In this document: positions 1-55,521 of the stretch, one piece after another
Position numbering within the stretch: position 1 is the first letter of the stretch
How the letters are laid out: each line of letters opens with the position of its first letter
Source: Candidatus Velthaea sp.
GTDB taxonomy: Bacteria > Vulcanimicrobiota > Vulcanimicrobiia > Vulcanimicrobiales > Vulcanimicrobiaceae
Direction of reading: 5' to 3'
Assembly (NCBI GenBank): GCA_050012475.1
Contig: JBEKHC010000022.1
Coordinates: forward strand, 1-55,521
DNA: 55,521 bases
Translations under genes and position numbers: made by a program
The notes under the pieces: generated by a model
The model's input: only the letters and a program-made list of their open reading frames with translations
Told to the model about the DNA's origin: nothing
Databases searched by the model: none

Positions 1-1502
1 GCCTCGAAACCAACGAGGGTTGTATCACGCAACCGCATGATGGGCTGATAGGCCACCCGCAACTCATCCCGTTCGATCGCTTGGCGCAAGCTCGCCGCCA
101 AATCGGATTTTAGGCGAGCGCCGGGTGTCATGAACGATTCGAAAACTGCGGCTCGCGCCCGCCCCTCAGTCTTGGCCACATACATGGCGGCATCCGCATC
201 CTGGAGGATGTCCTCGGGGTGGAGGTACTTGGGACTGCTCATTGCTATCCCGATGCTCACCGTTACGAGGACGTCTCGGCCGTCGATCCGTATCGGTTGC
301 CGCATCTCGGTACCAATGCGTTCGGCGGCGTCACTGGCCTCGGATGCCCCGCTGATCCCGTTCAGCAAAATCGCGAACTCGTCGCCGCCGATTCGGGCGA
401 CGATATCCTCGAAACGCAGGCAATTTTCAAGTCGACGAGCGACCGTGTCAAGCAAGCGGTCCGCAAAGATGTGGCCAAAGACGTCGTTCACGCCCTTAAA
501 GTGATCGACGTCGATAAAGAGAACGGCGAAGAATCCCGACGGGCGCCGTTTCTTCAAGGCAATTGCACGCTGCACGTGTTCGTTGAACGTTCGCCGGTTG
601 GCTAGGCCCGTGAGCTCGTCGTATTGTACTTGACGCCGCAAGTCTTCAGCCGTTGCATGGTCGGCGGTGATATCGTGTGCAATGTATACAAAGCCGCGCA
701 ATTCGCCCGCGGCGTTGCGGTTGAGTTGGCTGAGTCTTCCGCTGGCAAGGAAACGGGACCCATCTTTGCGCATCAGCCACCGCTCGACGCTGGCGGATCC
801 GTCCGACGTTGCCTTGTTCAATTGGGCAATCGGCACCTCGGCGCCAACGTCATCGGGACTGAACAGCGCGGAAAAGTTGCTGCCGACGATATCCGTTTGG
901 GCGTAACCGAACAGCTTCTGACCGCCCGGGTTCCAGCTGTTGACCGTTCCGTCAAGGTCGATCGAGAAGATCGCGTAATCGCGCACGCTCTCGATGAGCA
1001 GGCGTAATTGTTGTTCACTATCGCTGAGCTTTTGGACTGCTAGATGACTGCTGGTACTGTCCTTCACGACTTTTGTGAAGCCGTGGAGGTGGCCCGAGGG
1101 GCCGCACAGCGGGTTAATGGTATTTGTGCCCCAAAAGCGGGCCCCGTTTTTGCGCATGTGCCAGCGATCGTGTTGGCTCGCTTCGCCGCGAAGTGCGATC
1201 GCTAACTCCTGTTGCGGTGCGCCGCTTTTCACATCTTCAGCTGTGAAGATCAAGTCGAACGGCCGACCCATGACCTCAGCTGCTGAATACCCAAACGTCC
1301 TTTCCGCGCCGGCATTCCAGCTAATGATTTCGCCGCTTTGCGATATGGCGAATACGGCGTGGTCGGTGAGGCTGTCGACGAGGGTTCGACACAACACCTG
1401 CGTGCCGTGCGGTGTTTGGCACAACAGCTGATCAGCGATGAGGTCGAGTGGTGCATCACTCTCTGACGACACGCTGTCGGCAGTCGTATTACTTTTGTTC
1501 AC
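1..1502 (-). CDS. PAS-PAS-GGDEF-EAL diguanylate cyclase/phosphodiesterase (partial, runs off the left edge)
   Basis: Manual minus-strand translation from GTG at 1502 gives PAS motifs (SWNAGAERTFGYSAAEVMG, RKNGARFW), DIVARIGGDEFAIL and the EAL-domain start ELRVAYQPIM..GFEA at the edge. It is absent from the ORF track, probably because its stop codon lies outside the window. Confidence 0.9.
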   Translation of the reverse strand, partial: MNKSNTTADSVSSESDAPLDLIADQLLCQTPHGTQVLCRTLVDSLTDHAVFAISQSGEIISWNAGAERTFGYSAAEVMGRPFDLIFTAEDVKSGAPQQELAIALRGEASQHDRWHMRKNGARFWGTNTINPLCGPSGHLHGFTKVVKDSTSSHLAVQKLSDSEQQLRLLIESVRDYAIFSIDLDGTVNSWNPGGQKLFGYAQTDIVGSNFSALFSPDDVGAEVPIAQLNKATSDGSASVERWLMRKDGSRFLASGRLSQLNRNAAGELRGFVYIAHDITADHATAEDLRRQVQYDELTGLANRRTFNEHVQRAIALKKRRPSGFFAVLFIDVDHFKGVNDVFGHIFADRLLDTVARRLENCLRFEDIVARIGGDEFAILLNGISGASEASDAAERIGTEMRQPIRIDGRDVLVTVSIGIAMSSPKYLHPEDILQDADAAMYVAKTEGRARAAVFESFMTPGARLKSDLAASLRQAIERDELRVAYQPIMRLRDTTLVGFE

Positions 1503-2269
1503 CGATTGTTGCCTGTTTGTAATGATAGAAATAACGGTAGCCGCAACGCCAGGGCACCGGTGTAAAGATTTGGCCCTAACATGAAACATGCTTCACTTGA
1601 TGTGAGGACCGCGGGCGATCTGTTGACGGTACTTGACGTCTTGCGGCCGGGCGTTGGCCCGGATTAACGGCTTAACGCGATCTTTACTGCATTGCGCTTG
1701 GTTTGGAGCATCGCTCGTAGTACAAAAGTGCAGCGAAATGAACGTACCCGCCACCTGCTATGATTGCGGCCTTCGGATCAACGGCCTTCGCACTTACTGT
1801 GATCCGTGCGGTGTCCTTCATCGCAATCCGAAAACATATAAGTACCGCGTACAAGTGCTACGCAAGCGCGCAACTGAGGTGCTCGCGCGCTCGCGCGCAA
1901 CGGTTCACCGATCCAACGTTGCGCTTGCCGCACTGCGCGGATCACGGATTCAACTGCGCGTGCCGGTCGGACGTAACAGCTGGGACCCCGTGTCGTCGCG
2001 GCCCAGGGACATCTCCTTCGACGCCGGCCTAAGGCGCTCGTCGCGCGCGGGCGCCCCGGCGCTCAACGAGCGTCGCAGGATCGTCGGGGAGCGCCTCGGC
2101 GTCCCGAGCCAAGGAACCGGCGCTCGACGGAGGTTTTGCCGCTCGCGTGGCAGGTTGAGGCCGACGGACACGACGCTGGGCGACGCCGCGCGCCGTCGAT
2201 TGAGCCGGACGTCGTCGCTACGCGGCTTAATTGCCGAAGCAAACTTCGCCGCAATGCTCCTCGCCCGGA

Positions 2270-3259
2270 CTAAAATAGAGCATCCCTGGGCGGCGTGTCA
2301 AGGCGCATCGCGTCGGCCGGACGATCGAATGTTGCAAGTGCGACCCGCGCCCGCTCGACGATTGCACTCGGTAGATCATCGGGTGAAACGATCTGCAGGG
2401 CATCGGCGTAAACGAGGACCGTGGCGATTGCCAGCTCTCGCGATGGAAACGCAACGCGCAGCGTCGAGAACTGCTCGTCTTCGCGCAAAACGGTGACGTC
2501 CCAAAAAATGAACCGCGGGCCGGCGTCGCGCTCGACCCGGAGCACGACATCGTACGTCTCTTGCGATTGACGCTCGATCGAGGTTACCGACGCGTTCCAA
2601 TACGCTTCCAGGTCGAAGTCGGGCGGGCGGCTGAACGTGGCCGGCAGCTCTTCAACCTCAACGATGCGCTGTGCCCGAAAGGTCCGGTAGCCTTTGTCGG
2701 GCTCACGCCCAATGAGATACCAGACGCCGGCTTTCGCGACGAGACCGAGCGGATCCACACGACGTTCGCTCGGAGTTCCGCCACGGTCGCGATACTCCAG
2801 ACGCACGGAACGGTCGTTTTGTACGGCACGACGGAGCCGGACGAGAACGTCGGTGGGCTGTTCGCCGCGGCTCCAGCGATTGTGATCGAGCAGCAGGCGC
2901 GCGCGGCCGGTCTCCATCGCTTGCCGCGCTGCCGCCGGTAACGCGCCGGCGAGCTTTTGCAGCGCCTGCGACTGAGCCGCGCTGCCGAGATCGGTCATCG
3001 GTCCGGGCCCCGAAGCAAAGAGCGCTTGAAGTTCGTCGTTCGTGAAGTGGGCGAGCGCCCGGCGATAATCGTCGGCCAACACGATGCCGCCCAGCGGCCC
3101 GCGTTCCATATGAATCGGCACGCCGGCGGCGCACAACGCCTCGACGTCGCGATAGATCGTGCGCATCGAGACCTCGAGCTGACGCGCAAGCTCGCGCGCG
3201 GTAACCCGCCGCTTTCCTTGGAGCAGCAACAGACAGGAGAGAAGCCGTTGCGACTGCAT
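2270..3259 (-). CDS. WYL-domain (YafY-family) HTH transcriptional regulator
   Basis: N-terminal HTH (TARELARQLEVSMRTIYRDVEAL) and WYL domain (VDPLGLVAKAGVWYLIG..YRTFRAQRI). Start placed at MQSQRLL (3259). Confidence 0.92.
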   Translation of the reverse strand: MQSQRLLSCLLLLQGKRRVTARELARQLEVSMRTIYRDVEALCAAGVPIHMERGPLGGIVLADDYRRALAHFTNDELQALFASGPGPMTDLGSAAQSQALQKLAGALPAAARQAMETGRARLLLDHNRWSRGEQPTDVLVRLRRAVQNDRSVRLEYRDRGGTPSERRVDPLGLVAKAGVWYLIGREPDKGYRTFRAQRIVEVEELPATFSRPPDFDLEAYWNASVTSIERQSQETYDVVLRVERDAGPRFIFWDVTVLREDEQFSTLRVAFPSRELAIATVLVYADALQIVSPDDLPSAIVERARVALATFDRPADAMRLDTPPRDALF

Positions 3260-3279
3260 CGGGCGAGCGTTCTTTCTGA

Positions 3280-3325
3280 ATATGACAGTACCTGTCATAT
3301 ACAAGCGCTATGCTGCGGATATAAT
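3280..3325 (+). promoter_or_regulatory. Perfect palindrome ATATGACAG-TAC-CTGTCATAT (candidate WYL operator) plus TATAAT -10 box
   Basis: 9-bp arms at 3280-3288 and 3292-3300 and TATAAT at 3320-3325, between the divergent WYL and VOC genes. Confidence 0.7.
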
Positions 3326-3351
3326 CGCCTCAGCCGCTAGGGAGCACCGAC

Positions 3352-3738
3352 ATGACGACCACCACGAATCAAAACGCTGTCGCCGTCAAAGGCATGGACA
3401 TGTATGCGTATTTGACCAGCGATCCACAACGCTCGATCGCGTTTTACCGCGACGTTTTGGGCATCGTGCCAACCGACTTCGACGAGAAGGGCCGGGGTGC
3501 CGAGTTTACTTTGGCCGACGGCACGACATTCGGTGTTTGGAAACCGGATGAAGGCCCGCAGCAAGGCGGGGTGGTGATGTTCGCCGTCGACGACATCAAC
3601 GCCGCCGTCAGCCTCTTCCGCTCGCGCGGCGCGGAGCTGAGCAATCCCGAAGAGACGCCCGTGTGCTTCATGTCGTTCGGCGCGGATCCTGACGGTAACG
3701 GGTTCATGCTTCATCAGCGCAAGCCCGGCAACACCTAG
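3352..3738 (+). CDS. VOC/glyoxalase family protein
   Basis: RBS GGAG; motifs SIAFYRDVLG, FAVDDI and FGADPDGN. Confidence 0.88.
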   Translation: MTTTTNQNAVAVKGMDMYAYLTSDPQRSIAFYRDVLGIVPTDFDEKGRGAEFTLADGTTFGVWKPDEGPQQGGVVMFAVDDINAAVSLFRSRGAELSNPEETPVCFMSFGADPDGNGFMLHQRKPGNT

Positions 3739-3864
3739 CCCCGCTTCGACGATCGCTCGCGAGAAGGGGCCGGCGTCTGACGAAGACGCCGGCTGCCGCG
3801 GGTACTGCGGCGGCGGCGCGGAAATCGGTTCTTCCTTCAAAAACGCCTGAACGGAGAGCCAGGT

Positions 3865-5358
3865 ATGCTTGAAACGAAAGTCGTCGACTACCAGCATTAC
3901 ATCAACGGCAAGCCGGCAAGCTCGAGCGGCGACGATCGTCTCCCCGTTCTCGATCCGGCGACCGGTCAGCAATGGGCGACGGTCGCCGACGGCTCGGCCG
4001 AAGATGTGCGCGCCGCGGTCGATGCGGCCGTCAGCGCGTCGGCGGTGTGGGGGGCGACCTCGCCGGCAACGCGCGGCCGTTTGCTCCTGCGGCTTGCCGA
4101 CGTCATCGAAGCGCGCGGCGACGAGCTCGCCGCCCTCGAAGTGCGCGACAACGGAAAACTTCTGCGCGAAATGAGCGCGCAGCTGCGCGCCATTCCGAAC
4201 TGGTATCGGTACTACGCCGGTCTGGCTGATAAAATTCAAGGTGCAACGGTCCCGATGGAACGGGCGTCGCTCTTCAACTTTACCGTGCGCGAGCCGTTTG
4301 GCGTGGTCGCGTGCATCACGCCCTGGAACTCGCCGCTGCTTTTGGGGTCGTTTACGTTTGCGCCGGCGATTGCGGCGGGCAACGTGATCGTGCTCAAGCC
4401 CAGCGAACACGCGTCGGTTTCTTCGCTCGAGTTCGCGCGCTGTTTTGCGGATGCCGGCTTCCCCCCCGGGGTGTTCAACGTCGTTACCGGACGCGGCGCG
4501 ATCGCCGGTGACGCCTTAGTGACGGATTCCCGCGTTGAGCGGGTGGTGTTTACGGGAAGCGGGACCGCGGGATCGATTGTCGCTTCGCAGGCCGCCGGAC
4601 ACTTTGCCGAAGTGACGCTCGAGCTCGGCGGTAAATCCCCCAACATCGTCTTCGCCGACGCCGACCTCGATGCCGCCGTGCCCGGCGTTCTCTCCGGGAT
4701 CTTTGCGGCCAGCGGACAAACGTGCATTGCCGGCTCGCGCACGCTCGTCCAGCGCCGCATCTACGATGAATTGCTCGAGCGGCTCGTCGCGCGAACGCAA
4801 CAGATTCGCATCGGTAATCCGATGCTTGCCGAGACCGAGATGGGACCGCTGGCGAACGAGCCGCAGTTTCGCAAGGTGCAAAGCTACGTTGACGTCGCGC
4901 GGGCAGACGGTGCGCGATTGGTTACCGGAGGCGGCCGCCCCGAACGCGCGGATCTCGCCCCGGCCGGGCTGTTTTTCGAGCCGACGATTTTCGCCGATGT
5001 CCGCAATGAGATGCGCATTGCGCGAGAAGAAGTGTTTGGCCCGCTGCTCTCGCTCATCCCGTTCGATTCGGACGACGAAGCAATCGCCATCGCGAATGAT
5101 ACGGAGTTCGGTTTGGCAGCGGGGGTTTGGACGAACGATCTGGCGCGCGCTCATCGAACCGTCCGAGCGTTACGGGCGGGGACGGTGTGGGTGAACACGT
5201 ATCGCGCGCTCGCACCCGCGATGCCGTTCGGCGGCTTTAAGGGCAGCGGTATCGGGAGCGAAAACGGGAGCGAAGCGATAAATGATTTCACCCGAGTCAA
5301 AGCGGTGTGGATCGAAACGCAACCCAGCGCCGGAGATCCGTTCTTGGTCAAACTCTAG
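3865..5358 (+). CDS. Aldehyde dehydrogenase
   Basis: ITPWNSP, KPSE, FTGS, LELGGKSP, catalytic SGQTCIAGSR, EEVFGP and PFGGFKGSG. Confidence 0.96.
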   Translation: MLETKVVDYQHYINGKPASSSGDDRLPVLDPATGQQWATVADGSAEDVRAAVDAAVSASAVWGATSPATRGRLLLRLADVIEARGDELAALEVRDNGKLLREMSAQLRAIPNWYRYYAGLADKIQGATVPMERASLFNFTVREPFGVVACITPWNSPLLLGSFTFAPAIAAGNVIVLKPSEHASVSSLEFARCFADAGFPPGVFNVVTGRGAIAGDALVTDSRVERVVFTGSGTAGSIVASQAAGHFAEVTLELGGKSPNIVFADADLDAAVPGVLSGIFAASGQTCIAGSRTLVQRRIYDELLERLVARTQQIRIGNPMLAETEMGPLANEPQFRKVQSYVDVARADGARLVTGGGRPERADLAPAGLFFEPTIFADVRNEMRIAREEVFGPLLSLIPFDSDDEAIAIANDTEFGLAAGVWTNDLARAHRTVRALRAGTVWVNTYRALAPAMPFGGFKGSGIGSENGSEAINDFTRVKAVWIETQPSAGDPFLVKL

Positions 5359-5472
5359 AGAATTCGGATACGCGCAATGTTTCGCGTTTGAGTTCCAGCA
5401 ATTTCTCGGGCCACATTGCAGTTGTGTCGCGGTGCACGGCGAAAAGCGTTTTGGCAGCGGAAGGAGAGCGCG

Positions 5473-6588
5473 ATGAGCACGGTTCGGGTTCTCGTCGGTA
5501 CGCGCAAAGGAGCGTTCGTGCTAACGTCGGACGGCAAGCGCGAAGCGTGGGACGTGCAAGGCCCGCATTTTGCCGGCTGGGAGATTTACCACATCAAGGG
5601 TTCGCCCGCCGATCCGAATCGGTTGTATGCATCTCAGACAAGTTCGTGGTTCGGCCAGGTCATCATGCGCTCGGACGACGGCGGTGAGAATTGGAGTCCC
5701 GTCGGCAACCGCTTCGCGTACGACGGCGTGCCGGGCACCCACCAGTGGTACGATGGAACCCCGCATCCATGGGAGTTCGCGCGTGTCTGGCACCTCGAGC
5801 CGTCGCTGAGCGATCCCGATACCGTTTACGCCGGAGTTGAAGACGCAGCGTTGTTTCGCTCGACGGACGGTGGTCACGACTGGTACGAACTAGCCGGGCT
5901 GCGCTGTCACGGATCAGGGCCGGCTTGGCAACCTGGAGCCGGCGGGATGTGTTTGCATACCGTGTTGTTGGATCCCGCCGATTCGGAGCGCATATTCGTT
6001 GCGATCTCGGCGGCCGGCGCATTCCGCACCGACGATGGCGGTACGACGTGGCGGCCGATCAACAGCGGGCTGATATCGACGGGTATTCCGGACCCGAATG
6101 CCGAGGTCGGTCACTGCGTCCACCGCCTCGCGATGCATCACTCGCGTCCGCAGGTGCTTTTCATGCAAAAACACTGGGACGTGATGCGAAGTGACGACGC
6201 CGGCGATTCGTGGCGCGAGGTAAGCGGGAACTTGCCGACGGATTTCGGCTTCCCGATCGACGTTCATGCGCACGAACCCGACACCGTCTATGTCGTTCCG
6301 ATCAAGAGCGACTCCGAGCACTTTCCGCTCGACGGCAAACTGCGTGTGTATCGCAGCCGTTCCGGCGGCGACGAATGGGAAGCGCTTACCAATGGGTTGC
6401 CGCAGCGCAACTGTTACGTCAACGTGCTGCGCGACGCGATGGCCGTCGACTCGCTCGACGCGTGCGGCATCTACTTCGGAACGACCGGTGGCCAGGTGTA
6501 TGTCTCGGCCGATGCCGGCGACAACTGGATGCCGATCGTACACGATCTTCCGGCCGTGCTCTCGGTTGAAGTGCAGACCTTGCCGTGA
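5473..6588 (+). CDS. BNR/Asp-box repeat (sialidase-like beta-propeller) protein
   Basis: RBS AAGGAG before [13 protein letters not shown]; repeated SxDGGxxW Asp-boxes ([40 protein letters not shown]). Confidence 0.88.
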
Positions 6589-6881
6589 TTCGGGTCGTGT
6601 TGCCGTCGCATCTGCGGACCTTGGCGCGTGTCACGGGTGAGGCGCAACTCGACGTGGGCGATCGAGTTACCCAGCGTTCCGTTCTCGATGCACTGGAATC
6701 ACGGTTCCCGATGCTGCGGGGGACGATCCGCGACCACGTCAGCTTGCGCCGCCGCCCGTACGTGCGGTTCTTCGCGTGCGAACGCGACCTCTCGCACGAT
6801 TCGCCCGACGCGCCGCTTCCGGACGCGGTCGCGCGTGGAGCCGAGCCGCTGCTGATCGTCGGCGCGATGGCCGGCGGCTGA
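6585..6881 (+). CDS. MoaD/ThiS-family ubiquitin-like protein
   Basis: 98 aa, [14 protein letters not shown]...RRPYVRFF...ending in GAMAGG; GTGA overlap with the upstream gene. Confidence 0.88.
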
Positions 6882-6883
6882 GC

Positions 6884-7225
6884 AAGTCGTTTTCGGCCCC
6901 CGATGAGGAGCGCGAATTTCCCAAGGGAAAAGCGAAGATCGTTGCCGCCGGCGGTTTCGAAGCCGGCCGCTTGATCTTCCGGCCCGGTAGGCGCTAGTCG
7001 GCGACGTCCAGCTGCTGCCGAAGACCATCAGTCGCGAGTCGCCGCATTTTCAGTACCATGTCTGGGGCAAGCTCGGAATTCGGATGGACGACGGCACCAG
7101 GTTCGTCGCTACGACCAGAGATATTACATCGCTTGCCGCGCGGCCACGATGCGTGGGCGATCGGCGACGAGTCCGTAGTTGTCGTCGACGGGTTCGGTGC
7201 GACCTATGACGCAGGACAAGTCTTA
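6884..7225 (+). pseudogene. Degraded cupin-domain gene
   Basis: Fragments across frames read KSFSAPDEEREFPKG..GRLIFRPGRR*(TAG 6995-6997)..PHFQYHVWGKLGIRMDDGT..LPRGHDAWAIGDESVVVVD. This resembles a small cupin family recalled from memory. No start codon; frameshifted. Confidence 0.65.
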
Positions 7226-7399
7226 GACATGCATTCAAAAAGGGAACATGCCGCTGTGCAAACGTCAATCAGAAAAGTGATCGACTGTCGCCAATTTCCA
7301 AGCGAGAGCAATTGCTCGCTCACCAGCTGCACGTGTTCTAGAGAAGGCCGATAAACGGTAGACTGCGCAAGAATTTACCAAGATTGTCCGCGAACGCGT

Positions 7400-7641
7400 G
7401 AAGCTGAGGTCAAAAGGCATCGAGTTCGCGATGCGCGAGCAGACCCGCATCCGAGCTGACGATGAAACCGCCAAAGTGGAGCATCACGCGCCGGTCGAAA
7501 CCAGCCGGAGAAGACCAGTCTTCGTTTCACCCGTCGGGTTCGTCAATTCGGTGACATCTCATCGGCGTGAATCACTTTGTCAATTTATAGCAAATTTGCA
7601 GCATTGCTACAGCGATCGTGATTTCATCCGGTGAATGCGGG
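7400..7641 (-). mobile_element. IS1380-family insertion sequence remnant (left end plus degraded transposase 5' end)
   Basis: The minus strand starts CCCGCATTCACCGGATGAAA after CTAAG and encodes LTNPTGETK..LRL/FDRRVMLHFGGFIVSSDAGLLAHRELDA*, resembling an IS1380 transposase N-terminus (FDRR..SDAGLL.YRELD). Frameshifted and truncated. Confidence 0.7.
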
Positions 7642-8209
7642 CTTAGTTGAGCAACCAACGAAGACGATCGGAATGAGACTGCCAGAGTCAGAGAGATAGC
7701 TGTCGATCACAATAGGTGTTCATACACGGTCAGCCAATAGGAGGCACATCGAAGACCTCGATTTAGGCCGCCCATTGAGACGTCCGACTTCGAGCTTCTC
7801 TCACCGATGGAGTCAATTTAGGTAAAGCGAATGCGGCGATGTGCTTCGAAGGACTCTCGAGTTAAACGAAGGAAACTTGTCCAGGGCCTGTTCGATCGAT
7901 AAGCTTGGCCGTGACGCGCCTTTCCTTCGTTGACAGATCAAGCGTCTCTCCTGACGCGACGATTGTCATGAGTTTCTGACAAGATTCGTCTCCGCGTGGA
8001 GCTTTACGAACACGCGTAACGCGAAAAGTGGTCGCCGGCAGCTCGAATGGGGCAGCCGCCGCGGGCACGGAACGAACTGGACTCGTGGCCGGGCGCTGCC
8101 GGCAAGGGATGCTTCTAGAAGACGTTCGCCGCAGCCGGCGGGATCGCGAGCGCGCGGTGCCGCGCGGCTGGCCTTGAAGCAACGAATGACATGGAAGGGC
8201 GACCAGACT

Positions 8210-11200
8210 ATGCGAAACGCCGCGGGCAAAGTCCGCCGTGTTCGGTCCGAACGGAACGCCGGTCCGAATCGGGGCACCGATTTTCTGCAAGCAGGCGGAG
8301 ACCTTGGTGCGCTCATCCGAGCCAAGGATTGGTCTCAAACGGCCGTCGGCGCTCCGGAAACGTGGTCCGAGAGCCTCCGGACCGTCGTCAGCCTTTGCCT
8401 CGCGTCGAATTTTCCGATCAATATCATCTGGGGAGCTGAGCACACCCAGATTTACAACGATGGGTACCGCGACGTTTGCGGTGAGGCGCATCCGCGTGCG
8501 CTTGGAGAGAATTATACTGTCACATGGGAAAGCGCCTGGCCGGCAATCGGCGAGCCCTTTGAGCGCGCCCGCGCCGGCGAAACATCGTATCTCGAGAATC
8601 AGCGCATGTTCCTGCGCCGCAATGGTTACCTTGAGGAGACGTTCTTCACGTTCTCGCTCTCGCCGATCCGCGATGAAAGCGGCGGAATCGGCGGCTTGTT
8701 TCACCCCGTGACGGAGACAACCCCGACCATGTTGGCCGAGCGGCGCATGCGTGCGCTGCGCGATCTCAGCACCGAGCTTGCGCGTGCCGAAGATGAGTCT
8801 TCGTTCGGCGTGACAGCTGTCGAAAAGCTGTCGCATCTCGAGTTCGATTTGCCGTTCTTGCTTTACTATAGCCGCGAAGCGCAATCCGCCGCGTTCCGGC
8901 TGGTCGCGCACTGCGGAATCGACGCCGGACTTGGGGCGTCGCCCTTGCAGGTCGATAGCGACGGCGAGCGCCCGTGGCCCCTCTCACCCACGCTGAGCAA
9001 TGCGCGCATCCTGGAAGTCACCGGCCTGGCTTCGGTCTTACCGGCGGGAAGCTGTGGACCATACCCAGAGCCGCCGAATCGAGCATTCGTGATTCCGATC
9101 GCCGTCAATGGCGCCGTGGCAGTGCTCGTAGCCGGTGCTTCTTCACGGCTTCCGCTCAGTGAGGCCTACCGCACGTTTTACGAACTTCTCGGTGCAACGA
9201 TCTCAAGTGCCCTTGCGACGGTGCGCGCACGAGAAGACGATCGCCGGCGAGTCGAAGCTTTGGCGGAGATCGACCGTGCGAAAACCGCCTTCTTCGCGAA
9301 TGTCAGTCACGAGTTTCGGACGCCGCTCACCTTGATGCTTGGTCCGCTCGAAGGCCTGCTCGCAGATCCGGCGGCCCTCGACCATCGAGCGCCGTTGGAG
9401 ACCGTGCACCGGAACGGGCTTCGCCTGCTTCGGCTCGTCAACGAGTTACTCGACTTCAGTCGCGTCGAGGCCGGACGAGCCGAGGCCAATTATGAACCGG
9501 CGGCGCTGGCGCATGTGACTGCCGAGATTGCCAGCAACTTCCAGTCGGCCTGCGACCTGGCCAACGTGGCGTTGCTGATCGACTGTCCGCCTCTGAGCGA
9601 AGCGGTGTACGTCGATGCGGATATGTGGGAAACCATCGTCCTCAATCTGATCTCGAATGCGTTCAAGTTCACCGTCAGCGGCACGATCGCGGTGACGGTG
9701 CGCTCCGATGGGCGCGATGCCATCCTGACCGTGCAAGACACGGGCATGGGCATCCCCGACGCCGAGCTGTGCCGCGTGTTCGAGCGCTTCCATCGGGTCG
9801 AATCGACGCACGGACGTTCCCACGAAGGATCGGGAATCGGCCTCGCACTCGTAAAGGAACTCGTCGGTCTCCATCAAGGCAGCGTCGATGTCGCAAGCGT
9901 GCTCGGGCAGGGAACGGTCTTCACGGTTCGCCTGCCCTTGGGAGATGCGCACCTGCCCAAAGAGCGCGTCAACAGTGGACGCGTGCGGCGGTCGAAAATG
10001 CACGGAGCGGAGGCATTCGTCCAAGAAGCGCTGCGGTGGCTTCCGAGCGCGAACGATGATGACGAGGCTCAATCGGCGACGCCGCAAGACGTTGCATCGC
10101 TCCCCGCCCAGGAGCGAGCGAGAATCGTCTTGGTCGACGACAATTCCGACATGCGCAATTATGTTCGTCACCTGCTCGCCGCCAAGTACGAGGTCGAAAC
10201 CGCGGTCGATGGCGTCCAAGCGCTGGAGATGATCGAGCGCCGCGTCCCCGATCTCGTTGTGTCCGACGTAATGATGCCGCGGCTCGACGGGTTCGGTCTG
10301 ATCCAGGCGATCCGTGAGCGTCCGGCGCTCTCGAACGTTCGCGTCATCCTGCTTTCGGCGCGCGCCGGCGAAGAAGCACGTGTGGAAGGGCTGAATGTCG
10401 GTGCCGACGATTATCTGGTGAAGCCGTTCAGTTCGCACGAATTGATCGCGCGAGTCGCGACGAACGTGCACGTGTCGCGTCTGCGTCGGCGCGCCGATGC
10501 CGCGCTGAATTCTAGTGAACGTGCGCGGCGAATTGCGCACACTTTTCAAACCGCGTCGTTGCCGGCCGCGCTGCCCAACATCCCGGGGATGTCATTCTCG
10601 TGCCTGTACGAGCCGAGCAGCCACGAAGCCAACGTGGGCGGCGATTTCTACGACGCCTTTCGCCTCCTGGACGGCCGGATCGTCGCGTCGATCGGCGACG
10701 TCGCGGGGGCCGGGCTTGCCGCTGCGGCGACGATGGCAGCGGTCCGCCAGAGTATTCGCGCGGTCGCCGCTGTGAATCCCGATCCGCAGATGTTGCTCAA
10801 GGCAGCGGACGACGTGTTCGCGGACAACGGCCGTCCGCCATTTGCCAGCGCTTTCGTGGCGGTCATCGATCCGCTCACGTTCTCGATTCGCTACGCGAGT
10901 GCCGGCCATCCGCCGCCGCTGTTGCGTTCGCCTGATGGACATATCAGTGCTTTGGAAGGCCAAGACTTATTGTTGGGGGTCACGCCCGAAGTCGAACACG
11001 CAGCGCGTGAAGTGCATCAGATCGTCGCCGACCCGGGCTCACTCTTGGTCTTGTATACCGATGGGATCACGGAGAACACCCGTGACGTGCTCGACGGTGA
11101 ACGCCGGGTCACGGGCGCCGTCGCCGCGCTCGATGACGAAGAACGGACCTCCGACGCCGTCGCGCGGATCGTGTGCGAACGCACGTTGGGACCAGAAGGC

Positions 11201-11683
11201 AGGTCGCATGACGACATTGCCGTTTTGTCGGTGGCCTTTCGCGAGCGATTGACGGATTGCGCCCGCGAGCAGGTCCGTCGCTGGGACTTCGATGCTGCCG
11301 ACGCCGACGCTGCACACCGAGTTGGGGACGACGTTTGGGCCGAACTCGAGCGCTTCCATTTCCGGCCCGAAGAACTCTTCGCGGCGCAGATGGTGTTCTC
11401 CGAGTTGGTCGGCAACGTCGTGCGACACGCGGGAACGAAAGTCGAAGTCTTGCTCGATTGCACCCAGAAGTCGCCGGTCTTGCACGTCCTCGATCGTGGC
11501 GTCGGTTTTTCGTTGAACACGAAGTTGCCGGTCGACGCCTACGAGGAGCGCGGTCGTGGTTTGTTCATCGTTAGCCGGCTCGTGCGGGACTTCAGTGTCG
11601 CGTTGCGCGGGCAAAGCCTGGGAAGCCATGCGCGCGCCGTCCTATTGGGACGGATCGGGACGGCCGGCGACTGCGATCGCTAA
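8210..11683 (+). CDS. Hybrid signalling protein: PAS/GAF-like sensor, histidine kinase, REC, SpoIIE (PP2C) phosphatase and anti-sigma-type HATPase
   Basis: HisKA FFANVSHEFRTPL; HATPase NLISNAFKF/GSGIGL; REC LVDDN..SDVMMP..KPF; PP2C VGGDFYD, IGDVAG, YTDG, HDDIAVL; C-terminal SELVGNVVRHA..ERGRGL. Confidence 0.9.
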   Translation: MRNAAGKVRRVRSERNAGPNRGTDFLQAGGDLGALIRAKDWSQTAVGAPETWSESLRTVVSLCLASNFPINIIWGAEHTQIYNDGYRDVCGEAHPRALGENYTVTWESAWPAIGEPFERARAGETSYLENQRMFLRRNGYLEETFFTFSLSPIRDESGGIGGLFHPVTETTPTMLAERRMRALRDLSTELARAEDESSFGVTAVEKLSHLEFDLPFLLYYSREAQSAAFRLVAHCGIDAGLGASPLQVDSDGERPWPLSPTLSNARILEVTGLASVLPAGSCGPYPEPPNRAFVIPIAVNGAVAVLVAGASSRLPLSEAYRTFYELLGATISSALATVRAREDDRRRVEALAEIDRAKTAFFANVSHEFRTPLTLMLGPLEGLLADPAALDHRAPLETVHRNGLRLLRLVNELLDFSRVEAGRAEANYEPAALAHVTAEIASNFQSACDLANVALLIDCPPLSEAVYVDADMWETIVLNLISNAFKFTVSGTIAVTVRSDGRDAILTVQDTGMGIPDAELCRVFERFHRVESTHGRSHEGSGIGLALVKELVGLHQGSVDVASVLGQGTVFTVRLPLGDAHLPKERVNSGRVRRSKMHGAEAFVQEALRWLPSANDDDEAQSATPQDVASLPAQERARIVLVDDNSDMRNYVRHLLAAKYEVETAVDGVQALEMIERRVPDLVVSDVMMPRLDGFGLIQAIRERPALSNVRVILLSARAGEEARVEGLNVGADDYLVKPFSSHELIARVATNVHVSRLRRRADAALNSSERARRIAHTFQTASLPAALPNIPGMSFSCLYEPSSHEANVGGDFYDAFRLLDGRIVASIGDVAGAGLAAAATMAAVRQSIRAVAAVNPDPQMLLKAADDVFADNGRPPFASAFVAVIDPLTFSIRYASAGHPPPLLRSPDGHISALEGQDLLLGVTPEVEHAAREVHQIVADPGSLLVLYTDGITENTRDVLDGERRVTGAVAALDDEERTSDAVARIVCERTLGPEGRSHDDIAVLSVAFRERLTDCAREQVRRWDFDAADADAAHRVGDDVWAELERFHFRPEELFAAQMVFSELVGNVVRHAGTKVEVLLDCTQKSPVLHVLDRGVGFSLNTKLPVDAYEERGRGLFIVSRLVRDFSVALRGQSLGSHARAVLLGRIGTAGDCDR

Positions 11684-12003
11684 GAAGATCACCGGCTTGA
11701 ATTCGCCGGCGCGCGCGAAAGGATCGCGGCCTTCGACGTAAGGAGGTTTGTCACGATGTCGCGGGCGCCAACCGACCATAGGGTCGTTACCCTGCCATTG
11801 CCGTGCTAAGCGTGAAGTTTGGCGTTTCCGCGAACGGCGCCCGGAGCGAATATCCGGCCGCTGGCCATCGCGAACCTTTCACTCTGGTATGACGCAAACG
11901 ACAGCTCGACCCTCACATAGCTGTCGGCAATAAACGTCCTTGCAATGGCGGACAAGGGCGGAGACGGCGCGATGCCTTGCATTTGCTGAGGTCGCCGGAT
12001 CTG

Positions 12004-13179
12004 CTATTTTCCCTCGTAAATCCCTGATGGAGTCTTCAGCTGCGTATTCGGCCCCGTCAACACCCGCAGCGGTGCCGCATTCCCCGAAGCATCAGGGGTG
12101 TAGACGTACATAGCATCTGTCGGGCAGCCGCTCTGCTTGTTGTGCACGATATAAATGTTCCTCAGATATCCCAAGGCCATGTATCCGCCGCAGGTATCCG
12201 AGGTGATAAGAGAAATCGGCGCGAGGTTAAAGGAGGCAGGACCATCTTCTGTCCCCGTGCCTGTTGTGTTCTCCGCAAAGCGGTAGATGCCGGCGCCCGA
12301 GCTGTAGAGATAAGTCTTCGTCGCCGGATCGTCTGCTACGCCGCCGCCGCTGAAGCCGTTTTTCATGCCGATCAGGCTGTAGATGGAACTCAGGGTGGTG
12401 TTGTTAGAGAACTGGCGGGGAAACGTCTCGACCCCTTGGAGAGAAAACGTGCAGCAAATACTCGGGTGCGCGGTGATGATGTTGTTGCCTGTTGAGTCCA
12501 GCGCAAGTTCTCCGCTCGGGTACCCCGGGATCGTGCCTCGAGCAAAGGGTGCCGCATTGCCATTCGCATTGGGTGCAAACCGTAGCAAGCTCTGCGGTGT
12601 ACCGCCGGCGCCGTTGTCATTGACAAAGATCTTGCCTGTTGCCTTGTCGACGATCATTCCCGAAGCGTAGCCGGAGAGTTCTGTTGCCGGGCCGTAGATC
12701 GTGCGGATGGGCGCCACATTTCCGCGAGCGCCGTGGGCAAAGACCAGTACCGAACTTTCCGGCGCCGGAAACAGCGAAAAACTGCCGGTGACGACGTACA
12801 AGTTACCCTGGGCATCTTCGGATAGCTGACTTGGACCGACAATCCCGGTCTTGGAGCCACCGATGCTGTACAGCGGTGCCGTGTCGCCCTGGGCGTCGTG
12901 ATGGTAGACCGTGATCGTGTTGTTGCCGGAGTTGCTTATGTAGACAAGGTCGTTGCTCGACGGCACCGAGACCGCTTGACGCGGATTGAGGGCATCTGAT
13001 TGCGTTTCCCGAATGGCCGCTGCAGCGACGCCGGCCGAAGCGCTCAGACCGCCTTGCGAAGCCGCGGTTTGCGGTATTGTTCCTCCGCCACCGGAACAAG
13101 CACATACTAAGGACGCCAAGCCCACGCCAAGAAAAGCGAATAGGGCCCGTGACGTGAGAGCTCCGTGTAAGCGCTTCAT
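12004..13179 (-). CDS. Putative lipoprotein with NHL-like beta-propeller repeats
   Basis: Signal peptide with lipobox-like LVCAC; recurring (Y/F)xxxAxGxxAP motif (four copies). Confidence 0.7.
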   Translation of the reverse strand: MKRLHGALTSRALFAFLGVGLASLVCACSGGGGTIPQTAASQGGLSASAGVAAAAIRETQSDALNPRQAVSVPSSNDLVYISNSGNNTITVYHHDAQGDTAPLYSIGGSKTGIVGPSQLSEDAQGNLYVVTGSFSLFPAPESSVLVFAHGARGNVAPIRTIYGPATELSGYASGMIVDKATGKIFVNDNGAGGTPQSLLRFAPNANGNAAPFARGTIPGYPSGELALDSTGNNIITAHPSICCTFSLQGVETFPRQFSNNTTLSSIYSLIGMKNGFSGGGVADDPATKTYLYSSGAGIYRFAENTTGTGTEDGPASFNLAPISLITSDTCGGYMALGYLRNIYIVHNKQSGCPTDAMYVYTPDASGNAAPLRVLTGPNTQLKTPSGIYEGK

Positions 13180-13352
13180 GGTAGACGATTGAGTTGCGAT
13201 AACAAAAAGCGCCTGCTGAAAGAAACGTATTAGTGCCGAAATTCCCTAGCGGATAAGCTTACGTCGCCGTGAATCCGAGGCGAAAGCCTGGCCTAGCGCA
13301 CCAGCGAAACAGCGTCTCCAAACCGCACCTCCGACACAAGCATCAGAAAATC

Positions 13353-13386
13353 GTCCGGAGCAGCCTCATGTCCGGAGCAGCCTCAT
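13353..13386. repeat. Perfect tandem duplication of the 17-mer GTCCGGAGCAGCCTCAT
   Basis: Copies at 13353-13369 and 13370-13386. Confidence 0.9.
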
Positions 13387-13688
13387 TATGAAGAGTCTGA
13401 AGCTCGTGCTCGCAGCAACGGCTTGATGTGCCCGCGTGCTCCGCGTCCTACTCTAGACGGGTTCGTGGCACCAAGAAATGAACGACGTCGCCGGACGACC
13501 GCCGCAGTCACGCAAACAGTTCCCCCGATGCACTCCCGGCCGCGGCACCGTCTCCGACGAGTGTTACTTGACGATGCGCACGTGATGCGGGAGCTCCGCG
13601 ACAAGGGTGGTTAGCGCGAAAATTCGAGTATTGATCGCCAGCTCATGCCGCCCCCGGAAAGTTCGGAAGAGCGACTCGGTATGCTTTG

Positions 13689-14099
13689 ATGGCATCATGG
13701 CGTGACGTGCGGCGGATAGCGTTGGCGCTGCCGGAAACGGGCGAGAAGAGCGCGAGCGGCGGAACCTTCGCTTGGATCGTGCGGGACAGAACCTTTGCGT
13801 GGGAACGGCCGCTCCGGCGAGCCGACCTTGCGGCGCTCGGAAAGGATGCTCCGACCGGGCCCGTCCTCGGCATTCGCACGGCCGATCTCGAGACGAAAGA
13901 CATGCTCCTCGCCGCCGATCCGGCCGTGTTCTTTACGACGCCGCACTTTAACGGATACGCGGCCGTCTTGGTTCGCCTCGACCGCATCACGTCCGCCGCG
14001 CTGCGCGATGTCCTCGTCGAAAGCTGGCTCGCGCGTGCACCCAAACGCGTCGCTGCCGACTTTCTCGCAGCGAAACTGCAGCGACCGCGGCGCATTTAA
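13689..14099 (+). CDS. MmcQ/YjbR-family protein
   Basis: MASWRDVRRIALALPET...FFTTPHFNGYAAVLVRLDRI...ESWLARAPKR. Confidence 0.85.
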   Translation: MASWRDVRRIALALPETGEKSASGGTFAWIVRDRTFAWERPLRRADLAALGKDAPTGPVLGIRTADLETKDMLLAADPAVFFTTPHFNGYAAVLVRLDRITSAALRDVLVESWLARAPKRVAADFLAAKLQRPRRI

Positions 14100-14411
14100 T
14101 CGATGCGGGCGCTGGTGATCGAAGGTCTTTGCGGCGCGGGTAAGCAGCATCGACCATTGTGGCGGATACCGCGGTGGCGCAGCAAGCGCCAAACGATTCG
14201 TATCCTAGCGTTAGTAAGCACCTTTGCCTCTAAGCGATCCTCAGGGCATGTGACATAATCGAAGCTCGAAGCCGCTTCGCGAGAGGTTCGGAAAACGAAG
14301 CTGCGGCTTCGCTCATCACGCCTCGATCTGAACGAATATCCTTCGCGATCTTATGCCACGAACTTCTGGTTCGGGACATTAGAAAATCAAGAGCCGATCC
14401 TCAAGGAACGC

Positions 14412-15644
14412 ATGAAGAAACTCGCTTTTCTACTCGCGTGCTGCGTTGCATGTAGCTTCGCCGGCCCGCTTGCGGTCGCCGCTGCTCCCGCCGGTGCGAC
14501 ATGGGTACCCGTTTCCGATGACGGCGGTACTCCGCTTTGCATCGATCAGACCAAGGACGAGATGTCGATCACGCTCCGGCAAATCATCCTCGAAAAGGGT
14601 TCCAAATATTTCGGCGTCATCAACGATAACAAGCTCACGCTGCCGATGACGATTCACGTCGAAGGGGCAAGCGGGTCCAATCCCTCAGCAAGTGCGGATT
14701 TCGCAAAAACCGCAAGCGAGGATATCGCGCAATACGCCACTGGAAAACTCTCGCTCCCAGATGAAGAAGATCTTCTTACCGCCTACCCACTTACGAACCC
14801 GAACGGAGATGCAAAGGGCAACGACCAAATACGCCGCATCGCCATGGAGGTTCGCATCATTCGGACGCAGGGCGCGAGCCAGGCTGCAACGATCCTGGCC
14901 GATTCAGCGAGCTCGCTCAAAAATGTGAATTTACCTGTCTTACCGTTCGGCCCAGCTTTCAGCGTTGCCTCAAGCCTCGTAACTGGTGTATTCAAAGACA
15001 TCGAAGATAAAGCAAGTGGTGACACGATTGCGATCGCTCAAAAGGTATTCAACATCGGCCTTTCTGAGAATGGCTGCAAGGGCGACGATGCCCAGACCGG
15101 TTCTTTCGCATTACTGCTCGCGGCTGGCGATCCGGCCAAAACCGGAGTAGCTAACGACCCGGTATACGTAGACGTCACGACGACGGGCACAAAGTGCTTC
15201 GCGAACGATTACAAAGAAAACGGCTATCAATTGCTGGTTGCCCCAAAGGCTTCAGGAACCTCGTGCGCAAGTGTGACTAGTGGCTACAAGCCGATCGAGA
15301 ATTCATATCTCCTGTTCATCGTAGATGCGCGCGAAAAGAGCACAGCAACGAGTCTCGTTCAACCGGCGGTCTCAGCTGATATTCGATCGCTCATGGCGGG
15401 GCTGCAAGAGAAGCCCAGCTCCTACGTGGATCAGCAAAGCACGCTCGCAATGACATTGTCAAAACGCGGCGTACCACCGCTCGTTGCCGGAGACTTTGCT
15501 CGAGCAACGAACTCCACGATCAATCCGCGGCGTGTCGCCTCCGCGTTCAAAACAACGCCTCGGTCTGTCCAACTCTATCGGCAGTCGCTTAAGCGGTGTG
15601 CAGAGTATCACCTGAGCGCTAAAACGTGTGCGGCGCGATTCTAG
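14412..15644 (+). CDS. Secreted hypothetical protein
   Basis: RBS AAGGAA, Sec-type signal MKKLAFLLACCVACSFAGPLAVAAA, 410-aa open frame in a visibly lower-GC stretch; no recognised family. Confidence 0.75.
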   Translation: MKKLAFLLACCVACSFAGPLAVAAAPAGATWVPVSDDGGTPLCIDQTKDEMSITLRQIILEKGSKYFGVINDNKLTLPMTIHVEGASGSNPSASADFAKTASEDIAQYATGKLSLPDEEDLLTAYPLTNPNGDAKGNDQIRRIAMEVRIIRTQGASQAATILADSASSLKNVNLPVLPFGPAFSVASSLVTGVFKDIEDKASGDTIAIAQKVFNIGLSENGCKGDDAQTGSFALLLAAGDPAKTGVANDPVYVDVTTTGTKCFANDYKENGYQLLVAPKASGTSCASVTSGYKPIENSYLLFIVDAREKSTATSLVQPAVSADIRSLMAGLQEKPSSYVDQQSTLAMTLSKRGVPPLVAGDFARATNSTINPRRVASAFKTTPRSVQLYRQSLKRCAEYHLSAKTCAARF

Positions 15645-15939
15645 CTGCGGAAACCAGCGAATGAGAAACAGCCGCCGCGGTCGAGGGCGGAAGTCTAGCC
15701 GCCACTCCTGCTTCGATCTCGCGGTGGGCCTGAAGCATTGTGAAATAATCGAAGTCACGAACGGCAGCCGACCCGTTGCCGGCAACTTCACCGGCCGATC
15801 GCACCCGCGCAGGTCAAGCGCGTTTCGTTCAGTAACTCGGGGCAGTGTTCGACATGACGAACAGCTCCTCGTCACCCCCGAGCCGCAGCTTTCGATTGGG
15901 CGCGCCGGCGGGCCAAGCCGGTGACCGCTTCGGCGGCGC

Positions 15940-17091
15940 TTGAAAAAAATGCCGGCTCGCGACCGACCGCGCGCGCCTGCCTCCGCCCAGGCGGTCCGGA
16001 ACGAAAGCGGCGGCGGGCGAGTACCTGCCGTCACGCGCGCGGCGGCCGTGCTCAATGCGGTGGCGGCTCGCGCCGAGGGCCTCTCGCTCTCCGATCTCGC
16101 GCGCATCGTCGATGCGCCGAAAAGCAGCTTGTTGAGCGTCTGTCTGGCGCTAAGCGACGAACGGCTCCTGCGGCGCAACGACGACGGTCGCTACCGGCTG
16201 GGAATACGGATCGCGGAGCTGGCGTCGGCCGAACTCTCACATCCTCCGCGCCTCACGCGCATCGCCGTCGCCGTTCAGACGCTGACGAATCCGTTTTTCG
16301 CAGCCGAAGTTCGGTCCATCGGCGGCATCTGCCGGGAACTCGAAATCGCAATGACGGTCAACGATGCCGGTCAAGATCTTCGACGGCAGCGCCGGCAGCT
16401 GCGCGAGCTGGCCGGCCTCGGCATCGATGCGCTCGTTCTCGACGCCGTCGACACCGACGGCGTCGCTGAAGCCGTCGCCGGCGTTCGGCGGAACGGCGTC
16501 CTCGTCGTCGCCGTCAATGCCGGGGCAACGGGAGCCGATGCGACGGTTACCACCGACAACACCCAAGCGGGCGAGCTGCTCGGGCGGCATCTCGCAAGCG
16601 TTCTGAGCGGTGCCGGCACGATCGCCATCGTGGGCGGAACGCGCATCACGGCCAACGCCGACCGCATCTCCGGCTTCCTGAGCGCCTTGCGCGCGTATCC
16701 CAAAATTCGGGTTGCCGCCCGGCTCGACGGAGACAACAGCACGTACAGCGGTGCGGCGCTCGCCGAGAAGATCTTGCTGGCGCATTCGCACCTCGACGCA
16801 TTCTTCGGCATCAACGACCCGACATCGCTGGGCATTGCGCAGACGCTGCGCAAACGTCGCCGCAAAGCGCTGGTGGTGAGCGCCGACGGCTCAGCCGAGG
16901 CCGTCCAGTTAATTAAAGCCGGTGGACCGATCGTTGCCACCGCGGCGCAAGATCCCGGCCTGCTCGGACGTATCGCACTCAACATGGCGCAGCGGCTCTT
17001 TGCCGGCGAGCGCCCGAACCACCGCACGCGCCTCCTCCCAACCGTCCTGATCACCCGGGACAATGCCGACGAATATGTCCCATGGGGATGA
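15940..17091 (+). CDS. Regulator with IclR-type HTH fused to an RbsB/LacI-type sugar-binding domain
   Basis: N-terminal VPAVTRAAAVL..LSLSDLARIVDAPKSSLL..GRYRLG; C-terminal IAVAVQTLTNPFF, VTTDNTQAG, FGINDPTSLG, ATAAQDP. Start codon uncertain. Confidence 0.8.
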   Translation: MKKMPARDRPRAPASAQAVRNESGGGRVPAVTRAAAVLNAVAARAEGLSLSDLARIVDAPKSSLLSVCLALSDERLLRRNDDGRYRLGIRIAELASAELSHPPRLTRIAVAVQTLTNPFFAAEVRSIGGICRELEIAMTVNDAGQDLRRQRRQLRELAGLGIDALVLDAVDTDGVAEAVAGVRRNGVLVVAVNAGATGADATVTTDNTQAGELLGRHLASVLSGAGTIAIVGGTRITANADRISGFLSALRAYPKIRVAARLDGDNSTYSGAALAEKILLAHSHLDAFFGINDPTSLGIAQTLRKRRRKALVVSADGSAEAVQLIKAGGPIVATAAQDPGLLGRIALNMAQRLFAGERPNHRTRLLPTVLITRDNADEYVPWG

Positions 17092-17093
17092 AC

Positions 17094-17879
17094 ATGCGCG
17101 ACGCACCGGATGACGCCTCGGCGCGTGCGCCCGCCGTCGTACGTGCGGCGCGCATGCTTGGTGAGCTCGCGCAATGCGGCGACGCCATGTCGGCGAGCGA
17201 CCTGGCCCGCGCCGTCGACATGCCGAAAAGCTCCGTCTCGGATCTTTGCTTGACGCTGATCGAAGAAGGCCTCCTCGCGCGAACGAGCGACGGCCGATAT
17301 CTGTTGGGCCGGCATCTCGTCGAGTTGGCGCGAACGCTCGTCGGCGGAACGCGCGTTCTCGAAGTCTTCGCGGACGCGTGCGACGCCGTCTCCGATGCGG
17401 ACGGCGAGAGCGTTACAATGTCGATCGCGGACGGCTCGGACGTCGTCATCGTGGCCGTCCGCCACGGTTCGATCGCGCTGCCGATGACGCCGAAAGTCGG
17501 GCTGCACTTGCCGATTTGGACGACCGCCGCGGGTCGCGCCCTCTTGAGCGCCGTATCGATCGATTCGCTGCGCGACATCCTTGGAATCGAAAGCGCGACA
17601 GCGGCCGGCGTTTCCGGCGCCCTTCCGTCGGCCGAACCCCTGTTTGCCGAGTTGCGCCGCGAATCGCGGCTCGGCGTTCACATCGACGAAGAACAGACGG
17701 CGCTCGGGATGACGAGCTTCAGCGCTCCGCTGCTGGACGGAGCCGAATCGCCGGCAGCCGCGGCGATCGCGATTTCGACGCGTTCGTCGCTCGCGTCGCC
17801 CAAGCGCCGCCGGACGCTTTCGTCGGCCACGCTACGCATCGCCGACGAGTGCGTTCGGAGGAGCCGTGCGAGCGACTGA
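17094..17879 (+). CDS. IclR-family transcriptional regulator
   Basis: APAVVRAARML, HTH MSASDLARAVDMPKSSV, effector domain VGLHLPIWTTAAGRALL and DEEQTALGMTSFSAP. Confidence 0.88.
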   Translation: MRDAPDDASARAPAVVRAARMLGELAQCGDAMSASDLARAVDMPKSSVSDLCLTLIEEGLLARTSDGRYLLGRHLVELARTLVGGTRVLEVFADACDAVSDADGESVTMSIADGSDVVIVAVRHGSIALPMTPKVGLHLPIWTTAAGRALLSAVSIDSLRDILGIESATAAGVSGALPSAEPLFAELRRESRLGVHIDEEQTALGMTSFSAPLLDGAESPAAAAIAISTRSSLASPKRRRTLSSATLRIADECVRRSRASD

Positions 17880-17909
17880 GCCCCGCGAAGCCGCCTTTCA
17901 CGGCTAGGC

Positions 17910-17974
17910 TTGACAGGCGGAACCGACAACCGTAGCATGTTCGCCATACCGGATGGCAGTTCGACATATAGAAC
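17910..17974 (+). promoter_or_regulatory. Sigma70-type promoter with two IclR-like operator boxes
   Basis: TTGACA (17910-17915), 17-bp spacer, TAGCAT (17933-17938); then GTTCGCCATACCGGAT (17939) and GTTCGACATATAGAAC (17959), 20 bp apart. Confidence 0.65.
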
Positions 17975-18204
17975 GATGTCGACCAACGCGCGGCTGCATG
18001 GGTCCGGTCGGTTGGAGGATGTGTGGCGCATTCATCCATTGTGAGAGCGGGCGGCGCATTGGGCGCCTATGGTGTTGCCGGCCATGCGGGCGTGCTCGCA
18101 GCGTTTGCAGCCACGAAGGACGATGTCGCGCGCGCTCACTTGCAATCACGTCAGGTCTGCTTCCCAAGCGCCGATGCAGCTGACGATCCAAAAGAAAGGC
18201 TCGT

Positions 18205-18516
18205 ATGACACCCCGCTGCACGCTTACCGCGACGCTTCATGCTCGGCCCGAGAAACGCGCAGAACTCGTCGCGCTCTTGGCCAGCTTCGTGGAGCCGTCA
18301 CGTTCGGAGCCCGGCTGTGTCGAGTACCACTTTCACGTCAGCGCCGATGATCCAAACGTCTTTTACTTCTACGAAAACTGGGTCACGCGCGCCGATTTGA
18401 ATCGCCATCTCGAGCTGCCGTATCAGAAGAGCTGGTTCGGGCGCCACGACGAGTTTCTCACCCGACCCGCCGAGCTGAAGTTCTACGACATGCTCAGCGA
18501 GTACGCCGCGAGTTAA
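18205..18516 (+). CDS. ABM-domain (putative quinol monooxygenase) protein
   Basis: RBS GAAAGG; SRSEPGCVEYHFH..FYFYENW..HL. Confidence 0.85.
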   Translation: MTPRCTLTATLHARPEKRAELVALLASFVEPSRSEPGCVEYHFHVSADDPNVFYFYENWVTRADLNRHLELPYQKSWFGRHDEFLTRPAELKFYDMLSEYAAS

Positions 18517-18529
18517 ACGGTCAGCGATC

Positions 18530-19558
18530 ATGGCGCTGCGCTGGGGGCTCGTCGGAGCAACGACGATTGGTCGCGAGTGGATGATCCCAGCGATCCGGGC
18601 TGCGGGCGGCGACATCGTTTCCGTCTTCAGCCGGGACGCCGAGCGCGGTCAGGACTACGCCGCGGAATTCGGCATCCCGAACGCGACGGCGGATTTATCG
18701 GCGCTGCTGCAGGACGTCGACGCCGTGTACGTCGCCACCACCAACGAACTGCACCGCGAGCAGGTGCTGGCCGCGGCGCGCGCGGGGCGGCACGTGCTGT
18801 GCGAGAAGCCGCTCGCGACACGGTACGAGGACGCCGCCGAAATGGTCGCGGCCTGCCGCGCGGCGCACGTCGTGCTCGGGACCAACCATCATCTGCGCAA
18901 TGCCGCGACGCACCGGGCGTTGGGCGATGTGCTCGCGGCCGGACGCATCGGTCGTCCGCTCGCCGCGCGCCTCGTGCATGCCGGCGCTTTGCCGGCGCAT
19001 CTCTACGGCTGGCGGCTGCACGATCGCGGCGCCGGCGCGGGCGTCATTTTCGACCTGACCGTGCACGACAGCGACCTGCTGCGTTTCGTTTTGGCGGACG
19101 AGCCCGTGCAAGTGATGACGATCGCGCAGAACGGCGGACTCGCGCAGCCGGGTATCGAGGACGCTGCCATGACGCTGCTCACGTTTCGCAGCGGACTGAT
19201 CGCACAGGTCTTCGAGAGCTTCACCACGCCGTTCGCGCGCACGAGTTTCGAGATTCACGGCTCGCACGGATCGGTCGTCGCGACCGACTGCATGCCGCAG
19301 CGCCCCGGCGGTGGGGTCGTGCTGCGCAATGCGGACGGTGAAACCACCTTGGAACTAGTGCACGAAGACTACTACACCCGCGGCGTGCGCGCGTTCGAGC
19401 AAGCCATCGCGGGGAAGGGCGAGCCGGTGGCAAGCGGCGAGGATGGACTCATTTCCTTGGCGGTCGCGCTCGCGGCTCGGGAATCAGCCGCGAGCGGCAA
19501 AGCCGAGCACATCCGGCACGCGGACGCGACCGCACCGGCCACCGAAGCAATCGGGTGA
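18530..19558 (+). CDS. afr: Gfo/Idh/MocA oxidoreductase, 1,5-anhydro-D-fructose reductase-like
   Basis: RWGLVGATTIGREW, TTNELHREQ, HVLCEKP, GTNHHLRNA, LPAHLYGWRL and DLTVHDSD, closely recalling Sinorhizobium Afr. Confidence 0.75.
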   Translation: MALRWGLVGATTIGREWMIPAIRAAGGDIVSVFSRDAERGQDYAAEFGIPNATADLSALLQDVDAVYVATTNELHREQVLAAARAGRHVLCEKPLATRYEDAAEMVAACRAAHVVLGTNHHLRNAATHRALGDVLAAGRIGRPLAARLVHAGALPAHLYGWRLHDRGAGAGVIFDLTVHDSDLLRFVLADEPVQVMTIAQNGGLAQPGIEDAAMTLLTFRSGLIAQVFESFTTPFARTSFEIHGSHGSVVATDCMPQRPGGGVVLRNADGETTLELVHEDYYTRGVRAFEQAIAGKGEPVASGEDGLISLAVALAARESAASGKAEHIRHADATAPATEAIG

Positions 19559-19564
19559 TCGAAC

Positions 19565-20110
19565 ATGACGAATGACCAGTTGGCGAGTTTGAACCGCTAT
19601 CGGAAGATATTCCAAATCGCGTTCGTGACCCGCGATCTCGAACGCACCATGAAGGCGTGGATCGAAACCTTGGGCGTCGGTCCGTGGCGGGTCGCCGCGT
19701 TCACCGAAGATACGGTGCGAGATTTTATCGTCCACGGTGCTCCCGTCGGCGAACCGTTCAAGTTTCTGATCGCGATCTCGTGGATGGGCGACATCGAACT
19801 CGAACTCATTCAGCCCGTGTACGGGCCCACCATTTACACCAAATTCCTCGACGAGAAAGGCGAAGGGCTGCACCACATCAAGGAGCGGATCGGCGACGAG
19901 GCGATCGACGGCGTGCTGGCCGATTACCGCTCGAAGGGAATCGGCGTCATGCAAAGCGGACGTTTCTTCGCCGACTTCCACCATTACCTCGACACCGAAA
20001 GCACGCTCGGCTTCATCTACGAACTCGGCAACTGCCCGTGGATCGACGTCCCGCCGGGCATCTTCTCCACGTATCCGGCCGAAAACACCGCCGCGGGCTC
20101 CCGTGCATAA
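19565..20110 (+). CDS. VOC-family protein (methylmalonyl-CoA epimerase-like)
   Basis: QIAFVTRDLE..LGVGPW, IELELIQP, FLDEKGEGLHHI. Confidence 0.85.
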   Translation: MTNDQLASLNRYRKIFQIAFVTRDLERTMKAWIETLGVGPWRVAAFTEDTVRDFIVHGAPVGEPFKFLIAISWMGDIELELIQPVYGPTIYTKFLDEKGEGLHHIKERIGDEAIDGVLADYRSKGIGVMQSGRFFADFHHYLDTESTLGFIYELGNCPWIDVPPGIFSTYPAENTAAGSRA

Positions 20111-20151
20111 ACGCGTGTCTGGGCCGCAGCGGGCGTAACCGAGCGATCAGG

Positions 20152-21714
20152 ATGCCGGAAGCTGCGGAGGACACGACTCGCCCCGCCGTTCTGCGCGTCG
20201 ACGGAATCAGCAAGTCGTACGGTTCGCTGCAGGTCCTGGCCAACGTCTCGTTCGACATCGGCGAGCGCCGCGTTCACGCGCTGGTGGGCGAAAACGGTGC
20301 GGGAAAGTCGACGCTGGTGAAGATCATCACCGGCATCGTCACCGCGGATACCGGACAGATTCAGTTGGCGGGCCGCCCGGCGGTCTTCGAGACGCCGCTC
20401 GAAGCCCGCGCGGCCGGCATCGCCGCCGTCTATCAGGATCCCAAGCTCTTCCCGCATTTGGACATCGCGGAGAACGCGTTCGTCGGCAACTATCCGCGCA
20501 CGTCATGGGGCGGCGTCGATCGGCGAACGATGTACGACCGGGCGGCGGAAGCCTTTGTGCAGCTCGGGGTCACGCTCGACCCGCGGGCGCTCGTTGGTTC
20601 GCTGTCGACCGCCGAATTGCAGTTCGTCGAGATCGCGCGTTCGCTGTCGACCGCCGTCAAGCTCCTCATTCTCGATGAGCCGACGTCGCCGCTGACGCCC
20701 GCCGAAGCCGAGCGGCTGTTCGACATCATGCGCCGGCTGCGTGGCAGCGGGACATCGGTGCTGTTCATCACCCATCGGCTCGAAGAGGTCGAAGCCATCG
20801 CCGACGACGTGACGGTTCTGCGCGACGGTGCGCACATCGCCACGCGCCCGATCGCGGAGATGAACCGTGCCAAGATGGTGAATCTGATGGTGGGCCGCGA
20901 GCTCTCCCAGTTGTTCACCCGCCGCCGCGACATTCCGCACGGCGGCGAAGTCTTGCGGGTCGAAGGACTCGCTCGTCGCGGCACGTTCGCCGATGTCGGC
21001 TTTAGTTTGCGCGCCGGTGAAATCGTGGGCATGGCCGGCCTCGTCGGCGCGGGCCGGTCTGAAATCGCGCAAGCGCTCTTTGGGATGACACCGCCCGACG
21101 GCGGCAGCGTCGTTCTTCGCGGCCAGGCGATACAGCCGAAGAGTCCGCAGCAGATGCTCGCTCACGGCGTGGCGTACCTGTCCGAAGACCGCGATGGTCA
21201 GGGACTGATCATGAGCGAAAGCGTCGTCGAAAACGTGACGCTGCCGATCCTCGACCGGCTCGCACGCCTGGGCGTGATCGATCAGCGCCGCTGCCGAGAC
21301 GTCGCCGACGACGCGGTGCGCACCTACGACATCCGAACGCAGGGCATCGACAAAGTCGTCGGTCAGCTCTCCGGCGGAAACCGTCAGAAAGTCGCGCTGG
21401 CACGTTGGCTTGCCACCGATCCGGTGGTCCTCATCTTGGACGAGCCAACCCACGGCGTCGATGTCGGAAGCAAGTCGCAGATCCATGAAATCATCGTTGC
21501 GCTGGCCGCGAAGGGACTGGCCATCTTGATGATCTCCTCCGACTTGCCGGAGGTCATCGCGATGAGCGATCGCATCCTCGTCGTGGCGGAAGGCCGCATC
21601 GTCGGCGAGTTCGACGGAGCGACGGCAACCCAAGAAGACGTGATGCATGCTGCAACGCGCAGCGTGGGAAAGACCGGGTCCGCACCTGCGCTCCCGGAGG
21701 CGGCGCGTGGCTAA
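20152..21714 (+). CDS. Sugar ABC transporter ATP-binding protein (CUT2 type, two ATPase domains)
   Basis: GENGAGKST, LILDEPT, LSGGNRQKV, DEPTHGVDVG; start at ATG 20152. Confidence 0.93.
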   Translation: MPEAAEDTTRPAVLRVDGISKSYGSLQVLANVSFDIGERRVHALVGENGAGKSTLVKIITGIVTADTGQIQLAGRPAVFETPLEARAAGIAAVYQDPKLFPHLDIAENAFVGNYPRTSWGGVDRRTMYDRAAEAFVQLGVTLDPRALVGSLSTAELQFVEIARSLSTAVKLLILDEPTSPLTPAEAERLFDIMRRLRGSGTSVLFITHRLEEVEAIADDVTVLRDGAHIATRPIAEMNRAKMVNLMVGRELSQLFTRRRDIPHGGEVLRVEGLARRGTFADVGFSLRAGEIVGMAGLVGAGRSEIAQALFGMTPPDGGSVVLRGQAIQPKSPQQMLAHGVAYLSEDRDGQGLIMSESVVENVTLPILDRLARLGVIDQRRCRDVADDAVRTYDIRTQGIDKVVGQLSGGNRQKVALARWLATDPVVLILDEPTHGVDVGSKSQIHEIIVALAAKGLAILMISSDLPEVIAMSDRILVVAEGRIVGEFDGATATQEDVMHAATRSVGKTGSAPALPEAARG

Positions 21715-22717
21715 CGCGGAGCGCCGCGACTGGATGCAAGCGTTCTTGCGTCAGCGGACCTCCGGGGTCATCGTCTCGATCGCCGTGCTGGGAGCGCTCT
21801 TCTCCGTCATCGCGCCGCATTTCGCCAATCTGCAAAATGCTGAAGTCATCGTGGCCAACGCCGCGATTCTCGCGATCGTCGCGGCCGCCCAAGGCATGGT
21901 GCTCCTCACGCGCAACCTGGACGTCTCCGTCGGCTCGATCATGGGCTTCGCCGCCTACGTCACGGCGGATTACGCGGCGCACCATCCGCACGTCGGCGCG
22001 CTCGTCGCCCTCATCGCGATCGCGATCGGCGGCGCGCTTGGCGCCATCAACGGCCTCATCGTCGCCTACGGGCAGGTCTCGCCGTTGATCGCGACGCTCG
22101 GCACGATGTCGCTGTATCGCGGCGCAACGTATATCTACGCTCACGGGCAAGAGGTCACCGCCAGCAGCCTTCCAAGCTGGGTGCTCGCCGCGGTTGACCT
22201 GCGCATCGCCGGCATTCCGCTGCTGGTGATGGTGTCCGCGCTCGTCGTGATCGTTACCGCCGCGTTCTTGCGTTTCTTTCCGCTCGGACGGCGCATCTAT
22301 GCGATCGGCTCCAATCCGGAGGCGAGCGTGTTCTGCGGTCTGCGCACCGAGCGCGTCACGCTCTTCGCGTTCGCACTCAGCGGCATGATGTGCGGCTTCG
22401 CGGGGCTGCTCTATGCCGGGCGCGTCGGCACGGTGACGGTCATTCTCGCCTCGGGGTGGGAACTCACGTCGCTGGCGGCGGCGGTGCTGGGCGGGATCAG
22501 CGTCGCGGGCGGCTCGGGTTCGGTGATCGGAGCGGCGCTCGGTGCGGTGCTCTTATCGATGATCGACAACGGGCTTGTGCTGCTCCACATCCCGGAGTTC
22601 TGGCGCATGTTCGTGCAAGGGACCGCGATCGTTTTGGCGGTTACCGCGGATGCCGCGTTCAGCAATCAGGCGCGACGCTCGCTGCGCGCACTGCGCTTCG
22701 AGGGCAAGTTGGCATGA
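21707..22717 (+). CDS. Sugar ABC transporter permease
   Basis: Hydrophobic; LDVSVGS, PLIATLG, ELTSLAAAVLGGISVAGGSG. Confidence 0.9.
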   Translation: MANAERRDWMQAFLRQRTSGVIVSIAVLGALFSVIAPHFANLQNAEVIVANAAILAIVAAAQGMVLLTRNLDVSVGSIMGFAAYVTADYAAHHPHVGALVALIAIAIGGALGAINGLIVAYGQVSPLIATLGTMSLYRGATYIYAHGQEVTASSLPSWVLAAVDLRIAGIPLLVMVSALVVIVTAAFLRFFPLGRRIYAIGSNPEASVFCGLRTERVTLFAFALSGMMCGFAGLLYAGRVGTVTVILASGWELTSLAAAVLGGISVAGGSGSVIGAALGAVLLSMIDNGLVLLHIPEFWRMFVQGTAIVLAVTADAAFSNQARRSLRALRFEGKLA

Positions 22718-23730
22718 CGGCGATGCGCGCTCGATGGCCGGGGCGGCGGCTGACGGCGTGGGAAGCGACGCTCGTCGTGCTCATTCTGTTGGCCGCGGCG
22801 TGGTCGGCGCGGCTGTCGCCCTACTACCTCGCGCTCGACCAGATTTTGGAATCGACCCGCCAGTTCATCATTCCCGGTCTGCTCGCACTTGGATTGACGA
22901 TCGTCGTGCTGACCGGCGAAATCGACATTTCCCTCGCTTCCACCTTGGCCGTCGGGGCCGTTCTTTTCGCCCGCCTCTCGGCGCATGGTCTGCCCCTCGC
23001 CGGCGCGATTCCGATCGTGATCGCGTGCTGCGCGGCGCTCGGCGCGCTCAACGGCTTTTTGGTTGCGCGCCTTGGGCTGCCGTCACTTGCAGTAACGCTC
23101 GGGACGATGGGCGCATACCGCGGGCTGGCGTTCATCATCGGTTCGGAGACCGGCTACACCGATTTTGACGACAGTTACCGCTTCGTGGGATCCGCCGACT
23201 TGTCGGGCATCGTTCCGGTATCGCTCGTCGTCTTCGCTGTCATCGCCGCCGCCATGGCGTTTCTCATTCACCAAACCGTTTTTGGCCGGCGCTGTTTTGC
23301 GGTCGGCCGCAACAAAGAAGCCGCGCTGATCGCCGGCATCGACGTCACCCGGCTCAAGATCGCCACGTACGCGATTGCCGGCGCGCTCGCCGCGGTCGCC
23401 GGACTGGTGTGGATCGGGCAGTATGGTTCGGCCCGCGGAGACAACGCCGACGGCGCCATCCTGTTCGTCGTGACTGCGGTCGTTCTCGGCGGCGTCGACA
23501 TCAACGGCGGCCGCGGTTCGGTGCTTGGCGTCGTTCTGGCACTGATGCTGCTCGGAACGCTGCGCAACGGAATGGGTTTGGCAAACATCGGCGGCCCGGT
23601 GCAGACGGTGGTGTTCGGCGCGCTGCTCACGTTAGGCGTTTTGCGGCCCGTCGCATCGCGCGCCGTTGCATTCTTACGCTCGTCCTTCACCGGGCCCAAA
23701 ACTACGTCCAAACCGCAACTCGGAGTTTAA
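22714..23730 (+). CDS. Sugar ABC transporter permease
   Basis: GEIDISLAS, LPSLAVTLG, AVVLGGVDINGGRG; ATGA overlap. Confidence 0.9.
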   Translation: MTAMRARWPGRRLTAWEATLVVLILLAAAWSARLSPYYLALDQILESTRQFIIPGLLALGLTIVVLTGEIDISLASTLAVGAVLFARLSAHGLPLAGAIPIVIACCAALGALNGFLVARLGLPSLAVTLGTMGAYRGLAFIIGSETGYTDFDDSYRFVGSADLSGIVPVSLVVFAVIAAAMAFLIHQTVFGRRCFAVGRNKEAALIAGIDVTRLKIATYAIAGALAAVAGLVWIGQYGSARGDNADGAILFVVTAVVLGGVDINGGRGSVLGVVLALMLLGTLRNGMGLANIGGPVQTVVFGALLTLGVLRPVASRAVAFLRSSFTGPKTTSKPQLGV

Positions 23731-23780
23731 AGCGCAGCGTCGGCGTGCGACGCGTTCACGTCAACGAAGGAGAAGACTTG

Positions 23781-24788
23781 ATGCCTACGATGATCACCCG
23801 CCGGACAACGCTCATCGGTGCTGCTCTCACGCTGGCAGCGACGGCGCTGCCGGCAGTCGCCAAGGACAGCGGCTTTCGGCTCATGATGACACCAAAGTGG
23901 ACCGGCTTCCCCTACTTCGAGTTGGCGGCAAAAGGCGGCCGCGACGCCGCGCAAGAGCTCGGCGACACCTTCACCTACGCCGGCGCCGACCATGCCGACG
24001 TTTCGTTGCAGGTCGAAACACTCGAAAACTTCCTCACCCAAAAGCCCGACGCGATCATCCTCGCCGCGATCGATCTCAATGCCGTGGCGCCCGTTCTGCA
24101 GCGCGCGCGCAGTCGCGGGATCGTGGTCACGACGTTCGACGCCGACGCCGCCCTGCCGGCCCGCGACATTTTCTGCAATCAACTCTCGTACGACAAGGCG
24201 GCGCGCACGATGCTCGACTGCGCCTTGCTCGATGCTCCGCAGGGCGGTGAAATCGCCTTCATCGCTGCTTCACCGACCTCGCCCAACCACGTCGCCCACA
24301 TGCGCATCATGACCAAGCTCACCGAGACCGAGGACAAATACGAGGTCTTCAAAGTCGTCGACACCCAGTATGCGCAGGACGATGACTCCAAGAGTTACGA
24401 CGTCGCCAATAACCTCATGCAGGCGCATCCCAACCTCAAAGTCATCATTTCATCGTCTGCCGTGAGCGCTCCGGCGGCGGCGCGCGCCATCGACGCCAGC
24501 GGACGCGCCGGAAAAGTCTTCGCGACGGGCTTCGCGCTGCCGTCCGCGATCAAAACCTATCTCAACGACGGGTCCGAGAAAGCCTTCGCGCTGTGGAGTC
24601 CGTACGAGCTCGGCTACCTCGCAACGTATGTCACCCATCTGAAGCTGGCCGGAAAGCTCGAGGTCAAACCCGGCGTGACGTTCACGGCGGGTAAGGTCGG
24701 GAGCTATACGATCGGACAGAACGGCGAGATCGACTATAATAAAGCCCTGATCTTCACCAAAGAGAACGTCGACAAGGCGGGCTTCTGA
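23781..24788 (+). CDS. Sugar ABC substrate-binding protein (RhaS/LsrB-like), possible Tat signal
   Basis: RBS AAGGAG; ITRRTTLIGAA signal; PKWTGFPYF, ALWSPYELGY, FTKENVD. Confidence 0.88.
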   Translation: MPTMITRRTTLIGAALTLAATALPAVAKDSGFRLMMTPKWTGFPYFELAAKGGRDAAQELGDTFTYAGADHADVSLQVETLENFLTQKPDAIILAAIDLNAVAPVLQRARSRGIVVTTFDADAALPARDIFCNQLSYDKAARTMLDCALLDAPQGGEIAFIAASPTSPNHVAHMRIMTKLTETEDKYEVFKVVDTQYAQDDDSKSYDVANNLMQAHPNLKVIISSSAVSAPAAARAIDASGRAGKVFATGFALPSAIKTYLNDGSEKAFALWSPYELGYLATYVTHLKLAGKLEVKPGVTFTAGKVGSYTIGQNGEIDYNKALIFTKENVDKAGF

Positions 24789-24869
24789 GACGCGGCCACT
24801 CCGTTCCGGGAGTTTGGGGTTTTCGGCAGTCTCGCGGACGCAGCGCACGCACGGCTCTCCGCAAGGCTA

Positions 24870-25129
24870 TCGGACCGTTGGTCGAATGCGTCCAGCAGCG
24901 TCACGCGCCCGTTCGCGCCGATCAGCGGAGCCGCGGCATCGACTTCGACCATGGGCAGCCGCCTCCGAGCTGCCGCGATCGCGTCGCCTTCGCGAGTATG
25001 CGCCTTCTCAATGATTCGAAGAGCATCGATCTGCCGTTGCCAAACGTCCCGGTCGACGACCTCGGGCATCGCTGCGGCGCCTTCATCAGCCGCCGCCTGA
25101 TCGTTTGTTCCGACTTTGTGCGTGGTCAT
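24870..25129 (-). pseudogene. Truncated DUF899-family gene
   Basis: PEVVDRDVW..EKAHTREGDAIAAARRRLPMVEV..VTLLDAF matches the DUF899 N-terminus. Similarity ends after ~85 codons and the frame runs into the convergent gene. Confidence 0.7.
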
Positions 25130-25230
25130 GACTCTCTTTGAAAGTGAGCGGTAGTGAGTGAGATGTGAACGACTTGTCCGCGAGCCTTGCGGTCGCGGTA
25201 CTCGGCGAGATCGTACGCGGGTCTTGGCAT
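25126..25230 (-). CDS. Small ORF, 34 aa (MPRPAYDLAEYRDRKARGQVVHISLTTAHFQRES)
   Basis: AAGGAG RBS 7 nt upstream; its TGA overlaps the ATG of the DUF899 fragment. Confidence 0.35.
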   Translation of the reverse strand: MPRPAYDLAEYRDRKARGQVVHISLTTAHFQRES

Positions 25231-25340
25231 GAATCGACTCCTTGCTCGGTGTGGCCGTGAAGCAAGCTTAGAGCGTCATCTTTATCTTAAAGTCGCTATG
25301 CCCAAGATGATCGGCGCTCGAGGGCGATCAAGAAGCGATA

Positions 25341-28300
25341 TCAGAGAGCAGCTCGCTCCACAGATAGTAACGGCAAAGAGACCGCAGCTAGTCTGCCGGC
25401 TTCCGGCTGCGGCAAGCCACCGAGCTTGGCGGCCCATCCGCGCAGTGCGTGGTGCAAATGCGCTTCCAACCGTGCCTCGCTCTCGAAAGGGACGCCCGCG
25501 CGATTGAAGTGCAAATGCAGCAAGATGCCGAGAATGTGACCGGCCGGCCGATCGAGCGCACCAGCTGCGTCGAGCGCGGCCAAATCCGACACGGCACGCA
25601 GCTCGGCGGCGGTTGCGTCGGTACCGGTTTCTTCAAGCCACCCGCAGATGCGGCGCACGAAGCCGTAGTCGATCGCGCCGACGTTGCGCCGTCGCCGCGC
25701 GCCGGCCTCGAGCCACGGCGCCAGATCGAACGTCGCGAACCACGCGCGGAGCAGCGGCACGCTCGAACGCAGCGCCGTAACCGCAGACGGGTCGCCGCTG
25801 CGCCGGGCGAGCGCTTCGAGCGTGCGCGCGCTGTCGGCGCAAACGAACTGCTCGATCGGCTCGAGCGCGGCGTCGCCGCCGAATCGTTCCGGCTCCGGTC
25901 GATACGTGTCGAAGCCGTATCGCTCGAGCCGGGCGCTATGCAGCAGCGGTTCGAGAATCTCCATGACGCGCGCCACGATCGGCGCGCCGCTTCCGCCGGC
26001 GGCGTGCAGCCGCAAACGCAGATGGTGCTGCGGATCGCGGTAACGTACGAAAAACCAGCGGTCGACGGCGTCTCCGCAAGCGTCGACGATCGACGGGATG
26101 ACGTCGCGAACGAGCGCGTCGAGCTCGTTCGCACATGCGTACAGCTTGACGTACACCCAGGCGCTGGCCGGTCCCAGCCCGCGCACGGGCGCGCCACGCA
26201 ACCGCGCCGGAGGACGAGCGGAACTCTCCGGCAACGTGCTGCCAGCAAAGGTCGCGACGAATTCGTGCGTAACCGAAGCGCCATCGCGTTGCAGCCAAAG
26301 CTCGTCGAAGCTCGGCAGCATCTCCTCGAAACACAGGCGCTCGCCGAGCACTTTCGGCAGCTGATCCCACAGCAGTTCGCGCGCGACCGGCGAGTCGAGA
26401 TCGATGAGCAATTTAACGTCGCGCTCGACGAGATACACCCAACGCGGAAGCCGCCAGGTCGTGTGCCAGCGTGCAAGCGCCGTTTCCCGCTGCGCGAGGT
26501 CGCCGCTCAATTCTTCACGCGGAATGAGCCAGCGTGCGACGCCGAGCACGACGCGACCGTAGCGCAGCCGCGGCAGAAACGGCAGCGTTCCCGCCGCCCG
26601 TCCCCAATCGAAAGGTTGCGGCGTTCGCTTGCGCGCGTTGGCCAACTCGGCGAGAAAGCGCATGTGCGGCGGCGCGAAGTACCCGGTTTCGAGCAGATAG
26701 CTTTCGTCGATCTCGATCCGCCGGCCCAGCGACGTCGCGTAGGCGACGAACGCTCCGTCCTCGAACGCGATGAGAATGTCGGCTGGGCTGATGCGGGTTA
26801 CGCCGGCTGCAGGCCGCGTTGCCGCGTCGCCGATCGCGTAGCGGTGCACCGGGCGGCGTGCGATGATGTTGCCGCCGCGCAGCTCGAGCGGAATGTAGTC
26901 GAGATCGGCGACCACGGCATCCGGCGCGGCTTGAACGCAGCGTGCGTTCGCGGCCCGTTTCTCGAAGTCCGCACCCAGCATGCCGCCTAGCCGGACGGCT
27001 GATTTGGCGACGCCGTTGGAGTTCGCGCCGGCCGTGGGCACGATGAGATAGTCGCCGGCGTCGATCGCGGCGCGATCGCGTGCGCACAGGGTGAAGCCGA
27101 TCTCGCACGTCTGTCCGATGCCGCTTGCGCGCAGGCCGGGGAAAAGCCGGTCGAAGCCGCGATCGTCCAGCGCAACTTCCTGCGCTCCGTCGCGCAGCGC
27201 GCCCGCCGCGAGATCGGCCAGCACTGCTTCGCGCGCGGGCGAAGGCGATTCGCGGGGCCGCCCCGGCGTCAGCACGAAATCGTCGTGCACGAGCTGCAGC
27301 AGCGGGATCGCGCGGTCAAGGCTTTCGTAGCGGTCGATGAACGCATCGATATACGCCTCGACGCGCGTCGACTTGCCGTCGGCGAGCATGATCTTGGCCA
27401 GTGTCCGCGCATCGGCGACGACGTTCGCGCCCAAGCCGCCGCCAAACTCGCACGCTAAGTCGACGGCGAACGCGTTGCCGCCGATCGGACACCAGGCTTG
27501 AAGGGCGCGATCGACAGCGTCGATGCGCTGCGACGTGAGCTCAAGCGTGCCGCCCGACTCGAGCGCCTGCAGTTCGGCGCGCAGTTCGCCCAGCCGGTCG
27601 GCAGCGGGATGTTCTTCGAATAAGGCGAGCAGCGATGCGAACGCGTCGCCGGCCAGCGACGGTTGCACCGGGGCGAGCACGCCGGCGTCGAGCAAGGCGC
27701 GCACGAGTCCCAGCGCTCTCTCGGTGCTCGAACCAAAGCGCGCTGCGGCGCGTTCGACCAAATCGTCGACCCGAACGGGCTCGGCGGCCGCCGTTCGCAA
27801 CCACCGCACCGCGGCGTTTTGCCGAAGATGAACCGTATCGTACCGCCACACCGGCAGTTCGCCGTCGCCGCTCGTCCGGCTGATGCGCGTAGCGTCGAAG
27901 ACGTACAATTCGTCGCCCCGCTCGATCGCAAGATCGTTGGCGACGATGCGGGCGCCCCCGAAATGGCGTCGATCTCGCAGCAGCGCCGCGGCGGTTGCAG
28001 CCAGCCAACGCGCGTCCGGCCGCACCGCCGGGCGCGGCTCTTGCGTGGTGTCGACGGCGAAGTCGGTGTGTTCGCCTGCCGCGACAGCCCCGCTCGCCGC
28101 GAACAAACCGAACGGCGTGCAGCGGGTGGCCATCCGCACAACGTAGCCGAGCGCCCGCAAGGGAGCATGCTTGTTGCGCGGCCGGCCGCCGCCCGCCCAG
28201 GTCGTGAGCGCTGCCGCCAATGTCGGCGACGCCAGCCGGATGGCCGAGCGCAGTGCGACGTTCGTGTTCAAAAGTTCGCGTAGCGACTCGTACGGCGCGG

Positions 28301-28403
28301 GCGACTCGTAGAGCGCGCGCACGACGTTCGCCTCGAGCGACGGCACGCGGCCGACGATCGGGATGTCGTCGCGCGCGCCCCGCGCGCGGCCCGTGTCTTC
28401 CAT
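25341..28403 (-). CDS. lanB: Full-length LanB (glutamyl-tRNA-dependent) dehydratase with fused glutamylation and elimination domains
   Basis: YVVRMATRCTPFGLFA, RPD, PFDWG..LPFLPRLRYG, LPRWV; elimination domain WVYVKLY, WFFVRYRDPQHHLRLR, YRPEPERFGG, HLHFNR; 1020 aa. Confidence 0.92.
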   Translation of the reverse strand: MEDTGRARGARDDIPIVGRVPSLEANVVRALYESPAPYESLRELLNTNVALRSAIRLASPTLAAALTTWAGGGRPRNKHAPLRALGYVVRMATRCTPFGLFAASGAVAAGEHTDFAVDTTQEPRPAVRPDARWLAATAAALLRDRRHFGGARIVANDLAIERGDELYVFDATRISRTSGDGELPVWRYDTVHLRQNAAVRWLRTAAAEPVRVDDLVERAAARFGSSTERALGLVRALLDAGVLAPVQPSLAGDAFASLLALFEEHPAADRLGELRAELQALESGGTLELTSQRIDAVDRALQAWCPIGGNAFAVDLACEFGGGLGANVVADARTLAKIMLADGKSTRVEAYIDAFIDRYESLDRAIPLLQLVHDDFVLTPGRPRESPSPAREAVLADLAAGALRDGAQEVALDDRGFDRLFPGLRASGIGQTCEIGFTLCARDRAAIDAGDYLIVPTAGANSNGVAKSAVRLGGMLGADFEKRAANARCVQAAPDAVVADLDYIPLELRGGNIIARRPVHRYAIGDAATRPAAGVTRISPADILIAFEDGAFVAYATSLGRRIEIDESYLLETGYFAPPHMRFLAELANARKRTPQPFDWGRAAGTLPFLPRLRYGRVVLGVARWLIPREELSGDLAQRETALARWHTTWRLPRWVYLVERDVKLLIDLDSPVARELLWDQLPKVLGERLCFEEMLPSFDELWLQRDGASVTHEFVATFAGSTLPESSARPPARLRGAPVRGLGPASAWVYVKLYACANELDALVRDVIPSIVDACGDAVDRWFFVRYRDPQHHLRLRLHAAGGSGAPIVARVMEILEPLLHSARLERYGFDTYRPEPERFGGDAALEPIEQFVCADSARTLEALARRSGDPSAVTALRSSVPLLRAWFATFDLAPWLEAGARRRRNVGAIDYGFVRRICGWLEETGTDATAAELRAVSDLAALDAAGALDRPAGHILGILLHLHFNRAGVPFESEARLEAHLHHALRGWAAKLGGLPQPEAGRLAAVSLPLLSVERAAL

Positions 28404-28600
28404 GGCGGAGACGATACGATGTTGGACGGCGTGCGGTCCACCACCCGAACGAGGTTAGTCATCAGGTGAGAGCGGAGTCGCGACCGAGTAGTCGGGACAC
28501 TTTTGGGACGCCCGTCGCGCTACGCTCACGGGACGGCGTTCTCCCGCAGGCACATCCGCATCGGGACGGCGGCGGGGAGAACAAGCATGGGTGGACCAGC

Positions 28601-31285
28601 ATGAAAGAACCTTCGCACGTCCTTTTAGCCAGCGCTGCGCGCGAGTCACGCCGGAGTTCGATCCGCAGCGTGTGGTCCAACGATTCGCTGGCCGTCGCCC
28701 CGCTCGAGCGCCCGCGCGTCGTGGCGCGCATCGAGCGTGCCGCGCGTTACAAGATCGCCGTCATCCTGGCGCCGGCCGGCCATGGAAAAACCATCGCACT
28801 GCGCGGCTTCATCGCCCGGCAGAGGGCGCCGAAGCTGTGGCTCGACGCTTCGCGCTGTACCGGCCGCGACGGATTTATTGGCGCGTTCGGGCGCGCGCTC
28901 GAAGCCGCCGTTCCGCCCGACACGCTCGCGGCAAGCTTGCAGCGATGTCGCGATTCGCTCGACCCGGCCGCGGCGGCCGACCTGCTCGCCGGCTGCCTTC
29001 CGGCCGGTGAACTGCTCCTGGCGGTGGACGGCCTGACCTCGGCGGTCCTCGACGATCCGGCGGCGTGCGGCTTGCTATGCGAACTCATCGAACGCAGCGG
29101 CGAGCACGTGCGCTGGCTGTTGGCGGCGCGCTCGTCGGGATCGTTGCCGCTGGCCTCGTGGATGGCGTACGGTGCGCTCGAAGCCCCAGTCGATGCGGCG
29201 GATCTGGCGTTGAATGAGGACGAAGCCCATGCATTGGCGGCAACCGCGGCAGCCTGCACCCCCGACGTGGTCGACGACGTGTTCGCGCTCACCGGCGGCT
29301 GGGCGGCGCCGTTCGTGTTAGCGCTGCGCGCGGGCGCTCAGCCCGGCCAATTGTGCGATCTGGCCGGACGGCACCGCATGCTCTGCGACTACCTTAGCGA
29401 GCAAATCTTCAGCGGACTCGACGTGGCCGAACGGGCGTTTTGCTTGGCCACCTGCGTGTTGGAATCGATCGACTTCCCGGTGGTGATGCGGCTATGCACC
29501 GCCGACGCGCGCGATACCCTCGAGCGTTTGCGCGCGCGGCTGCTGCTGCTGCCCAACGACGCCGCTTCGGGCTTCGTCTATCATCCGCTGTTTCACGCGT
29601 TCCTGGGGCATCAGCTGCGTTTACTGGGCGAGGCCGCATTTCGGTCGACGCTCTTAGCGGCCGCCACCGCGCTCGAAGGCGCTGAACGCTACGCCGCGGC
29701 GCTCGACGGATTTTTGCGCGCGCAATCGGCCCGCGAAGTCGAGCGACTGCTGTCCGAACACGGATACGCGCTGCTCGAATGTGGCGAAACCGCCGGCGTG
29801 GCCGACGGCATCGCGTTTCTGCGCCGTCGTGGACACGGGGGTTCGCCGCCGCTCCTGGCTTTGCGCGGCAGTCTCGAGGCCGCTGCCGGCAACGGCACCT
29901 GGGCCATGACGCTTTTCGAGACCGCGCTGGCGCAAGCGCGCGACACGAACGAACGCAACCGGATCGCGAATTGGTACGCGCTCGAATTGTTCACCCGCAA
30001 CGATCCCGTCGGTGCCGCGGCGCTCGAACGCGTCGTTCCGTTGCTCGAGAACGCCCGAAGAGAAGCGGCGGCATCACCCGACAGCGAAGCGGCATTGGCC
30101 GGCGCGCTCGGGGTCGCTTACATCATGCTCGACCGCATGAGCGATGCATCGCTGTGCATCCGCGAAGCGTTGGCTTCGGCGAGCGCGCAGGACAACCCGC
30201 GGCTGCAGGCGCTGGTCTACCATCAAGCCGGTTTCTTTGCGTACGCGTGCGGCGACGCGCAGCGTGCGTCACGGTTGGCGGCGGCCGCTACGCGGTTGGC
30301 CGTCGAAACGCACAACGCGCGCTTAGCCGCACGCAGCAGCAGCGTGCGATTCAGCATTGCGCGTGGGCTCGAGGACGACCCGCAGGGCGCCTACGAGCAT
30401 CTCGTGGCGATGCGCGAGTTCGCGCAGACGGCGGGCGAGCGATACTTGCAGTGCGAGGCGCTGGCCGGGATGCTCGATATCGAGGCCGAACGCGGCGATG
30501 CGGAGCGCTTGCGCGAGACCGAGGCGCAGCTGGAGGCCGGTCACGAAGGGCTCGACGTTCAGACGACGGCGGTTCTCCCGGTAACCGCGCTGACCGCGGC
30601 CTGGAACGGCGACTTTCAACTGGCGCACGATCGCCTCGCTCGTTCTGATGCCGATCAGCCGACGCTCTTGCGCAGCGCGCTGCGCTCGGCGGAGATCGCA
30701 CTATATGCAGCGGCGGCCGGTCGACGCGAAGCGGCGCTCGACGCCGCCGCGAAAGCCGCGCACCTGGCGCGAACGACGAAGCTGCGCCATGCCGAAGATC
30801 GGCGGCGACAGGTGCGCACGCTGGCACTGTGCGCGATCACGTACGTTACGGTCGGCAGCACACCAACTGCCAACGGCATCTTGCTCGAGCTGGAACGGGC
30901 GCGCCGCGAGATGTCCTCGCGCACGCGAACGATCGTCGAGGCGGCGCGCGCGCTGTACCTGCGCGCAGAGATCGGCGCCGCGCAACCGGTTGCCGCGGCG
31001 CTGGCGCGGTTGGGTTCCGCCGGTTACGGCGGTTTGGCGCGCTTGCTCGAGGCGTTGCCGTCGGTGCGGCTCGAAGCGCCGTCGGCGATCGCTTTGCTGA
31101 CGCCGGCGGAGATCCAGGTCCTGCGCGTACTCGCGCGCGGCGGCAGCAGCACGAAAGCCGCGGTCGTTCTCCAGCGCAGCGTCAATACCGTCAACGTCCA
31201 CGTGAAGTCGATCATGCGCAAATTGCGCTGCGCGACGCGTTACGACGCGATCGCCATCGCGCGCGAGCACGGGTTGGTCGACTGA
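28601..31285 (+). CDS. MalT-like ATP-dependent LuxR-family transcriptional regulator
   Basis: Walker A APAGHGKT, TGGWAA, YLSEQIF, YHPLFHAFL and a C-terminal LuxR HTH LTPAEIQVLRVLARG..SVNTVNVHVKSIMRKL. Start codon approximate. Confidence 0.88.
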   Translation: MKEPSHVLLASAARESRRSSIRSVWSNDSLAVAPLERPRVVARIERAARYKIAVILAPAGHGKTIALRGFIARQRAPKLWLDASRCTGRDGFIGAFGRALEAAVPPDTLAASLQRCRDSLDPAAAADLLAGCLPAGELLLAVDGLTSAVLDDPAACGLLCELIERSGEHVRWLLAARSSGSLPLASWMAYGALEAPVDAADLALNEDEAHALAATAAACTPDVVDDVFALTGGWAAPFVLALRAGAQPGQLCDLAGRHRMLCDYLSEQIFSGLDVAERAFCLATCVLESIDFPVVMRLCTADARDTLERLRARLLLLPNDAASGFVYHPLFHAFLGHQLRLLGEAAFRSTLLAAATALEGAERYAAALDGFLRAQSAREVERLLSEHGYALLECGETAGVADGIAFLRRRGHGGSPPLLALRGSLEAAAGNGTWAMTLFETALAQARDTNERNRIANWYALELFTRNDPVGAAALERVVPLLENARREAAASPDSEAALAGALGVAYIMLDRMSDASLCIREALASASAQDNPRLQALVYHQAGFFAYACGDAQRASRLAAAATRLAVETHNARLAARSSSVRFSIARGLEDDPQGAYEHLVAMREFAQTAGERYLQCEALAGMLDIEAERGDAERLRETEAQLEAGHEGLDVQTTAVLPVTALTAAWNGDFQLAHDRLARSDADQPTLLRSALRSAEIALYAAAAGRREAALDAAAKAAHLARTTKLRHAEDRRRQVRTLALCAITYVTVGSTPTANGILLELERARREMSSRTRTIVEAARALYLRAEIGAAQPVAAALARLGSAGYGGLARLLEALPSVRLEAPSAIALLTPAEIQVLRVLARGGSSTKAAVVLQRSVNTVNVHVKSIMRKLRCATRYDAIAIAREHGLVD

Positions 31286-31489
31286 CGCTAACCACGACAC
31301 TAACCACACGCACCGGCCGCTTTCACCCGGCGGCCTGCCGCGCATAGCGGCTACGTTCACGCCATCGTAGTGAGATACGGGCCGCGCGTAACCCGGTACG
31401 CTTCGATCATGTTTCCAGCCGATTGCGCGGGACTACCCCGGACATCGTTGCCCGACACTCCCGTCGCGCACCCCACCTACAGGTTCGAC

Positions 31490-32167
31490 ATGCACATCGT
31501 TCGCAGCTTTGCAAGCTTGACGCTCGCAGCCATCGTCTTGGCGCTTCCGGCGACCGCGCCGGCGGCAGCCGACGCACCGCTGACGCTGCTACCCGATCGC
31601 CCCGGCGATCGGGCCGCGTACACGTTCCGCTTCGAGGGCCACTTTGGCGTCGGACGTCAGGACAAACTCGACGACGTCATTTCGATCGGCCAGAAGAGCG
31701 CCGGCGTCGTCGTGCTCGATGCGAAAAAGTGTAAACCGTTCGAGTTGGACACCACGGTCGACGAAAGCGGCTTGCTCAAGCAAGCCGATCCGCCGTCTGC
31801 GCTGGGCGACATCATCATCGACTACAACTCGATCGTCAAGCTCGCGCAGCACGCGCGGCGCGAGCCCGGTGCCGCCTGGGAGACGCAAATTCCGGTGCGT
31901 CTGTCGCCCGACACCTGGCAAGATTTGCCCGTAGCGGTCAAAGTGACCGGCGCTGCGAACGGCGAGCTCGCCATCGAAGGAAACGGACACCAAGAGACGA
32001 TGCTGTATTTCTCGGGCTTCACGTTTCCGGTCGACGTGACGGTGCACATGGCCGAGGCGTTCCGTGCCGACGGACATCTGGCCGATGCCCATCTGTCCGT
32101 CAACGAAGTCACCGCCGGCGGCAGCGGGCCGCCGATCTCATACGCTTGGCAGATGCGGGCGCAATGA
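31490..32167 (+). CDS. Secreted hypothetical protein A (paralogue of 39810-40478)
   Basis: Signal peptide MHIVRSFASLTLAAIVLALPATAPAAA; stop overlaps the next ATG; shares motifs with protein B. Confidence 0.8.
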   Translation: MHIVRSFASLTLAAIVLALPATAPAAADAPLTLLPDRPGDRAAYTFRFEGHFGVGRQDKLDDVISIGQKSAGVVVLDAKKCKPFELDTTVDESGLLKQADPPSALGDIIIDYNSIVKLAQHARREPGAAWETQIPVRLSPDTWQDLPVAVKVTGAANGELAIEGNGHQETMLYFSGFTFPVDVTVHMAEAFRADGHLADAHLSVNEVTAGGSGPPISYAWQMRAQ

Positions 32168-33138
32168 TGTCGATGACGCCCGCGCCCTATCTCAAACCGT
32201 GGTGGCGCATCACGTACGAAACGGCGCGCGTGACCTTTCAGTACGGCGACGATGCCGTCGTGTGCGAAGGCAAGAGCGCCGCGACGCTCTTGCCGCGGCT
32301 GATTCCGCTCCTGGACGGCCGGCACGCGTTCGAGACGATCGTCGCCGAACTGGGACCGCAAACCGAACCCTTCGTGCGCAAAACGGTCGACCTGTTCGCG
32401 TCGCGCGGTCTGCTGGCCGACGGAGCGCCGGTCCCGGCCGACGTTTCGCCGGCCGCGCGCGAAGCGGTCCACTTCTTGGCGGCCACGCAGCCGCGCGGAG
32501 GCGACATGCGCGCCGACGCGGGGCGTCTGGGCGGTTTGCGCGTCGTGACGGTCGGCGATTCATCCGTAGCGAGCGAAACCGCTCGCGCGCTCGCCACTTC
32601 CGGCGCGACCGTGCAGCGCTCGAACTGGGACGCGCCCGCGTCGCAATTGGCAACGTGTGACTTGGTCGTGATCGCGCCCGCGCCCGGCGAATTGCCGCGC
32701 CTGGGTGCCTGGAATGCGCGCGCGCTCGAAACACAGACGACGTGGTTAGGCGTTTTGCCGTTCGACGGCCGGTTCGCTGCCGTCGGGCCGCTCTACATTC
32801 CGGGTGAAACCGCGTGCTACGAATGTTTTCGGCATCGCCGCGCGGCCAACGTCAGCTATTCCACGCAGTGGTGGGCAATGCAGGACACGCCGGCCGCCTA
32901 TCCGTCGCCGCTGCCGATCGAAATGATGCTCGCTGGGCTTGCGTCGCTGGCCGTGCTGCGCTGGCATTTGCGGCGCGACCCTGGCTTGCCCGGTGCTTTT
33001 TCGGCGCTCGAATTCAACGGTGAGATCGTGCTCGGCACGCACGTCGTCTATCGCGTTCCGCGTTGTCCGGCGTGCGCAACCGTCGGTCGAGCGGCGCCGG
33101 TCCTGCCGTGGTTCGAGGCACCCGCGTGGAGCGCTTGA
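32164..33138 (+). CDS. TOMM/LAP E1-like (ocin-ThiF) leader-binding partner of YcaO, probable N-terminal RRE
   Basis: LIPLLDGRH N-terminal region, VGPLYIPGETACYECF and RVPRCPAC. Confidence 0.88.
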   Translation: MMSMTPAPYLKPWWRITYETARVTFQYGDDAVVCEGKSAATLLPRLIPLLDGRHAFETIVAELGPQTEPFVRKTVDLFASRGLLADGAPVPADVSPAAREAVHFLAATQPRGGDMRADAGRLGGLRVVTVGDSSVASETARALATSGATVQRSNWDAPASQLATCDLVVIAPAPGELPRLGAWNARALETQTTWLGVLPFDGRFAAVGPLYIPGETACYECFRHRRAANVSYSTQWWAMQDTPAAYPSPLPIEMMLAGLASLAVLRWHLRRDPGLPGAFSALEFNGEIVLGTHVVYRVPRCPACATVGRAAPVLPWFEAPAWSA

Positions 33139-34460
33139 TTCTGCGCGACGTCGCGGCGGCGCCGCTGACGCACACGATGCCGATGCTGCAGTCGCTGGCG
33201 TCGCCGCTGACGGGCATCATCCCATTCACGCAACAGTTGCTGCCGGTGACCGACGATGCGCGGCTCTTTCACGTGGCCTCCGTCACCTGCGACACCGAGG
33301 CGCTCATCGGTTCGGCGGCAAATCGCTATAACGGCGGGATCAACTTCACCTATGCCGGCGCGTTAGCCGCAGCGATCGGCGAAGGTCTCGAACGCTATGC
33401 CGGCGCGTATCTCGACGAGAGCCGGGTCCGCATCGCGTCGGCCGATGAGCTGGGCGCAGCGGCCGCGCCGGCCGCGTCGTTCGCGCTCTTTCATTCGCAC
33501 CAATACGCCCAACCCGCTTTCACCTACGCGCCGTTCACGCCCCAAACGCGCGTCCGCTGGACGCCCGCGTTCCGGCTGCCGGGCGGCGAGCCGGCCTTCG
33601 TGCCGACGCAACTGATTCATCTCGGTCGCCCTTTGCACGACGAAGCGCATCTGGGATATGCGACGAGCTCCGGTATGGCGTGCGCCGCGTCGTTCGAGGA
33701 AGCGATTCTGTCCGGGCTGTTCGAGCTGGTCGAACGCGACGCGTTCATGCTGACGTGGAACAATCGCCTGTCGCTGCCGCTGGTCGATTCCTCGGGCGAA
33801 GCCGATATCGTCGACGACGACCGGCGCTATTACCGTTCGACGGGCTTGCGGTATCATGCCGTCGATCTGAGCGTGTTCCACGCGATCCCGACGGCGCTGG
33901 GCGTCGTGCGCGACGACGCGGGTGAGATCGCTTTCGCCGTCGGCTGCGCGAGCGCGGCCACCATGCGCGACGCCGTCCGCAAAGCCTTGCGCGAAGCCTT
34001 TCAAACGCGAACGTTCGCGCGCCAGCTGCGCTCCGACGATCCGGACTGGGACAAGCCGGCCGACCGGATCGAGAGCTTCGAGGATCACGTGCTCTATCAT
34101 TCGCTGGCCCACAACGCACCGGCGGCGGCCTTCGTCGATCGTTCGCCGGCGCGCGTGCGCGTCGCCGAGGTCGCCGCACTTGGCGTCGATGGCGTCACCG
34201 CGCGCATCTTGGCCATCGTCGACCGGCTGGCACGAGCGGGAGTCGACACGTACGCGGTCGACACCACGCCGCCGGATTTGCGCGCCGCTGGGCTGCGCAC
34301 GGCCGCCGTCGTGGCGCCGCAGCTTTGCCGGCTCGACGTGCCGGTGCGCTTTCGCTATCTGGGCGGCGAGCGGCTCTACCGCGCGGCGCACGAGCGCGGA
34401 CTGCTGGCGCGCGTGCAGACCATCGACGATCTCAATTCTTTCCCGCATCCCTTCCCGTGA
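33126..34460 (+). CDS. ycaO: YcaO cyclodehydratase (azoline-forming type)
   Basis: GEGLERY, TSSGMACA..GLFELVERDA, KALREA and C-terminal PHPFP (PxPxP-type tail). Confidence 0.93.
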   Translation: MERLILRDVAAAPLTHTMPMLQSLASPLTGIIPFTQQLLPVTDDARLFHVASVTCDTEALIGSAANRYNGGINFTYAGALAAAIGEGLERYAGAYLDESRVRIASADELGAAAAPAASFALFHSHQYAQPAFTYAPFTPQTRVRWTPAFRLPGGEPAFVPTQLIHLGRPLHDEAHLGYATSSGMACAASFEEAILSGLFELVERDAFMLTWNNRLSLPLVDSSGEADIVDDDRRYYRSTGLRYHAVDLSVFHAIPTALGVVRDDAGEIAFAVGCASAATMRDAVRKALREAFQTRTFARQLRSDDPDWDKPADRIESFEDHVLYHSLAHNAPAAAFVDRSPARVRVAEVAALGVDGVTARILAIVDRLARAGVDTYAVDTTPPDLRAAGLRTAAVVAPQLCRLDVPVRFRYLGGERLYRAAHERGLLARVQTIDDLNSFPHPFP

Positions 34461-34473
34461 AAGTGCGTGCCTG

Positions 34474-35316
34474 ATGGATCCTTATCGTAACGGGTCGGCG
34501 ACCCTCAACGCGGCCTGGGTCGTGTACGGCACGCCGGGCGAGGTCTCGCCCGACGATCCGGCCGAGTCGTATCACGAAGCGTCAGCGCTCTACGCGACGC
34601 AACTGGCGCGGCAGCTGCCCGGCATCGCGTTTCTCGAGTCGAATCCGCAACTGCAGCTCACCGCGTCGCGCAGCACGAAGCGCCATCCGCACGTGCCGGC
34701 GATCGCCCTGCCGCCGTGCACGCTGCCGGACGTGTCGCTGGGCGACGTGCTCGCGCGGCGCCGGACGCGGCCGCATTTCGGCACCGCTGGGCCGTCGTTC
34801 GAGAAGCTGGCGCTGGTACTGCGCGCGGCCTACGGCGTGACCGGGAGCGCGAAGCTGCCCGGCGGCGGCGATCAGTCGTTTCGCGCCGCGCCCTCGGCCG
34901 GCGCGCTGTACCCGCTGGAGTTCTATGCGCTGGTCTTCGCCTGCGATGGTTTGAGCGCGGGCATCTATCACTACGATCCCCTGCGCGACGTGCTCGAGCG
35001 GCTCGCCGAGGGCGACCGGCGCGCGGCGTTCGCGCCGACCTTGCCGATGCGTGAACTGGGCGAACGGTGTGCCGTTGCGTTGGTCGTCAGCGCGATGTTT
35101 TGGCGCACGCGTTTTAAATACGGTCAACGCGGCTACCGGTTTGCGTTGCTCGAAGCCGGGCATGCCGCACAGAATGCGCTGCTGGCCGCCGAAGCGCTCG
35201 GACTCGCGACGGTTCCCGTCGGCGGCTTCTTCGATCGTCAATTGTCCGAACTGCTCGACATCGACGGCGTCAACGAAGCGCCGCTGTACGTGCTGTCGAT
35301 CGGAACGCGGCCATGA
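34474..35316 (+). CDS. SagB/McbC-type FMN-dependent azoline dehydrogenase
   Basis: RAAPSAGALYPLE, GIYHYDP, KYGQRGYRF (Lys-Tyr motif), LEAGHAAQN, GGFFD. Confidence 0.92.
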   Translation: MDPYRNGSATLNAAWVVYGTPGEVSPDDPAESYHEASALYATQLARQLPGIAFLESNPQLQLTASRSTKRHPHVPAIALPPCTLPDVSLGDVLARRRTRPHFGTAGPSFEKLALVLRAAYGVTGSAKLPGGGDQSFRAAPSAGALYPLEFYALVFACDGLSAGIYHYDPLRDVLERLAEGDRRAAFAPTLPMRELGERCAVALVVSAMFWRTRFKYGQRGYRFALLEAGHAAQNALLAAEALGLATVPVGGFFDRQLSELLDIDGVNEAPLYVLSIGTRP

Positions 35317-35849
35317 GCGCGGCGGCAGCGCCGCCCAGCGCGCGAACGATCGTCACCTATTCGCTGGTGCAGGCGGGGATCGCGTTCTCGCTCGTCGCCG
35401 GCGGCGCGGTGCCGCTGCAATGCGACGCCTCGCGCGACCTGACCGGCATCGCGCTCGGCACCGCCGCCGGGATCATCTTGTTCTACCTGCTCGCCTACGA
35501 TGGCGCAGCCCGACCGCTGCGTGCCAAACGTTTCGCGATCGTCAAACTCGCCGCGCTGTTGGCGGTGGTCTCGGTGGCCGAAGAGATCGTCTGGCGCGGT
35601 TACGCGCTCGCGGCGCTGCGGGCAACGACCGGACCGCTGGCCGCGCTCGCCGCGACGTCGTTGGGCTTCGCCGCGGCGCACGCGACGACGCAAGGCTGGA
35701 CGGGCATTCGCACGCACTTGGTCACCGGAGCGGTGATCGGATTGGCGTTCATCCTCACGCGCAGTTTAGCGGCCGCCGTCGCCACCCACCTGTCGTACAA
35801 TTTGATGTTCGTGCGCGCGCTCGCGCCGCAAGGGAGATTCGAGCTATGA
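35313..35849 (+). CDS. CPBP (CAAX/Abi) intramembrane metalloprotease
   Basis: EEIVWRG, FAAAH and HLSYN motifs; hydrophobic; ATGA overlap. Confidence 0.88.
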   Translation: MSAAAAPPSARTIVTYSLVQAGIAFSLVAGGAVPLQCDASRDLTGIALGTAAGIILFYLLAYDGAARPLRAKRFAIVKLAALLAVVSVAEEIVWRGYALAALRATTGPLAALAATSLGFAAAHATTQGWTGIRTHLVTGAVIGLAFILTRSLAAAVATHLSYNLMFVRALAPQGRFEL

Positions 35850-36763
35850 TTGCATCGCGGCCGGCGCCGCTGTCACTGACCGTCGTGGGCCCGCGGCCGC
35901 TCGCGGAATTGAGCGGCGTTCACAAAGCCTATGGCGAGCGCGCGGCGTTGCGGGGCTTCGATCTGAAGCTGTACCCCGGTGAGATCGTCGTGCTGCTCGG
36001 GCCCAACGGTGCGGGAAAGAGCACCGCGATCAATGTGCTGAACGGCTTGCGCGAAGCCGACGCGGGCGACGTGCGCCTCTTTGGCGGCAACCCGCGAGCC
36101 GCGCGCACGCGGCGCGAACTGGGCGCCACGCCGCAGCAGCTCGACTATCCGGCGATGCTGCGCGTTCGCGAAATCGTCGAGCTGGTGCGCGCGCACTACG
36201 CGCAGCCGCTCCCGGCCGCCGAATTGCTCGAATCGTTCGGGCTCACGGACTTGGCCGGCCGGTGGGGCTCCGCGCTCAGCGGCGGTGAACGGCGCCGTTT
36301 GGCCGTGGCGCTGGCTTTCGCCGGCCGGCCGCGTTTGGCGCTGCTCGACGAACCGACGACCGGGCTCGACGTCGAGGCGCGCCGATTCGTTTGGCAGGCC
36401 GTGCGCGACTATGCCGGCGCCGGCGGATCGGTTTTGCTCACCACGCACTATTTGGAAGAGGCGGACGCGCTCGCGACGCGCGTGGTGGTCATCAACCACG
36501 GACGCGCGATCTTCAGCGGATCGGTTACCGACATCAAGGCTCGCATCGGTTGGAAACGCCTGACCGTTCGCGCGCCGGTCGAGCTCCCCATCGCGGGCAT
36601 CACCGCGGCCGACTGTGACGGTAACCGCTGCGTGCTGCGCACCAAGAACGTCGACGTCTTGGTGGCCGCGCTGCTCGAACGCGGCGTGCATTTCGACGAC
36701 ATCGAGATCGGCCCGGTTTCTTTGGAAGAAGCATTCCTCGACCTCACGGAGCGCGTGTCATGA
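35846..36763 (+). CDS. ABC exporter ATP-binding protein
   Basis: GPNGAGKST, LSGGERRR, LLDEPTTGLD, TTHYLEEA. Confidence 0.93.
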   Translation: MIASRPAPLSLTVVGPRPLAELSGVHKAYGERAALRGFDLKLYPGEIVVLLGPNGAGKSTAINVLNGLREADAGDVRLFGGNPRAARTRRELGATPQQLDYPAMLRVREIVELVRAHYAQPLPAAELLESFGLTDLAGRWGSALSGGERRRLAVALAFAGRPRLALLDEPTTGLDVEARRFVWQAVRDYAGAGGSVLLTTHYLEEADALATRVVVINHGRAIFSGSVTDIKARIGWKRLTVRAPVELPIAGITAADCDGNRCVLRTKNVDVLVAALLERGVHFDDIEIGPVSLEEAFLDLTERVS

Positions 36764-37503
36764 ACGCTGCAGCGCTGTTCGGCAAACACGTTTGGATCGA
36801 CACGGTCGAGCTGATCCGTTTGCCGATGTACTCGGTGTCGACCATGGTCTTCCCGACGCTGTTGTATTTGCTGTTCGGCCTGCCGTACGGCCATTCGGAG
36901 ACGGCATCGCGCTTGATCATGAGCTCGTTTTGCGCATACGCGGTCATCGGGGTCACCTTATTTCAATTCGGCGTGGGCATCGCCACCGATCGCAATTCGC
37001 CCTGGGAACAGTATCTGCGGGTGCTGCCCGTCAACGCGCTCACGCGCCTGGGCGCGCAAATCACTGCGGCGCTCTTCTTTGCCGCCGCATCGGTCGGTAC
37101 GGTCATCGCCGCCGCCGCGATCTTCAGTCATGCCGCGCCGAATGCGGAGTTGCTGGTCCGGCTCGTCCCCGTGCTGCTGCTCGGCAGCATCCCGTTCGCG
37201 CTGCTCGGGATCAGCATCGGGTATTGGGCCGGGCGGCGCAGCGCGTTGCCGATTGCCAACCTCATCTATTTACCGATGGCGCTCGGCGGCGGCCTGTGGA
37301 TGCCGCCCGAAGCATTGCCGCGCGCGATCGCGCTGCTGTCGCCGTATTTGCCCTCGCGCCATTACGGCGAGATTGCCTGGGCGGTTGCTCGCGGTGTGAC
37401 AACGCCGGCGATCTCGTGGCTTTGGCTGCTCGGCTACGCGCTGGTCTTCGGTTGCACCGCGGTTCTGGGATACCGGCGGGATGAGAGCCGCAACTATCGC
37501 TGA
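36760..37503 (+). CDS. ABC-2 type exporter permease
   Basis: About six hydrophobic segments; FQFGVGIATDR, LGGGLWMPP, SPYLPS. Confidence 0.9.
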   Translation: MNAAALFGKHVWIDTVELIRLPMYSVSTMVFPTLLYLLFGLPYGHSETASRLIMSSFCAYAVIGVTLFQFGVGIATDRNSPWEQYLRVLPVNALTRLGAQITAALFFAAASVGTVIAAAAIFSHAAPNAELLVRLVPVLLLGSIPFALLGISIGYWAGRRSALPIANLIYLPMALGGGLWMPPEALPRAIALLSPYLPSRHYGEIAWAVARGVTTPAISWLWLLGYALVFGCTAVLGYRRDESRNYR

Positions 37504-39796
37504 CGTGCGGCGGGTGTTGCCGGCGGTCGGCTTGGTGCTGGCGTTGGCGCTGCCGTTCGGCGCCGCCGGCGCGTCGGCGGCCGAACCGCTCGACGCACGC
37601 GTGCTCGTCGTCGATGCGGCCGGCATGCCCGCTCCGGGTGTCGACGTGTTCGCGCGCGAAAAGGGCACGCTCGTTTCGCTCGGACGCACCGATGCAAGCG
37701 GCGTGCTTACCGTGCACGTCGCGTCGGGCGAGTCGCTCGTGGCGCGCATCGGCAGCCGAACGTCGGCGCCGGTTGCGCTCACCGCTCGTCAAGCACGCAT
37801 CGTTTTGCCGGTCGCGAAGATCGGGACGGTGCGCGCGCACAACGACCGCGATGGCGAGCCGACGGTCACCAGCGAGAGTCCGAGCGCGATCGTTTTCGAC
37901 GACCTTGCATTGGCGCGCACGCTGGTGCCCAACTACCGTTCGCGCGCCGAAGGCGGCTCGGGGCATCAAATGCTCAACGGCGTTCCCCTCGACCTCCCCA
38001 GCGGTCCGCGGACCGACGCGTCCGATGAACCGGGCGTGCCCAGCGATCTCATCGAGTCGTTCAACGCGACGCAGGCCGACGACGGAACCGTGACGCCGAA
38101 CTACCATTTGCTCGCGCCGACGCCGCATCTCGCGATGCGCTTCGGCAGCGGTCTGAGCGCGTTCGACGGATCGTTGTGGAAAGCGGGAGTTTCGGGAACG
38201 GTGCACGGCTTGGGCTTCGCGGTTGCGGCGGCGACCGGCGGCGACGACGGTCCGCTTGCCGGCGCTACGCTCGTCGATGCCAGCGGCGCCGGCTACGATC
38301 ATTCCACGCATGCGCGTCACACCGACGTCTCATTCTCGTTCAGCCACGGCGTCGGATCGACCCAAATCAATGCCGCCGGCTTCAGCTCCCGGCAGCGCGG
38401 CGACGACATTGCTTTGAGCCTGCCGGGGACGCTGCTCGACGGCATCGGTCCGGGCAACGTCACCACTAAAACGTCCTCGTTCGAGTACGTCATCGCGATG
38501 CAGACGCACGGCCGCGATTCCTACCATCTGCTCGATGCGCGCTTTGCGGGCGGCAGTGCCGATGACGCGCCCGCGGCACTGGTGGACGGCGTGTCGGCCG
38601 GCTATACATCGGGCTATCGTTATTTTGGGAATTACGACGAGTTTGCGTTCACCCGCGCGTTCGGCCCCGCGTCGCTGACGCTCAAATCCACGTTCACCCA
38701 AACGGCGACGACGGGCTACGTTGCGACACCTTCGTTCGCCGCACAAGTGCCGGCGCATAATGGTCTAGCGACGCTGGGGCTCGATTACGAGCGTTCTACG
38801 GGATCCCACGGCTACGGTTTCGCGCTGGACGATGCGCAGCGCTCGGGTTCGTTCGCGGGCACCGACCTCGAAGCGCGCGCGCACGTCAAGACGATGCTCG
38901 CCGGGACGGCTCTGCAGCTTTCCGCTTCGCGCGCGCAAACGCAAGTGCAAGAAGCCTACAGCGCCGGTGCTTACGAGTTCGGCGCGCCATCGGCGGCGAC
39001 GATCACTTGCAGCCCGCCCTCGGCGACGGTCGTCGGTCCGGCCGGCGCGCTGGGAAGCCATCCGACGGCCGACACGCTGGACCTGCATCTGCGACGGCGG
39101 TTGGCGAACGAGGCGACGTTGAGCGCCGGCGGATTCGTGTCCGCCGGCCGCGACGGCCTGGTGTTCCCCGCCTCCGCACTGGGCGCCACGCTCGATCCCG
39201 CCTACCGCGCGCAGGTCGCCTCCGATGTCGCGCTGTTGTGCCCCGGGCGCACGCTCGGCGCCGCCGACTTATTCGTCCAGCGCTACGAAAGCGTTCCGCG
39301 CCTATCGGGGCGCGAATGGTTCGTCGATGCGACGTTGCCGCTGGGCGCCTTGCGCGCCGAAGCGACGTACGAAACGTATAGCTTGACCGCGCCGCAACTG
39401 CCCGCCGATCTCGCCGGCATCCCGAGCACGCTGGTGGCGGGCGCGCAAGTGCCGGGCGTTCCGCTCCATCGCGCGAACCTGCTGCTCTCGTACCGGCGGC
39501 TGCGCTTCGTCGCTGCGGCCGCGCTGCAATACACTTCAGACAACAACGTCGACGCCTTGCCCGGTCATGTCACCGTCGCCGCCGGTTTGCAACTTCCGGC
39601 GGGGCCCGGCGTCGTCGCGTTCGCCGCGCAAAATCTGTTCGGCGCATACAGCGGAACGTACGTTTCGCCGATGTTTGCCGTCCCGCTCGCGACGTCGAGC
39701 GGCGTGCTGCCGACGTTGGCGATTCCGCTTCGTCCGGCGTGGTCGCTGCGTTACACCCTCCCGCTCGGACCTTCATCGCTCGCCACGCGTCAGTAA
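37481..39796 (+). CDS. TonB-dependent receptor-like outer-membrane protein
   Basis: Signal peptide; N-terminal VVDAAGMPAPGVDV..TDASG (carboxypeptidase-regulatory-like); beta-strand patterning; GAQVPGVPLHRANL, NLFGAY and terminal WSLRYTL strand. No C-terminal Phe. Confidence 0.55.
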   Translation: MRAATIADVRRVLPAVGLVLALALPFGAAGASAAEPLDARVLVVDAAGMPAPGVDVFAREKGTLVSLGRTDASGVLTVHVASGESLVARIGSRTSAPVALTARQARIVLPVAKIGTVRAHNDRDGEPTVTSESPSAIVFDDLALARTLVPNYRSRAEGGSGHQMLNGVPLDLPSGPRTDASDEPGVPSDLIESFNATQADDGTVTPNYHLLAPTPHLAMRFGSGLSAFDGSLWKAGVSGTVHGLGFAVAAATGGDDGPLAGATLVDASGAGYDHSTHARHTDVSFSFSHGVGSTQINAAGFSSRQRGDDIALSLPGTLLDGIGPGNVTTKTSSFEYVIAMQTHGRDSYHLLDARFAGGSADDAPAALVDGVSAGYTSGYRYFGNYDEFAFTRAFGPASLTLKSTFTQTATTGYVATPSFAAQVPAHNGLATLGLDYERSTGSHGYGFALDDAQRSGSFAGTDLEARAHVKTMLAGTALQLSASRAQTQVQEAYSAGAYEFGAPSAATITCSPPSATVVGPAGALGSHPTADTLDLHLRRRLANEATLSAGGFVSAGRDGLVFPASALGATLDPAYRAQVASDVALLCPGRTLGAADLFVQRYESVPRLSGREWFVDATLPLGALRAEATYETYSLTAPQLPADLAGIPSTLVAGAQVPGVPLHRANLLLSYRRLRFVAAAALQYTSDNNVDALPGHVTVAAGLQLPAGPGVVAFAAQNLFGAYSGTYVSPMFAVPLATSSGVLPTLAIPLRPAWSLRYTLPLGPSSLATRQ

Positions 39797-39809
39797 GGAT
39801 TGGTCGAAA

Positions 39810-40478
39810 ATGTCGTTGTGCCGTGTTTCATCGTTCTTGGTCGCTGTGTTCGCGCCGTTGGTGCTCGCTGCGGCCGGCCCAAATGCGCTCATTCTCGGTC
39901 CCACGAGTGAGGGGGCCGCGCAATACCACTTATCGTTCGACGGTCATCTATGGAATGGCGCGCACAAAGTGTACGAGCATCAGATCTCGTTGCGGCCGGC
40001 CAGCGGCGCGGCCGAGCTGCAAGCGACCGTCGACGAACAAGAGTCCGGCAAACGCTTCGACCTGACCGTCAAACGCGACCCAGACGGGGTGCTCGTGTCG
40101 CCCGATCCGCACGCACAATTCAGCGCCTACAACGCGGTTGCGCGCGTGGCCGCTGCGGCTCCGGCGAAGCTCGCGGCGGGAACGGCATGGGATGCGCAAG
40201 TACCGGTCGACATCGGCGACGCGCTCTCCGTGAGCGTGCCGGTTCATGCCTGGGTCGTGAATATCGACGGCGGCCGAACCACCATCCAGGGTACGGGTTC
40301 GCTCGAGACCACCGTCACCTACAGCGGCTTCACCGTGCCGATCGATCTGTCGATCCGCTTGGCGTCGGCGTTCGCTGACGGCACGTTCGTCCGGGCCGAC
40401 TCGGCGGCCAAGGAAGTCATCCACGCCGGTCCGCAGATGCAAACGCTTGATTGGACCTGGTCGCTGACGCGCACGTGA
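39810..40478 (+). CDS. Secreted hypothetical protein B (paralogue of 31490-32167)
   Basis: Signal-like N-terminus; shares motifs with protein A (FxGH, AWxxQxPV, ETxxxxSGFTxPxD). Confidence 0.8.
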   Translation: MSLCRVSSFLVAVFAPLVLAAAGPNALILGPTSEGAAQYHLSFDGHLWNGAHKVYEHQISLRPASGAAELQATVDEQESGKRFDLTVKRDPDGVLVSPDPHAQFSAYNAVARVAAAAPAKLAAGTAWDAQVPVDIGDALSVSVPVHAWVVNIDGGRTTIQGTGSLETTVTYSGFTVPIDLSIRLASAFADGTFVRADSAAKEVIHAGPQMQTLDWTWSLTRT

Positions 40479-42163
40479 AGGCCTTCGCGCGCCGGCTGCT
40501 TGTCGTCGTCTTGTGTTGCGCGCTCGGCGGCGGGGCAGCAGCGGCGTCGGATGTGCCGCCGCTGGTGGACGACGCGCGTTTGCGCAACGCGCAAACCGAT
40601 GACGGTTGGCTCATGTACCGGCGCACCTACGATGCGCAGGGCTTCGCGCCGTTCGATCAGATCGACGCCGGCAACGTCGCGCAGCTGCGACCGGTGTTCA
40701 GCTATCCCACCGGATTGCCGCAGGGCCACGAAGCCGCGCCGCTGGTCAACGGCCATGTCCTCTACTTCACCACGCCGATGGACCACGTGGTGGCGCTCGA
40801 CGCGACGACCGGTCGCGAGCTGTGGACGTACGAGCACCCGTTTCCGCCGAAAACGCTGCGCACGGTGTGCTGCGACGTCGTCAATCGCGGTCTGGCGATC
40901 TACGGCGGGCTGCTGTATTTGGCGACGCTCGACGATCACGTGGTCGCACTCGACGCCCAGACCGGCGCGGTGGTGTGGAATAGGACGGTCGCCGAAAGCG
41001 GGATCGGCTATGCCATGACGTCCGCACCGCTGGTGGTCGGCGGACGCGTCATCGTCGGGATTTCCGGCGGCGAGTACGGCGCGCCCGGTTTCATCAGCGC
41101 GTTCGACGCACGGACCGGAGCGACGCTGTGGACCACGCCCACCACGCCGGCTTCGCACGAGCCGGGCAGCGAAACGTGGCCAGCCGGCCGGCCGGCGCGC
41201 GGCGCGGGTCCCTGGCTGACCGGATCGTACGACCCCGAAACCGACACCCTGTACTGGGGCACCGGAAATCCGTCGCCGTGGCGCGCCGACGTGCGCCCCG
41301 GTGCGAATCTGTTCAGCGACTGCGTGCTGGCTCTCGACCCGAGCACCGGCAAACGGAAGTGGTATTTTCAGTTCACGCCCAACGACGAGTGGGACTACGA
41401 CGGCGTCAACGAAAACGTGCTGGCCGATATCACCTACAAGAGCAATCGTGTGCGCGCGTTGCTGCACGCCGACCGCAACGGACAATTCGTCGTCCTCGAT
41501 CGGGTGAGCGGTGCGTTCCTTTACGCGACGCCGTTAGTGAAGAGTACCGCCGTGCTCGGCTACGATGCGCGCGGCAATGCACGCATCGATCCCGCTGCGC
41601 GCCTGCGCGGCAACGGGCCGGCCCACGTCTGCCCGAGTTCGATCGGCGGCAAGAACTGGTGGCCCAGCGCGTACGATCCGGTGTTGGGCCGGCTGTACGT
41701 GCCGCTGTCGCACATGTGTATGTCGATGACCAAGACAACTCTCGAAGACCGTGTCGGCGCGCCATATCTCGGTGTGTATTCGCGCCTGGTCCCCGAGCCC
41801 GGCAGCGGCGGCTTCGGCGAGGTGGCGGCGCTCGACGTTTCGACCGGCGCGCGCGTGTGGTCGCACACCTACGGTTTGCCGTGGAACGATGGCATGCTCG
41901 CGACCGGAGGCAACCTCGTTTTCAGCGGCTCGGCCGACGGCTATTTTCGCGCTTTCGACGCCCGCAGCGGCGACGTGTTATGGAACGCGAAGACGGATTC
42001 GGGGATCATCGGCGTCCCGATCGCGTATCGCGTCGACGGGAAGGAATACGTCGCGGTGCTCGCCGGTTGGGGCGGCGGCGTTGCGCTCTTCGGTGGTCCG
42101 GCGGCGACGGCCACCCAAAACATCCCGCGCGGGGGTCGCCTGTACGTTTACAGCTTACCGTAA
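40475..42163 (+). CDS. Periplasmic PQQ-dependent alcohol dehydrogenase (ExaF/PedH-like) with lanthanide-type DYD motif
   Basis: Signal peptide, vicinal CCDVVNRG, GGEYG, WGTGNPSPW, NDEWDYDGVNE (motif at 41390-41413), GGKNW; GTGA overlap with protein B. Confidence 0.88.
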   Translation: MKAFARRLLVVVLCCALGGGAAAASDVPPLVDDARLRNAQTDDGWLMYRRTYDAQGFAPFDQIDAGNVAQLRPVFSYPTGLPQGHEAAPLVNGHVLYFTTPMDHVVALDATTGRELWTYEHPFPPKTLRTVCCDVVNRGLAIYGGLLYLATLDDHVVALDAQTGAVVWNRTVAESGIGYAMTSAPLVVGGRVIVGISGGEYGAPGFISAFDARTGATLWTTPTTPASHEPGSETWPAGRPARGAGPWLTGSYDPETDTLYWGTGNPSPWRADVRPGANLFSDCVLALDPSTGKRKWYFQFTPNDEWDYDGVNENVLADITYKSNRVRALLHADRNGQFVVLDRVSGAFLYATPLVKSTAVLGYDARGNARIDPAARLRGNGPAHVCPSSIGGKNWWPSAYDPVLGRLYVPLSHMCMSMTKTTLEDRVGAPYLGVYSRLVPEPGSGGFGEVAALDVSTGARVWSHTYGLPWNDGMLATGGNLVFSGSADGYFRAFDARSGDVLWNAKTDSGIIGVPIAYRVDGKEYVAVLAGWGGGVALFGGPAATATQNIPRGGRLYVYSLP

Positions 42164-42190
42164 TTTGGGGGCCGGTTCGGCATGCCGGCG

Positions 42191-42241
42191 AAGCAGCGTC
42201 GGCGGGTATCGCACCGGAGCGATCGCCCGCCGCCGCTGTTT
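42191..42241. terminator. Long GC-rich stem-loop between the convergent PQQ-DH and precursor genes
   Basis: AAGCAGCG-T-CGGCGGG-T-ATCGC / ACCGGA loop / GCGAT-CG-CCCGCCG-C-CGCTGTTT. Confidence 0.6.
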
Positions 42242-42247
42242 GCGTGT

Positions 42248-42406
42248 TTAGAAAACGCTGTGGCAGCAGCAGCAGGATGAACTGCTGCAGCAGCTGCTCG
42301 CAGCGCGGCCGCGCGTTTGGGGTTCCGAGCTCATGACGGTGACGACGAGATCGTCGAAATCGTCGACGAATTCGGGCGTGATCGTATCGGTGACTTGTTC
42401 GCTCAC
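42248..42406 (-). CDS. RiPP precursor peptide, 52 aa: MSEQVTDTITPEFVDDFDDLVVTVMSSEPQTRGRAASSCCSSSSCCCCHSVF
   Basis: AGAAAGG RBS 7 nt before GTG, acidic leader, Ser/Cys-rich C-terminus and TAA stop. Adjacent to the YcaO/SagB/LanB cluster and below the ORF-track size cutoff. Confidence 0.92.
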   Translation of the reverse strand: MSEQVTDTITPEFVDDFDDLVVTVMSSEPQTRGRAASSCCSSSSCCCCHSVF

Positions 42407-42984
42407 GGTGGTGCCTTTCTGTAACGGCCGTCGAGTGACGGGGATGGTGCACGCCCGCGAGCAGGAGGCCGCACGACGGACGCACCTTGAGACTACGGCA
42501 GCCGGCGAGGCCGTGTCTCATATCCGACTTTGGGTAGGCGCCGGGTGAACCGCGTGGTGAGACGCAATCGTTTGTCGCGCCGTCAAAGCTGGGCTCCGTT
42601 GCGAAAGCAGCTTTTCATCCGCTCCCTAACGTACCGGTTCTCGTCGAAATGCTCGCGTCACAAAGCGCCGATCCGAGAAGCGGTTAGTAGCGAGAAGCGT
42701 CTAAGCGGCAGGTCCGGTCGATGCTCGGATGTGCGTGGGGCGGAACGGCTCCCGGCCGCGAGCGACCGTCCGGTCCGACCGTCGGTGCAGCGGGCGGCAT
42801 CAACGACTTATCTAACTTCGCGCGCTGGCTCGCGCGCGCTACGGGTTCGGCACCCAGCAAGTTTCGCTGCGCAGAGATAGGATCTCTAGTCCTTTTGAAT
42901 TGCCGAGCGCGAGTACGGCCTGCGATGGAATCGAACTGCAGGCGGCTACAACCGACGAGAACGATCAGGCGGGATGATTGGCGA

Positions 42985-43740
42985 ATGCAGCTCCTCATGT
43001 CGTCGCGGCCTTCCGCAGTCGGTATTGACGTAACCACGCGGCTCCTGGACTTTGCTATCGTCACGTTCGCCGTCGACCCGAGCCGGCTGGCGGCGCTGCT
43101 TCCGTCCGATTTCGAGCCCGAGGTCGTGACGTTGCGTGATGGTTCGCAACGCGCTTTGATCTCGGCGGTCCCCTTCCGCGACGACGACTTTCGGATGTCG
43201 TCTTTGCCGTGGCTGCGGCTCGCGTTCAATCAGATCAACTACCGCGCGTACGTTCGGTATCGCGGCGACCGGGTCGTCTGGTTCTTTGGAACGATGCTCG
43301 CGTCGCCCCTCGTCGCTGTCCCTCGGTACGCATGGCGGCTGCCATGGCACGCTGCGCACATCGCTCTTGCCGCTCGATGGAATGACGGAGTTTGCACCGA
43401 CTATGCGCTCGACGCCGGCGGCGCTTGGGGAACGGCGAGCCTGCGCTGCGTGGGGACGACTCAAGCCATGGGACGCCTTGATGGTTTCGGCGATTCCGAG
43501 CAGACGGGTCTCATTTTGACTCATCCGCTGCGAGGATACTACTGCCGCCGTGACGGTAAGCTCGGATCGTATGCGATCTGGCACGAACGCCTGAACATGT
43601 CGCGTGCGGTTGCTCAGATCGCACGCTTTTCGGTATTCGAGAACCTCGGCTTAACGACACCGCAGGACGCCGTGCATTCAGTCCTGCTGCAGCGTGAAAC
43701 GGAATTCATCATCAAACTTCCGCCCAAAGCCATTCGCTGA
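42985..43740 (+). CDS. DUF2071 (YqjF-like) protein
   Basis: VDPSRLAALLP, ISAVPF, FNQINYRAYV, VWFFG, WRLPW. Start codon approximate. Confidence 0.75.
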   Translation: MQLLMSSRPSAVGIDVTTRLLDFAIVTFAVDPSRLAALLPSDFEPEVVTLRDGSQRALISAVPFRDDDFRMSSLPWLRLAFNQINYRAYVRYRGDRVVWFFGTMLASPLVAVPRYAWRLPWHAAHIALAARWNDGVCTDYALDAGGAWGTASLRCVGTTQAMGRLDGFGDSEQTGLILTHPLRGYYCRRDGKLGSYAIWHERLNMSRAVAQIARFSVFENLGLTTPQDAVHSVLLQRETEFIIKLPPKAIR

Positions 43741-44093
43741 ATGCTCAGCGGTCTTCCGTAGATCAACGAAGTGCCCTTTGCCACCGCGACCCCGCAGGTC
43801 TCGAAACGGACATGGGCTGGCGGGTGCGATTCTTCGATCCAACACCATTCATGGTACACGGCACCCGGTCGCAAGCTCCTCTCGACCTCAATCGTGAGCC
43901 CGGGTGCCGCACTGCGGGTCTGGCAGATGCTCAATTGGACTCGATCGTCAGCGGTGGAAGGGCGCCGCCGAGTGCCTCGGTTGCAGTGCCGCCGCATCGT
44001 CGTAAGTAACAGCGGCAGGTTCGGTGCGGGAGGTTGCCCCCGACGGTCTCCACCTGGCGAATGTTTCGTACAAGCCGCTGCACGCTCTGTTGC

Positions 44094-44648
44094 TCAGAAG
44101 TGTTTCGACATGTGGGTCTGCCCGAGTTCGCGGTTTGCGTTCGGGGTTAGCCGCGGCGTCGATTCAGCCTGATTTTGCTCCAAGATAGCGTTGACCGCGG
44201 AGGTGGATTGGACGTTGGGTTTCGCGGAAACCCATTGCGGCTTAGCTTTACCCGGTTGAACTTCGTCCGCCGACCGCGGCCCGTTCTGATCGCGATGTTG
44301 CGTCGGGTCCTTGAGAATGGCTTGCGCTTCCGCGACGGTTGCGAACTCAGACTTTGCGTCCTGAAGCGACATCGGAGCTCCGCAATCGAATCGGATATTG
44401 GGAGGAGTGATGAGCGTCGGCCGCTGCCGGGGCGCGCGGACGTTGGTCTGGTCTTCGCTGCTGAGCTTGGCTTGAGCCGCTTCTCGGGAGATCAATCCTT
44501 CTGGCTGGTATTTGGGAAGCGCATCGTGCCGGGTGGTAGAATTCGAATCGCCCTTTCGGAGATCGTGTGGGCTACCAATCTGCATCTGGTCTGCCTGCGT
44601 CTGGTCTTCAGGCTTCTTGGAAAACATCTTCGTAAAACGTTCGAACAT
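44094..44648 (-). CDS. Hypothetical hydrophilic protein
   Basis: AAGGAA RBS before MFERFTKMFSKK; 184 aa; no recognised domain. Confidence 0.55.
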   Translation of the reverse strand: MFERFTKMFSKKPEDQTQADQMQIGSPHDLRKGDSNSTTRHDALPKYQPEGLISREAAQAKLSSEDQTNVRAPRQRPTLITPPNIRFDCGAPMSLQDAKSEFATVAEAQAILKDPTQHRDQNGPRSADEVQPGKAKPQWVSAKPNVQSTSAVNAILEQNQAESTPRLTPNANRELGQTHMSKHF

Positions 44649-44959
44649 CGCGGATTTCCTTCTCGCGCCTAGGCGCGTCACCGTCACACGGTATCAGGCT
44701 GAGCGTCTGAAGTGCGTCCGTATTTCGTCCGAATGATAGGTCGGGTCAGCTAAAGCACAAAAACGAAACGACGGGCAGGGGCTGGGCGAATTCGAAGCGG
44801 ATTGGGCTGAGTGATAGCTCGTTTCGTCAACGAGCTTTCGCCATGCCGTCGGTCGCAATGGGGTACGCACCGCGTATGTCGGATTAGCAAGTGGGCTCGT
44901 ACGTTCTCGCTCTCTGCCGCGTGGCTTCGTCGCACTGGTTCATCATTCGCGGAATTGGC

Positions 44960-45394
44960 ACACCCGAACCGGACGCTTTATCGTGCTCTGTTTGCTCTTT
45001 GACTTTCTTCGGAAAGTTCGCGCGCCCATAGCCTGTCGTCGACGCCTTCGCGCGCCTGGGTATTGCCATCGCCGCAGCGACGACGATCGGGCTCCTGCTC
45101 GCAATCTGCACCGCGTTCTACATGATGCCGCGCACGCGTCTGCTCGGAACCCCGCTGCTGCCTGGCTGGCTGGGCGGCGCTGTCGCGATTCAACTCCGCG
45201 CCGGCAGTCCCGGTTTCGAAGTACCGTTCCCCATCGGCTTCGCGCTGCTCGCCCGGGCGCCGGTCTATCTGCTTGATGCCCGCGCACGCCATCTCATTCC
45301 GCTCGCGAAGAAGGCCGCTCGGGAGATCGCTACCGACCATTCCACAGCGACCTCGACGCCGTCGGGGCGCATAGTCCAAGACCGGGGTTCGTGA
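44960..45394 (+). pseudogene. DoxX-family membrane protein pseudogene
   Basis: Fragments LLFD / GKFARP*PVVDAFARLG..IGLLLAICTAFYMMPRTRLLG..GWLGGAVAIQLRAGSP with a frameshift and an in-frame TAG. Confidence 0.65.
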
Positions 45395-45778
45395 CGTCGG
45401 AGATGCGGCCGGGGCGCGCGCGCTGCTGCACGATCCCGTCCTGCACGGAAGCGTCAGCGCCGCGCAGCGCCCGGACGGGAGCGCGCGTCGATTAGCGGCC
45501 GTCTCTTAGCGGCCGCACGGACGGGTATCGCCAAAGTCCTGCCGCGAATCATGAAGTAATGGCGCCCGTCGTCGCGCCAGTGCAGGTGCAAGGCTGTCTG
45601 GTGGTTATCGGGCAACACCGTGAGGCGAGGGCTTTGCTCTTCATAGCAGCTGACGGCGCGACGCCGGTTCAGTGTTCAGACGATGTCGCCACGATGCTCG
45701 ACGGATGCCTTCGCTTTCTGAATATGGCGCGAGGTTGCGTGCCTGGTCTTCTCGTTCGCGATCGCGGCGATCCCGATC

Positions 45779-47323
45779 GTGGTCGTGCTGATTCTCTTGG
45801 GCGTTCTGAAGCGGCCAGCTTGGCAGGCCTCGCTGGCTGGCCTCATCGTAGCATTTTTCATCGCGATCTTTGGCTGGCAGTTTCCCGTCAACCTCGCGCT
45901 AAGCAGCACGGTCAACGGCATGACGTTCGCGCTTTGGCCCGTGATGTGGATCGTCTTCAATGCGCTTCTGCTCTACAACGTCGCCGTCGCCTCGGGGCGT
46001 TTCGATGCCTTCCGCGATTGGATCTTTCAAAACTTGCCGAACGACCGGCGCGTCGTCCTCATCGTCATCGGTTACTGTTTCGGAGCGCTGCTCGAGGGCA
46101 TCGCCGGCTTCGGCACGCCCATCGCGATCTGCAGCTCGCTGCTGATACTCGTCGGCTGGCCGGCATTGGAGGCGTTGACCTTCATGCTGATCCTCGACAC
46201 GGCGCCGGTTGCATTCGGCGCGCTTGGCGTGCCGATTACTGTTCTCGCAGCAGTTACGCACCTTCCCGACACCGCGCTCGGCGCCATGGTCGGACGACAA
46301 TTGCCGTTCATCGCGCTGATCGTGCCGTTCTATGTCATTGGGATCTACGGCGGCCGACGGTCGATTGCCGCACTGTGGCCCATGCTGCTCGTCGCCGGCG
46401 GCAGCTTCGCACTCTTGGAGTTTTTCGCCTCGAACTTCGCGGATTATCGACTGACCGACATCTTGTCGTCGCTCGGCTCCTTGATTATCACCATCTTGTT
46501 CCTGCGCACCTGGCGCCCAGCGCTCGATCCGAAATATGCGCTGCATGGCGAGTTCCAAACGGAAGCCTCAGCAACAGCGGCCGCCACACCGAGCGCGCCC
46601 GCGTGGCAGGGATGGTTGCCGTGGCTCCTCGTTTCCGCTGTCGTCATCGTCTGGACGTTTCTGAAGATCTTCACCATCGCCGAAGCAAAGGTCCCGTGGC
46701 CGGGGTTGGACAATGCGGTTTTCATTACGTTATACAACCAGCCGTATGCCGCGGTGTGGGATTTCCAGCCGCTTGCGACGGGTACCGCGATCCTACTCGC
46801 AACCGTTCTCACCGCCGCGTTCGTGGGCGTCGATCCACGCGGCTTTATCGACTGCGCAGCGCGGACCTGGAAACAAATATGGATCGCGGTGATTACGGTG
46901 GCGCTCGTCCTCGGACTCGCCTACCTGATGAACTACTCAGGCATGACGTACACGCTCGGGAAAGGCGTCGCGTCGCTGGGAATCCTGTTCCCTTTGGCTT
47001 CGGCCTTCCTCGGTTGGATCGGAGGGTTTCTCACTGGCAGCGACACGTCGGCAAACGCGCTGTTCGGTAACCTACAAGTCGTTGCATCGAACCAGCTCCA
47101 ACTCAATCCGATCCTGTTCGCGGCCACCAATGACTCAGGGGGTGCCCTGGGTAAGATGATATCGCCGCAGAATCTTACGACCGCGGTGTCGGTAACGGAC
47201 TTGAAGGGCAAGGAGGGTGTGGTGTTTGCTCGGACATTCAAGCATAGCATCGTGTTGACAGTCATACTCTGTCTCCTGGTGGTGGTCCAGCAGTACTTGT
47301 TTCCCAGTGTTATCCCTCACTAG
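45779..47323 (+). CDS. lctP: L-lactate permease
   Basis: FGALLEGIAGFGTP, TAPVAFGALGVP, GSDTSANALFG, GKMISPQN. The N-terminus may be truncated (in-frame TGA at 45719). Confidence 0.9.
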   Translation: MVVLILLGVLKRPAWQASLAGLIVAFFIAIFGWQFPVNLALSSTVNGMTFALWPVMWIVFNALLLYNVAVASGRFDAFRDWIFQNLPNDRRVVLIVIGYCFGALLEGIAGFGTPIAICSSLLILVGWPALEALTFMLILDTAPVAFGALGVPITVLAAVTHLPDTALGAMVGRQLPFIALIVPFYVIGIYGGRRSIAALWPMLLVAGGSFALLEFFASNFADYRLTDILSSLGSLIITILFLRTWRPALDPKYALHGEFQTEASATAAATPSAPAWQGWLPWLLVSAVVIVWTFLKIFTIAEAKVPWPGLDNAVFITLYNQPYAAVWDFQPLATGTAILLATVLTAAFVGVDPRGFIDCAARTWKQIWIAVITVALVLGLAYLMNYSGMTYTLGKGVASLGILFPLASAFLGWIGGFLTGSDTSANALFGNLQVVASNQLQLNPILFAATNDSGGALGKMISPQNLTTAVSVTDLKGKEGVVFARTFKHSIVLTVILCLLVVVQQYLFPSVIPH

Positions 47324-47325
47324 CG

Positions 47326-48096
47326 ATGCGAGCCGTAGCTGAGTCCCCGCGGGTGGGTTTGTTCGTCACCTGTATCGTGGACGCGATGAGGCCTCGCATC
47401 GGGTTCGCCGCGATCAGCCTGCTCGAAGATGCCGGCTGCCGGGTCGAGGTTCCGAGCGCCCAAACCTGCTGCGGTCAGCCCGCCCTCAACAGCGGCGATC
47501 TTCAAACGGTGACCGCACTCGCGCGCCGCTTCATCGAGGCATTCGAAGTCTACGACTATGTCGTCGCCCCGTCCGGCTCATGCGCCGGAACGATTCGAGA
47601 ATTCTACGCGAAAATGCTGGCCGAAGATGAACGCTGGGCATCTCGCGCACGCGCGCTGAGCGCGAAGACATACGAGATCATGAGTTTTCTCGTGGACGTG
47701 CTCAACTATTTGCCCAGCGGTGTTACGCTCGCGGGCACCGCGACGTACCATGACAGCTGCCACGGTTTGCGCGAATTGGGCGTGTTCGCGCAGCCCCGAG
47801 CGCTCTTGGGTGCGGTCGACGGCCTGGAGTTGCGGGAACTCGAAGCCAGCGAGATTTGCTGCGGTTTTGGCGGAGCGTTCTGCGTCAAGTATCCTGGGAT
47901 CTCGAACGCCATTGTCGAGGAAAAGGCGGCGTTTATCGAAAAGACGCAAGCCGATCTCCTGCTTGCCGGCGACTTAGGCTGCCTGATGAACATGGCTGGG
48001 AAGCTGCACCGTCGCGGATCGCGCGTTCGAGCGTTTCACGCCATCGAGGTTCTCGCCGGCCTGGCGAGCGGCCCCGCAATCGGCGAAGAGGAGTAA
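47326..48096 (+). CDS. lutA: Lactate utilisation protein A (CCG Fe-S protein)
   Basis: LFVTCIVD, QTCCGQPALNSG, PSGSC, YHDSCH, CCGFGG.F, DLGCLMN. Confidence 0.92.
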   Translation: MRAVAESPRVGLFVTCIVDAMRPRIGFAAISLLEDAGCRVEVPSAQTCCGQPALNSGDLQTVTALARRFIEAFEVYDYVVAPSGSCAGTIREFYAKMLAEDERWASRARALSAKTYEIMSFLVDVLNYLPSGVTLAGTATYHDSCHGLRELGVFAQPRALLGAVDGLELRELEASEICCGFGGAFCVKYPGISNAIVEEKAAFIEKTQADLLLAGDLGCLMNMAGKLHRRGSRVRAFHAIEVLAGLASGPAIGEEE

Positions 48097-48100
48097 AGCC

Positions 48101-49516
48101 ATGCAGCTCGATCCCGCGCGTTTCAAGGAAAGCGTAGAGGCAGCGTTGGCCGATCGATCGCTCAAACGGGCGATCGACATAACAACCCTCACCGCCGAAC
48201 GCAAGCGCGCCGCGGTCGTTGCGGAGTTTGCCGAATTCGAAGTTGCGCGGGATTACGGGCGACGGATCAAAGATCACGTGATCGAGCATCTCGGGCATTA
48301 TTTGCTCGAGTTCGAGCGCAACGCGACTGCCTCAGGTGCTACGCTGCACTGGGCGGCCAACGCCGAGGAAGGCCGCCGGATCGTGGTCGACATCTGCAAG
48401 GCGGCTGGAGTCCGGCGCGTAACTCGCGCCAAATCTATGGTCGGCGAGGAGATCGGGCTACCGGAGGCACTCGCTGACGCCGGAATCGAGCGGGTCGAGA
48501 CGGATCTCGCAGAGCACATCATCCAGCTTTTCGACGATCCCCCGTCACACATCGTCTGGCCGGCCATGCATCGCTCGCGCGAGCAGGTGTCCGCGCTGTT
48601 TAAAGAACACCACCGCAATCCGAACCAAGAAGAGAGCATCGCGGACCTGGTCGAGAGTGCCAGGCGCGAACTCCGGGACAAATACCTATCATCTGATGCG
48701 AGTATTACCGGCGGCAACTTCCTGATCGCCGACACGGGCACGGTGTGCACCGTCACCAACGAAGGCAACCTCGAGTTGGGAGTCATTCCCGCGCGCCTGC
48801 ATATCGTCACGACGGGAATTGAGAAGCTCGTCCCATCGATCGCGCATTGCTTCGAGCTGCTCCGGCTGCTGGCGCGCTCTGCAGTGGGCGCGGAACTCAC
48901 GGCCTACACGAGCTTCTTCCGCGGGGCCAGACAACACGGCGACCAAGATGGTCCCGAAGCGCTGCACATCGTTCTCGTCGACAACGGTCGCTCGCGTATG
49001 CTCAACGACGAGATGCGCGAAATGCTGCGCTGCATCCGTTGCGGCGCATGCCTCAACCATTGCGCCGTGTACCGGCAGATCGGCGGCCATGCCTATGGTT
49101 CCATCTATCCTGGACCCATGGGCGCCGTGATTACGCCGGAACTGGTTGGGCTCAAGCATGCGAAGGATTTACCGGAAGCCTGCTCGCTCAATGGCCACTG
49201 CGAGGAAGTCTGTCCGGTCAAAATACCTCTGCCGAAGCTGCTTCTGCGCTTACGTCAACAGGGCCGAAGTGAGGGCTTGCAGCCAAGAACTGCGCGGCTA
49301 GGCTTCGGGTTGTGGGCGTCGGTGGTCACCCGCCCGCGTCTCTATCGCGCGGCGAGTAGCATGGGCGTGTGGGCGCTGCGCCGGCTTCGCCGAGGCGGCT
49401 GGATCACGCGCTTGCCGCTCGTTGGCGGTTGGACCCGGTACCGAGACATGCCCGGACCGTCGGGCAAGACGTTCATGCAATTGTACCGAGAAAAGCGCGG
49501 AGGATCGCCAAAGTGA
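48101..49516 (+). CDS. lutB: Lactate utilisation protein B (Fe-S)
   Basis: KSMVGEEI, ETDLAE, PSHIVWPA, TNEGN, CIRCGACLNHC, YPGPMG, CSLNGHCEEVCPVKI. Confidence 0.93.
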   Translation: MQLDPARFKESVEAALADRSLKRAIDITTLTAERKRAAVVAEFAEFEVARDYGRRIKDHVIEHLGHYLLEFERNATASGATLHWAANAEEGRRIVVDICKAAGVRRVTRAKSMVGEEIGLPEALADAGIERVETDLAEHIIQLFDDPPSHIVWPAMHRSREQVSALFKEHHRNPNQEESIADLVESARRELRDKYLSSDASITGGNFLIADTGTVCTVTNEGNLELGVIPARLHIVTTGIEKLVPSIAHCFELLRLLARSAVGAELTAYTSFFRGARQHGDQDGPEALHIVLVDNGRSRMLNDEMREMLRCIRCGACLNHCAVYRQIGGHAYGSIYPGPMGAVITPELVGLKHAKDLPEACSLNGHCEEVCPVKIPLPKLLLRLRQQGRSEGLQPRTARLGFGLWASVVTRPRLYRAASSMGVWALRRLRRGGWITRLPLVGGWTRYRDMPGPSGKTFMQLYREKRGGSPK

Positions 49517-50166
49517 GCGACAGCCGAACGACAATTCTTCGCGCGGTCCATCGGGCGTCGGGTGGGACCCTCGATGCAGTGGCAATCAGGGAGCAGGCGG
49601 CAGCTCTGGTGGCCGAGCCGTGGCGTTATCGACCGGCGTCGGGCGGCGTGGGAATCGTCGAGCGTTTTGTGGGCAAGCTAACGTCTCCACGGCTTGCGGG
49701 CACGCACGACCGCATCGCACAGATCGTCGACTTGCCGCGCGCGGTTACCCGCTATTTGCAAACACACGACTTACCGTTTAGTGTCGCACTCGAACCGGAA
49801 CCGAGCCTTTGCGCGCTCGATTGGGATGCCATTGAAGTGCACCCGACGATTGCGGCAAACGAGGCGGTGAGCGTGGGGATTGCGCGTTGGGGAATCGCCG
49901 AAACCGGAACGCTCGTGTTCCACTCCGGTCCTCATAGCCCGGGGCTTTTCAGCTTTCTGCCGCTCCATCACATTGTTGCGCTGCGTGTTGATACGATCGT
50001 CGCCTATATGGAGGATTATGCTGCTGCGTTCGCTCGAAGCGACGAAGGTCAGCCTCGCATGATCAACTTCATTACGGGGTCGAGCGGCACGACCGATATC
50101 GAAGCCACCTTCGTTCGCGGCGCGCACGGACCGCGGTACCTGCACGTCATCCTGGTCGGCGCTTAG
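49513..50166 (+). CDS. lutC: Lactate utilisation protein C (LUD domain)
   Basis: GIAETGTL, LPLHHI, FITGSSGTTDIE..GAHGP; GTGA overlap with lutB. Confidence 0.9.
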   Translation: MSDSRTTILRAVHRASGGTLDAVAIREQAAALVAEPWRYRPASGGVGIVERFVGKLTSPRLAGTHDRIAQIVDLPRAVTRYLQTHDLPFSVALEPEPSLCALDWDAIEVHPTIAANEAVSVGIARWGIAETGTLVFHSGPHSPGLFSFLPLHHIVALRVDTIVAYMEDYAAAFARSDEGQPRMINFITGSSGTTDIEATFVRGAHGPRYLHVILVGA

Positions 50167-50351
50167 CGCGCGCGATCTCGGTCTGGCCTCCTGGCGCGGT
50201 CGGCTAGGCAGATGACCCGTCACCGTTGCCGCCCGGCACGGTCTTTCGTCACGTTTGCGCCGACTCGACGGCGCTCGGATCCTCATCTCCGCGTGATGTC
50301 GACCGGTTCGCGCCTGGAAGAACGAGAAACCTAATGAAAGAGCCTTCGGTG

Positions 50352-50429
50352 GGATGACACGAGAGAGAAGGCGCGAGAGTCTCGCGTCGAGTTTTGTGAG
50401 GCTCGGGTGAAATTCCCGGGCCCCTTGAC
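50352..50429 (+). mobile_element. Degenerate group II intron 3' end (domains V-VI remnant)
   Basis: GGATGACACGAG..GCGCGAGAGTCTCGCGTCGAGTTTTGTGAGGCTCGGGTGAAATTCCCGGGCCCCTTGAC resembles bacterial group II intron 3' ends (..GAGAGT.TCACGTCCGGTTCTGTGAGAGGCTCGGGGTGAAATTCCCCGGGCCTACTCG.C, recalled). No RT ORF nearby. Confidence 0.6.
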
Positions 50430-50462
50430 CTTTTGATGTTTCGAGGCGCGCGGGAAAGCGGC

Positions 50463-50627
50463 CTAAGGCAACTCTTCTAGCTCCCCTTTCTCTCGTAGCC
50501 TCTCAAGTTCGCACTCCGCGCGCCCTTCGGCAGCAACGATTTCGGCTTCAAGACGGTCGTCATCGGTTCGCACAGGTTGGGGTTCCTCCGGTGATTTCAG
50601 ACTATCATTCTCGGCTTTATTTTCCAT
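50463..50627 (-). CDS. Small acidic hypothetical protein (54 aa)
   Basis: AAGGAG RBS before MENKAENDS... Confidence 0.45.
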   Translation of the reverse strand: MENKAENDSLKSPEEPQPVRTDDDRLEAEIVAAEGRAECELERLREKGELEELP

Positions 50628-50804
50628 CTTCGCTCCTTTCGGTTTCGTTTCAAACTTCGCTCCTTGCCCGAAGCGCCTTGCGTTCAAAGGTGTGTGTCGC
50701 GGGCGCCGAGTCGCGTTAGCGCGCGCCTGCGTTTGGACGTTTAGTGACGGTCGGGTTAACTAACTCACCGCCCAAGCGCGAGCGGAACCTTCCCCGTATG
50801 GGCC

Positions 50805-51425
50805 TTGACTGCTTTCACTGGGCTGCCGATCCCGCCCGATACCACCGACGACGAACTCGTCGCCATGTGGCTGCACGGCAAGAGCCCCAACACCATCCGG
50901 GCTTACCGTGAGGACGTTGCCGCCTTCCGGGCCTTCACCGGCAAGAGTCTGCGCGCGACCTATCTGTCCGATCTGCAGCGCTGCGCGGACAACGTTGTCG
51001 GTGCGCCGACGACCCTCGCACGCCGGCTGCGGGCGCTCAAGTCGCTGCTGTCGTTCGCGGCCAAGCTAGACTACCTGGCCTTCAACTTCGGGGCCGCGCT
51101 GCGCGGACCCAAGCTCGAGCAGAAGCTGGCCGAACGGATCCTCAGCGAACGGCAGGTCTTCGCGCTGCTTGAGGCTGTCGAAGATCAGCTGCGCGACCAC
51201 GCCTTGACCCGCCTTCTTTAAACAATGGCGATAATGGCGGACTGCGGGCGTCGGAGCTCGTCACCCCACGCTGGCGCAACCTCGTCGAAGGGGTGGCCAA
51301 CGTGACTGGTAGGGGGCAAGACGCGGGTGGTGCCGCTCTCGCGCGGCACGTGGGAAGAACTCCAGGCCCTGCGAACTGCCGAGACGATCGGCGAGGACTT
51401 CCTCTTTCCGATGAGCGCGGTCAAA
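50805..51425 (+). pseudogene. Tyrosine recombinase/integrase pseudogene
   Basis: WLHGKSPNTIRAY, ARRLRALKSLLSF, RDHALTRLL then TAA at 51219-51221. Downstream GGLRASEL..RWRNL..ANVTG..LSRGTWEEL..FPMSAV; the C-terminal catalytic half is missing. Confidence 0.8.
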
Positions 51426-51563
51426 GGCGCTGCAGAGGCACCTTGCCTTGATGTGCTAAGCGTCGCGAGCTGCTACGCCGATTACCTAAATGGCAGTGCA
51501 GACAACGACTTGCCTTTCGCGCTTGTGTTTGTGCTTGCAAATCGCCAGGGAGGCGCATATGCC

Positions 51564-53822
51564 ATGCTGAGGGGCGCGCGATTCGCCCGGAAAGCCCGTC
51601 CGGCAGTGGCGGTGCCGGATGATGGGCTTGATCCATTTCTGCGGAGGCTCGTCGAGGCCGGTCGACCCTGCCACAGTCGGCTTTTGCGCCGAGCTCTGCG
51701 GGTCGTCGGGATCGATCCGTCGACGTTTCGCGGATTGCTTGCCGATTTGCTCGACAATCGGTTTGCACGTGCGTTCGAGAGCGCACCGTTCGCAATGTCG
51801 TTGGTAAGCGCGCGAACAGAGTCGCTCGGACGTTACCTCCAAGCCAACCAAGCGTACTGCGAAATTGTCGGGTACTCGCAAGAAGAGCTGCGGGCGATGA
51901 CGGTTTGGTCGGTCGTGCATCCCGATGACGCGGAACGCTACGTTGAAGTCGTCCACGACCTCATCGCCGGCCGTGCGACTGCCGTCGACTGGGAACTGCG
52001 CGTACTCTCCCGCGACGGGGCGGTGGTCTGGATGCGGCAACGCCGCTCGCTGGTGTGCGATGACGCCGGCAACCCGCTCTACCTTTTCTCGTACAGCGAG
52101 GACGTTACGCAGCGCAAGGCCGAGCAGGCGGCGTTTACCGAGGCGACTCAGCGGCTCCACCACTGCTTCGAGAACGCCCCGATCGCAATGGTGATGCTGA
52201 GCATCGATCCCGCCGATTCGGGCCGCTATCTCGAAGTGAACCGGGCGGCCTGTGAACTCACGGGCTACTCGCGCGAGCAGATGCTTGAGTTGCGCAACCA
52301 CGATATCATCCACCCGGACGACCGGGACGATGCGCGGGCGATGCAGCGCTTGACCGATGGGGACGTGGACTCGTACGAAGCCGAGATGCGCATCATCCGC
52401 GCCGACGGTCAAATCGCATGGTGCTTGACCAAACGGTCAATCGTGCGACACCTCGACGGGAAGCCATTCTACTGCATTGCACAAGTCGTCGACCTCACCG
52501 CGCGCAAACGCGCAGAAGAGCGCCTGCAGCACCTGGCGGATCACGATCTGCTCACCGGCCTGCTCAACCGAAGGGGCTTCGAGCGCGCGCTCAAGGGACA
52601 CCTCGCCGAACTTCAGCGTTACCGCCGGCGCAGTGCCCTGCTCCTCATCGATCTCGATTACTTCAAATATGTCAACGATACGCTGGGTCATGCCGCCGGA
52701 GACGAGCTGCTCCGCACCATCAGCACCGCGCTCGCCCAACGCTGCCGCTCCAGTGATATCCTAGCGCGGCTTGGCGGCGATGAATTTGCGCTGATCCTCC
52801 CTGAAGCCGACGCGACCACCGCACAGGACGTTGCCGACGATCTGTGCCTGATCATTCGCGAGAAAGCGTGTGTTCAGGATGCGCCCCGGATGCACGTAAC
52901 GGCGAGCATCGGAATCCTGCCCCTGGATGCCACGACGGGGATGACGGCTCAAGAGGCGCTCGTTGCGGTCGATATAGCGATGTACGAGGCCAAAGACGCC
53001 GGGCGGGATCGAGTGCGGTTGGCCACAACCACGACCGAGTCCCAAGCCAGCATGCAGACGCAGCTGGCATGTGCCGAACGCCTGCGCAACGCCCTGCGGG
53101 ACGACGCCTTCGTGCTGTATCAGCAGCCGATCATGAATCTCGCGCATGGCGCGATTGACCGATGTGAGGTGCTCCTCCGACTGCGGGACGGTGACGGCAC
53201 CGTGATCACCCCGGACGCCTTTTTGCCGGTAGCCGAACGCTTCGGGCTGATGCAGCAGATCGATCGGTGGGTAATTCGGGAGGCGATCCGATTCGTCGCC
53301 GTCGAGCACCGGGCCGATCGCAACGTTCAGGTATCGATCAACCTCTCCGGGTCATCGCTGACCGACCTCGGCGTGCTGGCATGTATTGAGGACGAGCTCC
53401 GGCGTACCGGGGTCGACCCGAGGGCCTTGGTCTTCGAGGCCACGGAGACGGTCGCGATTCGGAACATCGCACAGGCCTGCCGCTTTGCCCAGCGACTCGC
53501 CGATATCGGCTGCGCCTTCGCCCTGGACGATTTCGGAGCGGGCTTCAGCTCGTTTCATTATCTCAAGCATCTGTCGTTCGACTACCTGAAGATCGACGGC
53601 GAGTTCATCTGCAACCTCAGGCAAAATCCCGTCGATCAACAGATCGTCAAAGCGATCGTGCAGATGGCCGTTGGTCTTGGGAAGCAAACCATCGCTGAAT
53701 TCGTCGGTGACGCAGCGACAGTGGATTTGCTGCGGCAGTATGGCGTGAATTTTGCTCAGGGCTACCATATTGGTAAACCCCGGCCGCTTCTTGAAACGCA
53801 CACGTTCGCACGATTCACGTAA
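51564..53822 (+). CDS. PAS-PAS-GGDEF-EAL protein
   Basis: Two PAS/PAC domains (VHPDD, IHPDD), HDLLTGLLNRR, RLGGDEF, EVLLR, LDDFGAGFSS, KIDGEF, QGY. Start inferred from the GGAGG RBS. Confidence 0.9.
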   Translation: MLRGARFARKARPAVAVPDDGLDPFLRRLVEAGRPCHSRLLRRALRVVGIDPSTFRGLLADLLDNRFARAFESAPFAMSLVSARTESLGRYLQANQAYCEIVGYSQEELRAMTVWSVVHPDDAERYVEVVHDLIAGRATAVDWELRVLSRDGAVVWMRQRRSLVCDDAGNPLYLFSYSEDVTQRKAEQAAFTEATQRLHHCFENAPIAMVMLSIDPADSGRYLEVNRAACELTGYSREQMLELRNHDIIHPDDRDDARAMQRLTDGDVDSYEAEMRIIRADGQIAWCLTKRSIVRHLDGKPFYCIAQVVDLTARKRAEERLQHLADHDLLTGLLNRRGFERALKGHLAELQRYRRRSALLLIDLDYFKYVNDTLGHAAGDELLRTISTALAQRCRSSDILARLGGDEFALILPEADATTAQDVADDLCLIIREKACVQDAPRMHVTASIGILPLDATTGMTAQEALVAVDIAMYEAKDAGRDRVRLATTTTESQASMQTQLACAERLRNALRDDAFVLYQQPIMNLAHGAIDRCEVLLRLRDGDGTVITPDAFLPVAERFGLMQQIDRWVIREAIRFVAVEHRADRNVQVSINLSGSSLTDLGVLACIEDELRRTGVDPRALVFEATETVAIRNIAQACRFAQRLADIGCAFALDDFGAGFSSFHYLKHLSFDYLKIDGEFICNLRQNPVDQQIVKAIVQMAVGLGKQTIAEFVGDAATVDLLRQYGVNFAQGYHIGKPRPLLETHTFARFT

Positions 53823-53865
53823 TGACGACGATCGACGACTGGGCCAGCGGGCGGCAGAGGCTCGC

Positions 53866-55056
53866 GTGAGAGTGCCTCATGGGCCGTTGAGCAAGACGAT
53901 CGAGCGGCAGCTCGTAGCGACGCTCTTCAACCAGCGATCGGTTCTCGTTGCTGGCAACGCGGCGCTCATCATCGTGGCCGTCGTCGGCTGGCTTGAGTCC
54001 GCGCAAAACTGGTTCTTGACCTGGGCGATCGCCATTGCGTTCACTCTTGGGGCACGCTTGGCGATCGAATTGGTATTCGATCGGCGTTCCGGCCCCGACT
54101 GCTGCCCTGCGTTTTGGGGTCGAATATACGCCGCTGGTTGCTGGGCAACGGGTGCCCTTCTAGGATGCTCGGCGTTCGTCATCGTCAAGCACGTCCATCC
54201 GCTCATCCAAATGTTGGTCCTTTCGACCGAACTCGTGTTCATCATGGGTTCGATGGCACGCATTTGCGCGTGTCCGGTCATCGCGAAAGGGCAAGCGTTG
54301 CTCGGGCTGGTTCCCATCTTCGTCGTCTGCGTGGTGCAGAACGACGTCTATTATCGCGTCTTTTCGCTGGCGATATGCTTCGAGTTGTACGGGGCGTTCG
54401 CGCTCGTGCACTATCTGAATGTGCGTACCGTTTGTCTTTTACGCCTGAACGAAGAGAATACGGCGCTCGTGGCGGAGGTGCGGCGAACCAACACGGAGCT
54501 GATCGCGGCGAACCTCCGGCTCGAGGCGGCGGCCACAACCGACTCGCTCACCGGCATCGAGAACCGTCGTCGTTTCGACGTCGTGCTCGCAGAAGAAGTG
54601 CGTCAGGCGAGACGCCATTCCGACGAGATCGCGCTGCTAATGCTCGACCTTGACTCGTTCAAGGGTCTCAACGACCTCTACGGGCATCAGGCAGGCGACG
54701 AGTGCTTACGGCGCGTCGCCCAAACGTTCGCGGCGTCGTTACGGCGTCCGCGCGATTTCGTCGCGCGCTATGGAGGAGAAGAGTTTGTGGCCGTGCTGCC
54801 GCGAACGAATGCGCTAAGTGCAGCGGCCTTGGCGGAAGTGGTGCGGGCAAACATCGCGGCGCTGGGGATCGTCAATGCCGCTGCGGACGCGGGTGTCGTT
54901 ACCGCCAGCATCGGCGTCACGAGCCTCTCGCCGGATCATTTCCAGGGGCCCGAGGATTTGATCCGCGCTGCTGATGAAGCGCTTTATTCCGCGAAGGGAG
55001 CCGGCCGCAATTGCGTTCGTATCGCCCGTTGCGAGGGTGGTCTGTTGCAATCGTGA
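53866..55056 (+). CDS. Membrane-anchored diguanylate cyclase
   Basis: N-terminal hydrophobic segments, TDSLTGIENRR, RPRD I-site, RYGGEEF. Start codon approximate. Confidence 0.9.
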   Translation: MRVPHGPLSKTIERQLVATLFNQRSVLVAGNAALIIVAVVGWLESAQNWFLTWAIAIAFTLGARLAIELVFDRRSGPDCCPAFWGRIYAAGCWATGALLGCSAFVIVKHVHPLIQMLVLSTELVFIMGSMARICACPVIAKGQALLGLVPIFVVCVVQNDVYYRVFSLAICFELYGAFALVHYLNVRTVCLLRLNEENTALVAEVRRTNTELIAANLRLEAAATTDSLTGIENRRRFDVVLAEEVRQARRHSDEIALLMLDLDSFKGLNDLYGHQAGDECLRRVAQTFAASLRRPRDFVARYGGEEFVAVLPRTNALSAAALAEVVRANIAALGIVNAAADAGVVTASIGVTSLSPDHFQGPEDLIRAADEALYSAKGAGRNCVRIARCEGGLLQS

Positions 55057-55432
55057 GTTTTTCCCGGGATGAGCGAGCTCTTGACGAGATTCTGCGTTCA
55101 GGCGTCGGGCAGGGGTTCGAGATTCCATGTCGACCTGCGATGAACGCGCAATCGACCGAGAAACTGAATGTAGGACGAATCCGAAGTAGGAACCAAACCT
55201 GGCAATCGTGATCGCCGCGTGTCCGTAGCCCTTCAACTCTAGGGCCCGAGGTGAGCGTTCCGCTCGGCTCGCTGGCATCCGCGAGATCCCGGTCTCATCC
55301 CACTTTCCTGCGCCGCTCCCACGCGAACAGCATTTCTTCTTGCGTTACGAACTCTAACCGCAAGCCGCAAGCCGGCTACTCGGACTAAAGAACGACTGAG
55401 CATGCTCCGAAAAGACAATTGAGGGGCACCGT

Positions 55433-55521
55433 ATGCTTCGCGGTAGGCTACGCTTCAAGTCCGGTATTTCAACGTCGCGGTCGGTGTTGTTCGTCGTCGC
55501 GGCCGCGCTCCTGTACCTCGA
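55433..55521 (+). CDS. Start of a hypothetical (possibly exported or membrane) protein, partial
   Basis: GAGGGG RBS, then MLRGRLRFKSGISTSRSVLFVVAAALLYL to the window edge. Confidence 0.35.
   Translation, partial: MLRGRLRFKSGISTSRSVLFVVAAALLYL

Follow-up and report, generated by a model that had tools for sequence, protein, structure and literature searches.

A probable streptolysin-S-type RiPP gene cluster with a conserved envelope module in an uncultured peat-soil bacterium

The locus at 25341–42406 of the window (the whole 55,521-nucleotide stretch of DNA analysed, from an uncultured peat-soil bacterium) is probably a functional RiPP cluster of the LAP/TOMM kind, with a streptolysin-S-type core and a conserved envelope module. 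This reading draws on gene content, family membership, folds, synteny and precursor homology. The locus would be a streptolysin-S-like cluster that gained a lantibiotic-type dehydratase and conserved envelope proteins of a sort not observed in characterised members of its class. The host is a high-GC diderm, kin to Eremiobacterota/Vulcanimicrobiota, and the cluster type is so far confined to Eremiobacterota relatives. The sequence-only reading suggested novelty; full-text literature searching turned up no description of the architecture, whose core falls within the known LAP/TOMM kind.

Gene order, integrity and azole machinery

Every part that had been claimed is present, the enzymes and the regulator by Pfam and NCBIfam matches: a LanB, a MalT/LuxR regulator, a ten-gene operon and a convergent precursor gene. 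The plus-strand operon runs in the order secreted protein A, E1-like protein, YcaO, SagB, CPBP protease, ABC ATPase, ABC-2 permease, outer-membrane protein, secreted protein B and PQQ alcohol dehydrogenase. If each gene is given the start closest to the stop before it, the nine internal junctions are −4, −4 (alternatives to −76), +13, −4, −4, −4, −23 (or +1), +13 and −4 (or −28) nt; the claim that all of them overlap or leave gaps of at most 13 nt is therefore borne out. The gene positions also held, but some starts moved (SagB 34474, ABC ATPase 35846 and, probably, PQQ enzyme 40475).

Every ORF of the window is intact. Four public runs, belonging to four separate studies, yielded contigs that cover all 30 bins of 25000–43500; these independent runs come from peat and soil, and none of the listed public runs holding the region is an RNA run. 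One independent contig spans the outer-membrane protein, paralogue B and PQQ genes (39682–40744), another the PQQ, precursor and next genes (41385–42940). The arrangement is therefore no assembly artefact of the genome bin.

Divergent from the LanB gene lies a MalT/LAL-type STAND regulator with a C-terminal LuxR HTH (28601–31285, plus strand; GerE, 40.6 bits in Pfam), whose MalT-like NTPase region matches NF003420 of NCBIfam at 108 bits over residues 161–552. While its identity is as first read, its start is not: the ORF is open from 28220, but translation likely begins at MKEPSH, position 28601, a choice supported by an 887-aa orthologue in relative G331. Orthologues occur in G331 (47% identity) and G218 (34%). 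The regulator would control the gene set.

As judged from family matches, the core is streptolysin-S-type azole machinery. The E1-like/SagC-type leader-binding partner of the cyclodehydratase (32164–33138; TIGR03882, 47.3 bits, cut-off 36.9) scores 30.6 bits against the NCBIfam SagC family TIGR03603, under its cut-off of 187, and has orthologues of 38–61% identity in five relatives. The SagD-family YcaO cyclodehydratase (33126–34460; PF02624, 220 bits; TIGR03604, 276.7 bits, cut-off 219) has an uncertain start (33063–33135), with all candidates overlapping the end of the E1-like gene; it ends in NSFPHPFP, a PxPxP tail (PHPFP), and MusD, LynD and TruD are the solved structures closest to it. 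It is followed by a SagB-type FMN dehydrogenase, which would convert azolines to azoles (34474–35316; PF00881, 85 bits; TIGR03605, 146 bits, cut-off 78; E 2.5e-16 to solved McbC 6gos), and by a CPBP/CaaX-like intramembrane protease in SagE-like position (35313–35849; PF02517, 57.8 bits). The exporter consists of a DrrA-like ABC ATPase (35846–36763; PF00005, 90.7 bits; TIGR01188, 179.7 bits, under that family's cut-off) and an ABC-2 type permease (36760–37503; PF01061, 36.9 bits, and PF12698).

As described in PMC4603692, streptolysin S (sagA–I) likewise has a discrete E1-like C protein, YcaO D protein, SagB, CaaX/CPBP protease and ABC-2 transporter, the last two forming an export/immunity set, and a short precursor with a long contiguous Cys/Ser run. 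The window differs in adding a full-length LanB, a MalT-type regulator, a PQQ dehydrogenase, a TonB-dependent-transporter-like outer-membrane protein and two secreted barrel proteins, and in its high-GC diderm host. Its heterocyclisable run follows G-R-A-A, whereas that of streptolysin S follows Gly directly, and its precursor reaches 17.4 bits against the streptolysin S family TIGR03602, missing the cut-off of 35.

Precursor peptide and dehydratase

The 52-aa precursor (42248–42406, minus strand; GTG start, 7 nt after GAAAGG) reads VSEQVTDTITPEFVDDFDDLVVTVMSSEPQTRGRAASSCCSSSSCCCCHSVF, with the core SSCCSSSSCCCCHSVF, containing six Cys, at its C-terminal end. Homologues are found in six relatives (G331, G293, G355, G218, G241 and G145). 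The G331 peptide, which includes DSLVVVTMSSVTTGRGKAASSCCCSSSCCCCSSGGSNQSLSA, is flanked by paralogue A and the E1-like gene and shares the motif DxLVV(T)VMSS...GRG(R/K)AASSCC with that of the window. Precursors of G293, G355 and G218, located as in G331, have leaders ending in G-L-A-(R)-x-A followed by Cys/Ser/Thr-rich cores; G241 and G145 have more distant Cys-rich precursors adjoining their own YcaO/SagB. At the level of sequence, the homologues validate the precursor assignment. Placement in the window, at the far end of the operon and on the opposite strand, differs from that in the relatives.

The full-length (fused) LanB (25341–28403, minus strand; 1020 aa; PF04738, 367 bits; PF14028, 127 bits; TIGR03891) carries its glutamylation (Lant_dehydr_N, 50–678) and elimination (Lant_dehydr_C, 749–987) domains in a single ORF, and these are the sole matches to either domain genome-wide. 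Its nearest solved structure is MibB (5ehk, E 6.5e-53). Four close relatives share 53–99% identity with it, the next at most 31%. No LanC was found on the window's contig (the genome's single match is on contig C10), and no stand-alone Lant_dehydr_C-type [4+2] cyclase anywhere in the genome; on these grounds the product is best predicted to be a linear azole/dehydroalanine peptide. The enzyme set of E1-like protein, YcaO, SagB, full-length LanB, CPBP protease and ABC-2 transporter is consistent with the heavily modified azole/dehydroalanine product that had been proposed.

Among six relatives with precursor and YcaO/SagB, only two (G331 and G218) have the cluster-type LanB; it is thus an add-on rather than a family constant. 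The G331 copy is split over two frames, and G293 has a Ser-rich core yet no cluster-type LanB within 20 kb. The link between LanB and precursor is therefore circumstantial, and one may ask whether LanB stands outside the pathway, as a class I lanthipeptide-type dehydratase, left over or independent, beside a streptolysin-S-like cluster that makes a plain polyazole. Its absence from the locus in the other four (G293, G355, G231 and G241) would fit this, as would the 29–30% identity of the other LanBs of G293, G355 and G331, which lie at other loci, and the use of split LanBs in known azole-plus-dehydroalanine pathways (PMC10676384 and PMC4603692). Against it, the cluster-type LanB lineage is found only beside these clusters (window, L005, G331 and G218), with no other precursor and no LanC near it; its position varies (in the window and G331 it lies upstream and divergent, in G218 downstream of the PQQ gene) while its attachment to the cluster is kept; and in all three LanB-bearing clusters the cores begin with AASS and are Ser/Thr-rich. 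We consider an unconnected LanB very unlikely.

With LanB placed inside the pathway, we infer each chemical step, and the order of steps, as follows. The E1-like protein would bind the 52-aa precursor via its leader, YcaO would cyclodehydrate the core at its six Cys and perhaps also at some Ser, and SagB would turn the azolines into azoles. LanB would then glutamylate the remaining Ser and eliminate to dehydroalanine, leaving a product that would stay linear for want of a LanC or [4+2] cyclase. The CPBP protease would cut off the leader near the conserved G-x-A-A|S-S junction, and the DrrAB-like ABC-2 transporter would carry the peptide from the cytoplasm.

Goadsporin/coryneazolisin-type LAPs share this predicted chemistry: according to PMC4603692 and PMC10676384 they form azoles by YcaO and dehydrogenase and dehydroalanines by a LanB-type glutamyl-tRNA dehydratase, with no macrocycle or [4+2] cyclase. 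They are actinobacterial, however, with split LanBs, a fused cyclodehydratase in goadsporin and no outer-membrane module; the window has one 1020-aa LanB, separate C and D proteins and the module. Thiopeptides also apply YcaO, dehydrogenase and LanB-type dehydration to a Cys/Ser-rich core, but the genome examined here is without their stand-alone [4+2] cycloaddition enzyme and its LanB is unsplit. Dehydrazoles (carnazolamide), as described in PMC10676384, resemble the predicted product in being hypermodified linear peptides with many azoles and dehydroalanines; their dehydratase is of the DUF4135 LanM type, with a fused cyclase domain, and their leader is long and NHLP-type, in contrast to the LanB-type dehydratase and short leader of the window.

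Envelope proteins and their conservation

The 771-aa outer-membrane protein (37481–39796) has a predicted fold comprising a signal peptide, an N-terminal beta-sandwich (36–108), a short plug (~119–210) and a barrel to residue 762 (model pLDDT 73.6). Foldseek matches the model to PfeA/FepA/PirA at E ~1e-19, and VIA-align superposes residues 119–762 on BtuB residues 9–594 with Z 30.0. The earlier label of a TonB-like receptor is thus upheld by a predicted plug-plus-barrel fold but not by Pfam, in which no TonB-receptor match was obtained; on the strength of its modelled fold we describe the protein as TonB-dependent transporter-like. The host genome encodes BamA and has eight TonB_C matches and 14 canonical TonB-receptor barrel matches over cut-off.

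Secreted paralogue A (31490–32167; 225 aa, Sec-type signal peptide), the first operon gene, matches no Pfam or NCBIfam family. Its model (pLDDT 84.6) places 11 strands round one helix, with best folds among the N-terminal barrels of the lipid-transfer proteins ApoB, lipovitellin and vitellogenin (Z 11–11.8), and LolA at Z 8; its family counts 125 representative clusters at E<=1e-3 among 1.84 billion. Paralogue B (39810–40478; 222 aa) was assigned by homology to A (30% identity over 224 columns, E 4e-19).

Using the cluster-type outer-membrane protein as query, we surveyed 400 other genomes of the phylum. It occurs in eight, at >940 bits in seven and in two pieces (269 + 232 bits) in the eighth; the next best match scores 195 bits. 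A secreted paralogue adjoins it in 8/8, and YcaO and SagB share the locus in 7/8. In G331 and G293 the order paralogue-E1-YcaO-SagB-CPBP-ABC-ABC2-OMP-paralogue is kept at 37–68% protein identity, and G355, G231 and G218 have it in rearranged form; in G355 the outer-membrane gene lies between the CPBP and ABC genes, i.e. within the export block. G095 has the outer-membrane protein and paralogue with no YcaO/SagB in its 20-kb locus, so the envelope module can occur without azole machinery. Loss of accessory genes from homologous clusters would have counted against the sequence-only reading, but it is not what we saw: related clusters still have the transporter-like protein and the secreted paralogues, and three of them also have the PQQ dehydrogenase. 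The accessory genes are no chance neighbours.

The envelope module, one or two secreted barrel-around-helix proteins plus a short divergent Oar-type TonB-dependent transporter, would handle the hydrophobic peptide both in the periplasm and at the outer membrane and most likely take it across. An Oar-type transporter is required for PopC secretion in Myxococcus xanthus (PMC6434023) and gives a precedent for transport outwards, the putative role of the cluster protein. As modelled, the latter shares with Oar a plug and a 22-strand barrel preceded by an N-terminal beta-sandwich extension, and its next relatives in the phylum have the CarboxypepD_reg + Plug architecture of Oar. It differs from Oar in being ~300 residues shorter, in lacking a Pfam TBDT-domain match, in its putative cargo, a small modified peptide, and in its pairing with a secreted barrel protein. 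The ABC-2 exporter by itself is uninformative on the outer-membrane step.

The PQQ dehydrogenase and the direction of transport

The last operon gene encodes a periplasmic PQQ-dependent alcohol dehydrogenase of the methanol/ethanol family (40475–42163; TIGR03075, 561 bits, cut-off 480). It carries a D-x-D motif (WDYDG), a lanthanide signature in such enzymes (PMC11996626), and a vicinal Cys pair, both shared with PedH/ExaF-type lanthanide-dependent enzymes; PedH (6zcv/6zcw) is its best solved relative (E 5e-120). Unlike these, it is embedded in a RiPP operon, and its substrate and metal are predicted. Cluster-attached orthologues occur in G331, G293 and G218, with flanks that differ from each other and from those of the window.

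TonB-dependent transporters import in nearly all known cases, and when one is encoded in a biosynthetic cluster it classically points to re-uptake, usually of a metallophore, e.g. methanobactin with MbnT. The outer-membrane protein and the secreted barrels could be a receptor/periplasmic-binding pair that re-imports the mature peptide as a metallophore or signal: the ABC-2 transporter would secrete it, cargo would be bound outside and return through the TonB-energised barrel, and a metal-dependent PQQ enzyme could benefit. The model does show the complete plug-and-barrel fold of an importer, its top matches being importers of siderophores, cobalamin, copper and PQQ; a conserved IGxVxA motif stands where relatives have the TonB box, and the D-x-D dehydrogenase stays attached in three relatives with differing flanks, in G218 between the transporter and LanB. 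However, D-x-D is present in 12/12 PQQ dehydrogenase paralogues examined across these genomes, cluster-linked or not, and so is not cluster-specific; the PQQ gene is missing from the locus in three of the six relatives with precursor and YcaO/SagB (G355, G231 and G241); and the cluster encodes no inner-membrane importer. Hard lanthanide ions are poorly bound by fully aromatised polythiazoles and by dehydroalanines. The CPBP and ABC-2 genes match the streptolysin S export/immunity set (PMC4603692). We regard re-import as unlikely and tentatively favour passage of the peptide outwards.

The dehydrogenase itself is a conserved operon passenger. One candidate role, in line with the periplasmic steps suggested by the sequence-only reading, is tailoring, i.e. 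oxidation of a residual Ser/Thr hydroxyl or another alcohol of the peptide after export, which we regard as quite unlikely. We know of no PQQ dehydrogenase that acts on a RiPP, and a literature search found none. The enzyme is an ordinary family member by score (561 bits), its best relative PedH is a broad-range alcohol dehydrogenase, and the gene is followed by cytochrome c in G331 and fused to it in G293, the usual respiratory arrangement. What speaks for tailoring is translational coupling to paralogue B (GTG at 40475, 4-nt overlap with the stop), the embedding of the G218 gene among cluster genes, and the phylogeny: the cluster-linked copies of the window, G331 and G293 fall in a single clade (support 92/93), although the G218 copy is not resolved inside it, and the G355 and G231 clusters, which are without the gene, have no clade member among their copies examined.

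Gene content, integrity and distribution of the cluster

Every gene named by the sequence-only reading is present in the window, as judged from ORF listing and Pfam and NCBIfam scans. Ten genes run along one strand (31490-42163) in the order paralogue A (the first of two secreted barrel proteins), an E1-like, SagC-type protein (the C protein), a YcaO/SagD protein (the D protein), a SagB dehydrogenase, a CPBP/CaaX protease, a DrrA-like ABC ATPase, an ABC-2 permease, a 771-aa protein, paralogue B and a PQQ dehydrogenase. The nine junctions between them measure -4, -4, +13, -4, -4, -4, -23 (or +1), +13 and -4 nt. LanB (25341-28403, minus strand) is divergent from a regulator with a likely start at 28601 that combines a MalT-like STAND NTPase with a LuxR HTH. 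A motif scan of 28000-43000 gave one promoter-like site against 1.0 expected by chance, and four terminator-like sites against 13.5. Abutting the 3' end of LanB is a truncated 131-aa ORF (24734-25129, minus strand) matched by the DUF899 model at positions 3-69 only, of 224; this remnant may be a scar of cluster insertion.

The C and D proteins are encoded by discrete genes, and both score above their NCBIfam cut-offs: the former matches TIGR03882 with 47.3 bits (cut-off 36.9) and the latter, a SagD-family YcaO protein with the C-terminal tail FPHPFP, matches TIGR03604 with 276.7 bits (cut-off 219). The SagB dehydrogenase matches TIGR03605 with 146.4 bits (cut-off 78.4), and Pfam identifies the CaaX-like protease (PF02517, 57.8 bits), the ABC ATPase (PF00005, 90.7) and the permease (PF01061, 36.9). 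Among solved structures, those nearest to the YcaO protein are the cyanobactin enzymes MusD, LynD and TruD, at E 7e-25 or weaker. The cluster very probably makes an azole-bearing peptide.

The genome bin consists of 204 contigs and is 93.8% complete and 5.3% contaminated. An assembly chimera is ruled out, since the junctions are bridged by contigs of independent runs: contigs from four runs of four studies cover 30 of 30 bins over 25000-43500 in each run, single contigs bridge 39682-40744 (the outer-membrane protein, B and PQQ genes) and 40102-41070, and a single contig bridges 41385-42940 (PQQ, the precursor and the next gene). The precursor gene's odd position, beyond the PQQ gene, is therefore genuine. 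Short joints with sides of 20-21 letters were disregarded, being GC-rich word matches of low complexity. The 10-kb core (32407-42406) occurs in 20 public DNA runs, which are metagenomes of peat and soil from 14 coded studies; seven of these runs contain half or more of the sampled words. No RNA run is listed among the public runs containing this core.

The distribution of the cluster is sporadic: a YcaO query matched two of 40 relatives and none of three genomes of the same genus. An HMM of the paralogue family found matches in 22 of 400 other genomes, and 13 stretches from the best-scoring 11 of these 22 were compared with all window proteins by tblastn. A profile of the outer-membrane protein separated carriers from the rest of the 400 genomes by a clean gap, with seven genomes at 942-1042 bits, G218 at 269 and 232 bits in two pieces, and all others at 195 bits or less. 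Both tallies include 15 genomes flagged as unpublished, none of which is a carrier or contributed sequence to the analysis. In a species-representative collection, a 4-row alignment of the outer-membrane protein found three loci, those of G331, G095 and G293, genomes that belong to the window's family.

The sequence-only reading had proposed a check of whether other genomes share the gene set. By tblastn, G331 has the whole set, from LanB and the regulator through A, E1, YcaO, SagB, CPBP, ABC, ABC-2, the outer-membrane protein and B to PQQ, in window order and at 46-71% identity. G293 lacks LanB and the regulator and keeps the genes from A to PQQ in window order (31-58% identity). In G218 the regulator is followed by three tandem paralogues, E1, YcaO, SagB, ABC, ABC-2, the outer-membrane protein and PQQ, with LanB directly downstream of PQQ. 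G355 and G231 have azole genes, transporter genes, the outer-membrane protein and one paralogue; G241 and G145 have a distant YcaO and SagB, an ABC ATPase, the outer-membrane protein and a paralogue; G095 has the outer-membrane protein and a paralogue only; and G358 and G112 have a paralogue alone. The fetched stretch of G316 gave no tblastn match to window proteins. Loss of the accessory genes from homologous clusters, which the sequence-only reading had named as a point against its proposal, is not what the relatives show: the outer-membrane protein and a paralogue are kept in all eight genomes (G331, G293, G218, G355, G231, G241, G145 and G095), in each of which they adjoin, with YcaO and SagB at the same locus in seven, and PQQ is kept in G331, G293 and G218 and absent from G355 and G231. 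Of the proposed new RiPP subfamily, what stands is a cluster family that is real, intact and conserved, and that falls within the LAP/TOMM kind as a variant instead of founding a new category.

Precursor peptides, LanB and comparison with known systems

The precursor gene (42248-42406, minus strand), convergent with the operon, encodes VSEQVTDTITPEFVDDFDDLVVTVMSSEPQTRGRAASSCCSSSSCCCCHSVF and starts with GTG 7 nt downstream of GAAAGG. It contains 12 contiguous Ser/Cys residues (SSCCSSSSCCCC), preceded by G-R-A-A, with no Gly directly before them. We sought the relatives' precursors as small Cys/Ser/Thr-rich frames in the fetched loci. Between paralogue A and E1, such frames encode MEKNMTEISTASDLVSELDSLVVVTMSSVTTGRGKAASSCCCSSSCCCCSSGGSNQSLSA in G331, a peptide ending in GLARIASSCSCSCSCSVVIEVNVS in G293, one ending in GLARLAETCITINCCCCCCCCA in G355 and MEQITENIDQLLDVSVTEIGGDEDATGLAASSTCTSSTTCKVSLL in G218; homology to the window precursor is clear for the G331 peptide. 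More distant Cys-rich precursors lie beside the YcaO and SagB genes of G241 (one) and G145 (two); the same scan found none in the G231 and G095 loci. The G-x-A-(x)-A junction shared ahead of the core is likely to be the leader cleavage site. In the window the A and E1 genes overlap, and the precursor has been relocated to the far end of the cluster.

LanB is a protein of 1020 aa with the glutamylation domain (PF04738, 367 bits) and the elimination domain (PF14028, 127 bits) in one ORF. Lant_dehydr_N and Lant_dehydr_C each have a single match in the whole genome, both within this protein, and the genome has no stand-alone [4+2] cycloaddition enzyme, its sole PF14028 match being the one inside the fused LanB. 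No LanC is encoded in the window. The genome's sole LanC-like match lies on another contig (C10:55723-56766) within a 1093-aa open frame, which probably encodes a class II-IV lanthipeptide synthetase belonging to a different cluster. Among solved structures LanB is nearest to MibB. Its lineage is narrow, with four proteins 53-99% identical and all others at 31% or less; the remoter matches are ordinary full-length lantibiotic dehydratases, mostly from Actinobacteria. LanB of this cluster type was seen in the window, in a metagenome contig (L005, 92% identical), in G331 and in G218. The G331 gene (L017, 4385-7322) is broken across two reading frames near residue 414, and most cluster genes of G218 (L022/L052) are in several frames; the split frames could reflect decay or indel errors of long-read assemblies.

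The cores of the three independent LanB-bearing clusters start with AASS and are Ser/Thr-rich. G293 also has a Ser-rich core, without a cluster-type LanB nearby, and the correlation between LanB and core composition is for this reason only suggestive. Unlinked LanBs of G293 (C93), G355 (C32) and G331 (C25) were rejected as partners, being 29-30% identical and at other loci. The G355 locus (L054) has a lanthipeptide-like small ORF (6991-7173, minus strand) ending in TTTATGYSHTCTATRACTHICCTQTTVTVP about 1.7 kb from a full-length LanB (8923-11847, minus strand) that is 29% identical to the window's, and this pair is a separate class I-type cluster. For the window's own LanB, we lean towards action on the same peptide as the azole enzymes.

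How does this gene set compare with characterized systems? In the sections of PMC4603692 on which we draw, the cytolysin (streptolysin S) TOMM group has discrete C and D proteins, a SagB-type dehydrogenase, a CaaX-like protease and an ABC transporter, its precursors carry at least 10 consecutive heterocyclisable residues after a Gly, and its D-protein isofunctional group is bounded by BLAST E <= 1e-54 to known members. The cluster has the discrete C and D proteins, the SagB dehydrogenase, the protease and the ABC transporter of this group, whereas its precursor departs from the Gly rule and scores 17.4 bits against the streptolysin S precursor family TIGR03602, below the cut-off of 35. Thiopeptide clusters have a stand-alone [4+2] enzyme and a split LanB, neither of which is found here; class I lanthipeptide clusters have LanB with LanC, whereas the window has LanB without LanC; and goadsporin-type LAPs have split glutamylation and elimination proteins and a fused cyclodehydratase, in contrast to the fused LanB and separate C and D genes of the cluster. 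Dehydrazoles pair YcaO with a DUF4135 (LanM-type) dehydratase, whereas the dehydratase here is LanB-type and no cluster protein matches DUF4135 in Pfam. As far as the relevant portion of PMC10676384 goes, RiPPs with both azoles and dehydro-residues are made via split LanBs (thiopeptides, goadsporin-type) or via a LanM-type enzyme (dehydrazoles), and none of the types given there combines a fused LanB with a streptolysin-S-type C/D/B set. The full-text literature searched, which is thin in subscription journals, yielded no description of the cluster's architecture, and the pairing of a full-length class I LanB with a streptolysin-S-type azole synthetase is not described in these papers. This pairing offers a clean test of YcaO and LanB sharing one Ser/Cys-only core.

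The outer-membrane protein and the secreted paralogues

Most known streptolysin-S-like azole peptides come from monoderm bacteria. To our knowledge, the route by which such an insoluble peptide would cross the periplasm and outer membrane of a diderm is not understood. The host is diderm, with one Omp85/BamA, eight TonB_C matches and 14 canonical TonB-receptor barrels over cut-off, and for this problem the cluster family provides a machinery that is a concrete candidate and is conserved, combining a short TonB-dependent barrel of the Oar type with secreted barrel-around-helix proteins that form a new family. Hardly any members of the host lineage, relatives of Eremiobacterota living in peat and soil, have been cultured, so the product represents uncharacterised chemistry.

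The 771-aa product of the eighth operon gene has a signal peptide and no family match in Pfam or NCBIfam; Plug (PF07715) and TonB_dep_Rec (PF00593) gave no match to it at E <= 1, and the window's contig is absent from the genome's 15 PF00593 matches. Its predicted structure (8-row alignment, pLDDT 73.6) comprises a beta-sandwich at residues 36-108, a short plug and a barrel. Foldseek places siderophore receptors best, at E ~1e-19 (PfeA, E 8e-20) and 10-12% identity, and VIA-align of model residues 119-762 with BtuB 9-594 gives Z 30.0 and rmsd 3.1 over 495 aligned residues. As modelled, the protein has the fold of a TonB-dependent transporter, with an N-terminal plug closing a 22-strand barrel. 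The proteins most closely related to it within the phylum are ~1050 aa long, carry CarboxypepD_reg and Plug domains, and belong to the Oar subclass. A conserved I-G-x-V-x-A motif (residues 114-119) aligns with the same motif of these Oar-like relatives and is a candidate TonB box.

Paralogues A and B share 30% identity (E 4e-19). A word search found four relatives of the secreted protein among 5.8 billion protein clusters, and an HMM scan of 1.84 billion representatives found 125 at E <= 1e-3 and 33 at E <= 1e-30. A pattern-based locus search with the paralogue alignment gave 31 pattern matches and no confirmed one; this blank is a limit of the method, since the whole-genome HMM search did find relatives. 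Pfam at E <= 10 gave scattered single matches and no family for nine paralogues, and an Atlas lead to DUF6263 is unsupported by that scan. In the model (pLDDT 84.6), 11 strands form a barrel around a single helix; among its fold matches, the N-terminal barrels of ApoB, lipovitellin and vitellogenin rank first (Z 11-11.8, ~175-182 residues aligned), followed by autotransporter barrels (Z 8.6-9.6) and LolA (Z 8). The predicted fold is that of a barrel able to hold something, and does not in itself give the function.

The outer-membrane protein and the paralogues quite likely belong to the peptide system. In what could be drawn from PMC6434023, Oar is required for secretion of the PopC protease, in dependence on its TonB box; this precedent, together with the position of the G355 outer-membrane gene between the CPBP and ABC genes, favours a role in export. 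Import, the classical role of such a transporter, is a serious rival, and we give export an even chance or slightly better. In G095 (L023, C2) the outer-membrane protein and paralogue (7735-10654) lie downstream of two ABC ATPase-like genes, without YcaO or SagB in the 20-kb locus, and this pair is possibly an orphan or receptor-only form of the module.

The PQQ dehydrogenase

The last operon gene encodes a PQQ dehydrogenase of the methanol/ethanol family (TIGR03075, 561 bits, cut-off 480), and the genome encodes pqqC and pqqE and has three PQQ dehydrogenases over cut-off. The operon enzyme's closest solved structures are 6zcv and 6zcw (E 5e-120), with the window's WDYDG aligned to their WDFDG, and WDYDGVNE is present in the window protein and its three cluster-linked orthologues. 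According to the part of PMC11996626 that concerns it, 6ZCW is the lanthanide-dependent PedH and D-x-D is the diagnostic motif. D-x-D is found in 12 of the 12 PQQ dehydrogenases compared, including those of the window's own genome on C91, C5 and C65 and those of relatives (L044-L051), and is thus a trait of the lineage and not of the cluster. The lanthanide signature was accordingly dropped as specific evidence for a lanthanophore; the motif hints at general lanthanide use in these Eremiobacterota-related genomes.

Is the enzyme tied to the peptide? The cluster flanks differ among the window, G331 and G293, and the PQQ gene nevertheless stays beside paralogue B; in G218 it is embedded between the outer-membrane gene and LanB; and the window, G331 and G293 copies form one clade (support 92/93) apart from unlinked paralogues. 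These observations argue for a functional link. Against it stand the missing PQQ gene of the G355 and G231 clusters, the G218 copy, whose placement is not settled by the tree, and the cytochromes c of two relatives: in G331 a separate cytochrome c directly follows the cluster-linked PQQ gene (L018, 6542-7000), and in G293 the enzyme carries a C-terminal cytochrome c (CAACH) fusion (L019, 9064-9513), as expected of an ordinary respiratory alcohol dehydrogenase. Neither an adjoining nor a fused cytochrome c accompanies the copy in the window. On balance we regard a functional tie to the peptide as doubtful, though plausible; the recurrent linkage, if functional, would mean new periplasmic RiPP tailoring or new metal acquisition. 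The most elaborate version, a ribosomal metallophore system, we consider improbable: a polyazole/dehydroalanine peptide would be pumped out by ABC-2 and recaptured by the divergent TonB-dependent transporter and a barrel-shaped periplasmic partner, supplying lanthanide or copper to the co-inherited PQQ alcohol dehydrogenase. Such a system, if real, would be the first in which RiPP-based acquisition is linked to a PQQ enzyme.

Two other regions of the window are of separate note. At 8174-11683 (plus strand) a 1169-aa protein fuses two-component and partner-switching modules: HisKA/HATPase_c, a receiver, a SpoIIE phosphatase and a second kinase-like domain, of the HATPase_c_2 type. At 45779-50166 (plus strand), a few kb downstream of the cluster, a lactate permease gene is followed by LutA-, LutB- and LutC-like genes (CCG, LUD plus 4Fe-4S, and LUD, respectively), which together are a lactate utilisation operon.

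Follow-up and report, generated by a model that had tools for sequence, protein, structure and literature searches.

Streptolysin-S-like clusters are the described systems whose gene content comes nearest to that of the locus presented here. In the sections of Cox et al. 2015 devoted to them, all cytolysin clusters encode a discrete cyclodehydratase, a dehydrogenase, an ABC transporter and a CaaX-like protease, and the precursors are recognized by a Gly followed by at least ten contiguous heterocyclizable residues. Goadsporin- and coryneazolisin-type linear peptides that contain azol(in)es (LAPs) are made by a YcaO protein, a dehydrogenase and a LanB-type dehydratase, without a [4+2] enzyme; as far as the descriptions in PMC10676384 and PMC4603692 go, the LanB of these pathways is split and the goadsporin cyclodehydratase is fused. 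The dehydrazoles (carnazolamide), in the part of PMC10676384 that deals with them, are hypermodified peptides combining azoles, Ser dehydration and a Cys-rich C-terminus, with a DUF4135/LanM-type dehydratase and a long nitrile-hydratase-like leader.

The window, by which we mean the whole 55,521-nt stretch of Candidatus Velthaea sp. DNA analyzed here (contig JBEKHC010000022.1), holds a cluster whose architecture, judged by its predicted gene content, is streptolysin-S-like with the addition of a full-length LanB. We consider it likely that the small ORF at 42248-42406 encodes the sagA-like precursor of a LAP. The features of the cluster are the following.

25341..28403, minus strand: full-length LanB-type dehydratase (glutamylation and elimination), 1020 aa; PF04738 E 2e-109, PF14028 E 1.4e-36
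28220..31285, plus strand: large LuxR/MalT-type regulator (STAND ATPase and GerE helix-turn-helix); PF00196 and a MalT-like match, conserved in loci L008, L014 and L033
31490..32167, plus strand: secreted beta-barrel protein, paralogue 1, no Pfam family; signal-peptide-like N-terminus, paralogous to 39807-40478
32146..33138, plus strand: SagC-like E1-type YcaO partner with an N-terminal leader-binding (RRE) domain; TIGR03882 47.3 bits (cut-off 36.9)
33063..34460, plus strand: YcaO cyclodehydratase (SagD family); PF02624 E 5.6e-65, TIGR03604 276.7 bits (cut-off 219)
34471..35316, plus strand: SagB-type FMN dehydrogenase (azoline to azole); TIGR03605 146 bits (cut-off 78), PF00881
35313..35849, plus strand: CPBP/Rce1-like (CaaX-type, SagE-like) membrane protease, 178 aa; PF02517 E 1.3e-15, 57.8 bits (cut-off 22.4)
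35843..36763, plus strand: ABC transporter ATPase (DrrA-like); PF00005, kept in every locus extending so far
36760..37503, plus strand: ABC-2 permease; PF01061, conserved
37481..39796, plus strand: TonB-dependent-receptor-like outer-membrane protein, 771 aa; signal peptide, and language-model look-alikes in TonB-dependent receptor clusters (0.97, a lead)
39807..40478, plus strand: secreted beta-barrel protein, paralogue 2; model with pLDDT 88, an 11-strand barrel and one helix
40451..42163, plus strand: periplasmic PQQ-dependent alcohol dehydrogenase; TIGR03075 561 bits (cut-off 480), between the exporter genes and the precursor and convergent with the precursor
42194..42238, minus strand: stable terminator-like hairpin without a U tract, 10 nt past the precursor stop, between the convergent PQQ-dehydrogenase and precursor genes
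42248..42406, minus strand: precursor peptide gene (sagA-like), 52-aa ORF; homologue in the syntenic locus L008, family alignment and profile
42414..42420, minus strand: Shine-Dalgarno-like AGAAAGG, 7 nt 5' of the precursor GTG

With the streptolysin-S-like clusters, as characterized in those sections of Cox et al. 2015, the window shares discrete C and YcaO (D) proteins, SagB, a CaaX-like/CPBP protease, an ABC exporter and a short precursor in which heterocyclizable residues form a long unbroken run, here of 12. It differs from streptolysin S in several respects: the precursor scores 17.4 bits against TIGR03602, below the cut-off of 35 and with the Cys tract alone matched; the run follows Ala-Ala rather than Gly, and the leader motif is different; its host, an uncultured soil bacterium, is a diderm from the environment that belongs to a candidate phylum; and the cluster adds a LanB, a receptor-like outer-membrane protein, barrel proteins and a PQQ-dehydrogenase. 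Goadsporin-type LAPs with dehydroalanines are the nearest chemical analogy, the product predicted here being likewise linear with azoles and dehydroalanine (Dha), whereas the LanB of the window is a single 1020-aa protein and its C and D proteins are separate. Unlike the dehydrazoles, the window has a LanB and a 36-aa leader.

Translation of 42248-42406 on the minus strand bears out the 52-aa ORF of the original prediction, with its GTG start and AGAAAGG ribosome-binding site, and gives MSEQVTDTITPEFVDDFDDLVVTVMSSEPQTRGRAASSCCSSSSCCCCHSVF. The GTG is the earliest ATG, GTG or TTG past the preceding in-frame stop, and the closest homologues carry AAAGGA or AAGGA at the same spacing from the start. 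The leader (residues 1-36) is acidic, as claimed, with 8 Asp/Glu and 2 Arg, and the C-terminal 16 residues do contain 7 Ser and 6 Cys. The predicted core, SSCCSSSSCCCCHSVF, includes 12 contiguous Ser/Cys residues preceded by G-R-A-A, the nearest Gly lying three residues off, and we infer that the leader is cleaved after GRAA, at the Ala|Ser-Ser junction. The description of the peptide as unannotated has to be abandoned: public gene callers already carry the identical 52-aa protein, in records from an NCBI source and a JGI source (5 contigs). The third member of its 90% cluster is a natural variant with the core SSCCSSSCCCCCHSVF, in which a single core Ser is changed to Cys (SSCCSSSC versus SSCCSSSS) and the leader is unchanged. 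Codon-position G+C in the ORF is 0.49/0.53/0.75, and neighbouring genes show a like coding pattern. Downstream, the region 42160-42260 of the minus strand folds at -44.2 kcal/mol (z -2.95), with 1 of 200 shuffles equally good. A scan of 41900-42900 for sigma-70-like promoters gave 0 sites, the alignment of five precursor upstream regions revealed nothing conserved except the ribosome-binding site, and Rfam and tRNA searches of the window returned 0 matches and 0 genes, respectively.

One could argue that G+C-rich, GCA/GCT-repeat-like DNA yields such an open frame by chance and that no peptide is made from it. At least 6 Cys per 12-residue window occur in 21 of the 47,036 small ORFs (25-130 aa) of the source genome (64% G+C), so that a Cys-rich composition alone is no proof of a gene, and this particular ORF is distant from the enzyme genes and on the opposite strand. 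Against this stand the conservation of leader and core in the syntenic L008, the conserved ribosome-binding site, a family profile that reaches hundreds of protein clusters, the identity of the sequence in independent assemblies with differing flanks and, from structure prediction, a complex model that passes its controls; a chance frame is accordingly an extremely improbable explanation. The precursor gene is real and conserved, as the comparison of related loci shows.

The search with a YcaO alignment provided 10 loci in species-representative genomes and 24 in metagenomes, and 3 further regions came from phylum genomes. In L008, from an Eremiobacteraeota MAG, YcaO is 62% identical to that of the window and the gene order is the same throughout: LanB, regulator, barrel protein, SagC, YcaO, SagB, CPBP, ABC, ABC-2, receptor-like protein, barrel protein and PQQ-dehydrogenase. 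Its precursor is a 60-aa ORF, MEKNMTEISTASDLVSELDSLVVVTMSSVTTGRGKAASSCCCSSSCCCCSSGGSNQSLSA, with the core SSCCCSSSCCCC, that follows the first secreted protein and precedes SagC; it is the closest homologue of the window precursor (48% identity over 44 aa, E 4e-6). In 14 loci, sixteen small ORFs can be aligned; they have in common the leader motif (E/D)(L/F)(L/D)(D/E)L(T/V)(A/V)..(K/R)G, followed by about 10 more residues and a Cys-rich tail, and a Shine-Dalgarno-like sequence precedes all 16. The original prediction had proposed that a precursor family be collected near homologous YcaO genes, and of the 26 loci that include a SagC homologue together with DNA upstream of it, 20 do hold a member: the 14 that supplied the 16 training peptides and 6 recognized by the profile (L016, L032, L036, L037, L039, L052). 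The profile search detected no precursor in 5 of the 26 (L046, L050, L051, L054, L056), and the L033 precursor, which is outside the 20, is marginal (profile E 0.64) and was recognized by eye. L034 (YcaO 62%) and L035 (YcaO 71%) are uninformative on precursors, since these metagenome contigs begin inside the YcaO gene. The window precursor matches the profile at E 3.9e-16, though it is among the 16 training sequences; over the whole source genome there was no second match, the runner-up ORF reaching E 0.12. The Ala|Ser-Ser junction is conserved in the five closest members (window, L008, L031, L048 and L033).

Beyond these loci, the family alignment matched 478 protein clusters at E<=0.001 in a collection of 5.8 billion proteins. 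Among the 120 clusters listed of the 478, all names supplied by a source read "hypothetical protein" but one, "streptolysin S family bacteriocin protoxin" (JGI source). The common form of the family is about 43 aa long, MF.ELT.ELLDLTA...FA.VIDCCSCSCCGC..., and its sources are Actinomycetes, Gaiellaceae, Armatimonadota and Eremiobacteraeota MAGs, together with soil and peat metagenomes. Queried as a single peptide against the same 5.8 billion proteins, the precursor retrieved its own cluster alone; the family became visible via genomic context and then the profile. None of the 16 family peptides reaches the cut-off of any NCBIfam model, and the single SagC-like protein, used as a query for related loci, gave 77 pattern matches of which 0 were confirmed. 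The YcaO itself has 650 homologues at E<=1e-20, and occurs at E<=1e-40 in 13 of 401 sampled phylum genomes; the 41 nearest genomes contain no close YcaO, the matches being those in G017 (33%) and G014 (31%) alone. Our literature searches found no description of this precursor family, nor the leader motif in such a context, and no precursor with "LLDLT" or "DCCSC" is listed in Table S2 of Cox et al. 2015. This is a large and uncharacterized precursor family. That the peptide is a RiPP precursor made for a YcaO system, as had been proposed, is upheld by the conserved family beside homologous YcaO genes, by the conserved junction and by the complex model described below.

The precursor gene of the other 19 loci is found immediately upstream of SagC and shares its strand, and the window is the sole exception. 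Here, the gene is found 9.1 kb downstream of the ancestral slot, on the opposite strand and 7.8 kb past the end of the YcaO gene. The slot itself is empty, as the secreted-protein and SagC genes overlap (32146-32167). The displaced position is not an artefact of the MAG, because an independent DNA assembly from another study (run X3) contains a 1556-nt contig, corresponding to 41385-42940, which bridges the dehydrogenase, the precursor and the DNA upstream of the precursor, with 0 differences inside the ORF. The precursor has therefore moved from its ancestral slot and now has its own ribosome-binding site and terminator-like hairpin. This distance and the change of strand, which set the gene apart from those of the 19 other loci, weigh against the proposed reading, and co-regulation with the enzymes is no more than a possibility. 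In a metatranscriptome library (X20), a 217-nt contig equals 42248-42464, that is the ORF and 58 nt upstream, with 0 differences; this is only a hint of expression, since contigs give no strand and such libraries can hold DNA. The X20 contigs have no cover on the precursor flanks and are uninformative there. The remaining X20 pieces, at 41375-41423, show 2-4 differences per roughly 40 nt and have the look of a conserved dehydrogenase motif that belongs to other organisms. Mining tools confined to the immediate neighbours of YcaO would miss the precursor of the window.

The core gene set common to all loci comprises the precursor, the SagC-like protein, YcaO, SagB, the CPBP protease, the ABC ATPase and the ABC-2 permease. 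A YcaO protein and its E1-like leader-binding partner, the pair that marks a LAP pathway, both score above cut-off in the window (PF02624, TIGR03604, TIGR03882), and a short precursor, made up of a leader and a core rich in Cys, Ser or Thr, is conserved beside these enzymes, though displaced in the window. The profile of the SagC-like protein matches the E1-like/RRE parts of TruD, LynD, MusD and MccB as well as the stand-alone RRE PbtF (E 7e-7 for the RRE region). Four Cys are invariant in its family (224, 227, 307 and 310) and form two CxxC pairs, which we take to be the structural zinc site of E1-like partners. The true start of YcaO is probably about 60 nt later than the listed one, as the homologues are about 445 aa long. 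Its family ends in an invariant P-H-P-F, and a Pro-rich C-terminus is typical of azoline-forming YcaOs. The SagB start at 34471 was inferred, partly from tblastn alignments. By tblastn (E<=1e-3), CPBP genes lie between SagB and ABC in 28 of the loci searched, some of which are duplicate stretches, and by its sequence the protein is a candidate leader peptidase or immunity protein. A longer spurious frame overlies the CPBP gene, which the earlier note on this DNA lacked.

The original prediction had likened the peptide to both thiopeptide and LAP precursors. The LAP half of that comparison is sustained by the SagC-like protein, YcaO, SagB, CPBP and ABC genes; the thiopeptide half survives in the leader, which resembles thiopeptide-annotated precursors, and fails for the class of the pathway. 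In a thiopeptide, azole formation and dehydration would be followed by the joining of two dehydroalanines (e.g. from Ser1 and a later Ser) through a [4+2] reaction into a pyridine macrocycle. The core does begin with Ser-Ser after Ala; ELLDL and the Ala|Ser-Ser junction also occur in thiopeptide-annotated Bacillus and Lysinibacillus precursors (Cox et al. 2015, Table S2); and, besides the PbtF match of the SagC-like RRE, the C-terminal domain of LanB matches TIGR03891, "thiopeptide-type bacteriocin biosynthesis protein", so that LanB chemistry is a further point in common. However, the genome, which is 93.8% complete, has a single Lant_dehydr_C domain (PF14028), the one inside LanB, and no separate pyridine synthase was found in it. 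The LanB is full length, whereas thiopeptide as well as goadsporin pathways are described with a split LanB in the relevant parts of PMC10676384 and PMC4603692, and the remaining operon (discrete C and D, SagB, CaaX-like protease, ABC) is the cytolysin-type set as outlined by Cox et al. 2015. As no second Lant_dehydr_C ([4+2]) domain was found in the genome and the LanB is unsplit, we assign the pathway to the LAPs, and a thiopeptide is highly unlikely.

The LanB, whose best solved relative is the 1115-aa lantibiotic dehydratase 5ehk, is found in five loci: the window, L008, L048, where it follows the dehydrogenase and is on the opposite strand, L033, where it is broken, and L014 (a contig-end fragment). 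It was not found in L031 (a whole 41-kb contig), in L032 or in L036, L037, L039 and L052 (short contigs), all of which have Ser-rich cores, so that the tie between LanB and the precursor rests on co-location in the five loci. Ala|Ser-Ser cores are seen in each of the 4 LanB loci whose precursor is known; this is suggestive only, given the Ser-rich L031, L032 and L036 group in which no LanB was found. Our literature search found no paper pairing a full-length LanB with YcaO. The chances that LanB acts on the precursor of the window are, in our view, about even. Were it to act as in class I lanthipeptides, it would dehydrate Ser and free Cys would add to form thioether rings, YcaO modifying some residues or another substrate. 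The presence of a full-length class-I-type dehydratase in the window and a core made up almost entirely of Ser and Cys would suit such a lanthipeptide-like product, but the window has no LanC, the sole LANC_like domain of the genome being on contig C10 within a 1093-aa frame, and the precursor family is tied to SagC, YcaO and SagB in every locus while LanB is absent from most. We thus regard a lanthipeptide-like product as very unlikely and retain the LAP assignment, for which an all-Ser/Cys 12-mer together with YcaO and a full-length LanB is a test case in which both enzymes compete for Ser.

Recognition of the leader was modelled with custom alignments of 22 SagC-like proteins and 16 precursors. 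The complex between the SagC-like protein and the precursor scored 0.58, 0.69 and 0.69 (median 0.69), and the best of three controls scored 0.00; among solved complexes, 116 of 157 attain this mark, against 2 of 215 mismatched pairs, counts that are rough here because custom alignments were used. The runs have at least 69% of their contacts in common, with a partner pLDDT of at least 61. The tightest contacts are made by leader residues 20-25 (LVVTVM, the family motif) with residues 37-42 and helices 70-87 of the SagC-like protein, and this contact region is the RRE region that matches PbtF. The model supports binding of the leader to the SagC-like RRE, without proving it since similar complexes have already been solved and the alignments were custom. 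In this respect the idea that the 32146-33138 protein is the leader binder has gained ground (0.69 versus 0.00 for the controls). Resemblance to leader-RRE complexes already solved, e.g. the LynD entries (4v1t) matched by the profile, may account for the pass.

In the LAP pathway that we propose, the leader segment D19-L-V-V-T-V-M25 would dock, in beta-strand form, onto the N-terminal winged-helix RRE of the SagC-like protein. YcaO, with ATP, would then convert the six Cys of the core, and probably part of its Ser, into azolines, SagB would oxidize azolines to azoles, and LanB may turn leftover Ser into dehydroalanine. The CPBP protease or another peptidase would cut close to the conserved Ala|Ser-Ser junction to release the leader, and the ABC pump would export the product. 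Passage over the outer membrane may be the task of the TonB-receptor-like barrel together with the two secreted barrel proteins.

Of the 401 phylum genomes, 9 encode homologues of the receptor-like protein (E<=1e-40); in 8 of these 9 they neighbour YcaO and SagB genes, 2 of the 8 having a distant YcaO type (26% identity). A secreted-barrel homologue accompanies each of those adjacent to YcaO and SagB. For the 39807-40478 protein, the best structural matches (VIA) are with the N-terminal barrels of lipovitellin/ApoB (Z 11.6) and with barrels of autotransporters (Z 10.4), and they settle on neither a soluble carrier nor a membrane barrel; a Foldseek search with its model gave no match at E<=0.001. 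For paralogue 1 (31490-32167) there is a lead to a DUF6263/DUF3108-like fold. The regulator gene probably has its true start after the overlap with LanB. The PQQ-dehydrogenase, whose best solved relatives are the quinoprotein ethanol dehydrogenases 6zcv and 6zcw, adjoins the cluster in five loci (window, L008, L031, L033 and L048), and the accessory genes are bracketed by LanB or the precursor in three different gene orders. The source genome encodes pqqC and pqqE, so that the organism makes PQQ, and has four PQQ-dehydrogenase paralogues, all with W-D-Y-D, and the D-Y-D motif is presumably a lanthanide-type signature. The idea of an "empty quinoprotein" is ruled out by pqqC, pqqE and the four W-D-Y-D paralogues. 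An unlikely but far-reaching reading is that the pathway is a trans-envelope, periplasm-facing system, whose product would be either a secreted metal-binding compound reimported via the receptor-like protein for the quinoprotein, or a substrate of the PQQ enzyme (Ser CH2OH to aldehyde). If this were true, the poly-azole/Dha peptide would not be, or not only be, an antibiotic, and oxidation of peptide Ser by a PQQ enzyme would be a tailoring step that RiPPs are not known to undergo.

With the cluster of the window, an uncharacterized LAP family gains a precursor, a motif for leader recognition and a complete set of enzymes, and a candidate phylum without cultured producers gains a concrete RiPP pathway. 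Its receptor-like and barrel proteins suggest how a diderm may pass such a peptide through its envelope.

To judge from gene order, the precursor gene has moved in the window relative to the other loci. The family precursor, a small ORF with the shared leader motif and a Cys-rich tail, lies directly upstream of the SagC-like gene in all 19 of the other loci that have one; in the window, this usual slot is shut by a gene overlap at 32146-32167, and the precursor gene (42248-42406) is encoded on the other strand, 9.1 kb farther downstream and beyond a PQQ-dehydrogenase gene. The counterpart for the precursor position in L008, the fully syntenic Eremiobacteraeota MAG locus, is 8777-8959. Other genes of note in the window are as follows:

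35313-35849, + strand: CPBP/Rce1-like (SagE-like) protease, 178 aa
37481-39796: TonB-dependent-receptor-like protein
39807-40478: secreted 11-strand barrel protein
40451-42163: PQQ-dependent alcohol dehydrogenase with a W-D-Y-D motif and a signal peptide
47326-50166, downstream: lactate-utilisation-type genes (CCG domain, LUD/4Fe-4S, LUD)

The protease gene, which is masked by a longer spurious frame (35051-36763), occupies a position between SagB and the ABC ATPase that is conserved in nearly all related loci. A PQQ-dependent alcohol dehydrogenase gene sits within the RiPP cluster in five loci (the window, L008, L031, L033 and L048), in three gene orders; the window's genome encodes three further paralogues, and its pqqC/pqqE are located away from the cluster. 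The lactate-utilisation-type genes are ordinary and without relation to the precursor finding.

Two or three precursor genes with differing cores stand in tandem in four related loci (L010, L015, L016 and L032), and in L016 one copy reads through into the next, as if its frame were disrupted. Another locus, L033 (G218:C1:400400-420300), holds the whole cluster in a decayed copy: by tblastn, the YcaO, SagC, SagB, ABC, receptor-like and LanB genes are each in at least two pieces, and a precursor-like ORF with the core SSTCTSSTTCKVSLL is still retained. The same phylum also harbors a second, unrelated type of YcaO cluster (31-32% identity; L024, L025 and L027, in genomes G198, G386 and G141), the precursors of which are 120-130 aa long and end in seven to eight Cys (e.g. 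...GCCCCCCCKEV...). A 29-aa ORF with ten Cys in succession (MRSAPPCCASKSRCCCCCCCCCCALRASW) on contig C124 of genome G000 (12204-12293, + strand) may be a chance frame within a trinucleotide repeat.

The receptor-like and secreted barrel proteins, noted in the window and in L075, L076 and L077, accompany YcaO-SagB clusters as a pair. The YcaO of some pair-bearing clusters is very different (26% identity). In one genome, G095, the pair stands beside an ABC ATPase, and a YcaO was not found within the 19.9 kb searched there. Eight of the nine phylum genomes possessing the TonB-dependent-receptor-like protein have the pair together with a YcaO-SagB cluster.
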